Part shown: positions 1 to 64,000 of the stretch, piece by piece
Layout of the letters: the number at the start of each line of letters is the position of its first letter
Numbering within the stretch: the first letter of the stretch is position 1
From: Fimicolochytrium jonesii
Lineage: Eukaryota
Length of the DNA: 64,000 nucleotides
Direction of reading: 5' to 3'
Assembly (NCBI RefSeq): GCF_025526975.1
Contig: NW_026515692.1
Location: 372,001-436,000, forward strand
Position numbers and translations under genes: made by a program
Notes under the pieces: generated by a model
What the model was told of the DNA's origin: nothing
The model's input: the letters and a program-made list of their open reading frames with translations, nothing else
The model's database searches: none

Positions 1-934
1 AGAATAAGACTTTTTTACAGCCAAAGTGAACCATTTGATTAACAAACCCAACCCCTTTGCCTTCGGTGAGTCGGCCTTACCTCCTTAAATCAGGGTCTAC
101 CCTCTCCGCTCGGCAGCTGTCTAACTAGTCTAACCCTAAACCGAGTTACTCACATCTAGCACGAGTTACCCACTTCTAGTCAATCCCGGGAATCTCGGGA
201 CTGTGAATCACATTCACGGTGAGGTGCTTTGCACAAGATGGAGAGGGAGGATTTCGCTTTCATCGGTGTTGGGGAAAATCCATTTTCTGAGGCAAAGGAT
301 TCGAGGGAGAGACGCCGACTAGCGAAGTGGAGACACGTTGGAGGATGGGTCCACTGGTGGTATGTGGCATCGATGTGGCAGACGGATAAGCAAAGGCTCT
401 GGAACACTTCGCAGAAAACGCCTCGTCGTCGGGAGCATTATACCGTACGATCATGACAAAATCCACCGTTTCTGTCGAAGTCAGAAGTGCGGAGGGGGGA
501 GGGTGTGACGTCATGGGTTATGTAACTTTTAGAATTAGAAGGTTCGCCCGGTAACCAGGTTTGCGGCGGTTGCGGCGACATGGGTTAACCATGCACTCAT
601 CATGGACATGGACATATGTTGATTAATCTGATGAGGAGCACAGCCACATTCCGTCGCGTTTCGGCGTTTCGGCAGTTGGGACAATGGCTGGGGGGAGCCT
701 TGGTTGGCTTGGTATTATCATTGGTGGCTGGGGGACGATGAGGAGAGACGAACGGGCGCTTGGCAATGGAACACCTCTTCGTTGACGGAGACACTCGGGC
801 CGCTTGCCAATTGAGAGAAGCTTCGCTTAAAAGAACGTTCGCTCGCAAGAAGGTTCCCCCAACACACGGACTGCACGCCCTGACAGACACCATTCTCCTC
901 CCCACCTACTTACTACTGATCAATCACTCCAGAC

Positions 935-2700
935 ATGCACAGAGTCCGCGGCAGAGCCCAGACAGAGCTGGGAAAGAGCTTCATCAACCCTCTCCGCGCT
1001 TCTTTCCGTTCCTCCCGCTCCTCACCCAACACCGTCTTTTCCTCAAACTCTCCTACCACTACCAACACCACTCCCTCAAACGCTAACCATGCGCCTACCC
1101 ACGGCGCAGATACCGTCATCGACCTCGACTCGACCGATACTGCGGGCGACGCTGCCCGCCGATCGCAGGATATCGGCGGGTCAAAAACTAAGACGCACCA
1201 GCCGCCCGTAGAACATTCCATTCTAGGCCAGATGAAAATCGCCCTGTTCAACTCCTACCTCAACATCCTGCTCGTGCTTGTCCCTGTCGGGATTGCGTTG
1301 CATTTCACGAGCGTTAGCCCCACCATCATTTTCGTCGTCAACTTTATCGCCATCATCCCTCTCGCTGGTTTACTTTGCTTCGCCACCGAAGAGCTCGCGG
1401 GCAGGACAGGCGAAGTGTTCGGCGGGCTCCTGAACGCCACCTTCGGAAACGGTAAGAGAAATTGCTTCATCCACATCGCTGACGCGGAGCACTCCAGCGG
1501 GAAAGCTGATATCAAGTTGGCGCGTCATCACCACATTTAGCCGTCGAGTTGATCGTGGCCGTCATCGCCCTCGCCAAACGCGAAGTCATCGTCGTGCAAA
1601 CCTCAATGGTCGGCTCCATTCTCTCGAACCTCCTGCTCGTGCTCGGCTGCTCCTTCCTTCTCGGCGGCTTCAACCGCTACGAACAGTATTTCAACACCAC
1701 CGTCGCGCAGTCCGCCTCTTCGCTCCTCGCGCTCGCCGTCGCGGCACTCATCATCCCCACAGCGTTCCACATGACGGCGACCTCGGCGGCTCCGAACGTC
1801 GTTAACAGCGGTATCGTCAACCTCAGCCACGCTACCGCGGTCATCTTGCTGCTCGTGTACGCCAGCTACCTCTTGTTTCAACTCAAAACACACGCCCTGC
1901 TGTTCCAGATGCCGAGCCAGAAGGTGCCCAAACGACACGAAATCCACTCCGTAGAACAGTTGACCAATTTGATCCCGTCCTCGGTCGCGTCCGCTAACCC
2001 GAACGTTCGCGCCGGACCTGCGCGGGATGCGCCGGAGGCCGCTGAGAAAGAGCAGCCTGATAATGGGGTGGTGACACGTGAAGGAGAGGCCAATGACAAC
2101 GCTGACGATGACGACGAGGAGGACGCCCCCCAGTTGACCGTCGCCGGCTCCGTCATCCTGCTGACCGTCGTGACAGTCGCTGTAGCCTTCTGCGCCGAGT
2201 TCCTTGTCGACGCTATCGATGAAGTGTGCACGTCCACGGGTATCAGCCGATACTTTGTTGGTCTCATCCTCTTGCCCATCGTCGGTAACGTACGTATCAG
2301 ATATCACCCCTCGTACTCTGCTCATCCGCGTCCATTAGAAACTAACCTCGGCTTCTTTGTACAGGCCGCAGAACACGTAACCTCAATAACGGTAGCCATA
2401 AAAGACAAAATGGACCTCGCCATCGGCGTCGCCATCGGCAGCAGTCTCCAAGTCGCCCTCCTCATCATCCCCCTCATCGTCATCCTCGGCTGGATCATGG
2501 GCATCGAGGAGATGACATTATTCTTCGACGGGTTCCAAGTGATTATATTACTTGTGAGCGTGTTGCTGGTGAATTATCTGATACAGGATGGGAAGAGCAA
2601 TTTTTTGGAGGGGAACTTGCTGATTAGTATGTATCTGATTATTGCGGTTAGTGCGTGGTATTTTCCCGATACGCAGGGGGCGGCTGAGGCGGGGAAGTAG
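935..2700 (+). CDS. VCX1: Vacuolar Ca2+/H+ antiporter (CaCA family, VCX1/CAX-like); 3 exons 935-1451, 1541-2289, 2365-2700
   Basis: Removing GT-AG introns 1452-1540 and 2290-2364 restores both alpha-repeats (LLNATFGN-AVELIV and LPIVGN-AAEH). Also GSILSNLLLVLG, an acidic loop and multiple TM helices. Start codon uncertain. Confidence 0.93.
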
Positions 2701-4122
2701 GGAGATAGGAAGTAGGGTTTGAGAGAAATTTCAATAGATATCAGGGATTGTTAACCGCAACCCGCTCCCGTTTTGTTCATTCGCACCCACTGCCGTTAAT
2801 CACACCCATCTGGACAGTGGGTAGATATACGATTCCTTCCTGTTTCATTTCATTTCTGGATTAATCACTGCATTCCCTCTTTCGACGTCGCGGGTGTTTG
2901 GTGCATGCGCTAGATGAGCTTCATACGGACAAGAGTATTGCTTCGCGGTTTGCCGTCTCGGAGAGAGAGGGATGGAGAGGAGGGTTCTGACGCGTTTGTC
3001 GTGCATGCACTCCGCTTTCCAACCCTCGCCCTGAAACCCCCATTGCCAAATCCCATCACCGAAAACATCAGTAACCCCCCTACAACAATAGCGAACCGCA
3101 GCCTACGTGCGGAGACCAGCGAGAGAAAGATACCAGGTCGGCGAACACGCATGATGAGACGAGAGACATGGGCGCCGGTCAGGGACAACGCAGGACCAGG
3201 ATATTCAAAGCCGGACAGACCAGGGTTGGAGCAATCTGGCATGGACGGACCCAGGGGTGCAGGAGACTCTGCCCATTGAACGAGTTTCGCAATTTCGAAA
3301 CAATGGATGCAAGCGGCTGGGGATACCTTCTACTTGCATCCCAAAACGAGCAAAAGGAGCACATGCACTCCCCTCTTCGCGTTCGCAGATGGGTTCCGGA
3401 CACTATACTCATACCATCCTCGGCCATACCCCTGCACACCCAACAAACGCTATCCAAATACGAAACCGCGGCGTTCACGGAACTTCCTGCAACCCGGGGA
3501 CTGGATTGTGGGAATTTCCTGGGGACACGTATTGGGTTGGGTTGTGGTGGTGTTTGCCGACGGATGGTGTGGGGCTTGTCTCCCTTATTTGCCGGAAGCA
3601 GGTGTGGGGGAAGAATGTACGCTGGCCGGCATCTGCCATCAGGTGGATTATGGGGAACGATACTGGAGCAGCAAGCGCACCCAGCTGGGGTCGATTTGAT
3701 GGATCGAGAGCAACGAAACGACACTATAGCGCCGGTGTCAGCATCCGAAGCATAACAGCAGCGTACAGCTGCAACTCACACAGGACACGAGCAGAAGGAA
3801 AGAGCAGAGGTACAAGCGCCAGAACGAGAGGGCCAAGTAGCGAACGCACCCGCGGGTGCTACGGTGAGCCGAAATGGTACGTAGCAAGCCGCATATATCT
3901 TTTTTGCTCTTATACAGTCACCTCGCAAAAAGCCGTGCCCCCCGTCTAATTGACATCAATATTGGTCACTCACGTGCATTTGAGACCTCTTGAGACCTCC
4001 GAGACCTCTTTCTCGCGCTCTCTTCTTCCAACCTCAGCACACGCCGAGAAGCACACACACGCCTACACAAGAAGCCACAAGAACAACCCCGACAACCCGC
4101 AACCACAACAACAACACCAAAC

Positions 4123-4946
4123 ATGCCCAAAGCCCCACTCACGTCCACCCGCTCTGGTGCTGGTGCGGGCGGGGGCAAAGACGATCGAAACTATTTGTGC
4201 CTTGCACCCGGAGGCGCCTGCGTCGTGTGTGGGGCCACCACGTCCGCTGCCTGGAGGACGGGCATTGTCGGTGGCGTTAAGACATCCCGTGCGGCTTGCA
4301 ACAAGTGTGGGCGTGCAAAAGCCTATCTCGACGCCATTGCAGCCATCCCTGGCAAACCCGTGGTCCCTCCCAACCGTAGCGCAACTTCTGGAACCCACAC
4401 TTGAGATGGAAAAAAACCCCTCCCACATATTTTTTCGAAAGCCCCGATTCCTACAAGAAAGAAGCCACAAAAAGAGAGGCCTGGCAAGCAGCCTGACGCG
4501 ATATACTGAGAGAGACTTGCGTTTGTACAAAATGCCAAACCCCTATACCCAACAACAGCGAGTTTGTTACGTGCGAGGAGTGTCTAGAAGAGGAGCGCGC
4601 ATTGGTGCGGACTCGGAACTATGTAAGCTATCCAGGTGCACAATTTTGGTGGAACTTGCTCCATCCCAAGAAATCGTGCTTCGACAGCGACCTGTTACCT
4701 GCCCTTTCTCACGGTCGATAGGCTAACTCTCTGGTCCCTCTGTTCATTCATTAGAAGACGGAAATGGAGGGAGCCATGGGGAAGCATGCAGGCCGCATGG
4801 ACGTCCACGCTTTGGATCTTGCAGCAAAAGGCGTTGCTCTCCAATTCCCCGACTGGCCGCGTGAGCAGAGGTTACAGTATGTGTATCGGATTGCTATTCA
4901 TGGCATAGCTCGAAAGACCGCTTACATTTGCTTGCATACCGCCTGA
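4123..4946 (+). pseudogene. GATA-type zinc-finger protein, apparently frameshifted
   Basis: ORF 4123-4404 has CVVCGATTSAAWRTG...AACNKCG (C-x2-C-x22-C-x2-C with GATA-like TxxxWRxG and CNxCG). Coding-like sequence continues in another frame and past a GTAAGC donor near 4623. Confidence 0.5.
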
Positions 4947-7080
4947 GGTTCTGCGAGAGTTGTGCGTCGAAGGGCCACGGCATGAAATGAAGGATGGAGC
5001 AATGTTTCGCCGGAGGTCCGGAATATTGATGTGGTCGACTTGATTTGCATCTACCGGACTTGGATTGCCGCAGGGTTTTTGGTCTGTTTGGCAGAATAGG
5101 CAGGTCATTGACGACCAACGGATCTGCGTACATTCATGCCGGGTTTGCGACTAGCACACTATGCGACTCAGGGCCCGCGGGGGGTGCAATGTGAGCAACG
5201 TTCTCGGCCCGGACATCCGCGGGAAATGGTTTGGAGACACGTTTGCTGTACGCCAGCCCAGTGGCGGTTTCAGGCAATCTTTTGAATTTCGGCTTTCGGG
5301 ATACTTTGATGTGTCGTGCAAGTGAAAAGGAGCTCCCGGCTCCAGCTAGTGCTCCTGCCAATGCCATGCGTCTCTGTCACCGCCCGGCCCCACGGTGAAA
5401 AAGGTAGGCATGGCGTAGAGGATCGATCGAAGGCTGTGGCGTGGCTCTCACCCAAGACTGAAAAACAGCTCGAGGAGGAGAAGCGCTACACCCACCGCGA
5501 AAAGAGGGACCGGGTCAATACTGGGAAGATCAGACAACGTGGATTGGGAAGCCTTCCCGATTGGACTTTTGCGCCGGGGGCCAAAGATAAACCGCTAGAC
5601 TGGAAAGACAGCTCAAGGAGCAGAAGCGCTTCGCCTGTTGAGAGAATGGACGCCTCCAGGTTCAGGCACGCGAGCTCTTTACGGATAAAGCTTTTCGGCT
5701 GGTCGGTGTCTTCCGTGCCGATCTGGATGGTCACATGCCAGATTAGGCTAGCGTACCGAGCTGACATCGATTTGGAGATCACTTATCGAAAAAAATTCGA
5801 CGATGCATATCGGGCACCACTGACCCGCGGGTGCTTCAAGTCTTCCGGATGCGAAAAATACTCCAAGTCTTTGCGGGTGGCGGGTTATATGCGATTGTAA
5901 AGGCGGCACGGTCAAACTGTGGCCACTGCTGGGTGGATCTCAAAACATCATAATGTCCCCCAGATGATGGCGCTTGTCGTCCCGGGATGAAAAGTACCTC
6001 AAACTGGGAGCCAGCGGTCAACCCAAGGATTGAAAGTGCCCCGCCCTGCGAAAAGAAGGAGCGGATGAAACCAGCGTGACAACTGGAGGAGCGCTCGGTC
6101 GCTTCAGAACTACCCGAGTGCAAATGGTTTTGGAAGATTGAGAGGACCGCGGGTTTTGACTGACCTCTTCGCGACAAAGAGGAGTGGAATTGGCAGCTCC
6201 ACTGATCGGTGCCGCAGTGGGAGTGCCGGGGGTGACTACGGTCTTCGTCAGTACATGGGACTACCCCGGGGATCACATCTCGAAAAAGGGCTGTGTCACA
6301 TTGGGCCTCTTGCACAACCCCGGAGCTCCTTTGGGTTCGCGACGATGATACAGCGGCTCTGGAGTGAGACCAACCGTGCAAGAAGAGTGAGCCGTGCACT
6401 TCTACCGAGGGACGGCGCATCGCACGACACAACAGTCCTCGATATGGAAGAAGATTGGGACAACGACTACAATACGGCTCCGCCACAGACGATGAATTCC
6501 CGAGCCTAAACAGCGTTGCTCAAGAATAGACATCCCGAGCACTGTTGACCTGAACGGGCGGGATCCAGGAAAGACGCACGACGGATCTTCGCGGTGGGCG
6601 CAAATGGACCGGCTTCGTACCGCGGCGGGTTTGCAGTTTCCATCCTCCGGCTTCTGTCCGCCGTACCCAGGAGCCCGGGGATGGATATTGTCGAACACGT
6701 AGGCGTCAATGTCCGGCAGTGGTCGACGCACACTGCAGATCTTGGACGAGGGGATGGCGAACTCGGCTGGGTGCCTCAATGGGGCTGCGCTATACCCTTA
6801 CCGATGGGCATTGCGATGATAGCAGGCGTCCGAAATTCACCCGCAAATCTGAATTGCCAACGGGAAAAATTGACCAGCGATTGAATGGGCTGAAATTGAC
6901 ATAGCAGCTTACCGCGGTTTTTCCAATTTCGGAGTCTGGGGAGGATTGCGGGAATCATGCGGTGACCTTCATACCTTTCGGGAGTTCATCAGCATTAAGG
7001 GCCCAATTGAGGAGGTATACTCCCCAAAGAGCATGCTTCACTGGAACGGCGGGAAGGCCGTCGGAGAAATCTACCCGCCC

Positions 7081-7190
7081 GGGAACAGGAGAGGCAGAGG
7101 GAGCGGGAGTGGCAGAGGGAATAGGAGAGGGAGAGGCAGAGGCAGAGGGAGATGCAGAGGGAACAGGAGATGCAGAGGGAGCAGGAGATT
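7081..7190 (+). repeat. Purine-rich imperfect tandem repeat (GGCAGAGGGA-like units)
   Basis: Directly visible; translates as GEAEGAG.. or RGRG.. low complexity. Confidence 0.7.
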
Positions 7191-10100
7191 ACATTAGGCG
7201 GTAAAAGCAATGGCTGGAAAAAGCACTCCCTAGCGATGAGTGTCCGACAAGTATGCACGCAGCCAAGGAGTTTTTGGCGTCGATGGGTAGGAATAGGACG
7301 CTTTGACCCCGGCTGAGTGGAGAACCACGCCTGCGGAGAACCGCGGACATGTCTGATCGAGAGCGCAGGGCGTTTCGATGCTACATCCGTCACTGGATGC
7401 CGTCCTGAGGACGTCGAGTGTGACCTTCCACGGTGTACTCATCCTACGCGGAGATGCTGATTGTCGAGCTCTGTGCGAGGTCGACAAGACCTGTTTCTGT
7501 GACGAGCGGCTTGGCTGCCAAGATTTTCCCGCGTTCGGGATTCAGCGTCCCGGGCACATCCGCTTGTCGTGAAGAAGGGCATCTGGTTTGCGAATAACTT
7601 GGGGAAGATCGCTTTGACCCCGATCCGATTCCGAAAAGAGCAACTATCGAAATTCTCCTTTTGGGCGAGGACTTCACAAATGATGGCGCCATGGGGTGGT
7701 CATTCGTAGAGGTCCTGTAGAGGGATGCAGCTTGCTCTCTGCACTTCTTTGTTTTATGGGGAATCCGAAGCCATGGACCTTTATGGTCGACGTTCTCAAC
7801 TCCGCGAATTGTCGTCATCGCTTAGGGATTTGTCATCATCGCCGTGTATGTACTGTACTCGCGAACGACCGTAGATTCCAACTCTTCGTCACAGCGCACA
7901 GTAGGCATCAGCATCGGCAAGTCAGAATGTCTCTCACCTCTGCTTTACGATGGTTAACCAGACCATTTACCGTGCCCGAGACCGAGACCGAGACCGAGAC
8001 CGAAGTCGAGAAGGGGGTCGAGAAGGCGGTCGTGGAGGAAGCCGAGGAGGTGGTGCAATTACAACATACATTGGACGACGCCAAAGTCGTAAGTTCTTAC
8101 CTGATTCCCCTCTTGGAGGACGACGAAATTGCCGCCGTTGTGTGAGGTCGGAGGGTTCCTCGAAGGACAGGATCTACCATCTGAAGCCGCCGTTCCTCAT
8201 GCGAGAGGACCTTCAAGGCGACTCTCGGGACCATGAGAAGCGTCTCGGTCGTATCGAGAACGCGGGAAGGACCAGGGACGGACGGATGTCGTTCGGTGGA
8301 TCAATGACTTCATGAGGTTCACAAAAGATGTCAGGAAGGGCAAGGGCAAGGGCCTGATGATATTCCTCTGCTTCGGTCGATCATTATGCAAACCGACCGG
8401 GTAACACGCCCATGGACTACCGCGATAGTGATGTCAGAGATTTCCCCACTCGCTTATCAGTGCTACTGTACAGTACAACTCGGCGCACTACGATATGCTC
8501 AACCACTTCTACGTAAACATGTTCGAGAATAACGAACGCCGTCCAAGCTTCCTGACGCTCATGCATCACATGGCCATCGCAGCTCGACAACCTGTTCCTC
8601 CGAAAGGCATGGCGCTCGTCATCGATTCTCTGGGTGTCATCCCAGTGCTGTGATGGGAATACATGGAAGTCATCCGCCCTGCAATGTGCCAATCCAAAAT
8701 CATCATCCACAGTAGCGTTGGACGACCGTTGTATCTGAAGCTGGAAGTGGCACTAGAGCTGTCGGCGTGGCTCATGGATTTGCGGCAGGGGAGTACAACG
8801 CACTGAGCCCTGACGGGAAGTACTTCGCCGATATGTTCCGCGAGCTCCAGCGTAGGCGGATGCGGCAGGAGGGCGAGGGAATACGCGGCGGCCGAAGAGA
8901 AGGTAGATCGGACAATCCCGCCTATTGAGGTTGCGAGGGCTGCGAGGGACGTGAGAACCTCCAACTGTAGACTGTTTGTATAGTTGTTCTGGTGTTAGGA
9001 TTGTATTTTCGTAGGTAGGCAGGCAGAATTTGGATGATGAAAGTGATGGTATGTTTTGATGTACACCATTCGATTACAACATCCATTCGATTACAACATA
9101 CAAGAAGTAATGTCGCATATCTTGCGATGCACGCAGGTCCGTGTGCCATCGCGGGTGGGAATAGCTAAATACCTGATGCTGATCTTTGTTCTTTACCTAT
9201 ACCCATATACCTGTGCCCCATCATCCTCAAGCGTGTGAAGAAAGCGTGTGAAGCGCTTCTCATCCTCAAGGGGCGCCTTAGACCATCGGGCCATAGAACC
9301 CTCTGGCGAACCGCAAAAACAACACATTATATCTCCATTCCTTTCCCACCCCCGTGCTCCCTCCTCAGCCTCCTTGCCCACGTTGAATTGTTCCAGCAAC
9401 TCCATGAGCCAACAATCTGACCCTACGACCCTACAACCCTACGCACATCTGACTGCACTTTGCAAACCCATTGTCAATCAAGCAGCCGTCTATCGGGCGA
9501 GCAGTCACAGATGATTGGGCATTGGACTGTCGGTGTAAAAGTCCATCGACTCCCGGGTCATAGAGGATGTTGAGCGGACGAGCCAAGGAACGGGTAATGT
9601 TTCTCGAAGAAAACAGAACCCTGGCAGGAATCCTTGCAATCTTCGATCAGCTGCTGTTTTTGTTGCTGCACAATATCCCATTGCCTTTTCCCATGTTGAA
9701 CGGAGCCCGATGTGGTTGCGATTGGGTCACATCTGCTTGGGAGAAGCGCGATTCAAACAGGCAAGTCGAACAGACCAAGTCTGCCACATAACAGGGTAAC
9801 CTCAAACCCTTGCAGTATCCCGCAGGTGGAGCAATCCCACCCTTCGACGCTCCTGCAGGGGAGTGAGAGGAGAGGGGATAGGGGGCGAAACGTGGCTTTA
9901 CTTCCTTTTGCTACCTGGAGCTCCAAGTGCCTGATGAACGCGCTGTCGAATTCTGTCATTCGCCAAAATGTTAACCCCCGATCGTTGAGAGACCACAAAG
10001 GCAACCACTTTTTTCCTTCTGTCTCTGCATCTGGCGTGGAATCTTCAGGCTGCCCAGCATTCGTCGCAACTCGGTATACGACGTACTCGCACAAGGTGGG

Positions 10101-10417
10101 TGACGCACCTGACGTAGTATGCGTCGTATGCGTAGTATGCGTGCCAGGTGCAGGGGCCCCAGTTGCTGCCCCGCAGTCCCACTCGAGCCGCCGACGATCG
10201 CCTTCCCCACTCAGGCTGATCCACCCCGCCCCACCACCACAGGCTCATCCAAAGCCACTATCGGATACATACTACAGCGGAAGGAGAGTGAACGTGCAGA
10301 TATCACCAGGTAAGTGGGCCTATAAAGGCTGTTTGCCCGAGCTGGTCACTCTTCTTCCAGCACCCCGTTCCTGAATCCTACAAACTACACCTGGGAACCT
10401 CCCCGACAACAACCGCA

Positions 10418-12022
10418 ATGGACGCCCATCACCACGACATGCCAAATATATCTGGAGTCTTCCAAATGGAAGCTCTGCGCTATGTGCGCACCGGGCATCC
10501 GCTACTAGACGCCCTCCTCTTCTCACTCTTCACGTTCCTGCTATCCAAACTTTTCAACTCCGCCCAGTACATTGCGTTCATACAACAGTGGTGTCGGCGA
10601 GCGCAGTTGAACAAACCGCAAATCACCTACGTGATCGAAAGCCAACAACCGGTCAGCGAAGCGAGCGAGGATTCGTATAGAGACGGGGTCCCAAACAAGC
10701 TGTACTTTGCGCTTGCCTGGTATCTGCGAAAGAACAACGCCATCAAGGGCTACGCCGACTCGTACAAAGTCGTGGCGAAGGATTTCTATGGCGGCGAGGG
10801 CGAGGATGTGGACGAATGTGTCTTGATTCCCACTGCCGATTTCACCATAGATCACAAAGGGATTCTCATCTCTGGACGATACAATCACTCAGAGGACGAC
10901 GCCGGGAAGCTTGTTAAAGACGCATTTGAGCTGAGCATAGATCACGACCTGGCGACAGAGATGGACCCGTTTCTGCAAGGCGTGGTGCGGGCGTTCAAGG
11001 CGTATACGAGGAAGGTACAGAGCGGTCAGAAGATTTTTACGCTCACAAGTCAGTACAACAACGACGACAAGCTGCATTGGATTTCGAATGACTTCCACTG
11101 CAGGACGTCGCTTTCCAACATCATCTTGAAAGATCATTTTGAGGAAGATCTAGGTAATGACATTGATACATTTCTTGCAAGTCGAGAACTGCACAACAAG
11201 GTATGTCAGCCACATGAGTTCCCCGTGCTTCCGCGATGTTCTCGGTTTTAACATGCATCGGTATTTTCGCTGCAGCTTGGAAAATGCTGGAAACGCGGCT
11301 ACCTGTTCTACGGACCTCCGGGAACGGGCAAAACATCACTAGTCAAAGCCATCGCCAGCAAAACACAGTACGACATTTACAACGTAAAACTTTCCCGCTT
11401 CAAATCCGACATCAACATGGAAACTCTTCTACGGACCATCCCCAGCAAGTCCATTGTTCTCTTCGAAGACGTCGACTGCATGGGCACCGTGGTGCACAAG
11501 CGATCATCGGGGGTGGAGACCACGGAACCGGACGCCTTGAAAAGCGATGGAAGCGGCGCATCGGATGCAGCATCGGAACCAGTATCAAGGAAGAAGAAAT
11601 CAGCCAAACAGAAGTCGGAAAAGAAGAAGCCGCCCCTCAACCGCCAAGGCCCAACCCTCTCCACCCTCCTCAACTTCCTCGACGGCATCAACAGTCCCGA
11701 AGGCATCATCGTGCTCATGACCACCAACCACGTCGAGAAGCTAGACCCGGCCCTGCTCCGCGACGGGCGCATCGATTTCAGGATCCCCCTCGACCACTGC
11801 ACACGGCAGCAGATTCGGGATCTTGCGGAGCGGTACATTGGCGTAAGGCCCGCCGAAGAGGATCTGGCGGGTGTACCGGATTATAGCTTGAGCCCAGCGA
11901 CGGTTACGAAGGTGTTGACGGAGTTGGCGTTTCAGCAGATGAAATGCCCGACGGCGGGGGATGGTGAGACATTACGGCCTGTTCTAAAGAAGCTGCTGCT
12001 GGCAGAGCTTTCAAGCAGATGA
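10418..12022 (+). CDS. BCS1-like AAA+ ATPase; exons 10418-11200 and 11276-12022
   Basis: Intron 11201-11275 (GTATGT..CTGCAG) gives WKRGYLFYGPPGTGKTS (Walker A), IVLFEDVD (Walker B), TLSTLLNFLDG and MTTNHVEKLDPALLRDGRID. N-terminal TM segment. Confidence 0.92.
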
Positions 12023-14543
12023 CGGAGCCACGACACACACATATATATAGATTTTTATTGGGGCTGCAAGTTTGTCATATCTTTCTGACACGCTAATCCT
12101 ACTTGTACATGTACATACATCTATTTATTATTCAATCGCAAATACGAGGCTGAGATGAAATCGCTCGGCATCACAGAACTGTCATCATCGCACACGGACG
12201 GCCCCACGGCATATATTCATTTAGCGCACTGGTATCGTTATCAACGACATGGTGTGCGGGCCGTCTCTCGAAGGCGGTGCCCACGATTTATATATAAACC
12301 TGCGATGCCGTCCGGCTTGCTCGCCACCTTGACAACGGGTAGTCCGGGGTCGTCATCTTCCGGATCTCATAATGATATCTCACATCAACCAACACCTACT
12401 GCGTGCCAATTTCGGAGCCATTTCTCCCGTTTCGCGCATAGTGTAAATGTGTTGGGAGCCAACCTTTACTGAAATGTGCTCCCCGCGGATCCACGTCTCG
12501 CCAACCTCGCATACTCATATCGGCTCATCCAAACAAGCTATGACATTCAAACGACCCGTGTATCCGTCCATCCAACATCTTCCCGCGCAGCGTCGCGTCA
12601 CTCCCTCCCGACACGGAATGCGAGCCCAGCGATTGAAACCGCCAGGCTCAAATTCCTCGTTTGGGAAGCATTGACAAGCGGGTGATGTTACGATTGTGCG
12701 TGTTCTTTGGATACCCTCAGCGACCATCATTTTGTCAAATACGTCGTTGAAGATTTCTGTGTCGAGGGAGTGGGGAGGAGTGCCCTTCGGGGAGGGCGGC
12801 GAAGCTGTTTGTAACGTTCAAGAGTGCGTAGGCAAGAAGTGTTGACAGCACATAAGGGATTTGGTAAGTACTCCCTGCCAAGTAATTCCTTCACCCAGTC
12901 GAATGCCTCTTCGCGAATCCGTAAAGATCTAGAGGACAGCGGTCCTTGTCCGGAGCACACTGTCCGTCCGTCCTCTGCCGCACTCGGACGCGACGTCGAA
13001 CGGGACGCGTTACATAAGCACAAAACGCGTCGGGGGAAAGTTCCCCAACTCCTCGCGCGTCAGACTTGGGAATCCGGCGCCTAGCTTAACAAAGCGAGGC
13101 CCAGCGAGACCCTTGTGTTCCTCAGCTCCTCCTTCTAAAGGAATGCGTTGCCTCTCAAAGGAGAGCTTAACATCCCTTTTGACGAATATAAATGACAGCG
13201 CCACGATGAGACCAGAGCCATAGGAGGCGTGGCGCACAACCACGAGACGGCGCGGCATGGTATGCCAGAGAGAATCTGCGCCTTCCGAGCATTGGGCCCT
13301 GCATAACTGAATTTCATCCTATCCATCTCCGGTAACAGATGTTCACCATCAGAAGATGGATCAGCGAGTCGAGGATATTAGAATTAATCCAGGTCGCACT
13401 AAGCAGGGCATGCGGTGGCGCGAAGTAGATCTTGACTGAGCTCTCTGTCACTGTGACATACTTAGCGGCGGAGACCTGTTCGGTCTCGTTTCATTGCATA
13501 GATGCGCTTATACTTTTGCAATAGCGGCCTGCCTCCTTTGTCTTGCGTAAGTTCCTCAACCCTAAAATGATGGCCCGTGCGCCAGTAGTCTTTGAGCTGT
13601 TGCGGATCCAGCGTGCGGTTATGGGCTCACTTCCTTTCAGTGTATGCCGAGAGATGGAGCGACAGAGTGTGTTCAAATTGTTCGACCGCTTACTCTATGG
13701 GCGGTTACCAGTGGGTTGGAGGAAACCTGATGACATGTGTGGGAATCAGGGTGGTTGGTCCCTCTCCACGGACGCCTTCAAATGTGGCTTTCCACTCGGA
13801 AGGAACCGCTTTGCGAGCCCCTGTGCCTCTTGAAAACCCGCCACCCTCTCCAGAGCAGATGGAGGTTAAGAAAAGAGGACAACAAACGGGATGCAAAAAC
13901 AAGCAAGTCCATTTTGACACCCTCCGACCACACGTCATCCTCCGTTCTTCAAGAAGTGGGCAAACCCCACCCCGAGGCCCATCCTTCGTCAACCTCACAC
14001 CACTCTCCGGTCGCCCCTCCAACATTCCAGTTCTCAGAACACTTCCGCCCTGCGCGACGTCCGTGACCAGTTTGGGGCCGAAGTCTCCGGGATTGCATTT
14101 GCTCACTTTCTGCCGGGATGGCTGTGAAGAACGAGCGGAGTTCGCGTCACGCGTTTCAAACTTGCGCGAGCCGTAAGCAAAACGCGCTCGGGGATGGACC
14201 GACAGCTCGTTCCCGTCATTCCGATTGTTCCCCGCGGTCATCGCCCCCCCGAAGAGGAGCCCAACAGACGCTTCGACGCAGACAAGGCTTTGCCAAAATC
14301 GAAGATGGGATATCTCTCTGGCAGGCGTCGGAGTTGCGTAAACGCGCGAGGTAAGCACCAAAACGCGTCGGCTCGCTTATCACAACATGCCGATAGACGC
14401 ACGAGGGTGCTTGTCTCAATAACGATGGCATGGCAGCATTTTGGTCGCACCTGGACAGCCAGCAACAGGTTCGCTTTGTTCAGAAAAGTAGAGAGAAAGT
14501 ACATATAGAAGTGTAAAGAACACTGTGCGATGTGCGACGCCCA

Positions 14544-17500
14544 CTAAACCCCGAAAATAACCCTCAAATCACTCTCAACCCTCGCTCTCCTACTACTTGC
14601 ATCCTCCACCCTCCCACCCCCTTGCTTAAACCCCCGAAACGCATCCTCCACCAAACGATCCTTCTTCGCCTGAATCTCCAGGATACGCTCCTCGATTGTT
14701 CCCGCGACGATGAGCTGGACGACGGTGACGGGTTTGACTTGCCCGAGACGGTAGACGCGGTCGATGGCTTGGGTTTGCACGGAGCTGTTCCAGTGGGGGT
14801 CGAGGACGTAGACGCGGTTGGCTGATGTTAGGTTCTGGTGAGTTGGTTTAGAAACAGGTTAGAACGACGCCCATTGGTGAATGAGGATCGCGGGCATTCT
14901 ACTCACCAATCCCAAAGACCCCGACTTCAACGAAATAAGCATCACCCTCGGCGGGGCATCCACCTCCGCATCTCCGTTCACCCCCGCAGCTTTCTTTCCC
15001 TTCCCTTTTCCCTTCTTCCCCTTCCCCGTCCCCTCTTTCATCACCACCCCGGAGAAAGCACTCAAAACCTCCCCCCGCTCCTTCAACCCCATCTTCCCAT
15101 CAAACCGCACAAACGAGATCCCCTATCGTTCCAAAAACGGCTCCACCATATCGAGCATGGACGTAAACTGCGAGAAAACGAGGGCCTTGTCGTCGGCGGG
15201 TTGTGTTTTGAGGAAGGAGATTAGGTGCCGGATTTTGGTGGATTCGTAGGGGAGGGTGGATGTTGAGACGGGTGCGCGGGGGAGGGGTTGGGAGCCGGTG
15301 TCTTCTGTGATGGTGGGTTTGGGCCGGGAGAGGAGAGGTTTGTGTTGGAGGTCGTTGCGGCACATTGGGCATGTTGGTTTTGTCTGCCCGCGAAAACGTT
15401 GCAAGTAAGTACAACGCACGAGAGACTGGCACGTTCACAACATACCTTGATAACAGTCTGGATACACTCCCTACAGAACACGTGCGTGCAAGGGGTGATG
15501 ACGGGCCCCTTAAGCGACTCCAGACAGATCGGACATTCCACGCCATTCTCATCCGCATCGACAAGTTTCTGAAGAAGCTTCTGAATATTTTCATCGTTGA
15601 GATCCAGCTCGGGCACGCCTGCAGCTTCCTTGGATAGCCGCCCTGAACGCATGTCGTCGAGGAAGTGTTGAGGACAGAGGGACATGTTGTCGCAGAGTTG
15701 ACGGAGACGGGTTAGGAAGACGAGCATTTGGGCGGAGTTCTTACCCTACAGCGACGCGTATCAGTCAGAACATCAAGAACGCAGCTTCAGCGAGGGGGAA
15801 GGGGAAAAATTACCAAAGTGCCCTCCTTCGCAAACCGCGCCACAAGTCTCTTACTCTCCCCCGCAACCTCATCATACACCTCCTGCTCCTCCTTCTCGAA
15901 TTTACACTTGAACATAAAGACCTTCGCCGGTGGCAACATCACAATTGGCTCCCCCTCAATCTTCATACTCTTCGTCCTCCTCAAACAAATCTCCTGCATC
16001 AGCACGCGCAGCCGCTGAAACCCATCCTCCAAACCCCTGCTGAGGGGCCGTTTAAAGCAGCGATTCCACCATTGGTGGTCGTCGAAGGGCTCGACTTTAA
16101 GGAAGCGGACCATGCCGTAGAGGTCGTCGATTTCGTTGACGATGGGGGTGCCGGAGAGGATCCAGCGGCGTTCGGAGTGAAGGGCTGCGCAGGCTATGGA
16201 TACTTGGGTTTTGCGGTTGCGGATGAGGTGGCCCTATGGGTGTCGTTGGCGTCATATCAGTACATACATTCGCAGGTTTGCGTGCGATATCCAGTGAGAC
16301 CTGCAAGAACAAACCTCATCCAGAATGACCCGCCGCCACTTGATAGAATGCAAAACCCCAGTATACTCCGGCAAGTCATCCTGCCCCCTCGCGCGCTGTT
16401 TGCCCTTCGCTTTGGCCGATTGACTCAACTGCCCTCCATTCGGTTCCAACGCCAATGTCTGATATGTCGTGACGACCACGTCGTGCTTTCTCAAAGCAGC
16501 AGCTGTGACGTTCCTGTCGTTTCCGTGATAAACGTAGACGGAAAGCTCGCCGTCGCGCACGTGCGTGTGGATCTGCGTGCACCAGTTGTAGATGACGGAG
16601 AGTGGAGCCACTATGAGCGTTTGCTTTCCGAACTTTGACTTTACGTCGGGGACGGGGGGTGGGATGAGGGGCGCGCCAGTGGGGTCGCTGAGGATGAGGG
16701 CAATCGAGGTTAGAGTTTTGCCGAGACCCATATCGTCCGCCAGAATGCCACCGCGACATAGTTGCGGCGGAGCTCGCACGGGGCTGTCGGTGGCCACGTT
16801 GAGGTAAAAGAGTCCCTATAGAGAACGCAGATGATGAGTCCTTCACACTGATCCTTACCTGGCTAGCGATGTTGCAGTGCGAGGCTCACCTTCTCATCCC
16901 GCTGCACCATCCAGAACTGTTTCTGAGGCAGGTCCTCTTTGGTGTTTGCGTTATCAGCTTCAGTCGGTAACTGCGGGTGCTCGCTTTTGACCATCCAGGC
17001 AAGTCCCTGGAGTTGATACGGGTGCAACTTGGTGCGCAGAGCCGACGGCGCTTGCGGATGAAGAGGCATCTCCGAGAGTTCCTTGCCCTTACGACAGAGA
17101 TCGTCCAACATCCTCCGTGACTGGCTGGGATCCGTTTTGATGCCCTCGCGAACGAGTTGCTGCAGAGCGAGATCGACGGGCGGGCCTAGGGGAACCGGCT
17201 TCTTTGGACCACCACCCTTCTTGTCGGCGGTCAGGTAGGGCGCGAGGACATCCAGTACATGTGAGCGTACCGCAGCGGAGCCATAAACTTCCAAGTCCAA
17301 GGACAGTTTGTACACGCGATCCCCGCTGGGCACGGTACCCTCTACGCGAATGTCGCCCCTATCCATGAAACGCGCGAGAGCGGCGGCCTGGTCACGAGGG
17401 ATATGGCCAACCTGTACTCTGCCGATGTTGAGGACCCGAATAGCGTTCGCGTCGTAAGGGTTTCCAGGGTCCCGCTCGAGGATGACGCTTTCGTGGTTGC

Positions 17501-18190
17501 CCACCATGCCCCGATAATAGCGGATGCCTACGACGGCGCTCCTGTAGCTGGCAATCTCGACGTCGCTGTCAGCGGATTGTGATGCGCTGGGTTCGGGTTC
17601 CTCAGAGTCAACTGCCTCAACCTACAAAACAAAAACCGCAGACATTGAGAGTGAGAGGAATGTCTCCGCGACGAACGGTTCAATGGTTGGGTTGGGTAGT
17701 TGGTTGAGGCGGATAGTCGAAACGATACCCCTGCTCGCTCCGCTCGCAACAAGGAACTCTCAAGGCCAATCTCCTCGCTATCGCTCGGATCCTCACTCTC
17801 CGCTCTCGCACGCACCTCATCCACAACATCAGGCACTGGTGTTTGCTCAATATTCAGCAAGTGTCCCCCTAACCCTTCCTGGCTCGCCCGTTCGTGAATC
17901 TCTCTCTGAACCTCTCCATAGTCGTACAATTCCTGCAATCCGGGGATGCCCAAGTCGTTGTTTCCAGAGGCTTGATTGTTGTGTCTTGAAGACTCCCCGT
18001 CCGTTGTTGTAGCGTCGCTGAGGGAGGTGGAAGATGGGTCCAATCGTCTCTTCTTCCGAGGGTGTGGTGCTGGTGGTGGTGATGGGTCTGGAGATGCGGC
18101 GGCTGTGGAAGAAGAAGAAGAAGTAGGAGTGAGAGTCAGGAGTTGGGATGTTGCTTGCGGGGGAGGTGGTTGTTTAGCGGAGGGAGCCAT
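14544..18190 (-). CDS. RAD5/HLTF-like SNF2 helicase with HIRAN and RING domains (multi-exon)
   Basis: HIRAN (ERDPGNPYDANAIRV), GGILADDMGLGKT, WRRVILDE, RING (CPICL..PCTHVFC..C..CPMCR), KALVFSQFTSMLD and QAIDRVYRLGQ, spread over GT-AG-separated exons. 5' end approximate. Confidence 0.92.
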
Positions 18191-18914
18191 TGCTTGCTGC
18201 GTGGGTGGTGGTTGTTGGTGGGAGGATCTTGTTTCCCACGCCCCCCCACCAAGGGAAGTGAAGTTGAATCCATGCGGTCTCCCTTCTCCTCGTGTCCGAT
18301 GGGCTCCCCCTAAATTGATTGATCCAGGCGCAAGCCTCGAAGGAGAGAGAGGAACTCGCAACCCCTAACCCTAACCCCATTCATTACACTTGCAACTTGC
18401 ATCGAAAAGCCTCTCCATCCCCCAACCCCAGTTCCCCTACTCAGTCCCACTCAACTGGCCGATGCAGTGATGGTGGAATCAGATGGATGCCTCCGAGAGA
18501 GCGGAGGGAGGTGGTTGAGCACGGGAGACGTGATATATTTCCAAAGCCTCACGTCGTCAGGAATCTGGACCCCTACTGGCCCTATAACCCCTATCCTCCT
18601 CCACTTCATGCTTCCCTCCGCGATATTTGAAAGCCAGCAGTGTGCGCGAGAGGAGAGGGGGGATTGAAGCACAACCAGCCAAATCGGTAAAATCGAGGAG
18701 GCTCGCCTTCACAACGCGCAATGTGGCAAGAACGCGCGCGACCCAACTTACCCTTGGCACACGCAAATATCCATCCTGATGATTGGATCTGGAAGCCGCA
18801 CAGTTATGGAGCTTCGTTCCCATCTTCAACGGCATCATCTGGATCCGGAAATACCAATGCTACCCGCCCTCTGCCGCCGCGGGTTGCCGAAGCATCATGA
18901 AAAGAAAACGACCT

Positions 18915-19146
18915 GCCAAGTCAGTAGGAAGATACACAGTCGGCGGCTCCTGCGTTCATGGCCAGCGGCTCTCTGCCAGTCAATCCCACAGCAAAGGAGG
19001 TTGCTCGGTAGCTATGTTGGATGTGGACAGGCCAAGTCAGTAGGAAGAAACACAGTCGGCGGCTCCTGCGTTCATGGCCAGCGGCTCTCTGCCAGTCAAT
19101 CCCACAGTAAAGAAGGTTGCTCTGCAGCTATGTTGGATGTGGACAG
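18915..19146. repeat. Tandem duplication of a 116-bp unit (2 near-identical copies)
   Basis: GCCAAGTCAGTAGGAAGA...GTTGGATGTGGACAG starts at 18915 and again at 19031, with few substitutions. Confidence 0.95.
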
Positions 19147-19311
19147 CACTCGCTGCCAGTAGAGGCTACGCATCTCCCCCGAGAAATTGTCCCGGAGCAT
19201 AAAAAGGCGCATGAAGGAAGCACTTCCCTCCTCCATCTCAGTACCTTCTCTCGCTCGCAAAACAATACCCACCCCACTTCTCTCCCTACCTCAGCAAGTC
19301 CTACCAATCAC

Positions 19312-21341
19312 ATGCGGTTCAAGCACATCGCGGCGATCGCCGCCATCTTCCACGCTCGTCAAGCCCTTTCTCAGGAGGTCGAGCCAACCCCGTCGGCGGG
19401 CGCCCATCCTACTGTCGCCGGCCCACCGCACCTGATCCACAATCCATCCGTGGCCTGGGAGAACTGCATCATCAACCCGTCGAATGCGACCAATCCGAAC
19501 ATTTTCCCGCAGTTGGCTAGGCGCGCCCCGGAGCCTAACACAGATCTGCAGGGGCTTTGCGCTCTCTTGCAGCCTGATGCGTAAGTTCTTTCTCTTATTT
19601 GAACTATTGGCGCCCGCGAGACCGCATTGCTCACTCTTTTCGCCGCCTACACAGCGCAACAGGCATCGATGGCCTCCGCCAAGCGATCCAATTCCTGCCC
19701 GCCAGGTCCGGAAACAGCCGCGGCCAGTGGTGGCTCATCCAAGGCGGCCCCGGCGGGTCCTCCATCACCAGCCTACCTGGCCTCACCTTCACCAGTCCCC
19801 TCTTCGTCGAGCTGATGCAAGAATGGGACATCGTCATGTGGGACCACCCGGGAACCGGTTTCTCGGACATGTTGGCCTGCCCCGAAGGCATCCCAAGTAC
19901 ACCTGACAACGTCCAGCCGTGCCTTGACTACCTCGCAACCAACCAGAGCATCAAGATGGAGCAGTTTACGGTCGCCAACGCGGCCCGATCCCTTCAAGTT
20001 GCACTCAACGCTACTCGCGCAGCCAACCCCGCCAGCAAAGTCATCCTCCATGCCATCAGCTACGGAACCTTCTTGACCCAGAAACATATGTTGCTGTTCC
20101 CCAACACCGTCGACGGCTACGTCCTGGAAGGGATCTCCTATTTCCGCAACGGCTTCGAAACCACCGATCGCGATCGCAACACCGGGTCGTTTGAGCTCGC
20201 CAAGGCGTGTGCCGCCGACGCTGTGTGCTCAAAGTACTTTCCATCACCAGACGCCTTTGCCGAAGCGATGCTATGGCGCAACGATTCCCGCTGTTTCCAG
20301 GCCGCAAGCACCGGAGAAGACCAGGACAAAGACGCCGCGGTCAAGGATCTCGTCACCAAAGCGCTAACCGAGGGCCGATCGTTCGACGCCGAAGGCAAAC
20401 CCACCGACTCCCGCGTCGACTTCCTCACCAACCTCTACCGCATGATCCGCTGCACCGACGCCGATTTCGAAACCCTTCACGTACAAAACGCCACGGCCCC
20501 TCCCGACCACGCAGAATCCCCCCTCATCCGCCGCGCACCCAACCCGCTCTCCCTCCCCCAACGCGCCGCCAATGCCGACATCCTTCAATCCGAAATCCTC
20601 TTCAACGAGATGTGGAAATTCCCCGCCCCCGGCGAACCCCTCTACTCCCAACTCAACGAGACATACCCGTACGCGACAAACATGTACAACTGGCAGCAGA
20701 AACATGCCCTCGAAAGCGCGAAATGGCCTCTCCCCGCCGAGAACCCTACCTACCGCCAGGGCCCCGACATGGCCGTGTTCAGGGTGCCGGTGTACCTCCA
20801 ACAAGGCCGGCTGGACTGCCAGACCGTGTACACAGACACGGAGGAACTGTACCAGCACATGGGCGCCGAGAAGAACGAGCGGTTGTGGTTCACCCGCTCC
20901 CCTGCGGCGGGGCACGGGGTGTCGATGCTCGGCGCGCCGTGCGCGAGTGCATCCGTGCGCGCGTTCGCCGGTGCGATCGTCACGGGCAACATCGCGGCGA
21001 TTGGAGCGGGACGAGACGCGGCGGGCAGGGCGTGTGGGAACGATACGGTGGATTTCTCGGCGATGCAGACTGCGCTTGGGAATGAGAATCTCGTCAAGTT
21101 TAATTATACCGCCGGAGCGGTTGTCGATACGAAGACCGGGAGGTTTGTGAAGGCGGTGCTGGGTGGTGGGAATGGGACGGCTGGGGGAGCACCGAACGCT
21201 GGGCCGTCGGGTGGGGAGAAGAATAACACTGGTACGGCGGATAAGGCCAAATCGGGTGCGGGGACGGTTGCGCCCAGGTGGGTGGGGGTTGTTGGACCGG
21301 CCGTCGTGGCTTTGTTGTTTGTTGGCGTGATGTCGATGTAA
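19312..21341 (+). CDS. Secreted/GPI-anchored alpha/beta hydrolase (peptidase S33/TAP-like); exons 19312-19580 and 19655-21341
   Basis: Signal peptide MRFKHIAAIAAIF; QGGPGGS; WDHPGTGFS; nucleophile HAISYGT; QGRLD and AGHG; hydrophobic C-terminal tail; intron GTAAGT..ACACAG. Confidence 0.85.
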
Positions 21342-21755
21342 GACCTGGCAGTTAGTGTAGGTGATAGTCGACCATCATAGTACCTCTTGGCGTAATTTCC
21401 GGATTTTATACATAGCTCAGAGTGTGGCATTTCGATATAGCTTTAGCAAAATAACAATTGATATTGGAACCCCACACACATGTCTTATCCGCACCCCACT
21501 CGCTGCTGTTACCTGTCTCCGGTTTCCAGACAAACGTTAGTCCAACCCTAAGGCAGAAGCTTTATCAGAGCCATGGCTTCGCATGCCCGTTTCCATCATT
21601 ATTGAAACAGCCAAGACGGAAGCTCAAATAACTATCTCATGTATATAACATCGCGAGAATAACAAGATCGTGCCTGAGAATGATCATCTCATGGCAGAAG
21701 GTACGCCTTTATTTCCTAATGTATATGAAGTTCATGGAGATTTACAAATAGCTAG

Positions 21756-23352
21756 TTAGCTACAAGCTATGATCAACAATTGTAATACACATGATACCTC
21801 TTCCAAGAGGATTGGCCTTTTCAGAAACTCCATAGGGGTCCGAGGAGGCGGGACTACACACTCGTCCAAACTCATTACATGCTCCGCGTCAAGCGCAACC
21901 TCGTCGGCCTCCAAGAGTCTCTTGACAACCTTTTTGATTTCTTCCCGTATATGCTTATCACACCATGGATTGGTGATCCATTTGAATGCGGCGCACAGGG
22001 CGCTCGGCCCCTCCAAGGAGAGGTTCGCCGAATACTTGTCCAACAGCTCTTCGAATATAATGAAGTTTCAGGTCGAGATCGCTTCCGCCAAAGGGCTTGG
22101 GCTCGGCGTAAAAAGTTTTGGAGAATTTCCTTCATACAAACCGCTCATTGAGAACGGCGTTCGGCCTGAACTGACAAGAACCCTGAAAATGTCGAGCCCG
22201 GCATTGATGGCACAAGTGAGAGCGTCCGCGGTCACATCAGCTCCGTGATTCCGCAGAAGGGTGATACTTTACGCATCGGAGTTTTCGCATGCGAGAAAAA
22301 GAGGAAAGCCATAAACGGTCCATATTCCAATGCTGGTAGGTATGGTGAGAGAATAAGTCGGGGCAATTCCCAGTTACTTTGGAGAATCCAGATGGGCCTC
22401 AGGCTTTCCACACACTCACGGTAATCCCCTGGTGGGGCGTCCAGCTGTGTTTGGATTCGCGCCAGACTCCACCAAAAATTCAACGATGCCCGTCCGCTTC
22501 CATTGCGCGGCAACGCAGAGCGCCCATGCATCCGCCTGGTTCACTTGTGCACCTGCGTCAATCAGAATTTGACATATGCCGTCATGACCTTCTTCAGCAG
22601 CGGCTGCCAGGGCATTTGCAGGATTGCCCTTCTCGCGAATCTCGAAGCACTTCGTGTCCTTCCTGCAGCAGTTAACGTTTGCTCCCTTTTCTATGAGATA
22701 TTCAACGACGAAGCGGTGTCCTTGAAGGCAGGACGTTATCAAAGCGTCCTCCCCGTCATCTTCCCAGACCTCGGCTCGATCTGGAGCGTAGCTTGGTCCC
22801 GGACGAAATCCGACCTCGGTGCAGATTAGCTCCTCTGCGAACAAGTTCTCGCAGCACTTCCAAATGGCCAGATTCCGCCGCAATCTGTAACGGAGTCATG
22901 CGATCCCAGCGAAGATACTTCATGCTATCGTCTTGGCGATGGGCGTACCAAGCACAATCTACATCCACGTAGCCAGAAGTGAGACATTCCACCGAACAGA
23001 TCAGCTGGACGGATTCAACTGAATTGCCGAATGCTGGCCTGGCCAGAGCCTCAGGCATATGGTCCCGTAAGTTCAGCTCAAAAAAGAGATAGCGAAGCGT
23101 GTCAATCCGCTCATTTTTGGCTGCAAGAAAGACGACCGCCGCTCATGGTGTCGTCAATGGGACGCCCTTCTTGACAAGAACCCGCAAAATTCGGTTTTGA
23201 CCTGCGCTTGCTGCACCGGCGAGAAGCTTTACGACACTCCCGAACGGGATTCCCCGCGGCAAAGAGTCCTCCCGAAGGCTATGGTCTGCTACAGCGGATT
23301 CAAAGAAGTCCATAAAGGAATCCGCGAGCTCTCCGTGATTGGTTCGAGACAA
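21756..23352 (-). pseudogene. Ankyrin-repeat protein, frameshifted and with a premature stop
   Basis: Ankyrin motifs TPLQIAAESGHLEVLRELV, ALITSCLQGHRFVVEYLIEKGAN and ALAAAAEEGHDGICQILIDAGA lie in different frames. Frameshift near 22820; in-frame TGA at 22068-22070. Confidence 0.8.
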
Positions 23353-23536
23353 ACGGCAACCAGAGTGATGTACCAGTACCTCACCCCGCGTCGATGTGAT
23401 ACGCTTCAGACTCGATGGTTGGCAAAAGGCACCGGTGAGTCTCCTACAAAGGAAACAAAAGGCTCATAAATGCTGCAACTTCTATATCATGCCTTTTTGC
23501 AGCTCCTCCATTGTGCTTTGTACGATATCGCAAGCT

Positions 23537-24601
23537 TTACCCTTTCCCTTTGCAAACACTGATTTCTGCGTCGGAATCGCGGTGAGACCCGGTATAGAGG
23601 TAGAAATGAGGTTCACTTCCCTTCACATGACTTACTAAGTCAATCCGTCCATCGATAGTTTGCACCTCCCAAATGCCATTCTCAGTATTTAAGCTGATGG
23701 GAGGCTGCGCTGTCAACGAATTCACGGCAATCTCCCCAAATCGGTTGGAAACACTGTCCAAATAACCGGTGGTGTATGGATTCCCCAAAGTTCCTATGCT
23801 GCTAAAAGTCGAATGCGGGAAAGGTTGCAACGTGCCATATGAGTAGCCGTCGATGAGGAGGACATCCTGGAGTTCGATAAGTCCACTTTTAAGAAGCGAG
23901 GAAATATGTTTCCCAATCGGTTCATTTGTTATAAGAGGATTAAAAAGCTTATCACTTTTGGAACCCAGAAAGGTTTCATCTCGACCTGCCCACATCTCCT
24001 CTGGTTCGCCTAGTCAACGCTCGCTCGGCTATGGGAACGTTTTGATCTGGCGCAACGCCCTTCGGTATCCAGCAGGTTCCGCTCTTCTCACCACTCTGTT
24101 TTCCCTCGTTCTCCTCGACAATGCTCCTCTCCCTCTGGGGACGAGTCCAGTTTCTGCCGGCAACTCTTCGATTATTGGACCGTTCCTGACTTCGATTGCC
24201 AATCGCGACTGCGGTCTCGCTTCAACCAATCGGTTGTTTCCTGCGGCAGGCGGTGCCGTCAGGTGAACGCTCCTGGCATCCAGGTTGAGATTTAACAACT
24301 TGTTTTCGGTCGCCTCGTTGAGAACGTTGATGACCTGTTGTTGATTCAAAATGTTGTGTATCTGCTGTTGCTGGAGCGTGTTGTTGACTACGCTTTGCGG
24401 GTTCTGCACGTTGTTGACCACTTGGCTGTAGTTCGTCAAGTGATGGTTGACGTTCTTAACCGTGTGGTGGTGTTGCTGTTGGAGATAATGGTTGTCGTGA
24501 ACGGTTTGGTTGTAGTGATGGTGTACTATTTTATTCAACGATGGTGACAGAGAATTTGCAACCATGCTGTCAACGGAAGTTGACGTGTCCATCTCCCTCA
24601 A
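23537..24601 (-). CDS. Two hypothetical ORFs (Asn/His/Gln-rich 24029-24601; 23537-23995)
   Basis: Open frames of 190 and 152 aa with protein-like composition; no family recognised. Confidence 0.35.
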
Positions 24602-24645
24602 CTGGAATTATGAACTCTTTTAAGCTCACCTTCATCCAAAATAGA

Positions 24646-25785
24646 TCAGATCGATATCTGACCCATCTCCGAAATGACGGATTCCACGACAGTCGGATCT
24701 ACATCCGGATCCTCCACCTCCTCGTCGCCCTCACCATTGTCCTCGTCCACCTCCTCCTGTTCGCTGTCGTCTAGTGCCGACAAGTCCACGCGGGAGTTGC
24801 GCGGAGTCGATCGGTATGCGCGGTGAATGAGAGCGATGAGATGATTGTACACGCGCGTGCATCCCTCCACGTCCATGATCTTGCCCTTCAGCTTCCCTAC
24901 CACGATTGCTGACCTCTTTACAAGGATGCGATCGCCCCTCGGCCGGAGATATCCAAACGCCCATCGCTCCCCATCGGTATAAGCAAAGTACGTGCGGTAT
25001 GCTCCACGTCCGCGGGCCTTGGTCCGACGGTGGCATAAGATCGTGCTCGCTTGAGCAAGCACTTGGTAGTATCCATTCTCAAAGGTCTTGCTTTTCTTCG
25101 CCTCGACGACACATAGTGCAGCGTCTGATGCAATGTCCTGTGTGGGGCGCCGGTCACCTGGGAAGTGCCCCACCACGAAGTCGAGCGGGCCATTGTACCG
25201 GACGACGTCTTTTCCCAATCCCTCATCCGTGCGATCAACGCTTTTCACCAGTGTAACTCCAATCTCCTCCCCTACAAGGAGATGTTCTTTGTCGTGGTCC
25301 ACTACGTCCAGCGCGCACGTCAGATAGATCGAGATTACTGTTCTACGAGAGCTTTCAGATACTAAAAGGCTGCGCTGGCGGTGTCGGCCCAGCATTGACG
25401 TCAGATCGCTGGGCATAGGCATGGACCCGATGGCGGGGGTCCACGTCGCGTCATCTTCCTCGAGGCCAAAGTCTCTCATAATGGTGTCCGGAAGGGCCTC
25501 CGAGAAAGCTTCTGCTCGGGAATATGCCGGTTCTTCTTCCGCTTTGACGTCGATCGAGGCTCCGTCCGTGAAAGTCTGGAGGGAGAGCGACAAATTGTAG
25601 TGCGGAAGACTCGCACTCGGGGGCATGAAGCCAATAAGCCTCAGGGAGTCTTCCGTCCAAAGACTGGCGCTGACGATACCCATTTGTTCGAAATAGAAGA
25701 GGGGGAGTCTGCCATCGACAAGGTCGATGGTCACGGTGCGGAAAGGCCTCGTTCGCACTCGTTGCTGCGGTCGAAAGAGGCGCAA
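24646..25785 (-). CDS. PD-(D/E)xK restriction-endonuclease-fold protein (Crinkler/CR-REase-like)
   Basis: YNGPLDFVVG ... LCVVEAKK ... YQVLAQ ... YTDGERWAFG matches the D..ExK..Q..TDGxxWxF pattern of fungal CRN-type REase domains. Confidence 0.7.
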   Translation of the reverse strand: MRLFRPQQRVRTRPFRTVTIDLVDGRLPLFYFEQMGIVSASLWTEDSLRLIGFMPPSASLPHYNLSLSLQTFTDGASIDVKAEEEPAYSRAEAFSEALPDTIMRDFGLEEDDATWTPAIGSMPMPSDLTSMLGRHRQRSLLVSESSRRTVISIYLTCALDVVDHDKEHLLVGEEIGVTLVKSVDRTDEGLGKDVVRYNGPLDFVVGHFPGDRRPTQDIASDAALCVVEAKKSKTFENGYYQVLAQASTILCHRRTKARGRGAYRTYFAYTDGERWAFGYLRPRGDRILVKRSAIVVGKLKGKIMDVEGCTRVYNHLIALIHRAYRSTPRNSRVDLSALDDSEQEEVDEDNGEGDEEVEDPDVDPTVVESVISEMGQISI

Positions 25786-27152
25786 AGTGGCAGACTGAAT
25801 TGTGCGGAAAAGAGCCTGTTAAGCAAACGAGGAGCTGAGGGAAACTCTCAAAGAGCCTCCTCTTACCATGGCGCAGGAGCAGGCAGTGGGTGCGGTGAGC
25901 CGTCGACACGGGGGTGGTGAAAGAGGAGGGCACTGAAGCCAAGATGCAGCCAACCTATGGTGAGAGGTAATGATTCCATCGAGTAAGAAAGAGGGGTTCA
26001 GGGTCCGACAGAGGGAAAAGTCTTCCCTGACACCGGTGCATCACGTGACTGGACGGGAATTTCCGGGGACGGAAACAAACTGAAAAGGCAGATACCGGAC
26101 AGCGTCTAGAACGATTGCGCTGACCCATTCTGATTTGTATCTACATAATACCATAAACTCTACATATATACAGTATGCGTGATTTTTTTTGTACGCCGGT
26201 CGTAGTGTTGTGTGAAAGTGGTCGATTATTCCCTGAGATAGGTCCTAAATCGGGTCGTTCGCGGGCGGAGATTGTTGTGCGAAGACGCGAACTATCCTGT
26301 CGGTTGCTGTCATTGCGTAAGCAGACGCGTAAGCAGTCTGGTCACGGTCAGAGAGACAAAGACCCCGACGCCAGAGTCCGGAGTATATGGAGGGAAATCA
26401 AAACTTGCGGACGACGTGTCTCGTCACGTGAGGAGCATGTGCATGAGGCACATCCCTGCGACGTGAGCGGTCATGTGCCACACGAGTTTAGTCTCATCGG
26501 TATTCAATGACATGACGCCATCAATGTGATTTGACATCATCTTTGTTGTTGCCGTCGTGTGGCGTTTTCAACCTCATTTCCACATCACCTCGCCGCAACG
26601 ACGCAGTGACGTGAAAATCGACAGTTGAAGTCACGTGCGAGGTCGCTGTCAGTCCCACCTTCACCTTGCCCCCTTTTCGTCCCAATGATGCAATAAGCGT
26701 GTTTTTTCCACTCCCAAACATACATACGCACACCACATGTTATGATCTCGACGACTGAGGCGGAAGCGGAGTAGAGAAGACAAGGCGAGAGTGATAGGCA
26801 ACAAGAGATTGTATTGGCGAAACAAGAAACAAGGACTAGAACAAGAGACGAGAAGAACTGGTGTTGATCTGCTGGGGAGGAAGGGAATGGCCGAAGAGGG
26901 GGCGGCTATTTATAGATGAACAACCCAGCAGAGCAAAGAACAACAACAAGATGGGGATGGGTAAGCGCCAGCTATGCTACCTAGCCTAGAGCGGGCGTGG
27001 CGAGCGTAGAGAGCATTGCTACAGCTGCTGGCTGTGGAGAAGTATTGGGGGTTGACAAATGGCCAGAGATTGGCTCACAGATGAGCGGGGTAGAGGAGGA
27101 GCGGCGATATTGCGGGGGGATTGGCAAACGAGAGGAGAGCGGAGGAGTGGTG

Positions 27153-27247
27153 TTTGACATTGACATTGACACTGACATTGACACTGACATTGACATTGAC
27201 ATTGGCGTTTGACATTGGCGGTTGACATTGGCGGTTGACATTGGCGG
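27153..27247. repeat. Microsatellite (GACATT/GACACT)n grading into (TTGACATTGGCGG)3
   Basis: Directly visible. Confidence 0.9.
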
Positions 27248-27377
27248 CTGCCAGTAGGTAAGCTTATGGTATGGGCGCGTCGTCCATACCAGACCATGGC
27301 CAACAAACAACTGTCCACAGCCGCTCCCCATCGGTCCCAATGCCATCGCTTTCACCCGTACGTGGTCGACACACTAT

Positions 27378-27695
27378 TCAGGCATTAGTGCTGACAGGGG
27401 TCGCACTAATGGTCCTGTCGAAGCGACACCGAGTACTCAGCATCGTACTTGAACGCCACGATTTGGTACGATGCTGGCCCCCATGATCACTCCGGGGGCC
27501 AGCATTGCTGTACGGAGTGCGGTTTGCGAACCGCATGCGCTCCCGGATGTGGGTGTCCAACTCCTTCTTTCGCTCGTTCATCAGCTTGATTTGGTTTCTT
27601 GCGGTCTTCACCTGGTTGGTGAGGTCGATGTACTCCAGCACAATGGGACGGACGTCGTCCAGGACGGGGATCTCGGTCTGTTGCTCGGAAGACAT
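27378..27695 (-). pseudogene. N-terminal fragment resembling an NCLDV coiled-coil family (DUF5760-like)
   Basis: VLEYIDLTNQVKTARNQIKLMNERKKELDTHIRERM resembles my recollection of the giant-virus family; similarity is lost after about 60 aa. Confidence 0.45.
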
Positions 27696-27970
27696 GTGGA
27701 TGGTACTCCATTGTAACAAAAAAAAGGCCCCTGGACCGCGGACGCACTTGACTTGGACCCGTGGCGTTCAAGAATTGGCGCACCGTAGGTGGCCCTATCA
27801 CGTGATATCAGGTGACCGCGTCACCACAAAAGAATGCCAGGCGTCACTGCGTCATTCCCCCTCTCTGAGACGATCGATCGCGGCCTGTCTCTTACTCTTC
27901 CGCTATCTTACCACAGAGAGTTTGGCATTGCGTATTCTACCAGTGAGCTGTTGGGTAGATTTAGGCCGCC

Positions 27971-28834
27971 ATGGCTGCTCAATCAAAGCTCGGCAGCACT
28001 TACGAAACGATGCTGGCAGAACTCTTCCGTCTGATGGCGGACTGCATGCCGTTGGAAAGTGTCCGTTCTTTCCGTCTCACCGCGCGTGCTGTGACGAACT
28101 CCGTTGACGACGTCTACCTTTTCACCCGATTTTATGCCATTTTTCCAGAATTGCGGAAATTCGGGGACGACTTTGCCCTTGCTCTCGTCCGAGCTCGTGA
28201 AGACCACTCCAAAGCCTGGAACAATTTCCTAACGGATGGATCCGGGTTAAAGCTTAACATTCATTCCTTTTTCAAAACGGCAATATTGAAAAGAGACACA
28301 ACCATGATCGCGTGGATTTTGGTGGCGGCAGATCATCTGAAAGGCAGCGTGCGCTTTCACTTTGGACGGGAGTGTTGCTATATGACGGTCGCAGACGAAT
28401 GGTACCTTGGAACCCATATGGCGTGGACCTTTTTACGAAACGCGTGGGCCGCCGTTGATGGGATTGAAGGACGATTTCGGGGCACGGGTGTTTGGTTGCA
28501 TTGGTTGGGTGAAGTCGTTTGTAAATTGCCAGATGAAGGAAAGGAGACAGCCTGTTTTCATTTCCTACGGAAATGTCTCCATGACATGGTGAAGAGACCT
28601 TGGGACAGTGCGGACGTTCAAATCTTCCTTGACGCTTTCGAAGGGCGGGCGCAATCCGGACTCACCGCGCGAGCCATGGATGCTGCTCGCGGCGCGGGTA
28701 TCACATTCGATCTGACCAATTTGCAGACGCACTACTCGCACAGGGATTTTTTGGTTTTTCTTTGGGAGTTCAATCGGCTCTCAACTTGTGAAGCTCTTTG
28801 CCTCTTTGCATCGTTGTCCTCAGAATGCAGATAA
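27971..28834 (+). CDS. Hypothetical protein with F-box-like N-terminus
   Basis: MLAELFRLMADCMPLESVRSFRLTAR resembles the F-box pattern; 287-aa intronless ORF. Confidence 0.4.
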   Translation: MAAQSKLGSTYETMLAELFRLMADCMPLESVRSFRLTARAVTNSVDDVYLFTRFYAIFPELRKFGDDFALALVRAREDHSKAWNNFLTDGSGLKLNIHSFFKTAILKRDTTMIAWILVAADHLKGSVRFHFGRECCYMTVADEWYLGTHMAWTFLRNAWAAVDGIEGRFRGTGVWLHWLGEVVCKLPDEGKETACFHFLRKCLHDMVKRPWDSADVQIFLDAFEGRAQSGLTARAMDAARGAGITFDLTNLQTHYSHRDFLVFLWEFNRLSTCEALCLFASLSSECR

Positions 28835-29139
28835 GGGCCGACGTACTTCATCGCACCGACTGGTGCTTCCATGGATAAAGATGCATAGTCAATGGGATGG
28901 GGTAGATATTGTGCCATCGAACCCTAGTACATCCTTTCGTAAACATGTGGAAATTTCTAAATGCACCACCCACTCAGAATCCCTCCACGACCGAGCCCGT
29001 GGCGTCCCGCGCGACGTAGGCGCGCTTCAGACCGAGCACGTCGGGAGTGACGGTGATCGTCCCGTCCACCGCCGTCTCGTCGTCGCCCTAGGCCGCCAGT
29101 TACGATAGCCGGGCCCTCCACCTACCGGGCCATCCTGCC

Positions 29140-29470
29140 GCCATCGGGCGAGTTCCTACGTCGCTGTAGGACGTACGAATTCGCCTACAGCGTACGGCCC
29201 GGAAGCGCAGTATCCGGGATAGCGCTTCCCACGGCCCGGAAGCCTGTGAGTATCCGGGCGGATATTCACAAGCTACACGGCTCGGGTAGTTCCCACGCCT
29301 GTGAGTCTACATACGCTACAGCGTATGTAGCGATGTACCAGGCGATGACATAGGGTAGGCCCTGTACGGAACCGGTAGCCCAGCGGCATGCGGAACAGGT
29401 TCCACGCCCGCTACGACCCGGGCGTGGCCCGGCTGGAACAGCGGTCCCGTGTCTGTACAGGATGGCCCGG
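29140..29470. other. Cluster of GC-rich inverted repeats (hairpins)
   Basis: GGAAGCGC..GCGCTTCC 29201-29229; TGTGAGTATCCG..CGGATATTCACA 29245-29270; CTACATACGCT-AC-AGCGTATGTAG 29307-29330; CCACGCCCG..CGGGCGTGG 29402-29427. Confidence 0.7.
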
Positions 29471-29911
29471 GTGGACACGGACGACCAGTACGTGCGCCTT
29501 CCACGGAAACTGGTCGACACTGCTTGGAGGTCTCCCTTTCGGTTGAGTAATCCATTCATTCCATCATTCCACCGAAGTCCACGTACCGAAGTTGCAAGCT
29601 CGTTGTTTCCCATCGAGGAGACGACACCGTCCAACCTTCAGAAAAGGAATAACCATGGGCGGGTCGGAGAGTACGGAGACTACTTGATGATTCGACAAGT
29701 CACGCCTTTCTTCACGGTTAGGCATGCAAACGACTCAACCGCCGGGCATCCCAGTTTCGGTGGGGAAATAAGCGATTTACAGTCAGGGTTGTCGTTTACC
29801 CTGGAGGATCATAGTTAGCTTCGTTTAGGCGAAGTGTCCCATTTTGTATGAAACGTACTGTAAGAGTGCGGTGGCCCACGGATAGTTTACATCGGTCACC
29901 TATGTCTAAAA

Positions 29912-30205
29912 CTATCCAAGACTAGATAACGCTATGTACTGTGGCTTGAATGGAGCCCCAGGCCCTATCAGGCAACCCGGAGACCAACGCGCTAATGTAA
30001 CTAATGTAAACTGAGAAACCCAAAACTCAACGCCCGGAGAAGGATGCATGCCTCTCGCCCCGTTGATATCCCTGTCTACAACATATCCACAAGCTCTACA
30101 CCTGAATACTCTCGCACCGCCCAGATTATTCCTGATTTGACCGCACCGACTGCAGGTTTTACTGGTGTAGGCCTCCGACGGTAAGACAACCACCCTTTTC
30201 CCAAT
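29912..30205 (-). mobile_element. tnpB: IS607-type TnpB / Fanzor2 remnant (C-terminal RuvC-II, zinc ribbon, RuvC-III) plus possible right end
   Basis: SEAYTSKTCSRCG..LGGARVFRCRACGYVVDRDINGARG. Removing a 4-bp GCAT duplication gives the typical ending GARGILLRAL. N-terminal part absent. Confidence 0.88.
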
Positions 30206-30331
30206 GCGCGGTTACCTAAACATACCAAAATATTCGGCGATCGCGGTTCGTCAAAACGCACCAACGATAATGAGCCTCACCCTAGTATATAAGATATACA
30301 TCCGCGACTACATATTTTCACATTATACTCC

Positions 30332-31106
30332 ATGGATCCACACATCCTGGCTTTTCAACATGTGGAAGGGCGGTTAAGCAATGTGGAGGATACCATCGCT
30401 CAGGTCATGCGTGCCTTGCGCATTCGAGATGAGTGGCAAGTGGGATGTGGGTCAAAGTACATCAACCACGCCCTGTACAACCTACCGTTTAAAATCGAGG
30501 TGTTGTCTTACCGCAATGTCGACGGGGACTGGACAGCTCTTTGCGCTGCAGTCGATTTTGACCTCGCACCTCGACTTTGTTTAACGACAGCGATTCCACG
30601 TTCGGCTGCAGCGGGCCTCGTCTCCCCCGATGCAGCGGCTGCGTTCCGTAATGAACCCCCCTACGCGTACGATTCGGAGAGCCCTAAGTGCTCTGATTTT
30701 CACATCGAGACATGTGTCTCGGATGATAGTTTATATGCGGAGGTTTGCCAACGCTATTTGAAAGCAGATCTGTCTGCAGAATTCGTCGACCTCCATTACA
30801 GCAAAATCATGGAAGAAAATACCGTCATTATCACTGCTCAGCAAAAGCTTCCGCTCGTCCGATTTGTGGAAGAGACGCACCGATTGGTTGGAAAGCTCAA
30901 TCGCAGGATCACCAAAGCCCTTTTGGTATCTATTCAACGTGAACGAAAATGATGCGACGGGCGAACACAAGGCGAAGGAGCGGGCCGCGCGCTTATGGGG
31001 GGAGAAACCAAATCCTTGGAAGGAAATGGCGATACGTAAATGGGATTGGTTTAGTCATTGTCCAGAGGTTGGTTATCTTCACGTCGACCGTGAATTCCTT
31101 CCGTAA
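30332..31106 (+). CDS. Hypothetical protein, possibly frameshifted near 30930
   Basis: 206-aa ORF after a TATA-like sequence; protein-like continuation in ORF 30864-31106. Confidence 0.4.
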
Positions 31107-32167
31107 ATTTCTGTACCAAGTAGAAGCATACGTTGCGTGTAGTTCAGATGATATCTTTGACGAACGAGACAATATAAAGTCATCATAATCATGCAGCTTG
31201 AAGAAACGTACAGTAGTCTTTTCCCTCTGCGTCCGTTTCATTGAAGCTCACTCAAAAGACCCCCGAAAGCAAACCACCTACCAATTTTCTCAAATATTAG
31301 CGGGTGTAAACTGCATATCAATTATGATGCCATTGCTCATGATGTTTCCACGACCAGGTGGAACTTGCAATCCTGAGAGAAATCCGACAGACTCAACGGT
31401 CTGGAAGTGCCGAAAAGCATTTTACGCCGATGTGGCACATTGGTGGAAGAGCTGACAAGACAGCCCGCTGTGGCAGGCGAAGGCGTTGAGAAGGCGGAAC
31501 GAATGGCGATGGATTGGAACAAAATGGTTCGGGACGGAAAATTTGTGTGAGTACGGCTGCTGGCCTGCGCGAGTGACAAATCACTGAACAACGTGAAGTG
31601 CTCTAAAAGGTGATGTGCCAGAAATCAAGGCTACCGCAAACCACCCCCTGCCGGCGATGCCCGCTGAGCAGGATATTCTGGATGCTTTCCAACAACTGGA
31701 GCCCAACAAAGGCGACGTGCACCGAAGCTCAAGGAAGCTGGGCGGAATTTCCATAAACACATCAGATGAAGTCGAGCGGCGGAACATTCTCATTCGTGTA
31801 ATGCTGTGGCTGGGCTGCGACGTTTCTGCGATTGCTGTCACGACCGACATCCACAATATAGCGGTTGCAATGTGGTTGCAATTTATTGGCTCAAGCTGTG
31901 CTGGGCAGTCGAGGATACGTGACTTCAGCTCTCCACAAAATGACGAACTATTCTTAAGCAATCACCACCTGAGCTGTGCGGAGGGGGTCCAAGACACAGC
32001 GACAAAGCAAGCAGAACAAGCCTAGTCCAACAAAACCGAACCACGAACGCTAGAGATGTCCTCACACACGGGACATATTTAACTCCGAATAGTACGAGAA
32101 AGACTTCAAAAATGCTCAACTCTGCATTGTGACATATTTAAATCCGAATGGTACGATAAAGTGCATC

Positions 32168-32695
32168 TTAGCAAAGTGCATCAACGGCTGCATCAACAGC
32201 TTCAGCGTACTTGTTTGCATCTTCCCTCAATTTCTTCCGATCAAATGTCCCTTCGCGAAGCACCGTCTTGCTGGGGTCGGTGATGATCGCGCCGCAGACT
32301 TTTCCACCCTTTCTGAGAATCGAGACTCTGGGGTCCTCGGTAAGGACCTCTTCCACATTCTCGGCGGACTGGCCCCAATGGATGGAATCACCTACGAGCC
32401 TCACGTGTAAGGAGTTTCCCATCGGTTTTGACGAAAGGCACAGAGGCGGTTTATCGTCAATATCTCCCTCATACGGAAAGAGGTGTGGGAGTAGCTCCGC
32501 TTCAGGAAACTCAAGCGAAACTATACGACGGTCCCCGCTGTAGGATATTTGAAAGCCATCTTCTGAAACATCCTCGGTCCCGATGATGACGCCGTGGGTA
32601 GCTCGTACGAAATAGAGTTTGAAAGTTCCGTCGAACTGACGCCATTGTACATCCCTGGCCAACGTGTTAGCAAGCGTACAGATTTGATCAAGCAT
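32168..32695 (-). CDS. Tandem DUF2283-like domain protein (putative antitoxin)
   Basis: Two repeats of L-Y/H-x-x...T/V-E...I/V-x-x-x-x-x-G-x-I/V-x-x-x-E/I: LYFVRA..TEDVSEDGFQISYSGDRRIVSLEF and LHVRL..VEEV..VSILRKGGKVCGAII. Confidence 0.5.
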   Translation of the reverse strand: MLDQICTLANTLARDVQWRQFDGTFKLYFVRATHGVIIGTEDVSEDGFQISYSGDRRIVSLEFPEAELLPHLFPYEGDIDDKPPLCLSSKPMGNSLHVRLVGDSIHWGQSAENVEEVLTEDPRVSILRKGGKVCGAIITDPSKTVLREGTFDRKKLREDANKYAEAVDAAVDALC

Positions 32696-32870
32696 GAATG
32701 TTTCCTACCAGAATAACTCATTTTCTTTACTGTTCTGCATTGTGAAAGAAAATTTGACAACTCCTTCAGTTCTGGGTTTGAACACCGGTGAATTCATCTG
32801 CAAACTATAGACGGAGAACAGCGAAATAAACTCGATCAGCAAAGAGCCAGGTACTGCAAAATTATCAAAT

Positions 32871-33230
32871 TTACTGAACCTGAGTCCACTCATGTCGTCT
32901 GACTCTACGATCGCAATATGTAATGATTATCCACGGGAGCACGCCTTTATCGACAACGACTCGAATAACGCCTTCGTCTGCGGTCCAAAATGTGTTTGGT
33001 AGAAGCAAGTCAACAGCCACCCTTGTGGGTTGGTCGTTTCTGTTGCCGGGTCTTTCGACGATGCGATTGGTGGTTTGCGCTTGATGGCGACGGAGGATAT
33101 TTTCAATCGTTTGAACGTTGTGACGTCGGCGGCCGAGAGCGTTATCTTTTGCTTCGTCTGACCAGGAGAATGTTGTTGTGTAATCGATGTTTGCAAGATG
33201 TGCAACGAATTTCTGGTCTCTTGTACCCAT
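32871..33230 (-). CDS. Small DUF4258/RelE-like protein (putative RNase toxin); possible short last exon ending near 32766
   Basis: FSWSDEAKDNALGRR..VQTIENIL ... IRVVVDK..PWIIITY resembles the DUF4258 pattern. It lies directly upstream of the DUF2283-like ORF. Confidence 0.4.
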   Translation of the reverse strand: MGTRDQKFVAHLANIDYTTTFSWSDEAKDNALGRRRHNVQTIENILRRHQAQTTNRIVERPGNRNDQPTRVAVDLLLPNTFWTADEGVIRVVVDKGVLPWIIITYCDRRVRRHEWTQVQ

Positions 33231-33976
33231 CCAGCAAATAGTCTATGTTGCCCACCAAGAACTTTCAAAAAAAGCGAAGTGGGAACAAGAACATCAACCG
33301 TGGGGCCCTTCGTGTGGTCAGCAGTATGGGCCACCGCTTCTGCCGAAAATACATGGGAGGTGAACTTTTTCGTTTTTTTGGCTCAACATGCAGACATTTT
33401 GATCATGCGCGCGAGAAGTCAACATTTGACCATGAGAGATGAACATTTTGCTATATATGTTAAATCAACGGACGAACCACACTCACTTCAGGGTCTCAAG
33501 ACATCACAACAGTCACCTCGCTCAATGACACAGCACGAATCAACAAAGGAAGAGGCACAAAGGTATAGTAAAATGTATTACAAATTGAAGCAAGCACCAA
33601 CGACGTACATCCCGTCTGTACGGTTTCCCTTCTGTTGGTTTGACTCGATGTCACACATTGGCAAAGTGAACCAAGGTCGTTCTTCGACAGAGCTCTCCAC
33701 GTGATTGTCCCAGGGATATCTGCGGTAATGTGTTCGAGAAACATGTTGCCGCTAGCTGAGCGAGCGGACGAATCCGATCCAGCTCTTTGCAAAGCTGGAG
33801 GATTTCTGCTTCTTTTTTGGCGATGGTACGGTCCTGTTCAGCGATGATGAGTATCAGGAATATCGTCTGCCGGTGCGACCACTGGCGCCGGCTGACAAGG
33901 ACTGCAAGCCGAAGCTCGTCGGCAATGGATCCCTCCGCCTGCTGTTTGGATTGCGGCCAACACCTTCAACGGCCTC

Positions 33977-35517
33977 GTGGACCGCCGCAGGAACGGCATC
34001 GCTGTAAGGGTTTGGCGAGGTGGAGAAAGCTATTCCAATAAGCAAGAAGAAACGCAAGCGGCGAAGCGTGGGATACGGTGGGAACCGTGGGATACGAACT
34101 TGTGGGATACGGTCCTCGCTGGAGCGCTGAAAGGAGCCGTAAAGGGCGCCTTGGTCGCACTAGGGCTCAAGGAAGCAGAAACGATTGCGAAAGCATTGTT
34201 CGAGTTGATCCTCGGCGGCGGCAGTGAACCCGAAATATCGACACAGTTGGAGCAAATCAAGGAAGCTCTCGAAGACCTCGACCACAAAATCGACCAAAAC
34301 TTCCATGCCATTATGGCAGCCATCAAAACGATGCCAGCGTGGGAAGCGCTCAATAACATCAACACCGACTACGGCTTGATGTCCACTTACATGGAGGCGG
34401 CATACGCCAAGGCGAACACATCTCAAACGGCTTATAACGACCTGTACAACCATGCCCTGAAGGTGCAGCAATGGGCCCCTACATACGCCAATACCATCTA
34501 CGAGAACATGGTCCATGACCCCAGTATGGGAGGATTGAAAGCGATCTGGACGTCTGCCTTGGATGTTTACAGGGATGTCCGTACGGCGGCTACACCTTCA
34601 TCAAAAGCTTCTCGCTTCATTACGCCGGTGGGGTACGGAAAGCCGCAAATCTCCTCCATTTCGCTTCCCGTGTGTTGATCGACGAAGAAGAAAAACAGAA
34701 AGGTATCACAGTGAACGAGGCTGTCAGGAGTATCGCCCTCGGTTTGGAAGCCCAACTGGACACTTGGGACGCCTACTTTGAGGTCGGTGGGGAGGTAGCC
34801 GACGGAGACAACACGATTACGGTAAACGACCCGGTGCTGCACCCTACGTACTCGCGGTGGGGCCGCGCATTGCTGAACGCGTATAACACCACGGGCACTC
34901 CACAGGCCAACTTCTTGTGGCGAGTCCCCGGTGACGAGGAGAGCGCGACCCGCCACATGGTCACGTCCTGCACGACTGGAACATATATCACCCACAACCG
35001 AGATGCTGAGGCATACAGCCGCGACGATGCGCAGGGGGCCTTTTTGAAGTGGGCGGACGCGCCCGTTACTTTCGACAATCCCGAGCCAAACGAAACCTTC
35101 CAGCTGACGGTGGATACAAAGCTGAACAGCTTCCACATCAGGACCTTTCCCAAGCCCGGCTGCACGGACCAGATCAAAGAGAATTTGTTCAGGGTTCAAT
35201 ATTTGTTCAAAGAGAGTTTGCACATCGGAGACTATCCCGATTTTTACGCAAGTTGCCAAGTAGGCGAGGAGGAGCCGGAATGCCCACCCGGCGAGATTTG
35301 CAAGTGCAACACGTTCTATTTCACGCTGAACGACAACGGACGGTTCCAAGTTCGCAGCAACTGGGACGGTTTCAATGAGCTTCCCCGTTACCGTCCGGTT
35401 CTCTACTGGGATTTTGAGGAGCCTAAGAACGGCATCTGGGTTCAGGATGAAGGCGACGGCGCAGCCGGAGCCAAGTACGAATTCTATTTCGATCCAGTCC
35501 CAGCGCCAGAACTATGA
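33977..35517 (+). pseudogene. Frameshifted protein with a pore-forming-toxin-like helical N-terminus and beta-rich C-terminus
   Basis: Hydrophobic helix pair followed by GGGSEPEISTQLEQIKEALEDLDHKID. ORFs 33977-34678 and 34672-35517 join through a frameshift near 34570. Confidence 0.4.
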
Positions 35518-36301
35518 GTGATCATCAACTTTGACGATGTGTGACTACAAAGGCAGAAAGCGATGAGTCTATTAGTCGTTTAGATTTGATGGTGGTTTCG
35601 CGACTAGCAAAACGAACTAGAATACATAGAACTAGATCGAGTTTGAGAAAGACCCCGCAGAAACACCTGATAGAAGCCTTTTGTACAAGTACAGTATGTA
35701 GATAAATACATAACGTGTATTCACTTTATGTTAAGATCCAGTTCACGCAAGTGACATACATATTCTATATACGAAAAAAACGAACTATTTCTTACCGTCA
35801 TGCCAGCTACACATCTTGCAGCCGCCTGCTGGTGCCGGGTGCAGTCGGTACTCTGTTCTTCGCTATGCACCCGCACTGGCCCTACACATGCAACATGTAC
35901 ATTCTCCGGATGACGAGGCCATCCGGCCGTAGCTTCGCCTCGCGTTCTCGGTCTTTCTCGCAGTCGACGGACATGCCGAGTTCATAACCTACCGCCCGCC
36001 ACTGACCCCCGCCCGCCCCGTCTCATTGCTATCATTGACTACTCTTGGCTGTCACCACAGGAGCACCTCTCCCCACTGAGTCCCCAGCCTGGAACGACGA
36101 CGGAGAACATCCATTTGATCCAGACTCACCGAGTTCAAAAAGACCAATCGGGCACCCACCGTTTATTTACACTGAGATTTTGGTGCCGTCAGTCGCTCCT
36201 GTCAAAACAGAACGGCGTGGCAACTTGGTACCTTATTACCATCGGAATGTCATCAACTTGAAATATCTCTAACTCTCACTACTTTCAAAGTAACTAGAAC
36301 A

Positions 36302-38581
36302 ATGGCACGACCACATCTGCGGCCTACAGCCGATGCTCCTACCGCCACCTCACAAGGGGTCCAACCCGCCACTACTGTGTCTGGACCGCTCGGGCAACAA
36401 CAACAACGGCAATGACAACAACAAAGACAACAACAGGCCCGGGTCGCGGTGCAAGGAGGAATTCAGGTGTCGACCTCTTCAGCATGGGGAGCTTTTCCGG
36501 CCGGCTCTTCCTCCTCGTCAAGGACCTCTTCTGCATGACAAGCTCTTGCGACCAGCTCTTTCTCCTCGTCGAGGACCTCTTCTGCGGGGGCAACCTATAC
36601 CTGGCAGGACCCAAATGCCGTGCTTTTTGAGCCAGTGAAAGTGGTGGTCCAAGGTCCTGCCGGTACCAAACCCTTACCACCACCACCACCCATCACCGAC
36701 ACGCCAACCCCCACATCGCAGCACCAACCGCTAAAACCCCCAACAACCACCACCACGACAACCGTCCTCCAAGCCGCCCCGCACACTCGACCCCGGCGTC
36801 ACGGTGGAACTACCAGTCCTGGCGGGGACAAACCCCCCACGACAACAACAACAACGGCTAAATCCCAACGCTCTTTGAAAGACAAGAAATCCCGGGACCC
36901 GCATATGGTTTTACAAGATAAACGGAGTGTGGCGAGAGGGGTTCGGATGTTGGATGCTTTAGGTAATGTACTATACATGCCTTGTGTCCCCTACATCCCC
37001 CCTTTCTAACCAATGTGGTTGTTTTTTTCTTTTTTGCGTAGTGAAAGACTCCAGAACGCTCCGAACAGCCCTGGACCTCTGCGTCCTCCGGCACTCACCT
37101 CCACCCACCCCAGACCTTCCCCCACCACCCCCCAACAACCGCGCCCAAAACCAGCACGCCCAAACCTCCCCGTTATGGTCCAAACCCTACCTCCACCTCA
37201 TCCTCTCCGAACTCCTTTCCCTCGTTTCCCCCTCACCCATAACAAAAGCAGAAGAAGACCAAGAAACGGTACTGGAATCACTCTACCGCCGGGTCCTCAA
37301 GGAAGTGGGTATCAAAGGGGCGTATCCTGGTGGTGCGGGTGGTGTAGGGACAGGGCGCGACCGCCGCTGGCGGCAGAGAGAGCAGAGAGAGCGGAGAGGA
37401 CAGCAGAGAGCAGAGAAGAGAGGAGCGGAGAGACGAGAGACGAGAGGAGAGACGAGAGGAGAGACGAGAGCGGAGCGCAGAGCAGAGACGAGCGGACCGC
37501 GGGCGCGGAGAGGGCGGCAGAGACGACTGTGGGGCCCTGGCCGGGTTCGTGCCGTGGCGGGGAGGGGGTCTGGCTGGCGCTCTCGAGAGGAGAGGACACA
37601 GAGTGGCTCTCTGCTCGCGACCTACTTCACTCAACGGGCGGCTCATGGCGGACAGGCAGCAAGCGGAAACGACCAGAGGGCAGCCGCCCGTCCGCATGGA
37701 GAGAGACCCTAGAGAGAGCATGCAGGGAGCAGAGAGCTCGCGGTCTCTGGTTTGACGAGAGCAAGCTGCCGCCCGCAGCAGAGAGAGCCATGCCGCTGCC
37801 TGTCACTGTCTCTGTCCTACCGAAGCTAGCACGTCCGCGGATCGACACGCGCGCGAGAGAGTGCGGCATCGCGGCTCTCCACCCACGCGCGGCAGCTTGG
37901 TTTGAGCAGAGAGTCGACTACTCTGTCGATTGGCAGTTTCCGCCGCGCACACCTGGCTGCTTCCATGTCAACCACCCACCAGTAGAGACAGCCACTGTGA
38001 TCGACCATGATGCTCTCATCTGGGGACGCGACGAGAGCATGAATTGGATCCTTGTCGCCGCCCACCTGCCGAATGCCTTTCTCGCGGAGCAGATGGGTCA
38101 TATGGAGAGGGCTTATAGGAGTTGGCAGACACAGACCAATCTGACTGTCGCGACTCAGAACCACAGTCCTGTTCGCTTTCGGCTTCGTCGCTGTGGAACC
38201 CATAGGCAGCCTGATGACCCAGAGAGCAAGGAGCAGCACTCGGGGATCTGGATTGCGAGAGGACAGTCGGAGCTGGCCCCTGTCGCGAATGTGACTGGGC
38301 AGAAGCTGCAGCATGGCATCGGGTCCTCGATCATCCGAGTCCATTCGGCTTTTCGAAAGCAGGGCATCCAGGAGCTCATCAGCCAAATGGTTTGGATGCT
38401 GGACCCCGACCAGTTTTTCGAGGCTCGCGATTTTTTCGAAGGCCTGCCTCGTCTGCTGCAGGGTTTTTTGCCCCAGGACGATGGCTGGACAACCCACACA
38501 CACACATGGTTGGGCACTGCCGACTGCCATTACGACACCGAGGGAAGTGCGGAGCCGGTGGGCATTGGCACTAGCTCTTAA
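36302..38581 (+). pseudogene. Low-complexity N-terminus plus 2OG-Fe(II) dioxygenase (TET/JBP-like) domain, truncated after HxD
   Basis: HSGIWIARG, WMLDPDQF and TADCHYD (HxD). In-frame TGA codons at 36413 and 36536; the ORF stops before any distal His/Arg ligands. Confidence 0.45.
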
Positions 38582-38734
38582 TAGGGGATAGACCAGCGAC
38601 AACTGGCCCGGAAAAACTGGTCAGTTAATCAGACACATTAAACACGCAAAAGTAAACGGTTGTTCTAACTGGATAAACGTGTCCACCATTACATGAGAAA
38701 TCCTAGAAGGCCTTGAGCGAATCTCTTGGTGGCT

Positions 38735-39935
38735 TTAAGCTAACACCATCTGGACCGAGCGATCCCACCGGGAGGCAAAGCCACGCATCTTGGTATCTGC
38801 AAACGTATCATACAACAGGTAGCAACCCAAAATAGGGAGGTATGCTGCGGCTTTTTTTCCAGGTGTAGACTTGCGCTTAAGCCCTTGCTCCGCCTTCGGG
38901 ATCATCTTCAGTAGCTCTACGTCTGGTTCCGGCGCCTGGTTCATCAGCGTGGCGATCCGACGGCCGTCGGGGAACACGACGGTTCGTAGGAACTCCAGCA
39001 TTCGCAGGCCGTTGTGGACGCTCTCCTCGAGACGACCACAATGCAGACGGAAACCGTACTGCCACTCAACATCCAAAAAAGGCCGGCGGGGTGGAGAACA
39101 GGCGTCAGGCTTCTGAACGCAACTGTGGAGTGCGATACACAGGCGATGCGTGATGGAGGGTTTCTTTGGTGACGAAACGCAAAATTTTCCTTGATTCCAG
39201 AACCGCCTCGGCCGAACCCACAAAGATGTCCTTGTGAACTGCGGTGAGGTCCCTCTCGAATTCCATGACCAGAACGCCGCAATAGCGGGCCACACCGTAC
39301 CGGGCCACCACGGCAACATCGGAAAATGCACTCGCCACGTCTCCGAAATGGTGGGCAAATTCTAGCCGCACCGCCAAGGACGGAGACATGAAGGTGACAG
39401 CGTCAGCCATCAACCTGCTTCCCAATAGCTTGACCTCCGCTTCAAAGGGCGAACGTAAAGTGCCGATGTTCGCGTTGACCGCCTTAGAGAAGAGAGACGA
39501 CCGAAATGGACGGGATCGCCCACTGGCAGAGGCGTGGTGCCGCCATTGCGTCATGCACGCTTACGGGCTGCAAGTCCTCTTTGCGAGCCCACAACGTCGT
39601 CACGATGATTCTGTTTAATTCAAAAACAGCCTCACCAGGGGCAACGATGCTGTCCTTACGTTCTGCGACAGCATCAGGCGGAAACTCGACGATCGTGCCG
39701 GTGTAGGTGCGCTCACGGCTGATGGTAACTCCCCCTCACACGGGATGGACCGTGGGAATTGGCGAGGGTTCTTGACAATAGCCGTAACGACGACGATGAG
39801 GACCCTTGCACTTGAACTTGACCGCCGCGATAGGTGGATCTTGGTGAGATGATTGGCTCACTATCGATAAGGTCTTGAAAGTCGTCTATGTGCCCGTAAG
39901 CGTTCTGCTAGGCTGACATCGTGGGAGGATGTCAT
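38735..39935 (-). pseudogene. Decayed hypothetical gene, paralog of the gene at 40703-41315
   Basis: Start MTSSHDVSLAER-(frameshift)-YGHIDDFQDLIDSEP aligns with MTYSHDSNVAERYGPVARFQDLIDSEP; DNA 39840-39960 is similar to 41219-41332. Confidence 0.55.
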
Positions 39936-40702
39936 GATGAGATGATGAGACAGCTACGTGGGAAAGCAGCCGCTAGTAGCGAGCTGTTCAATTTATATAT
40001 GGGTTGGGACAGTAGTGGGTAATGGAGTCCCGCTACATATTCTATTACTTACGTTACATATTTATTGCGTTCTCAGTTTTCAGCTCATCCAATCTCCCAA
40101 TCCGTGCTCTGCCAGAGACCACATACTTGAAGAGGGACATGACGGCAATCGTGAACTCTCTGCGGTCAGAGACGATCGCCAGGTCATATGTTCGGGTGGT
40201 TTTTATGGCAAAAAAGTCGCCTTGACCAAAATCGATAGTTGGGTGGGCTGTCTCCAGCTTGTCTAAATAGCCTTCGGAGAAGCAGGCCGACACAATCTGC
40301 GCATGACGGTGATGCAACAGAATCCCGAAGGCCTACATTGCTCAACCGGTAAATATCTCATTTTCTATGTTCAAACGTAACAAAAAAGGTGTACCTCCGG
40401 GTTGTCATGGTGTTTTTGCTCTTGGCCGAACTGTACGATGGAGAGCAACTCCGCCGCGACTTGTCCAACAATACTGTCCTCCGGTTTTCGGTGCAGCAAC
40501 CGTTTGCACTCTTTGAAAATAGGAAAGTGTGTGGGAGTTGCTTTGGACTTCGCCCCACTGTCGAGAGCTACAACCACGGAACCATCCGTCTTACAAACAA
40601 CTTCCACCGCATGCAGCCGTAAACCTTTCGAAAAAGGTGGAGTTCTGCTCATTCAAATGTCCCAAATCCCAACATTGTTTAGACATTGATTATCACAGGT
40701 AC

Positions 40703-41315
40703 TCAACGACAGGAGACTTGCCTGTTTTGCAGGGTGACGAGTCTGTCATCTAGGGTTCTAACGAACCCAACTTCGTCCAGAATCCACTGCAGATAATCGT
40801 TCAAGAAGTGCACAACGGCCGTCTCGTCTTTGTCTTGCTTTTCGCTCTCCTGCGACTCCCTGCTCGCTACGCTTCCCGCAGAGCTGAACTCCAATATCTG
40901 CGCAAAGGCCGTATAAATGATGGATACGGGAGTCGGGAACTGGCGTCGCTTAGCGCCCTCGCGTATCTCCGATCTGTCTAAAACGAAGAAATCCTCTGCA
41001 AAGGAAAGCTCTGAAGGATAATAGAGAAGAGAGATAAGCGGAGAGCTCATCTGCGGCTTCCAACGTACTGCCAATTTGTATTACCCGTCGTCGTAGGCGC
41101 GCACTCTTTAGGTACGACCTCAAAATGGTCATCGCACTGGATCACTTTGACTTTTAGTGCGACAGCGTAGCGGGCGTCCCACTTTGACGCTGACTGGAAG
41201 CCTGTCGTCTGGAAGATCTTGGTAAGTGAGACGGCTGGCTCACTATCAATAAGGTCTTGGAAACGGGCTACGGGCCCGTAGCGCTCTGCTACGTTGGAAT
41301 CGTGGGAGTATGTCA
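40703..41315 (-). pseudogene. Decayed hypothetical gene, paralog of 38735-39935
   Basis: Shared 5' sequence and TATA-like TATATAAAT upstream of both copies; the frame is split. Confidence 0.5.
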
Positions 41316-41777
41316 TGTTGAAACAGCTACGGAGGTTCAAGGAACGACCTGGGCGGGAGCTGCCCATTTATATATACATGACGGGGCTTCCGCACAGCCC
41401 CCGTTACCTTCCGTACAACACAACCTATATATATACACTTAGAGCATCTTTACCCGTCGCCGGTTCTTTCATAAAAGGACCTATTAGGGGGTTTCAAAAT
41501 CCCACTTTTCGCGATAGTTTGGGGCGTTTTTTGGGGCGAAACTATCGGTTCTTTTTGGGGGGTGTGACCAATCAGAACGCGTGGTGTTTTTGGTTCCCTC
41601 CACACTCCATGCCCTTGGTGGTTTTCATTTTGAAAGCCCCTAAAGTCGGATTTTGCGCTTTGCGTTGTGCGCACTACGCAGTTTGCATTTGCTCATCACA
41701 CAGCTTCTGACTGCGATGATGAAAGTTCGCTGTGCGAAGTGCGTACTACGCTATCTCGACTTGAACTATCTTCATCA

Positions 41778-42021
41778 TGTTGGAGGTATCATCCTCCCGA
41801 GTCCCCGGTTAGGGTTCCCGTAGTTTGTTTCCTCACGTGACTCCCCTCCCGCTTACGCCACGCTTCCGCATACGGAACTTCACTCTTTTCTTCCCTTTCG
41901 GACCTCGCGTCCTCTTTACACTTCAGACTTCTCTGTATTACATCTTATACCATACAGTATTACATCTCACCATTACATAGAGTTCGCTCAATCATCTGCT
42001 TCCTCTGCTGACTACTGCTAA
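41778..42021 (+). repeat. Putative 5' LTR
   Basis: TG start and position immediately upstream of the PBS; 3' boundary approximate because no second LTR is present. Confidence 0.6.
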
Positions 42022-42023
42022 GT

Positions 42024-42037
42024 GATTATGAGCCCTG
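42024..42037 (+). promoter_or_regulatory. Primer-binding site complementary to the tRNA-iMet anticodon arm (half-tRNA priming)
   Basis: GATTATGAGCCCTG versus GGTTATGAGCCCTG used by copia/Ty5-type elements (one mismatch). Confidence 0.8.
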
Positions 42038-42112
42038 GCTTCGCCCGCAACTAGCAGACGGTCCAGGATAAAGAACTCACGGTCTCCAGTCACCGCTCTC
42101 TTAGAAAGCACC

Positions 42113-44067
42113 ATGCCACCTAAGGATTCAACAACCCAACCTCAGAAGGGCTACGCAGCTGCTGTGGCAGCCGGCAAGCCCTCCGCTCACAACACGCGGT
42201 CCCAAGGAGGAGCACTCCTGGGACCCCTACCTGCGGCCACTAGAGGAGGAGGAAAGAAAGTTCAACAACACGCTGTTAAGAGTTCTGAACCCTCGATTAA
42301 TCAGCGCTCTGGCATTGACTCACGTACTCCGCTTAATCAAGGCGTAGCCCGTCATGCCGACTTACGCAGTGAACCAACACCTACCCCGCCTTACAAAATG
42401 CCTGGTGAATTTGTGGATGAGAAGAAGAGGAAGGAGGAACTTTCTGCTACTATTCCAGAAGGGAAAGACGCAACCACGCCATATGTGGATGCGCCTGAAA
42501 CACGCGGACACACCGGAACCGAAAACAACCCCTTCCTGATGGATTCCATTCAGGAAGAACCTATGCCTGTCAAGCAGGAAGAGGAGGTGATTCAAATAAA
42601 GGATCAAATAGCCAGTCTGACTGGATTAGTTACCTCGCTCTTGAATTCGGACCGAGCGCCACAACAAGGCGGACCTACCGTCCCCTCCGTGAACCCGCTC
42701 ACTCAGTCGCCAGTGAACAGCACTCGCTCTCATTATTCGACTAGCCTTATCCAGGCAAACGCGCCATATATGACCTCGGTGTCACCGGCACCCCATGCGC
42801 CTCCTCAGTGCGCTATGGCCTACTCCGTCCCATACGCTTATAAAGCCCCGGAACGGCATCCTTACTTTCAAACCCGTTCTCAGAGCCCTCCTTTCGCTGA
42901 AATTCCTCACGAAAGTGCATCTGTGGGATCTGTTACTCCCGTAACACCCCCTACGGCCAGCAAATCAGCTTCCAAAGTCTTCATCAACACTACGATTAGT
43001 AAACTCGGCACCTACAACGGCGACCCCAAAGTTACCAAGCTTCAAGGGTTCATTGATCACATCGACGTGATTATGAAGTACCAGATGATTTCGCCTTCCG
43101 AATGCGTAGATTTCGTCGTCAACGCGCTCACTGGACCAGCTCTCCAGTGGTGGAAAAGCCTTCCTGAAAACGAGCGCTTCTCCATAATTTCATGGCATGA
43201 TATTGAAGACGTCTATGGACTGCCTCCTCAACTCGGATTACGCTCCGCGATGTTAAGGCGCTTGATTCCCCGGACTCATCTGCCGCAAGTTCTTCACAGA
43301 CTGCGCGCTCTGAAGCCCAAATCAATTAACCATCAAGGTTTAACCAAATTCGTTGCCCAGTTCAACCTTTTGGCTGGACAACTCCCCGGGCTCCCGGAAT
43401 ACGTGCTCTGTGCCGACTTCCTTCAAGCCCTTCCTAAGAATCTTAGTACCCTGATCACTGCTCAGGCTCAGTACGACGATCTACTTAGTCCTTCTCAAGA
43501 AGCCGCGATTTGTATAGCCGCCCAGCTCAACGAGAAGACCCTGAGTGCGCCTCAGTCGGGCGCATCCGCTGCCCACGTTACTTCCGCTCTACCTCAGAAG
43601 AAGAAGAACAAATGCAAGACTGGCGGCTCTAGAGGCTCCTGCTCTACGCAATCCTCGTCTTCTGACGCAATCAAGAAACCTCCCCAGTGCAAATACTGCC
43701 AAAGGGAAGGCCACAAGTCAGAAAACTGCTTTACTTACAAAGCTGTCAAGGATATTATGGACAAGAACGCGAAAACTAAGCAGGACGCACCCGCTGCAGC
43801 CTCCATGGCTTATGCCATACACGTCAAGTCCAACCAGCCAACCATGACGTCCGCATCTTCAAGGCGAACGTGGATTCCGGTTGTACGGATCATATGACCC
43901 CCTATATCGAGGAACTAGATCCATCTTCTCTTCAAGACTACCAACGCCTTATTGGACTCGCGGATTCGACTACCATTACCTCTCAAAAGAAGGGTACCGT
44001 ACTTACCCAACCTACGTCCGGCGGCAACGTTCTCGCTCTTTGCGACGTTCTATTGGTTCCCAGTCTT
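42113..44067 (+). pseudogene. gag: Copia gag-protease, frameshifted near 43870
   Basis: 594-aa ORF with LTGPALQWW and CKYCQREGHKSENC. The gag frame reads TWI and the protease frame reads VDSGC over the same GTGGATT, consistent with loss of one copy of a 7-bp repeat. Confidence 0.88.
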
Positions 44068-44087
44068 AGGGTTAGGGTTAGGGTTAG
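44066..44087 (+). repeat. Interstitial telomeric tract (TTAGGG)3TTAG at the copia / recombinase junction
   Basis: CCCAGTC-TTAGGGTTAGGGTTAGGGTTAG-TCCATG. Confidence 0.95.
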
Positions 44088-44312
44088 TCCATGCTTTTAT
44101 CGCCGCGCATTACTGATGGTCATAATCTGTCCCATTGTTTAGTTGCTGTTTCGCCTGCAGCCACGCCAACTACACCAATATCGTCTGGTGCGGATGTTCC
44201 GTATCCCTCGCCGCCATCAGGAAGTGCCGCCTTTACGCCAGCGTCACACCCTAGTGGTACTGTTGGAACCAATGCTCCGTTATTCGAGCCGCGAGCCACA
44301 CGCGACTGTGAG

Positions 44313-46384
44313 ATGTCGGAGCAATCAACCCGCGAAACGAGCTTTAACAGAAGCTTCAACACCGAGTTCAACACCGGCACAAGCGACGCAGCATTCAGCG
44401 ATGACGAAGACACAATTGAGTCGGATCTGCGACTTTCTAGAAGGGAAAAAATGACGGATGTAGACGACGCGGACCTTGCAAACGGAATAAAGTCGGTCAT
44501 CAAATTCAAGTGGTAAGTACACTTGTAGATACAATCTTGGTTTCTTCCTGCGCCCTTTTTTACAAGGCGACTCAACTAAGCGTTGTTCTTGATACACTGT
44601 AGTTACACACTCCAGGACTTTGAAATGACGACGTTGAACCACTCCGAGTTCCACCACTTGCGAGAGTTTTTCAGCACCCCACGACCGCGCGCCAAAGGAA
44701 TCAACCGAGTGCGCAATCCTCAGACAATCGCCAAGAGTCGTGAACGAATTTGCGGGTTTCTCGGCTGGCTGAAGCAATCGGGACGCGTAAAGCAACCATC
44801 GTTTAAAGACTTTCACGACTTGGACCTTTTCTTGGTGAGCGTCCCTCCCTTATTTGACAAGTGACATTTTTGGTAATATGTCCATAACATTTGTCGCTCA
44901 CCTGGTCGGTTAGGACAAGTATGTAGAAGGATATCTCGTAGGAATTCGCGGGCTGTCACACGGCTCCGTCGCAAACGCCATCACAGCTGCGATAGATGTG
45001 CACAAATTTCTAGAGTCGGAATCGTCTACAAGACTGCCGGGAACAAAAAAGTCGATGAGCATCACACGTCTTCAAAGCTACCGAAACAGAAAGCAGACTC
45101 TTGCAGAGCGAGAGCGTCAAGCCACTGTAGATGAGGATGGATCGACAATTTTATGGGAGCAAGTTTGTAATGTGCTTCGGCAGTACACGCAGCCAAAAGA
45201 ACATTAACATATTCCACTCCAGTTTCTAGAAGCGATTCGCTGCCAGAAAAAAGTGGTCGACAGCCTGCTAGTTGACGCACAGGACAGCCGGCTTCCGGCG
45301 CAAGTGCAAAAATACTTGGCGCTCGCTTTCTACGCGGCAATTCCACCCTCCAGAAGCAAAGAGATTCGACTTCTTTTGGACCGAATCCTTACCGAGTCAG
45401 AAAGTCGAACCTCGCTACAAAATCACATCACCCTTGTTCAGGGGCGCCATGTGATTGTTGTAAGGTATGTGGATATGGTGGCGAGCGGTCATTTTTCCGC
45501 GGAACACTACCTTATCGTCTTTTGTTTCCACCCTCTTTTTCTTCCAGCGACTACAAAAACAGTCTTTATAATGGGACAAGAGACGCCATCGAACTCCCTG
45601 ACGATTCAAGCATAATTTTAAAGTATCTTACATACTTTCTCCAGCCGATAGTTCGTGCGCAAGTTACGTCGGGGAAAAAACACGGCTATCTTTTCTGCAA
45701 AAACAACGGTGACGCATTCGACAGCGCGGGCGAATGGTCGGTGTATCTCGCCAGGATTGTCGAAAAGCACATCGGAATCGCCAACATTTCCAGTAACGCC
45801 TTGCGCCATTCTTTCACGACGTATATGGAGTCTGCAGTGGAAAGTGACCATGTTCGGCTACGCGAGAGCACCGCGTACGCAATGCGCCATAACATCAGGT
45901 ATAGTACCGCAATGGCTATCTGCGGAGTGTGAGGACAGTATCGGGACTGAATTCTTGACATCTGTAAAGGATCCAGCAACACACATACAACAACACCCCG
46001 TCTATAGAACGCAAAAGAAAAGCGGTCGACTTTGCTAGTCGCGTGTTCAAGCGCATAGTGCTGGAAGATTCGGCAACAGAAGCGGACTCCGACAACGGCG
46101 CACCACCCCTTGGAGCACTTGTAGGAACGAAACTGCTAAATGGACGACCTGGATTTGGAAAAGTAGTGCGTATCGAGAACGCCGACGCCATCATAATGCT
46201 ATTAACGCCGCGCCAGACCGAAGGGGCAACTTTGAGCGAATATGTCGCTGACATCGGAAGTCTATTACGACGCAACATAGCTAGGGAGATTCTTTATCCT
46301 ATTGATGGTGTTTATACTAGAGAGCAAGGGGTGTATGAGGTCTTTACGTCTTTAGAAGATGTGAAAAGGATGTTGGTACGGTAG
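44313..46384 (+). CDS. Tyrosine recombinase, OLV11/Polinton-like-virus type; exons 44313-44512, 44603-44834, 44914-45162, 45223-45464, 45548-45898, 45970-46384 (562 aa from this ATG)
   Basis: Five GT-AG introns keep a single open frame. Catalytic motifs PPSRSKE (R), SDYKN (K), NALRHSFTT, AYAMRHN and IQQHTYN (Y). The frame is open upstream to about 44143, so the gene may be 5'-truncated. Confidence 0.88.
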
Positions 46385-46437
46385 CTGTCGATTCGTGGGA
46401 GCTTTGACGCGTGACGCGTGACGAGCTGTTAACAGCA

Positions 46438-46850
46438 ATGAAAAAAGCGATTGTCCAATTTCAGCGATTGGAATTGTGTTAAGGAATGAAAGAGCGATTG
46501 CGACGCTCAAGGGGGATACGATTGAAAGGGGGGGGGGGGGGGGGTGAAAGAGCGATCGTCAGCTATGGGCTTTGTACTAAAGAATGAAAGAATGAATGAA
46601 AGAGCGATTGTCGCGTTAAGATCGACACGATGAAAGGGAAGAAAGAACGATTGTCGCGTTAAGGTCACACGCACGATGAAAGGGGATGAAAGAGTGATTG
46701 TTCCTTTCAAAGTCAACAGGATGAAAGGGGAAGAAAGAGTGATTGTTCCATTCAAAGTCAACACGATGAAAGGGGAAGAAAGAGCGATTGTTCCATTCAA
46801 AGTCAACACGATGAAAGGGGAAGAAAGAGCGATTGTCCCTTTGATGTCAG
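46438..46850 (+). repeat. Array of about ten AAAGAGCGATTG-like motifs, including five tandem units of about 45 bp
   Basis: ACACGATGAAAGGGGAAGAAAGAGCGATTGTTCCATTCAAAGTCA repeated over 46626-46850; dispersed cores near 46442, 46489, 46547 and 46599; G-run 46527-46544. Confidence 0.92.
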
Positions 46851-47651
46851 CTTTTTTCTTGACCCTAGATAGAAAAGATAGATGTCCTTTTTTATCTTTG
46901 GTTATGGATTTAAATCTGTTGATTTTGCAAATTTGTATTTCTAAGTTTCTATAAGTTCTACATGACGGCGTGACTAGAAAACGGATTTTGCTATAAGGCA
47001 TCCAGGTCTGTAGGGTCAAAACAGTTGAGTTTCTTCCGCTCCCTGCCGCCTCTCTGATCAGATGGTTTCATTTTAAATCCTTTGTGAACAAGGGCAACTG
47101 AGCTTCGTCCAATATCCCCATTTAATTCTGAATCAGGTTGAAGAGGGCACTCAATGGCTTGCTGATTGTCGAAAAGGAGAAATTGTTTTCGATGGCGAGC
47201 GTATATACGAGTAATTGGAAGCCGTCTCGGTGACTAACCTGGGGGAGCCCAGTTTAAGGTTTTTCTCAAGGAGTTTAATACTTTCGTTGAACCACGCGCC
47301 CTGGCTCAGGCGAGTGATTTGGACGGTTATCTTTGCAGACATGTTTTGCATAATTGTTAATATGTAAAGGTTTACTAAATGTAAATAGCATCATATCTTT
47401 AAATACTGTTTTTGCAACACGCGGAGCGTCACTTGTTTGAGCGTTTAACTTAAAGAGAAACTAACCGACATCTACCGTCTGCATAGCGCACTTGCCCCTC
47501 CCCCCCCCCCCCCCTCTCATGGAGCGGTATTTTGGAGCACCGCGCTTTTCCAGACTCTTGCAGGCTTTGGATGAGAAAGGAGAAATTGGCGTTCAATAGT
47601 TCATATACTGCTTAGTCAGCACGAGCACCTTGGTGTTTTGGACAGGATGTT

Positions 47652-48104
47652 CTAATCTTCGGGCAGGAACACAAAAGCAAAGCCTTCGCAGAAATCTAGT
47701 TGGTCGTATTTCTTGATACAAGCAAGTGCAATGACGCCAGTGGGGTTATTAAGGATTTCATCATAAGTTTCTTTCCCAAAGCTTGGCACCAATTCTTGAA
47801 AGAAGTCAGCCGCAGAATAAACTGGATACAAGCCTTTGGTCCCTTCAAAACAGAATTTATACACCGGTTTGGCACTTCTAGAACACGCTTCTCTTGCGCT
47901 TTCACGCACGGCGTAATGTGCGTCCTGAAGTCTGTAATGGAAGTAGTCATACATCCTGCTTAAACGTTTTTGTTTCCTTTTGCTGCATGATTTGAACAAG
48001 TCGTTTCCGATGCGATGGTCTCCGTGCACTGGATAGCGCACCGTATCGACAAATTCCCAGAATTCACTTTCAAGCTCCAGCTGCGTGCGTTTTGTTTTGG
48101 TCAT
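47652..48104 (-). CDS. Hypothetical protein (150 aa, intronless)
   Basis: ATG-started ORF with an AT-rich upstream region. Confidence 0.6.
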   Translation of the reverse strand: MTKTKRTQLELESEFWEFVDTVRYPVHGDHRIGNDLFKSCSKRKQKRLSRMYDYFHYRLQDAHYAVRESAREACSRSAKPVYKFCFEGTKGLYPVYSAADFFQELVPSFGKETYDEILNNPTGVIALACIKKYDQLDFCEGFAFVFLPED

Positions 48105-48194
48105 TATGTGTTTATTAAATGTATATAACCGTATATCTTCAAATAGACTTTTTGCAACGCGCCGTTTCCCAATTTATACAAATAATCGACGCGA

Positions 48195-48362
48195 AACCGA
48201 TGCAAAATCTGATGTAACATGCGCCGAAAACCGATGCAAATTCCGCATCAAAACCGATGCAACTATTGTCTCCATATATAAGCAACCAATCCGATGCAAA
48301 TTACATAGGTGATTTCATATCCGGTGCAAATGACAGAACATGACCTCATATCCGATGCAAGT
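48195..48362 (+). repeat. Six to seven dispersed CCGATGCAA motifs in a divergent intergenic region
   Basis: Copies near 48197, 48231, 48254, 48291, 48321 (CCGGTGCAA) and 48352, plus degenerate CTGATGTAA; TATAAAA follows at about 48372. Confidence 0.85.
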
Positions 48363-48417
48363 CTAGGACTATATAAAAGAGGGTTTTCTGCTGTTTTTCG
48401 TTGAAGAAATAAATACA

Positions 48418-48777
48418 ATGAGCGACAAAAACATCTGCGGGTGCATAAGAAAATGCGAATGCGACGATGAATTGAAAGCGAAAATGGTCATCGTTGCCAA
48501 TGTTGGAGATATAGTAAATCTTATAGAAGGAGTTTGTAGTGACATTCACCTGGCGGCATCTGTCACACAAGATGCACAGCAGCTTGCAGGGGTATGCAGC
48601 GGTGAGACTGAAGAGTGACTGGGCTCGCTGCTCTACCATTTAAGGAGCCCTATGATTGTGGATTACACAAAAGCGCTGCTGAAGACCGCGCGCGAGCTTC
48701 AAGAGCTTTTGATATCAGGTAACGAGGTACACAGATATGTCAGTGCGATTTACTTCCCGCCGCCTAAACGTAGATAG
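48418..48777 (+). pseudogene. Hypothetical ORF interrupted by one in-frame TGA (48616)
   Basis: The frame continues LGSLLYHL..PPPKRR to TAG at 48775-48777. Confidence 0.5.
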
Positions 48778-49189
48778 ACTACACTATGTTTGTATTTTTG
48801 CTAATGTTTAAAATCACATGTTTCGTAATTATTGCTTTTATTCTCAATATTTGCGAACCCATGCTGCACGTGGCTGCCCCAAAACATTTCCTGGACCGTT
48901 AGATGAAACAAACGTCTTTTAATAACGAGATGGTAATTTTGTACTTTACTCGCATGGGCACGCCGCCTTTTGCTCTTCTGCTTTTTTCACTCATTCGGTA
49001 GTGTGTTTTCAGCTATTTTTTGAGACCGTCATGTTGTTGCGCTGTCGATTTTGCAATTAGTCAGCTGAGGCACCAAGGTGTGCGTTTTTGGGTCCAAGAT
49101 TGTGCTTTTTCTCCTATTGTTTACCTCGTTGATACAGCCCGACTAATGGCTTGGTTCCTGAAGGTAGGTTTCCTGGGCATCTCATACTT

Positions 49190-49702
49190 TTATAACAAGT
49201 CTTCTCTTACCCGCCGCAAGTCACTACAGATACAGGGGTCCGCACCGTCCTCAATATCCGCGATGTCGATGTTGCTTTCCTCGCAAAGATCATACATCTG
49301 TTTGAGACAATGGTCGTGATGTTCCGCTTTTTCACGGAGTCGATTCCATCCCTCATAAAGAACCTCACCCCGGTTTTTGCGTAGTATTTCCAGAATATCC
49401 TCAAACGACTCATAAAGGGACCACGAGTTCACTCCCAATGCAACAATCGTTCTTTGATACGCATAATTCCTGTTACAGAGCTGTCGGGCAATGCACATAC
49501 ACGTCGCGCTTTTCGACAGATTGTCGTGTGCCTTTTTTAGATCGTTCATTGACTCAATTATTGTGTTTTCCTGCAGTCCCCGGAGTTCTTCTTTCAGCCG
49601 GGACACCTCTGCCTGTAGGTCCTGGTGTTCGTTTTGCTGTTCGTCTTGTTCTCTGTTTGTCTCAGCGTCACCTTTCTTTATGTTTTCTGGTTTTTCCGAC
49701 AT
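49190..49702 (-). CDS. Hypothetical coiled-coil protein (170 aa)
   Basis: LQAEVSRLKEELRGLQENTIIESMNDLK heptad pattern; intronless. Confidence 0.6.
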   Translation of the reverse strand: MSEKPENIKKGDAETNREQDEQQNEHQDLQAEVSRLKEELRGLQENTIIESMNDLKKAHDNLSKSATCMCIARQLCNRNYAYQRTIVALGVNSWSLYESFEDILEILRKNRGEVLYEGWNRLREKAEHHDHCLKQMYDLCEESNIDIADIEDGADPCICSDLRRVREDLL

Positions 49703-49838
49703 TTAGCGGATTTGGATATGATAGACACTTACTTTTTAATTATAGGTTCGCAAGCGCACCTATTTCTCCCCGCAGGAAAAAAACTAGGAGAGATGATATA
49801 CAGCTAGTGCTTTTATATCTATAACAAAAGACGATCAG

Positions 49839-50714
49839 ATGTCAGACCCCTCTATAGAAAACGCGATGGAAAACGCAGTCATCACAATCGAGCAGCGCAT
49901 CGACAAAGACCTGATGAGCTGTGTCATCTGTTTGGATGAGCTCGACTTTCCCATTATTCAATGCTCAAATGGACCGCATTTTATATGTGCGGCGTGCGTT
50001 CCAAGAATCGACAAATGCCCAGTTTGTATGAGCGGAGGCTTCCTACACAATCGTCACCTCGAAAACCAGCTGATGCCCTTTGCAACATCTTGCACGGTCC
50101 CAGGCTGCGATCGCAAGTGCCTTCCTTGGGCAATAAAAAGTCATGAGCGCCGATGCGCTCATAGCTTATTTCCCTGCTTTATCTGCGGGAAACAGGTCTC
50201 TCTCCATGGTCTCGCAAAGCATTACAGCAGCGAATGCTCATGTGTGTATCAGGTGCACGACCGTTCAGGGCATCAAAGAGAAAGCCTTTTAACAATAGGC
50301 AGCTTGCATCCCGTCTTGCCTTTAAGAGACGAAAACAGCATATGCCTCTACTCTCAGGGCGTTAACCTTTTATGCAAGCCGATAGGTGGGAACTTAAGCG
50401 AGCACCCTTATTGGGGCGTCGTTGCTGTACAAAAGCCGCGCAACACGCCGACAGCAGAACCTCCTTTTGTAACGCTTCGCGTCCACGACAAGACTGGGCA
50501 ATCTTTGTCGTTTTTGTCGGTAACAATCAGAGCATTTAACGAGCTGAAACACGTTACGGCAGCGCATGCAGCCCTTATCCCCGCCATCAGCAATGACACG
50601 GAGCTCCATTGTAGCGTTCAAAGCAATAACATCTGGTTTTCCCCGCTATCAGGCATCCACTACGACGATGCGACAGATAATGACGATGACCTCGACAACG
50701 ACGATGCGACATGA
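49839..50714 (+). CDS. SINA/SIAH-like RING E3 ubiquitin ligase
   Basis: CVICLDELDFPIIQCSNGPHFICAAC..CPVC (RING) followed by NRHLE and SIAH-type zinc fingers (C..PGC..HERRC..PC..H). Confidence 0.82.
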   Translation: MSDPSIENAMENAVITIEQRIDKDLMSCVICLDELDFPIIQCSNGPHFICAACVPRIDKCPVCMSGGFLHNRHLENQLMPFATSCTVPGCDRKCLPWAIKSHERRCAHSLFPCFICGKQVSLHGLAKHYSSECSCVYQVHDRSGHQRESLLTIGSLHPVLPLRDENSICLYSQGVNLLCKPIGGNLSEHPYWGVVAVQKPRNTPTAEPPFVTLRVHDKTGQSLSFLSVTIRAFNELKHVTAAHAALIPAISNDTELHCSVQSNNIWFSPLSGIHYDDATDNDDDLDNDDAT

Positions 50715-50734
50715 CATGAAAAATGTGCTAATTT

Positions 50735-51412
50735 TCATCCGGGTCTCAGATTACCATAATCGACCCAGAATGCTATCACCTCCAAAAGCTCGTTCTTGCT
50801 CCCTTTAAACCACTCGCAATGTCCTTTGGTGGTTTTACAGCAGCACTCGATATGACCAAGCCATTTGTTTTTTGTCTTTAGTTCATTGTGTATCAAGTGC
50901 TCGCACAAGCGATGGCGGCTTACCTTCCAATACCCTTCTAAAGTAATAGGTTGTTTGCATTGCCTCTCCCACTGTTTTCCGCGCTTTACCGGTCCCACCT
51001 TTGTGTTTGTACAACCGATTTTATACTGTTCCAGTTCTACGGATTGATTTCCACTTTTCCGAAACATATATATATACCCCGGTTCGTCGTTGCCTTTTTC
51101 CTTGTCGGACAGCAGTACGCTAAGAACGCGAAGACAACTGTGTCCCTTTAGCCGATCGGCAATCAAATTTAAATCATGATCTGGTGAGCAACGTTTTGAT
51201 GTGCGGACAGGGACAGGTGGCGGCTCAATACAAATAGGACCCAAAGGTTGCGGTAAATGGGTCTGCGATTCTAACGCTTGAGATTGCGATTGCAACCACT
51301 TGTTGCGCAATACTACTACAACCTTCTGGGGCAGAACGGACTTGATAAATAGGAAAAGTAAAGCACATATTGCTAGTAATTTAACGTGTCGCCAAAACTC
51401 GCATCTACGCAT
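50735..51412 (-). CDS. T5orf172/MUG113 (GIY-YIG superfamily) protein with N-terminal hydrophobic anchor
   Basis: PGYIYMF, YKIGCT, KRGKQWERQC, EHLIHNEL and HCEWF. Confidence 0.85.
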   Translation of the reverse strand: MRRCEFWRHVKLLAICALLFLFIKSVLPQKVVVVLRNKWLQSQSQALESQTHLPQPLGPICIEPPPVPVRTSKRCSPDHDLNLIADRLKGHSCLRVLSVLLSDKEKGNDEPGYIYMFRKSGNQSVELEQYKIGCTNTKVGPVKRGKQWERQCKQPITLEGYWKVSRHRLCEHLIHNELKTKNKWLGHIECCCKTTKGHCEWFKGSKNELLEVIAFWVDYGNLRPG

Positions 51413-51511
51413 CTTACTGTTTCACCACAAATTACTGTAGCGACAGTGCGCCCGCATGTAGCGTGTTGTGTACTTTTACGACGTGCGAATAATTAGAGCT
51501 CTGAGGTATAC

Positions 51512-51921
51512 TGCGAATAAATGGGCAACTCTTAATTTCGGCTTTATGCAAATTTGAATGATTAAATAATAAAAAGAAACAGATACTGAAAATAAATAGG
51601 CAACGTCTATGTCAGCTTTAGGCAGAATTGAATAATAAATAATAAAATAAATTAGATAATGCGAATAAATGGGCAACTCTTAATTTCGGTTTTTACGCAA
51701 AACTGAAAGATTGAATAATTAAATAATAAAAAGAAACAGATACTGAAAATAAATAGGCAACGTCTATGTCAGCTTTAGGCAAAATTGAATAATAATGCGA
51801 ATAAATGGACAACTCTTAATTTCGGTTTTTACGCACAACTGAAAGATCGAATAATAAAAAATCGAAATGATGCATATAGGTAGGGAACGTCTAATGTCAG
51901 CTTTAGGCAAAATTGGATAAA
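51512..51921. repeat. Three AT-rich tandem units of about 125-150 bp
   Basis: TGCGAATAAATGG(G/A)CAACTCTTAATTTCGG starts at 51512, 51660 and 51796; each unit contains AACGTCTA(A)TGTCAGCTTTAGGCA. Confidence 0.95.
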
Positions 51922-52048
51922 TGAACGACCAGAAGATAAGAACATCGAAATAATATATTGAGCTTGTTTTAACTTCAAAACTTTCCAACAACCAGCGGAT
52001 CCTCTTCCAATTAGTTGGTCCTGCGGTTGCAGGTGGTGCCTCACCTCC

Positions 52049-52260
52049 CTAAAACCTCTGGACGCACTCTATTATCCAAGTGAGTACCGTTCCTTTATTT
52101 ATTATTTTTTCCACAAATAGTGTAAAGAAAAATAAGAGTCCATAGGGTCTAGGGCTTTGCCGTCTTCAATAGTTTTGTATAAAAAGTCGGAAATAAATCG
52201 AAAAATTGACAATACAATCAATTTCTCAACCTATACAGCAGTATATATAGAAAAGTTTCA
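52049..52260 (+). repeat. Diverged direct repeat, copy 1 (copy 2 at 56021-56232)
   Basis: Colinear blocks CTGGAC..ATTATCC.AGTG..AAAAATAA.AGTC..AGTTTTG.ATA.AAAG..AAATTGACA..TATATA.GAAAAGTTTCA. Confidence 0.8.
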
Positions 52261-52470
52261 AGAGCGGGCTCAACCCCTGAGCCCATGGACGCAAATTTAT
52301 GGAACCGTTTTCCCCTACATGTCGGTACAGATTCGACTTACATATCGTCTGCCTGACTCGATGAATGGAGGGCGTCCACAGGTGGGAGCTCGCCAGCGTT
52401 TCCTGAGCTGTCAGAATTCTGCTCTTCTGTTCACTGAGTCATCACCGAAATCTGGAAGATTCCCGGGGTT

Positions 52471-52521
52471 ATGCCCCATATGCCCCATATGCCCCACATG
52501 CCCCATATGCCCCACATGCCC
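52471..52521 (+). repeat. 9-bp tandem repeat (ATGCCCCAY) x about 5.5
   Basis: Directly visible, about 150 bp upstream of the Rep-like ORF. Confidence 0.95.
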
Positions 52522-52674
52522 AAGAAGCAGGGCATTGTAGACCTGCACGACTTAGCCATGACAACAAGAATTTGATTTAGTGTGAACACACGATTTACAA
52601 CCCTCACCCTGCCATCCGTCCTTCCTACGCACACACGCGCACACAAACACATACAAACACACCTTTCAGCGGCA

Positions 52675-53301
52675 ATGAACGGCTCCGTAGACCCTTTCAA
52701 AGAAGTCGCAAAGTTTACAGACTATGCCGACTTCAAGCAGTGGTGCTCCCACAACAAACTCCCCCGTGGATACGCAAAGGCAGTTTGGGATTTCCACGAG
52801 AAGGAAGCCCGCGATATGGAATATAAACGCGAACGGCGCCACAACATTTTCGAGGACGGCGACCCTATCGCTGGAACCATCACGTCCCCTGCACTGCTCG
52901 ACCTTCGCTTCGACGCACCCATCCGCAAGACCCTTGTTCTTGTCGGTCCAGCCGGTTCCGGGAAGGTTCGATGGGTTCTCGAAAACAGCCCCAAGCCGAT
53001 CTACATCATTCGTTCCCCAAGCGACCTCCGCGGCTTCAGCAAGTTCCTGCAGCGATTTCCCGGTTACATCAAGTCGATGCTCTTTATCCAGATGGATTTC
53101 AAGAAATATCCTTATAACGAGCAGAGAAACGTGGTGGAAAGCCAAGTCCCCACTGCCCGTATTCCTTACCACGGACATGGGGTAAAAATCCCAGTCAATA
53201 TTCAGAGGACATTTGTCTGGAGCGGCGACGGATTCCCGTTTGGAGAAGAAGCGGGGGTCAGGCGTAGGATGCATATAGTTAATACAAATCTTGCTGAGTA
53301 A
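52675..53301 (+). CDS. CRESS-DNA-virus Rep-derived SF3 helicase domain (no HUH domain, degenerate Walker B)
   Basis: KTLVLVGPAGSGK, PKPIYII..SDLRGF, KSMLFIQMDF (usually IIFDDM), VKIP..RTF and PF...VRRR. Confidence 0.75.
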   Translation: MNGSVDPFKEVAKFTDYADFKQWCSHNKLPRGYAKAVWDFHEKEARDMEYKRERRHNIFEDGDPIAGTITSPALLDLRFDAPIRKTLVLVGPAGSGKVRWVLENSPKPIYIIRSPSDLRGFSKFLQRFPGYIKSMLFIQMDFKKYPYNEQRNVVESQVPTARIPYHGHGVKIPVNIQRTFVWSGDGFPFGEEAGVRRRMHIVNTNLAE

Positions 53302-53422
53302 GCACAGGCATCGAGGTGTCTGTGCTTAAAAGTAATGGAACAGTTTAGATTTTGATTTTTTCGCATGCATCATAAATCACTATATTACACAAATCACGCC
53401 AGGAAGTAGCGGCAGCCAGCGA

Positions 53423-53980
53423 TTATCTAGCAGACGTCGGCTTTTTGCTTCGCCTGGTATCGATGCCCTGAGTCAAGCTGCTACGCAAACCCGGCGGAAA
53501 ACTTGCTTCGTCCACAGGCGGTTGCCTACGGTACGCACGAGCGGCGTTAATTAAGTGTATTGCACGTTTCCAGGTAGTGGAGAAAATGCGCTGGACTTCA
53601 GTAAAAGATGTCTTCTGAGGAGCTGCTTGTCGTGCTTCGTTCAAAACAGTCCACAAATCTTTCATGAGCACCCGTAATGTATTGTCGTCCCAGCTAACCA
53701 TTTCCTCATATGCCGTGCGCTTTCCGCCATCGGCGTGATTTGCGCCACCCTGAAAGGGGTCGGGTGTGGTCGTTGCTTGAAGGACGAGTACCCAGAGTGC
53801 CAAGAGATACGCACGTTCGACGTCACCATCATCCGCATCGCCGACGGTGCTAGCTTGAGACTCTGTATCAGCGCTACTTGTGTCGGCATCGTCATTTTCA
53901 GAGTGCTGGCTCTTGGCAATTAGCAGAGCAAACGGGTCGTCGTAATTTTGTAACTGGTCGTTCTTAGAGATATGAACCAT
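53423..53980 (-). CDS. Hypothetical protein (185 aa)
   Basis: ATG-started ORF with an acidic N-terminus. Confidence 0.5.
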   Translation of the reverse strand: MVHISKNDQLQNYDDPFALLIAKSQHSENDDADTSSADTESQASTVGDADDGDVERAYLLALWVLVLQATTTPDPFQGGANHADGGKRTAYEEMVSWDDNTLRVLMKDLWTVLNEARQAAPQKTSFTEVQRIFSTTWKRAIHLINAARAYRRQPPVDEASFPPGLRSSLTQGIDTRRSKKPTSAR

Positions 53981-54107
53981 TTCTGAAACTTAGCCAAGAA
54001 TAAGTTTTCGACAGCCGGTCGACCGCACTAAATTTGCGCGGATGGAAATTGTTGGCTAGTGTTCATGAACTTACATTGCGATCTGCAGCATAGGATCTCG
54101 GACATGT

Positions 54108-55057
54108 TTATGCCGTGAAGTCTGTCTGCTGATGCAGGGGGCTTCTTAATCGCAGGTCTGTTTTGGCATCACCGACTTTTGTGGTCTGCCTGGTGCGGTG
54201 GCTTGTGTCAATTTTCATGACCGAGGATCCTTGTCGCTTCTCTCTCTCTTCTTTTGCAACTTTCTGATAAAGTCTCCAGAAGATCAGGGGACCGTAAGCC
54301 TGCGATATGAAGAAGACTGCACAGGTCACGACCGTCGTGGTGCTGTACCAGATCTTCCATTCGGTCCAATAACTAACGATGGCAACTATGCTGAATATCT
54401 GATTCAGAACCTTGCACGCAGTATCGATAGCGAACGTTGAGAAGAGTAGGCGCGAAAGCAGGCGAGTCTCTCCTCGCCAAACTCGATAGTAGACCAGTGA
54501 AATGTTTTCCACGAACTCGCAGAAAAGGAACCAGCCGTAGATACTGACCAGGATGCTTGCGCCAAACTCAGTGATTGGCTCGTTCGAAGGAGGGTCGTAC
54601 AGGTAGATACACGCGAGGACGATTGTGCTGACATGATGCAGTAGACACAACATCGAGGTATCAACTTGCCTTCGATTGAATTAATGTTCGGCACATTAGC
54701 ATGTGGTTGTGTCAAGGACATATCGATCGTCTTAAGCCCTCACCAGATAAGCTCAAACAAAAATGTCCCGCACGTGAACGTGATAAGGTATCGGATACAG
54801 ATTACTGATCCCACTCATGTTCTGGTGTTGCGAATCCACAAGATATCCAAAAACGGGTAGATTCCAGCGAGCATTGAGAGAGGTTTGACGATGGCGTTCC
54901 AAGCATCCTTGACAGTTGCTCGACGGGCGGTGACCGAGAGGTTTGTGAACGAGGCACCAAACGTCTTGACAAGAATGTAGCTGTCGAGGGCTTTGGCAAG
55001 GACCAATATGCCGCCAAGTTGTCCAAGCAGGACGAAGAAGAGGTCTTGAGGAATCAT
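54108..55057 (-). pseudogene. Fungal-type multi-pass membrane protein (TLC-like), decayed
   Basis: Several TM segments, FLFELIW* and LLHHVSTI; two in-frame TGA codons (about 54815 and 54740) and a frame change or intron. Confidence 0.6.
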
Positions 55058-55639
55058 GGCAGAAGGTTTTTGTCGCTGCAACTGGCTAGCTGCGTATTGC
55101 AAGCAGTTTATTGAGGGTCGTAGTTACTGGAATGAGTTTTTTGGGCTCAGTCGTGCGTTTGCGCGTGTCGTTTTTGAACCCATATGGACATTCCCTTCAT
55201 CATTTTTGAGTTTCATGTGAGTTGAACTATTAAGCAATCACGTCTGTTGACTTTAAACGAGTAGTTACTCACTGACGTTACTCAATACGATCTTTAATGG
55301 TTTTTGCGTGTGGGAAATGTTTCGATAGCTTGTATCTCCATGGACTATCAGAAAACCTGGGGAGGAACCCGGCTCGCGTTCAGTGATTATGTAATATCAT
55401 CCGCGCGGTCGGTCAAGCGTCTCGATCGATCGTAAGAGGAAAGAAGGGTAAACGAACACATAAATGATTGCCCATTTCTTACAATCGACCAGTTTATTTG
55501 GACTTGATGAAAACAACCGGATATGTGTATTTTGGAAAATATAAAAAACGATAATAAAGTTATTTGGTTAATAGCGGAAAATACGTCCGGTCGCTTAAAA
55601 AAGAAATGAGTATTATGGGTCAGATATAGTGCGAGTTTT

Positions 55640-55930
55640 ATTGGGTTAGGACCCTATTGGGTTAGGACCTAACCCTAGGAACTCAAGTGAGGAAATAAAT
55701 AGCAGAATTAAATGAAGAATTGATGAATAAAATAACAACAAATAGGAATACCGTTCATCCAAAAAGGCTGATAATTCACGAAATTACATTAATTCCACGA
55801 AAAGGGTATTTTACTTTGCAACAAACAAAAAAACAAAACCGGCAAGCAGTGAGGGTTAAAGATCGGGTTAGGGTTAGCGAGCGCCAAGACCTTGTTCGGC
55901 GGTCTTCATTGGGGTTAGGGTTAGGGTTCT
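55640..55930. repeat. Cluster of telomere-like GGGTTAG motifs in an AT-rich spacer
   Basis: TTGGGTTAGGACC twice and CCTAACCCTAGG (55641-55680), GGGTTAGGGTTAG (55865) and GGGGTTAGGGTTAGGGTT (55911). Confidence 0.75.
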
Positions 55931-56020
55931 TACCTGTCGAAAACAAATATGAACAAAACAACCGCCGCGTATTCCTCAAAGCGCGGTCGGTTCCAAAGGT
56001 TCTAGGGTTTTATTCTTAGT

Positions 56021-56232
56021 CTCAAACTCCTGGACCCGTTCCATTATCCGAGTGTGTTACTTTCTTTTTATTTATTTTCTTTTCAAAAGTAATGTAAGTA
56101 AAAATAAAAGTCAAGGGGGTCAACGGGTTTAAGGATTCCACAAGTTTTGCATAGAAAGCTAAAAATAAATTAAGAAATTGACATTAACGCCAATTATTCA
56201 ATGTGTACATATATATATATGGAAAAGTTTCA
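56021..56232 (+). repeat. Diverged direct repeat, copy 2
   Basis: See 52049-52260. Confidence 0.8.
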
Positions 56233-56622
56233 CAAACAGTCAACAGCTCTGCCCCCGGGGACGCGACTTTATGGAGCGGGTTTTGGCTACATTCGGCAGA
56301 GATATCTCAGTCAAATTCTCCGTCTGTCTCCATGAGTGGAGCGCGTCCCTCGGTTTCTCACCGAAAATATACCCAGTGTTCTGGAATAGGCCATGTGAAA
56401 GTGATAATGACATCGATTGAGCGCAGCACAATTTCACTTTTTCTGTAATTCCCTTCGCACTTGATTTATTGTTAAAGGTACTCACCTCGTCAGCGGGGTG
56501 CGTTTCCGGTTATTTTGCAGTAGAGTAGCGTGGTCAATTAAAATTATAGGTATCCGGAAAGTGATTATTCTAGTGATTCCTATTTCAATGTATGTTTATT
56601 CATATCCATCCCTTTTCTCATT

Positions 56623-56738
56623 AAACGCACATCTGGTGCCTCGCGGTATAGCCCTAAACCAACATGCGTTTAAAAAGACGTTTTTCTTTTAATGATATAC
56701 TAATAAATCAACAACAACTAACGAAAAGCGGCAAAATG
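56623..56738 (+). promoter_or_regulatory. Duplicated upstream element, copy 1 (copy 2 at 57473-57583)
   Basis: AAACGCAC..GTGCCTCGCGGTATA..TAAACCAACATGCGTTTAAAAA..CAACAACAAC..CAAAATG precedes two different ORFs. Confidence 0.8.
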
Positions 56739-57038
56739 ACGGACAAAAACAACAAGACTATAGACGCAGTGGTGAAGAAAACTGAAAAATTGATCAAAGC
56801 AGCGAGAGATGAGTATACAGACGGTTTCATTGCCGATAAATTGCACGACCTCGGGAACTTTCTGAGTCCGCTCGATTGCGATGACAAAGATGCTGCAGAG
56901 GAGCATCTAAAAAAAGAACTTGCAGAATGGCTTGCTTTTTATAAACGGAAGGGCGCGCTGGATGATGAAACAGAATCATGGTTCCAAGAAGCCGTGGACA
57001 AAATGTTGGAAAAGCATGTGCGCAAAATTGTGGATTAA
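56736..57038 (+). CDS. Hypothetical helical protein (100 aa)
   Basis: Starts at AAAATG after the duplicated upstream element. Confidence 0.65.
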   Translation: MTDKNNKTIDAVVKKTEKLIKAARDEYTDGFIADKLHDLGNFLSPLDCDDKDAAEEHLKKELAEWLAFYKRKGALDDETESWFQEAVDKMLEKHVRKIVD

Positions 57039-57184
57039 GAATTACACTAAATACGCATGGTGGTTGGCAGTCTGTCGAACACATGGTAATAAAACACATA
57101 ATGAATACACTTGGCAATGATGGTGCCATGTTTATTTATTATATAGTCCAATGGGAGTTAATGGTAACACCCTCTCCTCTAATT

Positions 57185-57421
57185 TTATAGTTCCCTTCTG
57201 ACTTTGTTGATAGTTAGAGGTATCCGCCCACTGGGTGGGTGTGTGCCGTTCATTTTGCAGTAGCGAATCGCGGTCAAGTGGTTTATTCCTAGTTGTGCCG
57301 CCAGTCCACGGATTGTGTCGCTGTGAAACTTCTTTTCAAAACCGTGCACTTTATACGTTGCGTAATAATCAAAGTCCCTCCTACCTTTTTGCTTGATTGA
57401 TTCGATTGCGGTGCCGGTCAT
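57185..57421 (-). CDS. Small basic HTH-like protein
   Basis: FHSDTIRGLAAQLGINHLTAIRYC helix-turn-helix pattern; divergent from the primase-helicase. Confidence 0.55.
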   Translation of the reverse strand: MTGTAIESIKQKGRRDFDYYATYKVHGFEKKFHSDTIRGLAAQLGINHLTAIRYCKMNGTHPPSGRIPLTINKVRREL

Positions 57422-57472
57422 GGTTTCTTTCTATACCTTAAGCCAAAGAAAAACATTTTTCATAGTAAACGC

Positions 57473-57583
57473 AAACGCACACATCATGTGCCTCGCGGTA
57501 TATAGTTAAACCAACATGCGTTTAAAAAAGCGCTTTTATTAAGTGATAGACAAATATACCAACAACAACACGTACCCAAAATG
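57473..57583 (+). promoter_or_regulatory. Duplicated upstream element, copy 2
   Basis: See 56623-56738. Confidence 0.8.
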
Positions 57584-57767
57584 TCAGCTGCACCCGCCGC
57601 AGTCGCCTATCCTTCGCGAACAACTGGAGCAAAATCCGCCCGGCGTCTACGGAAAACATTAAAAACGAAATCAGCAGCTGGAGAGGGCGGCACGCCAGCG
57701 GCTCATGTGAAACTGAATCTGAGCCAACGTCTCCAGCCTTTACTCAAAAAGGGAGTATGCCAACGAA

Positions 57768-60146
57768 ATGCGTATAAACAAGTTGCTGAAATCACCCTTG
57801 CTGAACGCAAAAGAGCGCAGTTCACTATTGGCTTACCAAAATCAGCGTAAAAAACATGACGCTTTCGAAGGAAATTACATTTACAAGCAGCCGCAAGGCT
57901 ACGGACGTCTTTATGTCGACGGCATTGGGCACCAGAACCTGTCAAAAAATATCAGAACTTACATCACAAACGGTTACTACACGGACATCGATGTTGTGAA
58001 CTGTCAACCGACGCTGACTAGATTTCTTTTCCAGCTTTTCCATCTCCAATGTCCGCCGGATCTGGAGCGTTACTTGACAGATAAGGGCGCCGTTCTAGCA
58101 GAAAATGGGATAACGGACAAGAAAGTGGTGAACAAGTATTTAAACAAAAGCAAAAACGACGCACCGCACGCGTTTCTTAGAAATATCCACAAGGAGATTT
58201 ACGAGAAGCTTGTGCCGCGCCTTCAGGAGTCGCCGGAGTTTAAGCCGCTGTGGCAGTGGGTCGAAGCTTCCGACAAGAAATACAACAAACGCGGCTCTTT
58301 TTTCTCGTACGTTGTGGCGAGTATCGAGAATCTTGTGCTTTCAGCAATGCACTGCTTTTTTACGAGAGGGGGTTTTTCGCCAGACAGCCTGATATTCGAC
58401 GGGATGCTCGTAAAAGCCGACCCTCGAATAAACGACGACCTGCTGAGGGAATGCGAGCGTTTCATCGAAAAGCAAGTGGGTGCACAGGTGCAACTCGCGG
58501 TCAAGCCAATGGAATGTACTGTGGATTTTGACAAGGAAATCACAGTTGACACAAGCAACATTGTAATAGAGGGTAATAAAGAGCTGTCAAAGTTGATAGA
58601 GGAATCTCGGAGCGGCACTAGTGGACGGCTTGCTATACTCGCCATGTATTTGATGAAAGAGCGATACATTTGCATTCGGCGCAGGCAGTGGTTTAAATTC
58701 GAACAGCACAAGTGGACCGAGCTGGCAGGGTGCCCAAGCATGGACGCAATGGACTTGTTACTTTGTCCCATTAAAGAGTGGTACGACGCACTGCTTGTGG
58801 AATTGGATCGCATGCAGTGCGAAAGCGAGGATGAAGCCGAAAGACGGTACTTAAAAACTCAGGTTGAAAGAGTGGAAAGGGAGAAAAGGATGCGCGTCGA
58901 AGCGATTGAAGACTCGGGGATAAGGGTGAAAATCATGAAAGACTTAGAGGATCTAATGGACTCTTATACAAAAGACGTCGTTTTTGACACAAAACCGTAT
59001 CTATTGTGCTTTAAGAACGGGGTGTACGATCTTTTACTAGACGAATTGCGGGATGGGTTGCCGGAAGATTATCTCACCATCGGCGTGCCGTACGCTCTTC
59101 CTGACTCTATGTGTCCTGACATCGACGCAAAGCTCGACGCTTTGCTAGAAAGCATCTTCCCTGATAAGGAAGTTCTTCTATACGTGATGCTGACGCTTTG
59201 CACATGTCTAGAAGGAATCAATCGGCACGAGCAATACTGGACGTGGCTGGGCGTTGGTCGTAACGGCAAGGGTATTCTCAAAGATCTAACGCAGCACACG
59301 CTTGGAGAAGAGCTGTGCAAGTTTCCAAAGCCAACAATTCTAACTACAAAACGGTGCGGGTCGAGCCAAGCGAACCCCGAGTTTGTCGACCTAAAAGGCG
59401 CACGAGCGGTATTCGTTTCTGAGCCGTGTGTCGGGGAGAAAATCAAAAGCGCAACCTTGCGTGAGCTTACCGGCAATGATAAATCCCGGCAACGAGGGTT
59501 GTACGGTGCGCAGGAGACCGTGAGCCCTGATTACAGCTTATTTCTCTTGTGCAACGGACGTCCAGAGATGGACGCCCCTGACACCGACGCGATTTGGGAT
59601 AGGGAAAATAGCGTCCATTTTCCACACAAGTTTGTGGAAGATCCAAAACTGCCTCACGAGCGCCTGACTGACAAGGGATTGAAGCAAAAGCTCACAGAAT
59701 ACGCGCCGTATTTCATGCTCAAACTTTTGCAATGCTACAAGCAGTACAGGGAAAATGGATTCAAGTTGGATGCGCCACAAGGTGTTTTAGCGGTGAGCCG
59801 AGAATACCGGTTGGAAAACAACCCTGTCGAAAAGTTCTACCAGGAGCAAGTGGTAAAGGCGTCTGAGACAACTGCAAACGAAGGTTTTGAAGAGCTGGAG
59901 TCAAACAGCATGCTGCTGCCGGTCTCTCGACTCTGGTCTTTGTTTGAAAGGTGGAGAAAGGACAACACTGTGGCGGCAAGTATATCGGAAAATGGGTTCT
60001 ATCAGAAGCTAGCGAAATTAGCCAAGTGTGATGGTTTAAAACCCGTGAAAAGAAAAGTGGATGGTGCAAGGGTTATGTGCTACGAGTGTATGGTTATTAG
60101 GGAGTATGAGTGGAGCGGCGTGGACAGCTGCTGGCGTTTAAATTAG
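57768..60146 (+). CDS. TVpol (PolA-like primase-polymerase) fused to a D5-like SF3 helicase
   Basis: YGRLY..Q..IR, YTDIDVVNCQP (motif A) and LIFDGMLV (motif C); D5-N LLCFKNGVYDL..PEDYLT; Walker A GVGRNGKG, Walker B AVFVSE, motif C LLCN and AIWDR. The 5' end may involve ORF 57581. Confidence 0.9.
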   Translation: MRINKLLKSPLLNAKERSSLLAYQNQRKKHDAFEGNYIYKQPQGYGRLYVDGIGHQNLSKNIRTYITNGYYTDIDVVNCQPTLTRFLFQLFHLQCPPDLERYLTDKGAVLAENGITDKKVVNKYLNKSKNDAPHAFLRNIHKEIYEKLVPRLQESPEFKPLWQWVEASDKKYNKRGSFFSYVVASIENLVLSAMHCFFTRGGFSPDSLIFDGMLVKADPRINDDLLRECERFIEKQVGAQVQLAVKPMECTVDFDKEITVDTSNIVIEGNKELSKLIEESRSGTSGRLAILAMYLMKERYICIRRRQWFKFEQHKWTELAGCPSMDAMDLLLCPIKEWYDALLVELDRMQCESEDEAERRYLKTQVERVEREKRMRVEAIEDSGIRVKIMKDLEDLMDSYTKDVVFDTKPYLLCFKNGVYDLLLDELRDGLPEDYLTIGVPYALPDSMCPDIDAKLDALLESIFPDKEVLLYVMLTLCTCLEGINRHEQYWTWLGVGRNGKGILKDLTQHTLGEELCKFPKPTILTTKRCGSSQANPEFVDLKGARAVFVSEPCVGEKIKSATLRELTGNDKSRQRGLYGAQETVSPDYSLFLLCNGRPEMDAPDTDAIWDRENSVHFPHKFVEDPKLPHERLTDKGLKQKLTEYAPYFMLKLLQCYKQYRENGFKLDAPQGVLAVSREYRLENNPVEKFYQEQVVKASETTANEGFEELESNSMLLPVSRLWSLFERWRKDNTVAASISENGFYQKLAKLAKCDGLKPVKRKVDGARVMCYECMVIREYEWSGVDSCWRLN

Positions 60147-60426
60147 GATTAAATACACATTGCCATTGAATTCCTGCTTACTAAGCTCAGGCACCTGGAT
60201 GTTTGACAAGGCTTATCATTCGCCGGAATTTTGCAACCGCTATGTTCAATTGTTTTGCTTTTGATATATGATTTATTATTATTGTTGCCAAACGGTTGCG
60301 TTTAACAACAATTCATGGTTATTGTGCGTATAGCGCCACCGAGTTTCCTAGGTTCTACAGCAAAAACACAGCGTTATTCTTTTAAATCGACACGGACATA
60401 AAAGTGCGGTAACTTACTGTGGACGA

Positions 60427-63400
60427 TTATTCCTGTTCTCTCGACGCAATCTCCTTCCAGTGGGGATCACGGCTCATAAAGTCGTCGAGTTGTTTCGCGC
60501 TAAGCCTTTGATGCGTTTCGATTATGTTTGCCTGCATCGTCGTACAGTCTGTGCAAAACTCGCTCGGCTCTACTGTCTGCCTGTCGCATCGTTGTTTAGG
60601 CTTATTTAATTGGTGGCATTTGCCGCAGCTTGTGCCATCCGCAATCAGTGGCTGACCACAGACATTTTTTTGCTCCCTTACAAATTCTGGAGTAAGGAGG
60701 GAAGGAAGGAAATGAGTCAACGCAATCACGACCTGTGGGCTAAAATACACGTAAAAGCTTACTTGGCTTTACACTACATGTTTCCGGCTCGACATGAGCG
60801 GCTGCTGCACAATCATTGTCTTGGGCACTTGAACGACTCGCTCCAGCTCCAGTATCCTGATCTAACTGTTCCTCGTCATACTGCCGAGAGGCGAACACTT
60901 CTTCCGCGATACGGCTGTGTTTCTTACGGAGCTCATTAGGAGGCACGGAGGTCCAGTCCGAAGTGTCTCCAAGAATAAATTGGGTTGCCCACTCAAGAGC
61001 ATAGGGTCCACAACTGTTAGCGTCCGTTTGTTTCGGGATGAGCTTAGACGCTGTGACAGTGTCGATTGGGGGACACGGTATTGCAGTCACGGTGTCTTGA
61101 GTGACCACACGTTTGACCACCTTTTCCACCTCGTCGATGTGGGCTCCTTGATGGAAGGAGTCCGCAAATTCCCATCTCCACTCCTGAGCAGACATTTTGC
61201 TTGCGGTATAGACGACCCAGTGGTTTTTACCGCGGTTGAAGGGAGCCACGATTCTTTTGGTTTCGTCGTCAATGATACGGAAGCCTCCATCAAGGCTATC
61301 GACAACTGACAAATCCTCGTGGTTCGCTTTGGCGTGGTTCAAAAGATAGTAGAAGCAGGTGTCGTTGTACCACTCGGCTCGAAGGCGTTGTACCATGTCT
61401 TCATAAGATGTCTTGCTGATGCGATCAATGGACGCTGTACGTTGTGGTTTCCCCATTTTCGATAAAGATCGTTTTGGTGTGGAAGCCGAGGCGAAAAGCC
61501 TTTTTCCTTTAAGCGCCGGAGTCCTAGGGGTTGGGTACGGGTTGAGCTTACGGTCCCGAGTTGGAGGTGTCCCAGTGAACGGGGTCGACGCCACGGGCGA
61601 TCGGGCGACTTGTTCATCGACAGGCGAAGCAATAACTTCCTCCGCAAATGTCGGGAGGGTCACACTGTTCCATTTCGTCCATTCTGCCGGCGATACGCTT
61701 TTGCTGCGTCGGATTCTCCGCAGGACTGCGTTCCAGGTACGTGCAGTGATTTGCAAAACGCCTTTCTTTGACAAGAATTCTAACCCATCAGATTCAAAGT
61801 TGAAAAGCAAGATTCCCTTTCCGATTGCGTCGACCAAATCCCTGAATCGCTTCCCTGCATTCACTTGTCGGCGAAAGACCTTGGTGTTTTTGGGGATGAT
61901 GCCTTCCCTCGTCATCCAGGTAAGAACTGCGTTCGTGAATTTGCCGTCATCTTTGATTATCGTGTAAGGTCCGGACGTTCTGCGAATCAGTACCTCGCGC
62001 ATCCCGTAGTCTACGCATCTGTCGTACGCGTTTGCAAGAGCAACTGCACAGACATATGACTGAAAAATGGCAATATCTCTGTGCAAAAGTTACAATGAGT
62101 GACTTTTCTTTGTCAATGTGGTATTATCGAAGCAATTTACCTGTTTCCGGTGCATTTCTCCATTCTGTGCCATGCGACGGTCAGAGCTTTGTCGGCAGTT
62201 TCTTCGGGAGCACTCAGATCGATTTCCATAAGATCAGTATGTTCCAGACCTTTACTGGTTAAAAAATATGTCGGATGTAAGCTCTGTGTTCCCCTGAATT
62301 TACCGGTAGTAATGCCTGTGTAGAAGCCACCCATTACCTAACCAGCGTGACACACTCTTCTAACTCGGCAGCTGTTATCTCTTCCAATTTCTCCAACAAC
62401 CTCGTGATGAATGTGTCTTTACTCGAAAATGTTTCGTCATCTGATGAAGGGGGTGTCCCACGGGGTGTCCCATTGCGCGAACGGGTCCCCGTTTTCGAGG
62501 GTTTTGTGACGTGGTTTATGCTTTGCTTGCGCTTTTTTTTGCGCTTCTTTGCTGGACGGTGTGCCTTGTTGTCATCATGTTTTGGTATCTTTCTCTTGTC
62601 ACCAGTTGTTTCGGTGTCGTCCGTTTCTTCGCCCGATTCCTCGTCTTCGTCCGAGTTCCTCTCCGTTTCCGTGGCGTCCTTCCCTTCCCCACATTCCTCG
62701 TCTTTGTCTGAGTTCCTCTCCGAGGCGTCTTCGGTGTCCAAGTTCACGTTTGGTGCAAGAGGTGCTGCACCCTCTTCCGACTTGTCCCTAGTTTTTTCTT
62801 CTGGGTCCGAGCTGATTGTTGCTACGCGCTCGTACACTTGAACTCTCCGTTCGTCGGCGTGATCCTCTGTCGTATACTTTGCAAGACTCGTTTTATCAAC
62901 AGATGACCTAGTAAAAGGTGTGGACTTTAGACGTTTTTAAGCTTATGGCTCCAGAAAGCGACAGACTTTACCGCACGCTTCTTTCCATCACTAAGCGGGT
63001 TACACCTTTCTGTGCCAGGATCGCCACGAATAGTCCTATGACAGACGTCAAGGGTTCTTCAAACGTCACGTCTTGCAGTGGAAAGTAATGGACAACAGTG
63101 CCAGTTGTAAGCGATTCCAGGGTTCCGTTTATTTTTGTATAGACTGGCGGCGCTGTGCCTTGTATCCATCCGCGCATGGTCTCGTGTATTGTCCTCATAA
63201 CCTCGTTCCTGTCGTCTTCAAGATTAGGTATATCATCGAGAGAATAAAGGTCGGAAACTGTTTTTCGGATGAGGTGGTGGGCATCATCTTTTCCAGAGTT
63301 GCCGATAAATCGCAAGAGGTCCTCAAATGACTTCAGGAGACTGAGCACAGGTTCTCCGGCGCTGCCCATACGCGCCCGCTCGTAGCCTGTCAAGAACTTG

Positions 63401-63606
63401 AGCAGTCTGATGCTCAGAGTGTCTGCGGTCCATAGTGCTTTCCCGGCGTCGTCGCTTCCTTTTTTTTGAAGAAACCTAATGGACGTCGGGTCGCCACGAT
63501 AAGAATCGCGGAAATCTTCCAGTTGTTCGAGGGAGATGTGTTCTTTGTTGAGGAGCGCTTCTAGCTCATTCAACATTGCGATATCTGAATTGTCTGCACC
63601 GTCCAT
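60427..63606 (-). CDS. Large multi-exon Ulp1/C48 cysteine protease; exons 63606-62972, 62907-62338, 62254-62141, 62078-60763, 60686-60427 (at least 964 aa)
   Basis: Four GT-AG introns join five ORFs in frame. WYNDTC, NHWV, FADSF and KQTDANSCGPY give the His-Asp-Cys triad plus oxyanion Gln. Cys-rich tail; further 5' exons are possible. Confidence 0.82.
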
Positions 63607-64000
63607 ATCTTGTTACTGGTCCGAAATGGGAAAAGGGGGTGTAAGCGTCTTTGTGTTGTTTCCGACAGCCTGTGGTATAAGTGCACCGAAGCGGAGAGTT
63701 GTCCATTTTGCTGACTAAGCAGATGAGGATGACTCAGCACAGACACTCGGGTGCTGGAGGTTCCTAAAGCTATACTGTTCTGCAAACTTATCACAGGTCT
63801 TTCAGTGAGCACGGAGGGGGATACTCGTTTTGCCCTACTAACATCCCGCTTGTTACCATCGCGTATTCCAATCGCACAGGGGGCGACAGCGCACTTGCCA
63901 AAAGGTACTTGCCGCGGCGGAAAAACCTAGACAACAGACTCGGATTTGACGAAAGGTCCTTTTACAGATTGTGGAGTTGATCACTGTATCTCTTTCAGTT

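Follow-up and report, generated by a model that had tools for sequence, protein, structure and literature searches.

Type II toxin–antitoxin (TA) operons are considered a prokaryotic feature, in part because an mRNA in eukaryotes is normally translated for a single open reading frame (ORF). Among the predicted prokaryotic pairs is a DUF4258 toxin followed by a DUF2283 partner, an arrangement that a first-pass annotation of the DNA described here had named as known and that is indeed listed, in toxin–antitoxin order, in supplement rows of Gerdes 2025 (PMC11980606). The available text of that article files DUF4258 under RelE/ParE and calls the family undescribed, and our literature search yielded no bench evidence for DUF4258 activity. 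A 2026 preprint assigns DUF4258 to the Colicin-like BECR group; most characterised proteins of this group cleave tRNA, often with a His near the pre-alpha helix, and the preprint names such a conserved His as likely catalytic (10.64898/2026.08.28.747851). For fused TA genes from eukaryotes, the author leaves open whether they reside in a host genome or in an endosymbiont (PMC11980606). Bicistronic loci of green algae that are translated by leaky scanning are recognised, in the available sections of the report on them, by a weak start codon of ORF1 and a scarcity of ATGs ahead of ORF2 (PMC11291117).

Here we describe a pair of overlapping genes of the chytrid Fimicolochytrium jonesii that resembles the prokaryotic DUF4258–DUF2283 pair. 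The window, by which we mean the whole stretch of DNA analysed, comprises 64,000 nt of contig NW_026515692.1 (positions 372,001 to 436,000, forward strand; assembly GCF_025526975.1). No description of this eukaryotic pair was found in the literature searched on DUF2283, DUF4258, TA systems in eukaryotes or Rhizophagus irregularis, and fungal toxin–antidote systems. Neither DUF2283 nor DUF4258 appears in two supplements of a survey of horizontal gene transfer in early-diverging fungi, and the main text of Makarova 2009 mentions neither DUF2283 nor COG5428.

Layout and surroundings of the gene pair

The two small, neighbouring ORFs that had first drawn attention to the locus are both present on the minus strand, adjacent and co-oriented: ORF A (33230–32871) encodes 119 aa and ORF B (32695–32168) encodes 175 aa. 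ORF A had been described as ending with IRVVVDK..WIIITY; the motif is there, and the frame continues for 14 residues beyond WIIITY. ORF A is unannotated, and its exact sequence is absent from the protein collection. ORF B corresponds to the annotated F. jonesii gene EV422DRAFT_209359 (protein P0001, 223 aa), the sole protein retrieved with ORF B as query, whose public model starts at the ATG at 32893 and splices out 32708..32655, a removal that takes out the stop preceding the 175-aa ORF. The ATG at 32695, from which the second gene had been thought to start, falls inside this 54-nt intron (32708..32655) and was rejected as the start of gene B. The features of the locus are as follows:

32871..33230, minus strand: ORF A, predicted RNase toxin of the DUF4258 family (BECR fold), based on homologues and on 6 of 7 listed variants being synonymous
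33153..33155, minus strand: codon of Glu26, in a column that holds His in 17/17 bacterial and Glu in 4/4 eukaryotic homologues
32894..33227, minus strand: stretch of 334 nt between the A start (T at −3) and the B start (G at −3), free of ATG in all frames
32871..32893, minus strand: 23-nt overlap of A and B, the annotated B start lying in the +1 frame upstream of the A stop
32709..32893, minus strand: gene B exon 1 as annotated, with more in-frame starts at 32797 and 32740
32655..32708, minus strand: gene B intron, 54 nt (GTAGGA / GCTAAC / CAG), phase 2 within a Trp codon
32168..32654, minus strand: gene B exon 2, predicted antitoxin (repeat 1, linker, degenerate repeat 2, C-terminal helix)
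32486..32653, minus strand: DUF2283-like repeat 1, assigned with a homologue-only HMM; homologues pass the Pfam cut-off
32261..32443, minus strand: DUF2283-like repeat 2, assigned by alignment position only and not significant alone
32798..32879, minus strand: candidate intron without read or gene-model support; acceptor 32805 keeps two ORFs, acceptor 32798 fuses A and B (308 aa)

The in-frame candidate start of gene B at 32740 carries A at −3. An intron had been suggested to follow ORF A, and its letters are in place (GTTCAG at 32879, GCTGAT at 32840, TATAG at 32805), with no read or gene model using them. The acceptor near 32706 that was proposed to fuse the two ORFs in frame consists of letters 3–4 of the annotated intron's donor; because it overlaps the donor of intron 32708..32655, it is unlikely to be used, and this candidate was dropped. 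Rather than the gene structure originally proposed (intron or fusion), the evidence favours a gene A with its own stop and an overlapping, spliced gene B.

Ordinary host genes occupy 1–21 kb of the window, and the pair lies amid orphan ORFs. A 31-nt repeat in two copies (90% alike) is located directly 3′ of the B stop (32072–32161); a search for terminal repeats flanking the pair detected none that was convincing. Adjoining the pair on the opposite strand, at 33896–35517, are two long ORFs of 260 and 332 aa that overlap and are probably one spliced gene. Elsewhere in the window are a 390-aa ORF (24646–25818) that has no library match and whose LCVVEAKK motif we take to evoke PD-(D/E)xK nuclease domains, a Ty3-type gag ORF (42032–43897) followed by a TTAGGG run (44066–44087; further TTAGGG-like runs at 55856–55930), and tandem repeat arrays at 27155–27247, 46590–46849 and 51508–51920 (units of 6, 13, 45 and about 140–150 nt). 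A 241-aa ORF with a GPAGSGK motif (52576–53301) has no significant Pfam or PHROG match, resembles by eye the helicase part of CRESS-virus Rep proteins, and has a 9-nt tandem repeat just upstream (52471–52533). A virus-like block of lower G + C content extends from 45276 to 63612 and contains an integrase-like ORF (45276) and genes for a Sina-type RING protein (49797), T5orf172 (50738), a D5 primase-helicase (57723, 807 aa) and a Ulp1 protease (60743); it is possibly an endogenous giant-virus or Polinton-like remnant. The pair had been proposed to lie inside a fungal accessory region; the nearest virus-like genes are 12–29 kb away. Carriage of the pair by a mobile element is plausible. Giant-virus capsid remnants are reported from F. 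jonesii in the available text of PMC13533422.

Eukaryotic relatives and homology of the two proteins

A metagenome scan returned three loci (L001, L002 and L003), of which L002 and L003 are 99.9% identical, so that only two are independent. L001 (33% GC) is Glomeromycotina-like by sequence; L003 (49% GC, CpG 0.41, TGCA 3.3-fold) presumably comes from a green alga, going by its composition. Each of L001 and L003 has an A homologue with its own stop and B directly after it, in L001 with the same overlap register as in the window (11-nt overlap), and A ends at its own stop a few residues past a conserved Trp in window, L001 and L003 (3/3 DNA loci). In Glomus cerebriforme, P0028 is annotated as a single fused protein of 339 aa with an A domain and a tandem DUF2283. 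Conserved linkage had been named as a check on the pair, and the A–B order is indeed kept in 3/3 eukaryotic DNA loci (window, L001, L002=L003) as well as in the fused P0028. Upstream of its pair, L003 also carries an integrase-like ORF (311–1306; PHROG 1, E 1e-4; 3.6 kb from the pair) and a second, Crypton-like recombinase ORF recognised by eye (2123–3457). Gene B of L001 has an in-frame TAG at about 968–970, with gene A intact, which is either a broken antitoxin copy or a sequence error.

Gene B contains an intron of phase 2 in the Trp codon before repeat 1 (TG|GT...AG|G) in 3/3 DNA loci, with a length of 54 nt in the window, 98 nt in L001 and 72 nt in L003. Contamination is excluded by an intron that is common to all three loci, and its identical position means that it was gained a single time, before the copies spread by descent or by transfer between eukaryotes.

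The reference families were DUF4258 (PF14076, Ntox49; gathering cut-off 25 bits) and DUF2283 (PF10049; Pfam cut-off 23 bits). The window ORFs A and B have no direct match in Pfam, NCBIfam or PHROGs, and a PDB sequence search with them gave no match, so that the proposed DUF4258-then-DUF2283 identity, when checked by HMM, stands through the homologues and not through Pfam matches of the two ORFs themselves. Window A remains below the gathering cut-off of 25 bits, as does its best homologue, P0039 (22.5 bits), and the A homologue of L003 matches DUF4258 over model positions 1–70 of 71 (E 1.4e-4), just below the cut-off. Searched against 31 proteins, ORF A matched solely the N-terminus of P0028 (E 6e-5), and a word-indexed search identified no relative among 2 candidates. 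A profile of three eukaryotic A proteins aligned with bacterial DUF4258 (hhalign 96.8%, E 2e-10), and the bacterial DUF4258 HMM scored window A at E 8e-7 among 16 proteins. A blind search of 401 cyanobacterial genomes with the A profile gave nine matches at E ≤ 1e-3, all DUF4258-like and 9/9 with a DUF2283-like gene directly behind (the ninth being L032); among the 20 cyanobacterial loci examined, 14 were DUF4258-like, each with a partner gene, and 6 were chance matches.

The DUF4258 hallmarks (Arg, LRV strand, Pro, IT strand) are present in window A, and Arg34, Arg90, Pro99 and Thr104 are kept in 4/4 eukaryotic A proteins. The His of the bacterial xxHA motif (17/17 bacterial rows) is replaced by Glu in all four eukaryotic proteins (Glu26 in window A), a shared change that may reflect altered chemistry, attenuation or loss of the predicted RNase activity. 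The low-confidence model of the A homologue of L001 (P0037, pLDDT 51) gave BECR-type folds for all of its top 20 matches (TA toxins, colicin/CDI RNases or RegB), at Z scores of only 3.9–5.3, and the Atlas model of P0028 residues 1–112 best matched a DUF4258 cluster at TM 0.65/0.83, which is below the Atlas naming bar. Judged by the profile comparisons, ORF A is a member of DUF4258, a family of predicted RNases with a BECR fold; strict DUF4258/DUF2283 membership fails on the Pfam score and on the His.

For gene B, an exhaustive phmmer search with P0001 gave eight matches, namely itself, two spurious ones and five relatives, among which three are named proteins of Rhizophagus; P0002 and P0004, long repetitive proteins with unrelated Pfam matches, were dropped from the relatives. 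P0001 scores no Pfam DUF2283 hit and hence lies below the 23-bit cut-off, which is exceeded by homologues: it is reached by 4/5 phmmer relatives, by 4/7 proteins of a further homologue set and by the gene B protein of L003 (29.7 bits). A profile search with the B family retrieved 27 proteins among 2213 candidates, and all named ones are from Glomeromycotina or F. jonesii. The family has two repeats joined by the linker H.F...D.KPPL. Two DUF2283-like repeats had been claimed for the second ORF, and the claim stands for repeat 1 (38.6 bits against a homologue-only HMM; 0/1000 shuffles as high) and not for repeat 2, which alone scores −1.1 bits and is not significant (221/1000 shuffles as high). 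The tandem DUF2283 repeat is real in the family: the repeat-1 HMM also matches 16/19 second halves at E < 0.05, but not the second half of the window protein. In alignments of repeat 1, window B is homologous, across the domain itself, to proteins that carry DUF2283; P0001 alone gave no significant match to the bacterial DUF2283 profile (hhalign 1.4%).

In the AlphaFold model of P0028, confidence is high across both DUF2283 repeats and a C-terminal helix; the N-terminal domain has a pLDDT below 50, and Foldseek with this model found nothing at E ≤ 0.001. Repeat 1 is structurally closest to chain C of PDB 7vmc (CdiA/CdiI), which we take to be the immunity protein (Z 5.8, rmsd 2.0, 52 residues; the Z score is below the trust level). 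In the Rhizophagus models P0031, P0034, P0035, P0036 and P0012, tandem DUF2283 pieces are joined to kinase or PF04045 parts or follow a short ORF-A-like piece; these odd models may reflect either errors of gene calling or copies inserted into host genes.

In the A tree, the four eukaryotic proteins form one group (97/94), which is placed beside four cyanobacterial proteins ending in KYWR (99/97). In the B tree, which is weakly resolved, the eukaryotic repeats are on the same side as the partners of those four cyanobacterial genes. The bacterial sampling for the donor question consisted of cyanobacterial genomes only. A prokaryotic origin of the pair, as inferred at the outset, is supported through bacterial homologues of both parts. 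A GTDB scan with the tandem DUF2283 family confirmed 0/35 pattern matches, scans of viral contigs confirmed 0/35, 0/14 and 0/20, and a tblastn search of plasmids and phages with P0001 found nothing. By these comparisons, the locus is homologous to a TA pair predicted in prokaryotes, and it resides in spliced form in three or more lineages of eukaryotes.

Translation signals, transcripts and variants

The three A genes contain one ATG in 962 nt, counted in all frames, where 14.9 are expected from composition and 11.4 from the rate in 17 bacterial homologues (P 1.3e-4 for the latter). Because the idea of ATG depletion came from the window, independent tests of it are provided by L001 and L003; without the window, one ATG is observed against about 8 expected (P about 0.003). 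Bacterial homologues of A contain 4.6 ATG per 334 nt and the B exons 7–13, and in the controls 0/47 coding stretches and 0.8% of window stretches were free of ATG. The all-frame count was used because in-frame Met is scarce in the bacterial homologues too (10 in 17 proteins), and in-frame Met depletion was rejected as evidence. The base at −3 is T, C and C at the A starts (3/3 pyrimidine) and G, A and A at the B starts (3/3 purine); by this context, the A starts are weak and the B starts strong, as leaky scanning predicts. Both features used for the green-algal loci in the available part of PMC11291117, a poor start context of ORF1 and a low number of ATGs ahead of ORF2, are present in the A–B sequences, which bear sequence marks of bicistronic translation. 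ATGs upstream of A occur in the window at 33294, 33354 and further. In L003, the ATGs of the spacer are located between a donor 3 nt past the A stop and acceptors just before the B start. The region 4928–5041 of L003 has an out-of-frame ATG 7 nt before the A start, with a purine at −3, and a donor AG|GTGAG (4978) that together with an acceptor near 5041 could yield an A isoform without the first helix.

Contigs from two RNA libraries match A at 96–99%. One RNA library has contigs on each of the two ORFs, none of which spans both, and these runs are of uncertain source organism and RNA nature. A contig of one RNA library ends at 32655, the acceptor of the B intron, which is a weak hint of splicing. 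In three metagenomic runs, over 19.9 kb, no other gene was covered by long matches. The listed variants of A, from which differences near contig ends are left out, are synonymous in the A frame in six of seven cases (P 0.001), and the seventh is a stop in a single contig of depth 3.2; in B, 3/6 variants are synonymous. This synonymous excess among the listed variants indicates that A is under selection. The stop variant in A and the in-frame stop in B of L001 suggest that some copies may be decaying.

Interpretation and comparison with known systems

We interpret the locus as a bacteria-derived DUF4258–DUF2283 pair with overlapping frames and a B intron that is likely to form a eukaryotic type II TA unit expressed from one mRNA, with a probability of about one half. 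The observations behind this reading are the homology of both parts, the A-then-B order, A's own stop in 3/3 DNA loci, an intron common to these loci and the near absence of ATGs from A. A single RNA polymerase II transcript would span both ORFs; most scanning ribosomes would bypass the weak A start, meet no ATG for ~330 nt and initiate at B. Leaky scanning would thereby yield more antidote B than A and take the place of the translational coupling found in the bacterial operon. The A protein would be a BECR RNase of small size, with tRNA or ribosome-bound RNA as its likely substrate, whose predicted active residues include Glu in place of the bacterial His, together with the retained Arg, Arg/Lys and Thr. 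The two DUF2283 repeats of B may bind A as a single-chain mimic of the bacterial antitoxin homodimer. If the locus is lost or translation is shut off (e.g. by virus infection), A would be freed and growth would halt, and this release on loss would allow the unit to persist as a selfish or defence element.

The same bicistronic complex might serve another end, which we consider rather unlikely: A would have no RNase activity after the change from His to Glu and would have a non-toxic role (e.g. RNA binding), or B would guard against DUF4258 toxins of endobacteria, which Glomeromycotina harbour. The Glu in 4/4 eukaryotic A proteins and the long retention with introns and purifying selection fit this proposal, whereas Arg34, Arg90, Pro99 and Thr104 are kept in all four and Glu is the catalytic base in other BECR RNases, e.g. 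barnase and YoeB. In addition, the layout would let more B than A be translated, which is what a harmful A would call for, and nearby recombinases and broken copies fit a selfish element. It is unlikely that the locus is instead one spliced gene for a self-neutralised TA fusion protein of ~308 aa, comparable to capRel-type modules or to fused brnTA. An intron at 32879..32798 (82 nt) or 32874..32805 (70 nt) would join the two frames, the first 32 residues of P0001 resemble a translated intron (pyrimidine-rich, CAG end), and P0028 is annotated as fused; the available text of PMC11980606 attributes 13/195 TA fusion genes to eukaryotes. However, A stops at the homologous place near the conserved Trp in window, L001 and L003, the public gene model begins B separately, and the donor in the L003 spacer lies 3 nt after the A stop, so that splicing there retains the stop. 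A fusion also offers no reason for purging out-of-frame ATGs from A only, with 7–13 per 334 nt in the B exons.

That A and B are merely neighbours transcribed separately, or that B alone is of importance and A is the remains of a decaying gene, seems distinctly improbable. Gene callers annotate B only, one A variant is a stop and no contig joins the two, but the annotated B start lies inside A, the ATG depletion and the start contexts recur in three lineages, and 6/7 listed A variants are synonymous. Bacterial contamination or endosymbiont DNA in the assembly, which the prokaryotic nature of both domain families might suggest, is effectively refuted by the spliceosomal intron conserved in three loci; moreover, the source contig is 460 kb long, the window holds spliced eukaryotic genes, and the GTDB scan confirmed 0/35 pattern matches for tandem-repeat relatives. 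Beyond the two-protein unit preferred here, we put forward only tentatively that one bacterial TA operon entered eukaryotes a single time, gained an intron, duplicated its antitoxin domain and exchanged translational coupling for leaky scanning. Under this view, elements of the tyrosine-recombinase or giant-virus type would have spread it, and it would still be active as a TA system of two proteins in an alga-like host, in arbuscular mycorrhizal fungi and in chytrids, with a toxin ORF that gene callers overlook.

If the preferred reading is true, the pair would show how a transferred operon can stay whole while the context of its start codons takes over the control of dosage, and early-diverging fungi, including crop-associated mycorrhizal fungi, would gain a candidate selfish or antiviral element. 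The retention of the downstream ORF only in annotations suggests that other transferred operons may be missed. Owing to its small size, the A–B unit lends itself to tests in yeast; no functional study of either family was found in the literature.

Linked poison and antidote genes are present in fungi in the wtf, Spok and Sk meiotic drivers and in the tRNase/immunity pairs of yeast killer plasmids, which resemble the A–B pair in this respect. These systems rely on alternative transcripts, on single proteins or on plasmids in the cytoplasm rather than on a bacteria-derived operon conserved in the nucleus, and none of the sequence searches made revealed homology of the pair to fungal poison–antidote drivers. 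Colicin-like CDI tRNase/immunity pairs (PDB 7vmc) are alike in that the low-confidence model of an A homologue resembles the BECR fold and modelled DUF2283 repeat 1 best matches chain C; they differ in that A has no delivery domain and in that the Z score of repeat 1 is under the trust level.

The fused brnTA genes and other TA fusions in the available text of PMC11980606 also combine a BECR toxin with an antitoxin in eukaryotes, including Gigaspora (Glomeromycotina), but belong to another family and are single fused ORFs, presented there without evidence of a shared intron or of bicistronic translation. The green-algal bicistronic loci, as far as described in the accessible part of PMC11291117, share with the A–B pair a weak ORF1 start, few ATGs before ORF2 and a stronger ORF2 start; they are host genes with transcript and reporter evidence, whereas the A–B pair has sequence marks and would be a transferred operon. 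The hosts also differ, with one A–B locus in a chytrid and one in a Glomeromycotina-like genome. Prokaryotic DUF4258–DUF2283 operons, such as the pair with a 4-nt overlap on the Cyanobacterium aponinum plasmid NZ_CP138350.1, have homologous domains, the toxin first, abutting or overlapping ORFs, and the same conserved Arg, Pro and Thr. In contrast to these operons, the eukaryotic pair has an intron in B, two DUF2283 repeats instead of one, Glu in place of His, and an A gene with almost no internal ATG, compared with 4.6 per 334 nt in the bacterial genes.

Follow-up and report, generated by a model that had tools for sequence, protein, structure and literature searches.

The chytrid fungus Fimicolochytrium jonesii carries a block of at least 20 kb (44066–64000) that encodes both a tyrosine recombinase (YR) and a TVpol-D5 replicase. 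Coordinates refer to the window, the 64,000-nt stretch of DNA analysed, which stops at 64000 with the right end of the element beyond it. The integration-replication module of the block is a new variant of the virophage/Polinton-like virus (PLV) module, and its most unusual feature is a telomere-type repeat at the donor of YR intron 1. Our main reading, held at slightly below even odds (about 0.45), is that a chytrid-specific mobile element, of which the block forms the left 20 kb, recombines at a AGGGTTAG core at this intron. We have good confidence that the block is one mobile unit; granting that, it is quite probable that the unit is capsid-less, and reasonably probable that its attachment site lies at YR intron 1.

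A telomere-type junction and a recombinase without its first exon

The left junction is sharp. Host DNA on this side is a Copia-type retrotransposon (42113–44065, +; Retrotrans_gag and Ty3_capsid matches), comprising a gag ORF (42113–43897) and a protease region with the last residues DVLLVPSL, and its pol fragment resembles Copia polyproteins by sequence comparison. The retrotransposon is interrupted after VPSL by (TTAGGG)3TTAG (44066–44087, +), the likely attachment core, and an integrase or RT continuation was found nowhere in the window. Two or more tandem TTAGGG units occurred in none of 100 Markov-simulated windows. Composition is even throughout the block, with a GC content of 0.462 versus 0.539 in 1–41000 and a GC3 of 0.46–0.61 in block genes versus 0.70–0.77 in three host genes. 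The sequence-only reading had the block begin with its recombinase; the YR is indeed at the left end, but the repeat comes first and the YR lacks its first exon. The same reading called the element giant, a label not upheld because at least 20 kb is an ordinary size for PLVs (14–40 kb; PMC12220804).

YR exons 2–7, together with a C-terminal Tudor/PWWP-like barrel, span 44143–46384 (+), separated by five GT-AG introns of 60–90 nt (44513–44602, 44835–44913, 45163–45222, 45465–45547 and 45899–45969). The product spliced from Met 44313 is identical, letter for letter, to database protein P0013. All five intron positions were found again in other family members; the introns are therefore ancestral, and the idea that the block was partly intronised as post-insertion decay falls away. 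R271, K311, N391-x-x-R394, H422 and Y431 occupy catalytic positions, and the catalytic motifs of both the YR and the TVpol-D5 are complete. The YR matched a PHROG integrase (E = 3.4e-4) and scored 49 bits over about 200 positions against a virophage-YR profile (shuffles, at most 4.5 bits; XerC/D, 14 bits), a score inflated because the 14 viral-locus YRs forming the profile were picked by similarity to a chytrid profile. By sequence, the enzyme is of the virophage/PLV type, presumably OLV11-like. Its barrel is a middling match to the Tudor/PWWP-like fold (Z 7.6, rmsd 3.3, 63 aligned).

Comparison with a second database protein, P0012, predicts a first YR intron of 60 nt (44083–44142, +), whose GTTAGT donor overlaps the last repeat and whose acceptor is TTTAG. 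The match of P0012 to the window sequence starts at acceptor 44142, in a phase compatible with a donor at 44083 within the repeat, the donor of P0012 itself being assumed. The upstream exon, represented by the first 126 aa of P0012, had no tblastn match in the window. A 105-aa N-terminal domain common to P0012 and Borealophlyctis P0018 (40%, 7e-22) is missing from the window and from four of six near-complete YR models; the exon 1 product is probably a Bro-N/ORF6N-like DNA-binding domain. P0012 lies seven accession numbers after P0013 on a contig equal in size, seven gene models onward; the two differ at 3 of the 477 residues compared (~99% identity), and the C-terminal 262 aa are present twice in P0012. 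Two more YR copies are therefore likely to lie just past 64000, where exon 1 is also likely to be located.

A repeat at the start of the block and a missing exon 1 make it likely that this is a self-copying element that severs its own integration gene upon insertion, and the missing exon, the repeat at the donor and the ~99% identical YR with its exon point to a recombination site inside the YR gene and to tandem insertion. Under such a split-gene mechanism, which is likely, the element would excise in circular form, joining exon 1 from its right end to the 60-nt intron and exons 2–7 from its left end. This joining would allow a full recombinase to be made, whose sequence splicing would keep free of the attachment site. 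Integration would part exon 1 from exons 2–7 and leave a TTAGGG core at both ends; the next copy could reuse that core, so that tandem arrays would arise in which every internal joint carries a whole YR gene, as P0012 suggests. TVpol-D5 would prime and unwind the circle, perhaps starting at an upstream GGGTTAG cluster.

Two observations run against a split gene: proteins with the N-terminal domain alone numbered 0 of 93 candidates, and in Borealophlyctis P0018 the domain is fused to the core. Both would fit a YR that is normally whole, as in P0012 and P0018, and sits near one end of the element; this copy would then have lost exon 1 through a chance break that was healed or joined at telomere repeats, and P0012 would represent a separate complete neighbour. 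A TTAG-type seed is typical of de novo telomere addition, and the Copia letters supply one, the closest Copia relative (47% identical) also having R after this L; since donor and repeat share letters, a telomere-seeded accidental rearrangement would break at the same spot. We nevertheless regard this history as rather unlikely, given an intron that is complete and in phase, an otherwise intact YR gene, the loss of the same domain in most near-complete models and near-identical tandem copies that suit reuse of one site.

Elements of the proposed split mechanism have precedents. Archaeal SSV-family ‘suicidal’ integrases have their attachment site in the integrase gene, which is split on integration and rebuilt (PMC7253208); their site lies inside the reading frame with no intron, unlike the probable split in the block. 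TTAGGG also marks the insertion points of HHV-6, MDV and the telomere-specific retrotransposons SART and MoTeR, but HHV-6 and MDV are described as using homologous recombination at terminal repeats (PMC3533235), and SART and MoTeR as using reverse transcription, rather than a tyrosine recombinase.

A virophage-type replicase shared among chytrids

The replicase gene (57768–60146, +; 792 aa) encodes a TVpol (PolA-like)-D5/SF3 primase-helicase recognized by profile, fold and structure match. The ORF matched D5_N (E = 1.3e-9), and the predicted fold of the N-terminal domain (pLDDT 93) matched the Zamilon virophage replication protein (E = 1.2e-15, TM 0.81) and, at lower significance, Pol I/T7 polymerases (E = 2e-4 to 1e-3). 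The primase domain is thus PolA-like, not AEP, and a PLV-type replicase (TVpol-S3H) is present. The fusion had been described as intact, and its frame is open and its motifs whole; yet homology starts 8 codons ahead of the Met, and the N-terminus of TVpol relatives has its counterpart in a leader ORF (57581–57850, +; 20/58 residues identical to P0002) that is read in a different frame from the main ORF. The homologous part of the leader (57581–57745) meets the main frame at an A5 run (57746–57750) just upstream of the Met. This frame change, the repeat at the intron-1 donor, the shared introns and a CRESS Rep half are features beyond those in the sequence-only reading.

Five relatives of TVpol-D5 (56–73% identity), including those from Fimicolochytrium, Rhizophlyctis and Borealophlyctis, form a 100/100 clade with it in a tree of 66 TVpol domains. 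A search with the YR exon found ten proteins (51–100%) from five chytrid genera and one metagenome, covering all three TVpol-bearing genera, and inter-genus divergence is alike for the two core genes (56–62% and 57–62%). Sequence comparison places YR and TVpol in a chytrid family, and the closest relatives found for it are genes of virophages, very small viruses that live as parasites of giant viruses. All four annotated TVpol-bearing viral loci were Sputnik-type virophages, and a related YR was present in 18 of 70 fetched loci; a PolA-type replicase with a YR is described as a known stable pair (10.64898/2026.10.13.758929). The TVpol structure match, the YR profile and the viral-locus survey bear out the virophage/PLV lineage proposed for both core genes, and the fungal host is confirmed as a chytrid. 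Co-occurrence of recombinase and TVpol, suggested as a check, holds for three chytrid genera at genome level, with physical linkage seen here only.

Elsewhere, the YR and TVpol annotations fall on separate short contigs (19.6 versus 26.1 kb in Rhizophlyctis; 10–13 versus 9.3 kb in Borealophlyctis), and two YR-bearing genera had no TVpol match. These facts would suit a subtelomeric pile made of a Crypton-like YR transposon, with or without Ulp1, a separate TVpol-D5 unit and an endogenised CRESS piece, with an internal TTAGGG cluster and a 330-bp duplication marking possible joints; some Cryptons are reported to carry an Ulp1-type C48 peptidase (PMC3212892). We consider such a pile quite unlikely: both core genes lead to the same virophage gene pool with similar divergence across genera, block composition is uniform, and the YR matched neither GCR1_C (CryptonF) nor DUF3504 (CryptonA), which the same source gives as Crypton criteria. 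Cryptons (CryptonF, CryptonS and CryptonA/Glomhopper) resemble the block in their fungal intron-bearing YR and possibly in their short direct-repeat ends (4–6 bp); the block differs in its replicase, its many extra genes and a YR akin to those of virophages.

Cargo genes and capsid searches

The remaining genes are a mixed cargo. Profile matches bear out the Ulp1 protease, SIAH RING and GIY-YIG genes recognized earlier: an Ulp1/C48 protease gene (60740–62936, −; PF02902, 2.3e-5) with a last exon frame of 449 aa, a complete H-D-C triad and probable upstream exons with an acidic low-complexity region (13 candidate splice models); a 291-aa Sina/SIAH-type RING protein (49839–50714, +; PF21362, 6.1e-8); and a GIY-YIG-type T5orf172/MUG113 gene (50735–51412, −; PF10544, 7.3e-15) with an N-terminal hydrophobic segment. 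A claimed HTH gene had no profile match anywhere in the block frames. The supposed fungal-type membrane gene has hydrophobic segments in two frames (54108–55057, −) and is probably a membrane-protein gene, but it showed no family match and no clean splice model. Four ORFs from the ORF list, all on the reverse strand, had no family in profile searches: 150 aa (47652–48104), 170 aa (49190–49702), 185 aa (53423–53980) and 212 aa (62968–63606). Upstream of a further ORF of 100–124 aa (56664–57038, +), about 98 bp is common (81%) to the DNA upstream of the TVpol leader.

A 208-aa ORF (52675–53301, +) corresponds to the SF3 helicase half of a CRESS-virus Rep (Atlas feature scores 0.95–0.96; TM 0.71 to a Rep cluster). 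It has changed Walker motifs (GSGKV; FIQM) and no HUH domain, and had no match among Pfam, PHROG or PDB sequences. Between 55643 and 55924 lies a cluster of seven GGGTTAG motifs, including a GGGTTAGG-A-CCTAACCC palindrome; these 282 bp hold 7 of the 17 matches in the window, where chance predicts 5.2 in total. The cluster is a candidate origin, telomere-protein site or old junction. Together, the TVpol frame switch, the Rep half and this internal cluster allow for a composite or decaying block.

Many repeat arrays had been noted; tandem arrays are not enriched in number (6 in 20 kb versus 11 in 44 kb leftward), but long non-coding arrays (45 and 157 bp) and a dispersed 330-bp duplication are confined to the block. 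They include a 45-bp tandem array beside a G run (46481–46849), with a C run near 47500, an AT-rich array with units of about 150 bp (51508–51920), and a 330-bp segment (52049–52377) with 70% identity to 56021–56348.

The block had been read as having no visible capsid, and the searches agree: none of 109 frames of at least 70 aa had a Pfam capsid or A32 match, profiles of virophage MCP, mCP, ATPase and protease gave best E values of only 0.22–4.3 on 415 frames of at least 30 aa, and no maturation protease or penton was found in the visible 20 kb. NCLDV core genes (MCP, PolB, A32 and VLTF3) were not found within the window; with these missing and a primase that is PolA-like rather than AEP, we rejected an endogenous Mycodnaviridae/NCLDV virus. 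A transpoviron, defined as capsid-less with pPolB and a DDE transposase (10.64898/2026.10.13.758929), was rejected on the TVpol and YR found here instead.

Capsid, penton and ATPase genes could lie past 64000 if this were an ordinary endogenous chytrid PLV or virophage. YR, TVpol-S3H and GIY-YIG are a standard PLV/virophage set (PMC4642659), PLV ATPase genes are reported from numerous chytrid genomes (10.64898/2026.06.19.733378), PLV capsids may evade profile searches (PMC11296320), and the contigs of two relatives are 26.1 kb, leaving about 6 kb if that is unit length. Even so, this is unlikely. Frames above 305 aa in the 20 kb are limited to those of TVpol (807 aa) and Ulp1 (449 aa); between one YR model and the next there are just six gene models (two being window ORFs and several more probably so); and gene calls account for about 63% of the block, with several genes spliced, unlike compact PLVs. 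The Spizellomyces punctatus PLV group and other chytrid PLVs share the block's chytrid host, integration and size (about 20–27 kb), but the Spizellomyces PLV is described with pPolB, 154-bp TIRs and an MCP (PMC7805220), and no long inverted repeat was found within the window.

Relation to known elements and significance

The one-unit reading with a site at YR intron 1 sets the block beside several known systems. Sputnik/Zamilon virophages and TVpol-S3H PLVs (PgVV/Gezel-14T, with an OLV11-like YR) share its TVpol-SF3 fusion, related YR, GIY-YIG-type gene and size range. Unlike them, the 20 kb seen holds no capsid, penton, A32 or maturation protease; the block has family-wide spliceosomal introns, extra N- and C-terminal YR domains and a telomere-type junction, with no TIR evidence and only 25–30% identity. 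Starships likewise have an intron-bearing, inward-facing YR at the left end with cargo behind, the cargo of the block being presumably mobile. The claim that its recombinase is not of their DUF3435 type stands, as five YR proteins gave no match at E up to 1. Starships also differ in host (Pezizomycotina), and the block has its own primase-helicase. Starship circularisation is described as joining the two ends and raising captain expression (10.64898/2026.09.21.753150); there a promoter comes from the other end, whereas in the block a coding exon would come from it too.

The fullest version of our reading is doubtful: a capsid-less, self-replicating, virophage-derived circle whose YR would target TTAGGG with the intron-1 donor as attachment site, so that integration would silence the YR, excision or tandem insertion would activate it, and arrays would form at chytrid chromosome ends. 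In the literature searched, we found no eukaryotic recombinase split by its own integration, rebuilt by splicing and reading a telomere repeat. If true, topology-controlled integrase expression and telomere-directed integration would be testable from public assemblies alone, and the enzyme could become a site-specific integration tool for chytrids. Fungi would then have, in addition to Starships, a second and independent recombinase element that carries cargo, one that descends from virophages and encodes its own replicase. It would show in living form the passage from virus to transposon that has long been proposed for Polintons and related elements.

Recombinase and replicase of virophage and PLV type

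The block at 44066-64000 is a variant form of the replication-integration module of virophages and of Polinton-like viruses (PLVs). Its tyrosine recombinase (YR; exons 2-7 at 44143-46384) has five GT-AG introns and a 562-aa product, identical letter for letter to P0013, whose source organism label is Fimicolochytrium jonesii, a chytrid. The YR catalytic pattern is present (R271, K311, N391/R394, H422 and Y431). P0013 was unmatched in Pfam, its near-twin P0012 matched Phage_integrase (2e-5), and at E up to 1 five YR proteins gave no match to DUF3435, DUF3504 or GCR1_C. Scored against a profile built on 14 viral YRs, all from loci bearing a TVpol (PolA-like) domain, P0013 reached 49 bits with all motifs aligned, a generous score because the seeds were chosen by similarity; 200 shuffles reached at most 4.5. 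Of 69 candidates obtained with one exon as query, ten were related proteins: three each came from Fimicolochytrium and Borealophlyctis, and one each from Rhizophlyctis, Powellomyces, Geranomyces and a metagenome. A scan with the YR alignment found one phage integrase locus. The full-length structural model was poor (pLDDT 41), with no Foldseek match at E 0.001, and a barrel of Tudor/PWWP-like type is predicted for the C-terminal 95 residues, with a middling score (Z 7.6; rmsd 3.3 over 63 aligned).

All five intron positions (residues 66/67, 144, 227, 307 and 424) coincide with starts, ends, insertions or deletions in relatives' gene models, four of them in other genera. Because these models break at the same positions, the introns, judging from sequence comparison, likely date from the family's ancestor instead of marking decay. 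The sequence-only reading of a partly intronised element from a viral lineage is upheld in part: for the virophage/PLV-type YR and TVpol, and not for intronisation in the sense of decay.

The 792-aa TVpol-D5 primase-helicase ORF (57768-60146) had 11 matches from 7999 scored candidates, five of them relatives at 56-73% and the others partial at 24-28%. PolA motifs D73-x-D75 and D211 are invariant across 46 aligned domains, and the predicted domain structure (pLDDT 93) matches the Zamilon replication protein and Pol I. Six chytrid-family TVpol proteins form a 100/100 clade, the tree leaving its sister group unsettled (72/35). Homology begins eight codons upstream of the Met, with the leader in another frame; the switch, at an A5 run, may come from misassembly, from mutation or from a programmed shift. 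Viral contigs scanned with TVpol, Ulp1 and the TVpol relative P0005 as single queries yielded no relative, nor did a prokaryotic genome scan; metagenome and viral scans with an alignment gave relatives at 20-38% only, and PDB sequence searches with YR, TVpol and Rep queries gave chance rows or nothing. Two TVpol relatives, P0003 and P0005 (80-82% identical), come from different sources, on contigs 26,136 and 26,095 bases long; these lengths may mark how long a unit of the sister elements is, or be coincidence.

Linkage of YR and TVpol was seen only in this window, the two lying on different short contigs elsewhere, as they might in a pile of unrelated elements; with the YR resembling recombinases of TVpol-bearing viral loci, we consider such a pile unlikely. 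Among the viral loci retrieved, the strongest full-length match to TVpol-D5 (230 bits) and the strongest match to the YR are on one Sputnik-type virophage contig (L025, 9851-15493).

Left junction and missing first exon

Ordinary spliced fungal genes occupy the left 41 kb (GC 0.539); GC in the block is 0.462. Left of the block lies a Copia-type retrotransposon (gag 42113-43897) whose protease region matches Copia polyproteins. It ends at DVLLVPSL, without resuming within the window, and (TTAGGG)3TTAG stands where it breaks off (44066-44087). Two tandem TTAGGG units occurred in none of 100 simulated windows. TTAGGG is the canonical telomere repeat, which we assume to be this host's own, and the rightward direction of its G-rich strand is the one expected if a chromosome end lay beyond the block. 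No close Copia sister was found among 50% representatives (best full-length match 47%), at least three top rows with many short stretches having been set aside as repeats. Splicing of the Copia frame into the YR was rejected as out of phase.

Several other features were seen on this side. Between gag and pol of the Copia the frame changes at 43860-43897, just ahead of the protease motif, through decay or assembly error, and a 108-bp duplication (79% identity) lies further left (39837-39940 and 41215-41321). A minus-strand pair of tandem telomere-type motifs at 18365-18377, near a Rad5-like host gene, means that short interstitial motifs of this type occur in host DNA too. By eye, host genes at 21000-41000 are short and odd (an ankyrin fragment, a nuclease-like frame at 24646-25818, low-complexity frames) and GC falls, a pattern that might fit a location close to a chromosome end.

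P0012 joins the window sequence at acceptor 44142. The N-terminal domain that it shares with P0018 of Borealophlyctis (40% over 105 aa) has no match in the window; its resemblance to Bro-N/ORF6N antirepressor folds (TM 0.55-0.64) is a lead only. A GTTAGT donor at 44083, built by the last repeat, gives a predicted 60-nt intron in the phase that P0012 requires. P0012 follows P0013 by seven accession numbers, its contig is given the same length, and it differs at 3 of 477 compared residues, with one exon skipped and its last 262 residues repeated. The left side has no YR copy and many more genes than six, so P0012 is likely just beyond 64000, provided accessions follow contig order, and its repeat suggests, from annotated proteins, two further YR copies there. 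The domain occurs in two of ten YR models and is absent from four of the six near-complete ones. Two points weigh against this picture: the domain stood alone in 0 of 93 short candidates, and the starts of gene models are unreliable. Accidental truncation of the copy would also leave the gene without this exon; with a donor in the right phase at the break, we hold it to be rather unlikely.

Other genes, capsid and repeats

The gene content described by the sequence-only reading was confirmed in part: Sina RING, T5orf172 and Ulp1 genes were borne out, and no HTH was detected in the block. A CRESS-virus Rep helicase half (52675-53301), its Walker motifs altered, had been missed; no CRESS nonanucleotide was found near it. 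The absence of a visible capsid held, with no capsid or packaging gene detected in the window. Sputnik-type capsids occur in all four annotated viral TVpol loci, and in 16 of 70 loci by profile. Between the YR copies, two of six gene models are window ORFs. Nine other ORF versions lack a letter-for-letter database match, so the gene-model count cannot settle capsid presence. An ordinary PLV with its capsid genes out of view is unlikely.

A cluster of seven GGGTTAG motifs, 1.7 kb upstream of the replicase, folds no better than shuffles (z -0.83). The EBV origin is described, in the part of the source available, as supported by telomere-protein sites (PMC3533235); by that analogy the cluster might have an origin-type role, an old junction being as likely. 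A 53-bp repeat (79%) flanking a 150-aa ORF (47370-47422 and 48110-48162) could be a shared promoter motif.

Proposed integration and known systems

Most likely, a circle would integrate through the YR at a AGGGTTAG core where exon 1 meets intron 1, cutting the recombinase gene in two; regenerated AGGGTTAG cores would take further copies, and joined element ends would restore the whole gene. In the passages available, PLV YRs act through circular donors (PMC12220804), as do Starship YRs; the Starship features compared are from sections of PMC10104507. Excerpts also report tandem integration of such viruses (10.64898/2026.10.13.758929, section 13) and virophages near telomeres (10.64898/2026.07.28.741278). 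Archaeal suicidal integrases, according to an abstract, are likewise split on integration, paralleling the proposed YR split.

From partial texts, chytrid PLVs are already known (PMC7805220; 10.64898/2026.06.19.733378), as are chytrid giant viruses, in passages that leave tyrosine recombinases unmentioned (PMC13533422), and D5-like matches in chytrids (PMC11296320); the consulted portions of the Glomhopper paper mention neither chytrids nor helicases (PMC13465315). Our search, mostly among open-access papers and covering them in part, found no published description of the chytrid YR/TVpol family or of a eukaryotic YR split at telomere repeats; supplements of bioRxiv PLV surveys may list chytrid YR/TVpol loci. 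The integration mechanism proposed for the block is plausible and would be new.

Two further F. jonesii proteins lie on other contigs: P0020, a divergent partial YR whose gene model is fused to a Trf4/PAP-type fragment, and, on a third contig, P0002, a second TVpol (73%). Together they point to several subfamilies within the F. jonesii genome.

Follow-up and report, generated by a model that had tools for sequence, protein, structure and literature searches.

A short telomeric tract between a truncated copia-type retrotransposon and a tyrosine recombinase gene without its first exon in Fimicolochytrium jonesii: a likely vestige of a healed chromosome break

A stretch of 64,000 nucleotides from the soil chytrid fungus Fimicolochytrium jonesii was analysed, and is called here the window, with positions counted from its first letter. 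From left to right, it holds host genes that look fungal, a truncated copia-type retrotransposon, a telomeric tract, a tyrosine recombinase (YR) gene without exon 1, and a virus-like region (Table 1).

Table 1 Features at the junction and in its surroundings, with positions in the window.
Feature	Position	Strand	Evidence or remark
Telomeric run, C strand, 15 nt	18363-18377		Window scan
Putative 5' LTR of the copia-type element, starting with TG	41778..42023	+	Position; boundaries inferred
Primer-binding-site-like 12-mer	42024..42035	+	11/12 match to the presumed tRNA-iMet motif
gag ORF, 594 aa, CCHC knuckle	42113..43897	+	Pfam Ty3_capsid 4e-7, Retrotrans_gag 2e-6
Retrotransposon protease (VDSGCTDHM), cut off after LVPSL	43870..44067	+	Pfam Pol_BBD E 1.5e-9
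Telomeric tract at the junction, 22 nt	44066-44087	+	Window scan
Remnant of YR intron 1	44083-44142	+	Acceptor from paralogue gene model; donor GTTAGT overlaps the tract, inferred
YR gene, exons 2-7, exon 1 absent	44143..46384	+	P0001 and P0002 mapping
YR exons 2-7 (approximate)	44143-44512, 44603-44834, 44914-45162, 45223-45464, 45548-45898, 45970-46384	+	
RING-finger gene	49839..50714	+	Pfam Sina_RING 6.5e-8
T5orf172-domain gene	50735..51412	-	Pfam 7.5e-15
Telomeric runs, G strand	55865-55877 (13 nt), 55912-55928 (17 nt)	+	Virus-like region
D5-type primase-helicase, 792 aa, intronless	57768..60146	+	Pfam D5_N 1.3e-9, PHROG primase 4e-54
Ulp1-type protease	60740..62002	-	Pfam Peptidase_C48 2.6e-5

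The retrotransposon has gag and then a Pol_BBD protease, the order of Ty1/copia elements, with a frameshift between the two near position 43870. The label copia rests on the protease, since the gag matches bear the names Ty3_capsid and Retrotrans_gag. The 12-mer at 42024 resembles the internal tRNA-iMet site of copia elements. The Pol_BBD match covers profile positions 3-68 of 81 and stops at the telomeric tract, so the break lies inside the domain. In the protease frame, ..CDVLLVPSL is followed by RVRVRV, which is encoded by the tract. The conserved last Leu codon, CTT, shares its TT with the start of the tract. Intact copia copies were found neither by a homologue search with the protease piece (none among 58 candidates, a weak search) nor by an exact look-up of the gag ORF in the protein collection. 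No PDB relative of the protease piece was found either (best E 0.14). Beyond the break, integrase, RT and RNase H families matched none of the 111 ORFs of at least 70 aa at 44-64 kb (Pfam and further searches), self-BLAST found no second LTR copy in the window, and seven known copia motifs occurred nowhere in it. A remainder of the copia on the far side of the element, a possibility raised by an earlier reading made from the sequence alone (the sequence-only reading), was thus absent from 44-64 kb. Just left of the copia lie two copies of a ~105 bp sequence (39837-39940 and 41215-41321, 79% alike), and at each copy lies the 5' portion of a small ORF on the minus strand.

The telomeric tract, TTAGGGTTAGGGTTAGGGTTAG or (TTAGGG)3TTAG, consists of 3.7 perfect units. 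It sits exactly at the break of the copia protease, as the sequence-only reading had it, and both flanking genes are cut there, in the protease domain on the left and in the YR gene on the right. In 64 kb, 4.4e-8 such tracts are expected from base composition (order 0) and 2.4e-9 under an order-2 model, which rules out a chance origin. TTAGGG is presumably the telomere repeat of F. jonesii, as we take it to be the ancestral fungal repeat; nothing was found in the literature that confirms it for this species. Telomerase adds the G-rich strand to 3' ends. In the tract, TTAGGG stands on the forward strand after the cut copia, with the G-strand pointing away from it, and this fits telomerase extension of the copia end.

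Four telomeric runs of at least 12 nt were detected in the window (22, 17, 15 and 13 nt), the junction tract being the longest and the shorter ones lying away from any identified junction. The C-strand run, (CCCTAA)2.5, belongs to the host DNA, where it is located upstream of a HIRAN-domain gene, and could be a promoter motif or another relic. In an AT-rich part of the virus-like region, telomere-like G-strand tracts occur together with a TATTGGGTTAGGACCC dimer (55639-55677, 55865-55877 and 55912-55928), and no junction was identified at these tracts (55639-55928).

The whole YR gene has seven exons, and the window copy lacks the first. Its gene model, P0002 (KAI8817883, F. jonesii), is identical to the YR exons of the window and has a PHROG integrase match with an E of 3e-4. 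The splice-like signals noted earlier were all found in place: GTTAGT at 44083, TACTGAT at 44111-44117, with its branch A at a distance of 26 nt from the AG, and a TTTAG that ends at 44142. Together they span 60 nt as intron 1; the other five YR introns measure 60-90 nt. Even unspliced, the YR frame is open from an ATG at 44091, and from there only the N-terminal domain is missing. Directly after the YR stop codon, about nine decaying tandem repeats of ~45 bp follow on the forward strand (46440..46850). They may be the true element end, and the window YR may be the last gene of a nearly lost copy.

The lost part of the gene was recognized from a near-identical paralogue, P0001 (KAI8817890, F. 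jonesii). P0001 has 126 extra N-terminal residues, ending in ..SFTQ, and matches the window from Val127. The Val127 codon is made of one G from the upstream exon and the TT at 44143, which places the acceptor at 44142 in phase 1, in agreement with the acceptor proposed from the sequence. P0001 and P0002 are each encoded on a contig of 459,799 nt, two window proteins downstream of the YR likewise come from a contig of this length, and the accession of P0001 comes seven after that of P0002. No second YR was found in the window (self-BLAST and YR exon mapping), so P0001 is probably located a short way past position 64000, judging by the accession order. Three residues differ between the two YRs (Q446R, V473A and D597N), and all three can be explained as CpG transitions from the window's codons. 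This pattern suggests that two copies decayed separately, not that one locus was assembled twice. The gene model of P0001 repeats its 3' half, and both copies carry the same three substitutions.

The paralogue also bears on the donor of intron 1. The Gln of P0001 and the phase-1 G fix A at position -3 and G at position -1, and the tract has both. This agreement supports the donor modestly, because A and G are in any case the bases preferred at these exon-end positions. GTTAGT may have been the native donor of intron 1, which would account for the microhomology.

Searching with the YR exons retrieved 10 of 69 candidate proteins; nine were named, all of them chytrid. Other recombinase copies do have an upstream exon, one of the points on which the sequence-only reading had turned: besides the 126-aa first exon of P0001, the same N-terminal domain is fused to the YR in P0007 (Borealophlyctis), P0013 (F. 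jonesii, on a separate contig of 700,724 nt) and P0163 (Geranomyces), which makes three genera. These four fusions show that the exon-1 domain is a genuine part of the YR gene. With exon 1 lost, the junction therefore lies inside a gene and not at an element end. A profile of the N-terminal domain matched 13 of 170 proteins, including nine that were used to build it, and had no match in the six frames of the window. Its structural look-alikes are BRO-N/ORF6N-type DNA-binding domains, all below the naming threshold, and this predicted likeness is a lead only.

The domain is present in 4 of 18 named chytrid models with a YR body and absent in the remaining 14 (P0002-4, P0006, P0008-10, P0014-16, P0160-62 and P0164); the 18 do not include P0030 and P0165, which have only the linker, and P0081, which has only the domain. 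Many of the domain-less models come from short contigs or have an internal Met as their start. Missed first exons would be the plain explanation for the 14 cases, and recurrent splitting at intron 1 would explain them too. A weak search for a stand-alone exon-1 protein found none among 93 short candidates, and the short exon-1 ORFs found by a later profile search resembled read-throughs or partial models. Several YR bodies have foreign N-termini. In P0160 and P0165 (Geranomyces), a signal-peptide-like exon is joined to the YR body exactly at the exon-2 start, the YR body of P0014 (Geranomyces) also has a foreign N-terminus, and in P0009 (F. jonesii) the YR body is joined to a poly(A)-polymerase-like fragment. 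These are either gene-model errors or further junctions.

The virus-like region has a GC content of 45.8%, versus 53.8% left of the copia. Polinton-like viruses with a YR and a primase-helicase are reported for Spizellomyces and other chytrids in the accessible text of two studies (PMC7805220, 10.64898/2026.06.19.733378). As in Polinton-like viruses, which combine a YR or RVE integrase with a replication gene, a YR and a primase-helicase are found here, together with a GC content lower than that of the host and repeated AT-rich modules. Unlike in the Polinton-like viruses described there, there was no capsid or packaging ATPase match and no terminal inverted repeat within the window, and the YR has six introns. 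For double jelly-roll capsid and A32 ATPase, the Pfam search matched none of the 111 ORFs at 44-64 kb, a count to be read with the divergence of such genes and with a region that runs off the window. The available part of a paper on fungal giant viruses mentions F. jonesii solely on account of one isolated capsid gene, which sits on a host-like contig (PMC13533422), and virophages near telomeres are described for a protist in the portion available of another (10.64898/2026.07.28.741278).

Upstream of genes of the virus-like region, two AT-rich repeat pairs were found (52049-52377/56021-56348 and 56623-56718/57473-57569; 70% and 81% alike), as well as a tandem repeat of ~150 bp (51508-51920). 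These AT-rich modules and the tandem repeat look like shared promoters or origins. A 208-aa ORF with a P-loop (52675-53301, +) had no Pfam or PHROG match; we take it to resemble the helicase half of CRESS-virus Rep proteins. In viral contigs, relatives were found in none of 34 candidate stretches for the YR and none of four for the D5 protein.

We consider it likely that the tract is an internalised telomere vestige, left by a break in the copia, extension by telomerase, and a microhomology join at the donor of intron 1. In this sequence of events, a chromosome would have broken inside the LTR retrotransposon, and telomerase, the presumed source of the repeats, would have added TTAGGG to the copia end, with 1-2 nt of the Leu codon CTT as a possible seed. 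The repeats at the copia end would then have eroded, or the end would have been handed over at once. The remaining tract could have paired with GGTTAG at the exon-1/intron-1 boundary of a YR gene, or with up to AGGGTTAG if the Gln codon is CAG. Repair may have proceeded by microhomology-mediated break-induced replication or by end joining, copying onward through the element, and the duplicated YR, P0001, offers a template. A stable telomere may have existed in between. The two breakpoints are fixed independently by homology, by the end of the Pol_BBD match on the left and by the P0001 match from 44142/44143 in phase 1 on the right. The sequence-only reading had proposed a similar course of events as one of two options. 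For the most part it held up: its first exon is indeed missing, the strand polarity agrees with it, and its GTTAG microhomology would be plausible from the overlap of tract and donor. The product of the junction is most likely inert, though the N-terminally shortened YR frame is open from 44091.

Relics of this kind are described for Pyricularia oryzae, where, in the accessible text (PMC8381367), internal runs of at least three repeats average 10 per genome, mostly in the orientation of a former telomere. Once telomerase was lost, microhomology-mediated replication or NHEJ linked small telomere vestiges with other subterminal DNA, and vestiges also lie at the borders of tandem amplifications (PMC8381367, same text). 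In the available portion of a study of new telomeres, seeds of 1-4 nt were present in 19 of 24 cases (PMC7367193). The F. jonesii tract resembles the Pyricularia relics, as described there, in being an internal TTAGGG tract of at least three units with former-telomere polarity that is joined to duplicated sequence. Its perfect repeats are beyond chance, its G-strand is directed away from the broken side, and its distal DNA is duplicated elsewhere at the protein level. It differs in its chytrid host, in having an LTR retrotransposon on the left side in place of a MoTeR or a native telomere junction, and in the captured DNA, which is a virus-like YR element joined at one of its introns. In mammals, short interstitial telomeric sequences form where DNA has broken, and deletions and bases in register with the repeat are frequent there, according to the text available (PMC2246262). 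They share with the present tract the few perfect repeats at a repair junction and the loss of flanking DNA; as far as that text goes, their two flanks derive from one ancestral locus, whereas here two unrelated elements meet, the copia on the left and the YR intron on the right. No description of such junctions in chytrids was found in the literature. On the preferred reading, the scar is most likely a one-off repair event of a known kind.

An unlikely alternative does without telomerase. The repeats would be native to YR intron 1, or copied from the telomere-like tracts of the element, and a deletion or translocation would have joined the copia to them through 2-4 nt of microhomology. Two G-strand tracts, one of 13 nt (55865) and one of 17 nt (55912), share both element and strand with the junction tract, and the element itself could therefore supply such repeats; donors at 44071 or 44077 would give introns of 72 or 66 nt in the right phase. 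However, no internal tract reaches the length of the one at the junction, and the exon-1 read-through tails of P0038 (Ser-Lys) and P0122 (Cys-Lys) fit phase-1 GTAAG donors, a weak point that depends on back-translation. After the domain, a telomere-type peptide run occurs in none of the 13 domain-bearing proteins, although a GTTAG donor directly after the G would run into a stop at once and remain invisible.

We regard an assembly artefact, in which the assembler combined a telomere-terminated read with other sequence over a few bases, as quite improbable. In its favour, the region is duplicated and the two 3'-half copies in the P0001 model share three substitutions. Against it, the window contains no N, the contigs with F. 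jonesii YR models are 0.41-2.16 Mb long, the tract measures no more than 22 nt, and three residues distinguish P0001 from the window copy. For 41700-46400, a look-up of sequencing runs and RNA sources gave no match, which speaks neither for nor against an artefact.

There is a slim chance that the YR itself made the junction, by integrating a circular virus-like element through its own intron-1 site, with a core AGGGTTAG matching telomere repeats, into the healed copia end and so splitting its own gene. The intact P0001 would then, at equally slim odds, be the junction between tandem units. The join at or near the intron-1 donor fits such an event, and the order of cut YR, virus-like cargo and intact YR would be that of a tandem, permuted circle. 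It would also agree with the absence of exon 1 from 14 of 18 chytrid models and with the foreign N-termini of P0160 and P0165, which give way to the YR body precisely where exon 2 begins. Archaeal SSV-type 'suicidal' integrases are a precedent for splitting the own gene at the integration junction (PMC7253208, accessible text). Unlike them, as presented in that text, the YR family has intact integrated copies, and the SSV target is not telomeric. The integrated copies are not confined to two halves, since 4 of 18 chytrid models, from three genera, are intact and one of them (P0013) is on the 700-kb contig; tandem arrays could explain some of these. Intron 1 may not be conserved either: in P0150 the frame stays open from the N-terminal domain across the entire linker, and in distant members the domains share a single intronless ORF. 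The 45-bp repeats look like a separate, ordinary element end, and YR fragments are scrambled elsewhere too (P0009, the metagenome stretch L001 and the duplicated half of P0001). It is similarly doubtful that a whole chytrid virus-like family integrates as circles into telomeres via intron 1 of its own YR, with a TTAGGG-matching core. If this held, the archaeal suicidal integrases would have a telomere-targeting equivalent in eukaryotes, and eukaryotic DNA viruses a new way of integrating. A recombination site inside intron 1 is the only form, at low odds, in which the other option of the sequence-only reading survives; its original form, an element that ends in or targets TTAGGG, does not fit a junction inside the YR gene.

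The remaining candidates were rejected: a telomere-targeting or telomere-ended mobile element, as no element end abuts the repeats and the junction lies behind the lost YR exon; the element's own left telomere, which would read CCCTAA on the forward strand, the wrong strand for the tract; a simple insertion into the copia, as the junction is inside the YR and no copia remainder is in the window; and an in-frame copia-YR fusion protein, as all three GTTAG donors of the tract are phase 0 in the protease frame and the acceptor requires phase 1.

If the likely reading of break, telomerase healing and later capture is correct, the locus is a clean single-locus record of these events in a zoosporic fungus, and would show how chromosome-end repair can duplicate and cripple endogenous virus-like elements. 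The mechanism as such is already established in Pyricularia and mammals. The locus also exposes a YR family that is barely recognised by Pfam and extends beyond chytrid gene models. Its architecture is an N-terminal domain, a linker, the YR and a C-terminal domain, with 203 relatives at an E of up to 0.001. Distant relatives of 670-760 aa (P0029, P0033-P0035 and P0043) are intronless. Among 82 metagenome stretches, L001 was the one that encodes a YR relative, without the 5' region. Its positions 1-170 are the tail of one YR, and positions 591-1178 belong to a second, partial YR that lacks one intron of the window gene.

Follow-up and report, generated by a model that had tools for sequence, protein, structure and literature searches.

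Known systems that resemble the recombinase reported here are encoded by viruses and by eukaryotic DNA elements. In the excerpted text of Yutin et al. (2015, PMC4642659), the OLV11-like tyrosine recombinases (YRs) found in virophages as well as in Polinton-like viruses (PLVs) are intronless proteins of 300–330 residues from capsid-encoding genomes. The phaeovirus integrase, whose closest solved structure is reported to be XerH, is linked to a model of circle excision and integration, and a CC core is given for phaeoviral and giant-virus enzymes in the accessible part of that paper (PMC13236599). CryptonV (Kapitonov and Jurka, 2012, as cited in a passage of PMC8869645) is reported to insert in microsatellites and was described from cnidarians. 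Finally, the sections of Kawato et al. (PMC10871703) on endogenous nimaviruses place YR-bearing DNA elements at telomeric repeats. Literature searches turned up no account of the chytrid family, and Repbase entries or the supplements of PLV and Mycodnaviridae studies may list it. The main text of the Mycodnaviridae paper contains neither 'tyrosine' nor 'virophage', and for this species reports only a lone MCP contig (PMC13533422).

An intron-containing tyrosine recombinase gene

We analysed a 64,000-nucleotide stretch of the Fimicolochytrium jonesii genome (the window; contig NW_026515692.1, positions 372,001 to 436,000). The original prediction had proposed here a viral-type YR gene with five spliceosomal introns and an intact frame, recently active or host-retained and invisible in the six reading frames. 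Its exons and introns are as follows.

44143..44512, + strand: YR exon 1, a linker rich in acidic residues and Pro; the 562-aa model starts at an internal Met, 44313
44513..44602, + strand: intron 1, 90 nt, phase 2
44603..44834, + strand: YR exon 2, first half of the core-binding domain
44835..44913, + strand: intron 2, 79 nt, phase 0
44914..45162, + strand: YR exon 3, second half of the core-binding domain
45163..45222, + strand: intron 3, 60 nt, phase 0
45223..45464, + strand: YR exon 4, catalytic R271
45465..45547, + strand: intron 4, 83 nt, phase 2; missing at L002, a homologous locus in which the two exons adjoin directly
45548..45898, + strand: YR exon 5, K311, N391-x-x-R394 and H422; phrog_1 integrase match, E 3.4e-4
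45899..45969, + strand: intron 5, 71 nt, phase 2
45970..46384, + strand: YR exon 6, nucleophile Y431; predicted Tudor/chromo-barrel-like domain at aa 466-560 (~46091-46375)

All five introns are of the GT-AG type, lie at the coordinates first proposed and measure 60–90 nt, with a GC content of 41–47% against 49% in the exons. Reading through them encounters an in-frame stop in four of the five and a frameshift in the fifth (45465-45547). Splicing from the ATG at 44313 to 46384 gives a stop-free product of 562 aa that is identical to P0002, an annotated F. jonesii hypothetical protein, and contains every predicted motif (PPSR, YKN, NALRH, MRH, QQHTY) together with the beta-rich tail. Close homologs spanning the junctions are contiguous in 15/15, 19/21, 19/21, 24/25 and 19/20 cases for introns 1–5 in order, and those that are longer there look like gene models in which the same intron was retained. 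The GT-AG ends, the identity with P0002 and this continuity support the predicted introns and open frame. The proposed invisibility in six frames held only in part: Pfam matched none of six single-exon pieces (nor P0002 itself), but exons 4–6 lie within stop-free stretches of 128–138 aa. An intron-bearing YR is also less unusual than had been implied, as both multi-exon viral YRs (excerpted text of PMC10871703) and intron-rich Crypton YRs (PMC13465315) are already in print.

On the evidence of its sequence and predicted structure, the gene product is a tyrosine recombinase. The catalytic set is near-invariant in an alignment of 123 relatives, with R271 in 108/108, K311 in 117/117, R394 in 111/113, H422 in 106/109 and Y431 in 104/106 sequences; the His of HxxR is replaced in most rows of this alignment, by N in 75 and by T in 22. 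A profile of the 123 sequences matched Xer proteins among PDB sequences (XerD, E 1.3e-4), whereas an 8-sequence profile retrieved chance matches only. Similarly, an earlier fold built from 33 sequences (pLDDT 63) did not resolve the catalytic domain and had no Foldseek match in the PDB, while the deeper model (pLDDT 86.9) matched the core-binding and catalytic fold over residues 72-456, most closely in XerH (Z 15.9, rmsd 6.2, 308 aligned), followed by IntI4 (14.7), XerA (14.7) and Cre (14.5). A tblastn search of phage records returned no match, and neither did an Rfam search.

Terminal domains, viral affinity and family distribution

The predicted Tudor/SH3-like C-terminal segment is likewise supported by the model, in which a barrel resembles the Tudor and chromo-barrel domains of MRG15, TDRD3, Tbtudor and PHF19 (Z 7.0–7.5, rmsd 1.5–4.2 over 53–70 residues); these scores are middling, since KOW and other SH3 barrels reach 6.6–6.7. 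Methyl-lysine readers use an aromatic cage. The only conserved aromatics of the barrel are at positions 487, 534, 540 and 547, and because just one of them (F/W487) lies in the first strands, the barrel appears to fall short of such a cage. Its role is probably to hold the enzyme on DNA or nucleosomes, and a methyl mark need not be what it binds. In favour of the chromatin reading that the original prediction suggested, two distant relatives end in a true C-terminal chromodomain.

At the other end, a near-identical sister copy, P0001, has ~127 additional N-terminal residues that are predicted to form a DNA-binding domain. This domain resembles ORF6N, Bro-N and KilA-N folds (TM 0.50–0.64) in matches that fall below our bar for naming or lack a family, and the N-terminal domain of the distant relatives resembles the Ski/Sno DHD below the cut-off; both resemblances serve as leads only. 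We infer that the full enzyme is composed of a winged-helix-like DNA-binding domain, a linker, the core-binding and catalytic domains and the Tudor-like barrel.

The viral affinity proposed for the YR also held. The best viral fold matches are giant-virus YRs (Pyramimonas virus, E 7.5e-10, and the Harvfovirus, Hokovirus, Heterosigma virus and Aureococcus virus enzymes), which outrank phage integrases. Moreover, a YR is present in 14 of the 52 viral loci that were retrieved solely through the primase-helicase encoded farther right in the window, and Pfam identified a Sputnik-type major capsid protein in 4 of 8 such loci examined. The chytrid family HMM detects these viral-locus YRs at E values of 1e-35 to 7e-12, compared with 5e-3 for a canonical phage integrase; in reverse, with an HMM of 11 viral-locus YRs the E value is 8.9e-13 for P0002, compared with 0.34 for the phage integrase. 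In a tree of 73 hand-picked rows, rooted on one distant phage integrase and with weak deep nodes, the 11 YRs from virophage contigs fall into a clade by themselves (FastTree support 0.966), which is sister to a group containing the chytrid clade, so that the chytrid clade is not nested in it. A scan of viral contigs with the YR found just one ordinary phage integrase, and a metagenome scan found a single 1.7-kb locus.

Organisms were named for 30 of 35 close homologs, and all 30 are from chytrids, with several per species; F. jonesii itself has 6 across 5 contigs. In two chytrid orders the family occurs in multiple copies with intron positions in common, and many copies are fragmentary. This combination of copy number and shared introns points to an old, nucleus-adapted mobile element and not to a domesticated gene, and the suggestion that the integrase is host-retained is not supported by such a dispersed, multi-copy and often fragmentary distribution. 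Against L002, over 193 codons, dN is 0.21 and dS is saturated. The window copy groups with Rhizophlyctidales and not with the other F. jonesii copies, and the branching does not follow host taxonomy, in trees of which one excluded 44 of 123 rows for low coverage. Rearrangements are frequent: in P0001 the C-terminal half is duplicated and exon 3 is missing, locus L002 is permuted, and a near-identical Powellomyces pair on one contig (P0020 and P0026) comprises one copy with and one without the N-terminal piece. P0019, on a 700-kb contig, retains exon 0 joined upstream and is a one-member cluster.

More distant relatives of 660–830 aa share a three-part architecture, lie on 2-9-kb contigs and look like single long ORFs. 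Three scans of viral contigs with these three-domain relatives found none, an outcome more in keeping with a transposon than with a virus. Of the Atlas clusters, the nearest is eukaryotic and commonest in Cnidaria (0.95, 184/256 features), with phylum known for only 4 members.

The telomere-repeat junction and the proposed element

The 5' end of the gene and the region to its right contain the following features.

42032..44073, + strand: broken LTR retrotransposon; gag ORF with a zinc knuckle, then a frameshifted protease, ending at the junction (translation DVLLVPSLRVRVRV)
44066..44087, + strand: (TTAGGG)3.7, a perfect telomeric repeat that marks the junction; the L-R-V codons of the retrotransposon overlap its first bases
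44088..44142, + strand: 3' stub of intron 0 (a sixth intron), 55 nt, ending in TTTAG; in-frame ATG at 44091; homology to P0001 begins at the acceptor
46481..46849, + strand: 45-bp tandem repeats in which a GAAAGAGCGATTG-like motif recurs (8 copies), shortly 3' of the YR
49839..50714, + strand: RING-finger (Sina-type) ORF, PF21362 E 6.5e-8; probable cargo
50735..51412, - strand: T5orf172/MUG113 (GIY-YIG-like) ORF, PF10544 E 7.5e-15; probable cargo
51508..51920, no strand assigned: AT-rich 136-157-bp repeats, a candidate replication origin
55643..55924, no strand assigned: second telomere-like GGGTTAG cluster, non-coding, with 7 of the 17 copies in the window (5.18 expected)
57768..60146, + strand: intronless 792-aa primase-helicase, D5-like SF3, PF08706; PHROG primase E 4e-54
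60740..62089, - strand: Ulp1/C48 protease ORF, PF02902 E 2.6e-5; probable cargo

The gene is not intact, contrary to the original prediction: its frame is open, but it is truncated at the 5' end, with exon 0 gone and the sequence starting inside intron 0. Met 44313 corresponds to internal residue 184 of P0001, and the translation of 44145-44312 is identical at every position to P0001 residues 128-183. The absent N-terminal domain has no match in the window when searched as an HMM (best E 2). Lacking exon 0 and its native promoter, this copy is probably non-autonomous. Recent activity remains plausible for the element, as P0001 differs from the window copy at 3 of 332 compared residues; P0001 is encoded outside the window, on a contig equal in length to this one, and its accession is 7 numbers away. 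We also considered N-terminal-only proteins as signs of gene splitting and rejected them, because gene callers stop at the intron and the ends of these proteins fall near the intron 0 position.

To the left, Pfam detects Ty3_capsid and Retrotrans_gag in the retrotransposon, as well as Pol_BBD at residues 31-98 of ORF 43780; its protease motif we take to be copia-type. This retrotransposon is host-side flank and lies outside the YR element. The window contains 9 copies of AGGGTTAG where 1.17 would be expected, and 3 of the 9 lie inside the 44066..44087 repeat. Neither a right end, a target-site duplication nor an empty site of the element is visible within the window, and among the 25 longest inverted repeats listed none pairs with the junction except another telomere-like motif. 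The junction and the virophage-type helicase had gone unremarked in the original prediction.

To the right, the element probably includes at least 17.6 kb, carrying the primase-helicase and the T5orf172, RING and Ulp1 genes; the 45-bp repeats are candidates for protein binding or for an origin. This cluster appears to be flanked on both sides by near-identical YR copies, with the place and orientation of P0001 taken from accession order only. The helicase matches its 52 viral loci nearly always through residues 2-280, and a capsid HMM matches in 16 of the 52; this N-terminal domain, common to virophage proteins, appears to be TVpol-like (a name taken from an excerpt of PMC4642659). A viral-contig scan with the helicase as a single protein was blank. 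Its close relatives are in F. jonesii, Rhizophlyctis and Borealophlyctis, the genera of the window YR's subclade, while the search returned no protein from Geranomyces, Powellomyces or Thoreauomyces, genera rich in YR copies. In other assemblies YR and helicase homologs lie on different-sized contigs, and their linkage is seen only in the window. Virophage-locus HMMs for capsid, packaging ATPase and maturation protease have no match in the window (best E 0.4), with the provisos that some HMM members were assigned by position and size, that divergent PLV capsids escape such HMMs and that the element may pass the window end. Giant-virus hallmarks (MCP, PolB, A32, VLTF3) are absent from the scanned ORFs of the window, and the region continues beyond 64000. 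GC per kb is 37–51% over 44-64 kb compared with 47–62% in most of 1-39 kb. Neither CpG depletion nor a signal resembling RIP was seen along the window.

On balance, we think it probable that this 5'-truncated, six-intron YR gene encodes the likely integrase of a multi-copy chytrid element drawn from the virophage/PLV pool, for which excision and integration as a circle are predicted. Tetramers, a phosphotyrosine and a Holliday junction are established YR chemistry. Here, a tetramer would form its phosphotyrosine at Y431 and pass through a Holliday junction to excise the element as a circle and then recombine the circle into a new site, and the primase-helicase and cargo segment would support replication of the excised circle. 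By analogy with nimavirus YRs and CryptonV, TTAGGG repeats, present at this single junction, are the likeliest candidate for the integration target. A bolder proposal, which we consider quite unlikely, is a capsid-less virophage-derived replicon of at least 20 kb whose intron-containing integrase targets TTAGGG through an attachment site in its own first intron. If so, integration would split and silence the integrase, excision or tandem insertion would restore it, and splicing would remove the scar.

How the junction arose can be read in two further ways. An unlikely but specific version of the favoured explanation makes the integrase 'suicidal': the TTAGGG run would be the crossover core within intron 0, integration would leave exons 1–6 on the left and carry exon 0 with the promoter to the right end, a complete gene would exist only on the excised circle or where tandem copies meet, and splicing would erase the scar. 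The break does fall in an intron with every later exon whole; the 55-nt stub and 22-nt repeat together make 77 nt, within the 60–90 nt of the other introns; the retrotransposon contributes 2–9 nt of TTAGGG-like homology; the complete P0001 is six intervening accession numbers off, as expected of a tandem seam; the Powellomyces pair resembles the window pair; and archaeal SSV-type integrases offer a precedent (excerpt of PMC7253208). Set against this are P0019, with its exon 0 joined upstream, the chance that absent N-termini elsewhere are gene-prediction failures at intron 0, the derivation of P0001's position and orientation from accession order alone, and the apparently single long ORFs of distant relatives, in which such a split could not operate. 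Short interstitial telomeric insertions are known in vertebrates. It is possible, though not what we favour, that the repeat is such an insertion: a double-strand break would have cut the retrotransposon, telomerase would have added TTAGGG to it, and this end would have been joined to a YR piece, in which case the repeat would be uninformative about the recombinase target. The repeat has the orientation of telomerase addition to the left piece and starts on matching bases of that piece, both joined partners are truncated, and YR loci are often rearranged (P0001, L002); however, a second break must then have struck by chance an ~80-nt intron in a 2.7-kb gene, and YR elements that target telomeric or simple repeats do exist (excerpts of PMC10871703 and PMC8869645).

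The origin of the gene invites two other explanations. We are doubtful that the YR forms a Crypton-like DNA transposon of its own, perhaps the fungal arm of CryptonV, that lies beside an unrelated virus-derived helicase by chance. Distant relatives with the same three-part architecture on 2-9-kb contigs, the cnidarian bias of the nearest Atlas cluster (Cnidaria being the source group of CryptonV) and the absence of YR-helicase linkage outside the window would all suit such a transposon. Yet the YR and the helicase independently point to the virophage pool and occur together in 14/52 viral loci, near-identical YR copies appear to bracket the cluster, and 44-64 kb is lower in GC than most of 1-39 kb. 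Far less credible is a domesticated host gene in which the YR fold and Tudor barrel serve a chromatin function; the open frame, host-like introns and purifying selection are compatible with it, and the ATG at 44091 could begin a 637-aa product, but the copies are many, dispersed and often fragmentary with catalytic residues kept, and their tree departs from host taxonomy.

Comparison with known recombinase systems

The closest characterised kin of the chytrid YR are the YRs of virophages and giant viruses. With virophage/PLV enzymes (compared through a set that omits OLV11 itself) it shares reciprocal HMM similarity, the motifs PPxRxxE/D, YK(T/N), LRH, MxH and a late Y, and a position beside a TVpol-like SF3 primase-helicase, as far as the excerpt of PMC4642659 describes them. 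It differs in its length (~745 aa when complete), its six introns, its extra N- and C-terminal domains and the absence of a capsid gene from the window. Giant-virus (Nucleocytoviricota) YRs are its best viral fold matches, yet share only 13–16% identity. Like the phaeovirus integrase, it has XerH as its closest solved structure, but its junction has a telomeric repeat instead of the CC core given in the accessible part of PMC13236599, and the window has no giant-virus hallmark gene. The family connects the integrases of virophages and giant viruses with nuclear mobile elements that contain introns, has DNA-binding and Tudor/chromo modules added at its ends, and suggests a candidate route for viral DNA integration in zoosporic fungi.

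Among eukaryotic elements, CryptonV, compared here by description only, is likewise a YR-bearing DNA element, and its cnidarian source is the commonest group of the nearest Atlas cluster; the passage in PMC8869645 mentions no fungal member, introns or helicase cargo, and its reported simple-repeat insertion may have a counterpart here in one junction with (TTAGGG)3.7, the single element end visible. CryptonA/F/I/S and the Starship captains are also eukaryotic, often intron-containing YRs with a proposed circular intermediate. DUF3504, DUF3435, NDC10_II and GCR1_C were found in none of 33 close proteins (E<=1) and none of 50 further ones (E<=0.01), and the model matches Ndc10 at Z 7.5 compared with 15.9 for XerH, which places the family outside the CryptonA/I/F and Starship Pfam signatures, as expected. 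Unlike DIRS, Ngaro and VIPER elements, the locus has no reverse transcriptase or RNase H in the 105 ORF pieces scanned, and the adjoining gag-protease belongs to a separate LTR element.

The telomere-targeting nimavirus YRs are a functional analogue. They too belong to DNA elements at telomeric repeats, and related YRs are multi-exon, but the relevant sections of PMC10871703 set them apart from both NCLDV and Crypton YRs and describe a C2H2 zinc domain, TAACC repeats in arthropods and large viruses. If TTAGGG targeting proves true, the chytrid enzyme would be a natural site-specific integrase for a repeat common to fungi and vertebrates. In SSV-type archaeal integrases, as the excerpt of PMC7253208 describes them, integration splits the gene at a site within its ORF. 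By analogy, the chytrid attachment site would sit in a spliceosomal intron, giving a new type of self-regulating switch, a spliceosomal version of the archaeal suicidal integrases.

Identity and splicing of the recombinase

The gene at 44143..46384 (+), which the original prediction had called a viral-type tyrosine recombinase (YR), belongs to a family to which Pfam is nearly blind: 5 of 33 members gave a weak PF00589 match, and none of the 33 matched DUF3504, DUF3435, NDC10_II, or GCR1_C. The PHROG integrase profile phrog_1 matched the window YR at E 3.4e-4, and when 1.84 billion representatives were searched with a profile, 304 proteins reached E<=1e-3. An alignment of 123 rows shows almost no variation at R271, K311, R394, H422, and Y431, and mostly Asn or Thr in place of the His of HxxR; the resulting profile matches XerD (E 1.3e-4). 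The structure predicted from this alignment (pLDDT 86.9) resembles XerH (Z 15.9, rmsd 6.2, 308 aligned), IntI4 (Z 14.7), and Cre (Z 14.5), with Ndc10 (Z 7.5) and Flp (Z 7.1) scoring lower. Catalytic set, profile match, and fold uphold the assignment.

The five introns originally placed in the gene were confirmed at their stated positions and are all GT-AG and 60–90 nt long; reading through them meets stops in four and a frameshift in one. Splicing from ATG 44313 to 46384 yields the expected 562-aa open frame, identical to P0002, the database protein of this gene, which the annotation of the chytrid Fimicolochytrium jonesii lists as uncharacterized. The predicted splicing rests on homology, with homologs running continuously across the successive junctions in 15/15, 19/21, 19/21, 24/25, and 19/20 cases. 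Since insertions occur at the positions of introns 2–5 in several Fimicolochytrium, Geranomyces, and Borealophlyctis gene models, the intron positions appear to be common to two chytrid orders. In the metagenome YR homolog L002, exons 4 and 5 are directly joined; over 193 codons, its dN to the window YR is 0.21 and dS is saturated.

The proposed C-terminal Tudor/SH3-like domain was borne out as a fold. Residues 466–560 form a Tudor/chromo-type barrel in the model (Z 7.0–7.5, a middling score that KOW domains come near), common to many distant YR relatives. Methyl-lysine reading by the barrel is not established, because F/W487 is the only conserved aromatic in the first strands. In 2 of 50 scanned proteins, the distant members P0095 and P0142, a canonical chromodomain replaces the barrel (E 3-5e-10), suggesting that C-terminal targeting modules are exchanged within the family.

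The 5' end of the gene

The copy, described earlier as intact, is 5'-truncated. P0001, a near-identical sister seven accession numbers from P0002 (3 of 332 compared residues differ), extends 183 residues N-terminal of the Met that starts P0002. Its residues 128–183 are encoded exactly by 44145-44312; an HMM of its N-terminal domain (within residues 1 to ~127) found no match in the window. This domain is common to the homologs P0005, P0019, and P0053, and partly to P0020 and P0025, and has a likeness, below our naming bar, to ORF6N/Bro-N/KilA-N folds. Homology to P0001 begins at the acceptor 44142/44143, 5' of which lies a 55-nt intron stub preceded by (TTAGGG)3.7 at 44066-44087. Further upstream, an LTR retrotransposon ends within its own protease, and 2–9 bases matching the telomeric repeat come from retrotransposon codons (CTT AGG GTT). 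The gene thus has six introns, and the window copy has lost exon 0 at the telomeric repeat.

Relatives and neighbourhood

There are 35 close homologs, and all 30 with a named organism are chytrid (Fimicolochytrium 6, Geranomyces 10, Borealophlyctis 5, Powellomyces 4, Thoreauomyces 4, Rhizophlyctis 1); the 10 further relatives looked up lie on 0.7–9-kb contigs. In a tree of 79 of the 123 rows, chytrid YRs form a single clade (FastTree support 0.997), and the window YR clusters with Rhizophlyctidales, apart from two other F. jonesii copies. In another tree, of 73 selected rows and with weak deep nodes, virophage YRs are sister of, not parental to, the chytrid-containing group. The nearest cluster in the Atlas protein resource is eukaryotic, commonest in Cnidaria. 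The top viral folds are giant-virus YRs, with phage integrases ranking behind. P0190, P0157, and the second-ranked Atlas cluster (commonest in Cyanobacteriota) mark a perhaps bacterial branch. In L002 (1-1200), a C-terminal exon precedes the intron-less exon 4-5 piece, and P0001 has a similarly duplicated C-terminal half; YR loci seem prone to partial tandem duplication.

Left of ~35 kb, the window holds host-type genes (Na/Ca exchanger, AAA ATPase, SNF2-HIRAN, hydrolase, ankyrin). The YR is followed on its right by RING, T5orf172, a P-loop-like ORF, a D5-type primase-helicase of 792 aa, and Ulp1, together with several repeat arrays.

Further features of the window
37010-38581, + strand: stop-free frame, 523 aa, over AG-rich repeats; no Pfam match
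39844-39898 and 41226-41280, - strand: short coding-like segment present in two diverged copies (80%), in a repeat-rich zone left of the retrotransposon
46523-46554 and 47487-47519: inverted pair, G-run and C-run with flanks, ~930 nt apart, enclosing 45-bp repeats
52675-53301, + strand: P-loop ORF, 208 aa, GPAGSGK motif; no Pfam or PHROG match
55643-55924: non-coding telomere-like cluster before the helicase, with seven GGGTTAG motifs, a 16-bp tandem, and two (TTAGGG)2-like runs
56628-56688 and 57480-57540: 61-nt motif pair, 84% identical, upstream of the neighbouring 100-aa ORF and helicase region

The P-loop ORF may resemble degenerate CRESS-virus Rep helicase domains. The GGGTTAG cluster could be telomere-protein binding sites or the relic of an internal target, and the 61-nt pair is a candidate shared promoter of the element.

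The intronless primase-helicase (P0036) retrieved 52 viral loci by alignment, nearly all through its N-terminal domain. Pfam found a Sputnik-type capsid in 4 of 8 loci examined, an HMM detected one in 16 of all 52, and 14 of the 52 carry a YR of ~300–330 aa. The family HMM matched these 14 at E 1e-35 to 7e-12, versus 5e-3 for one ordinary phage integrase; in reverse, an HMM of virophage-contig YRs matched the window YR at 8.9e-13, versus 0.34 for the phage integrase. Yutin et al. describe this pairing of OLV11-like YR and TVpol-S3H in virophages as well as Polinton-like viruses (PLVs) (PMC4642659).

Mobility and known systems

We consider it probable that the window YR serves a virophage-derived, nucleus-adapted element as its integrase; the extent of the element is our inference. 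By the ordinary chemistry of YR excision and integration, the element would leave as a circle and reintegrate. A stand-alone Crypton-like transposon adjoining an unrelated viral piece is a more doubtful reading. No capsid, ATPase, or maturation protease was found in the window. Homologs of the YR and of the helicase occupy differently sized contigs in other assemblies, which counts against YR-helicase linkage. Domestication, raised originally as host retention, is very improbable. Contigs of the YR or helicase homologs P0053, P0015, P0008, P0029, P0038, P0039, and P0040 span 19.6-26.1 kb, matching virophage genomes in size, and may be whole elements or merely short assemblies.

These readings overlap with those of the junction, and their likelihoods need not total one. 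A random break patched by telomerase could have produced the TTAGGG junction, a possibility we hold tentatively. Alternatively, TTAGGG would be the integration target of the YR, for which nimavirus YRs targeting telomeric repeats (PMC10871703) and CryptonV targeting microsatellites (PMC8869645) are precedents. A sharper form, in our view unlikely, would place the attachment site within intron 0, splitting the gene upon integration as integrases of the archaeal virus SSV split their own (PMC7253208). The break does fall within an intron, stub plus repeat is already intron-sized, and a complete copy appears, by accession order, to lie a few genes away, like the Powellomyces pair; however, P0019 retains exon 0 on a 700-kb contig without an annotated twin, and N-termini absent elsewhere may reflect annotation errors.

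Our literature search, with limited coverage of subscription papers, Repbase Reports, and supplements, found no paper on the chytrid YR family. Phaeovirus YR integration has been described (PMC13236599), and PLV-like elements are reported from chytrids (PMC7805220, 10.64898/2026.06.19.733378). The main text of a Mycodnaviridae paper mentions polinton-like integrases and contains neither 'tyrosine' nor 'virophage' (PMC13533422). Intron-containing YRs are already known from Cryptons (PMC13465315, PMC3212892) and nimaviruses (PMC10871703), and the chytrid family may be CryptonV, a group listed in Repbase (PMC5753468).
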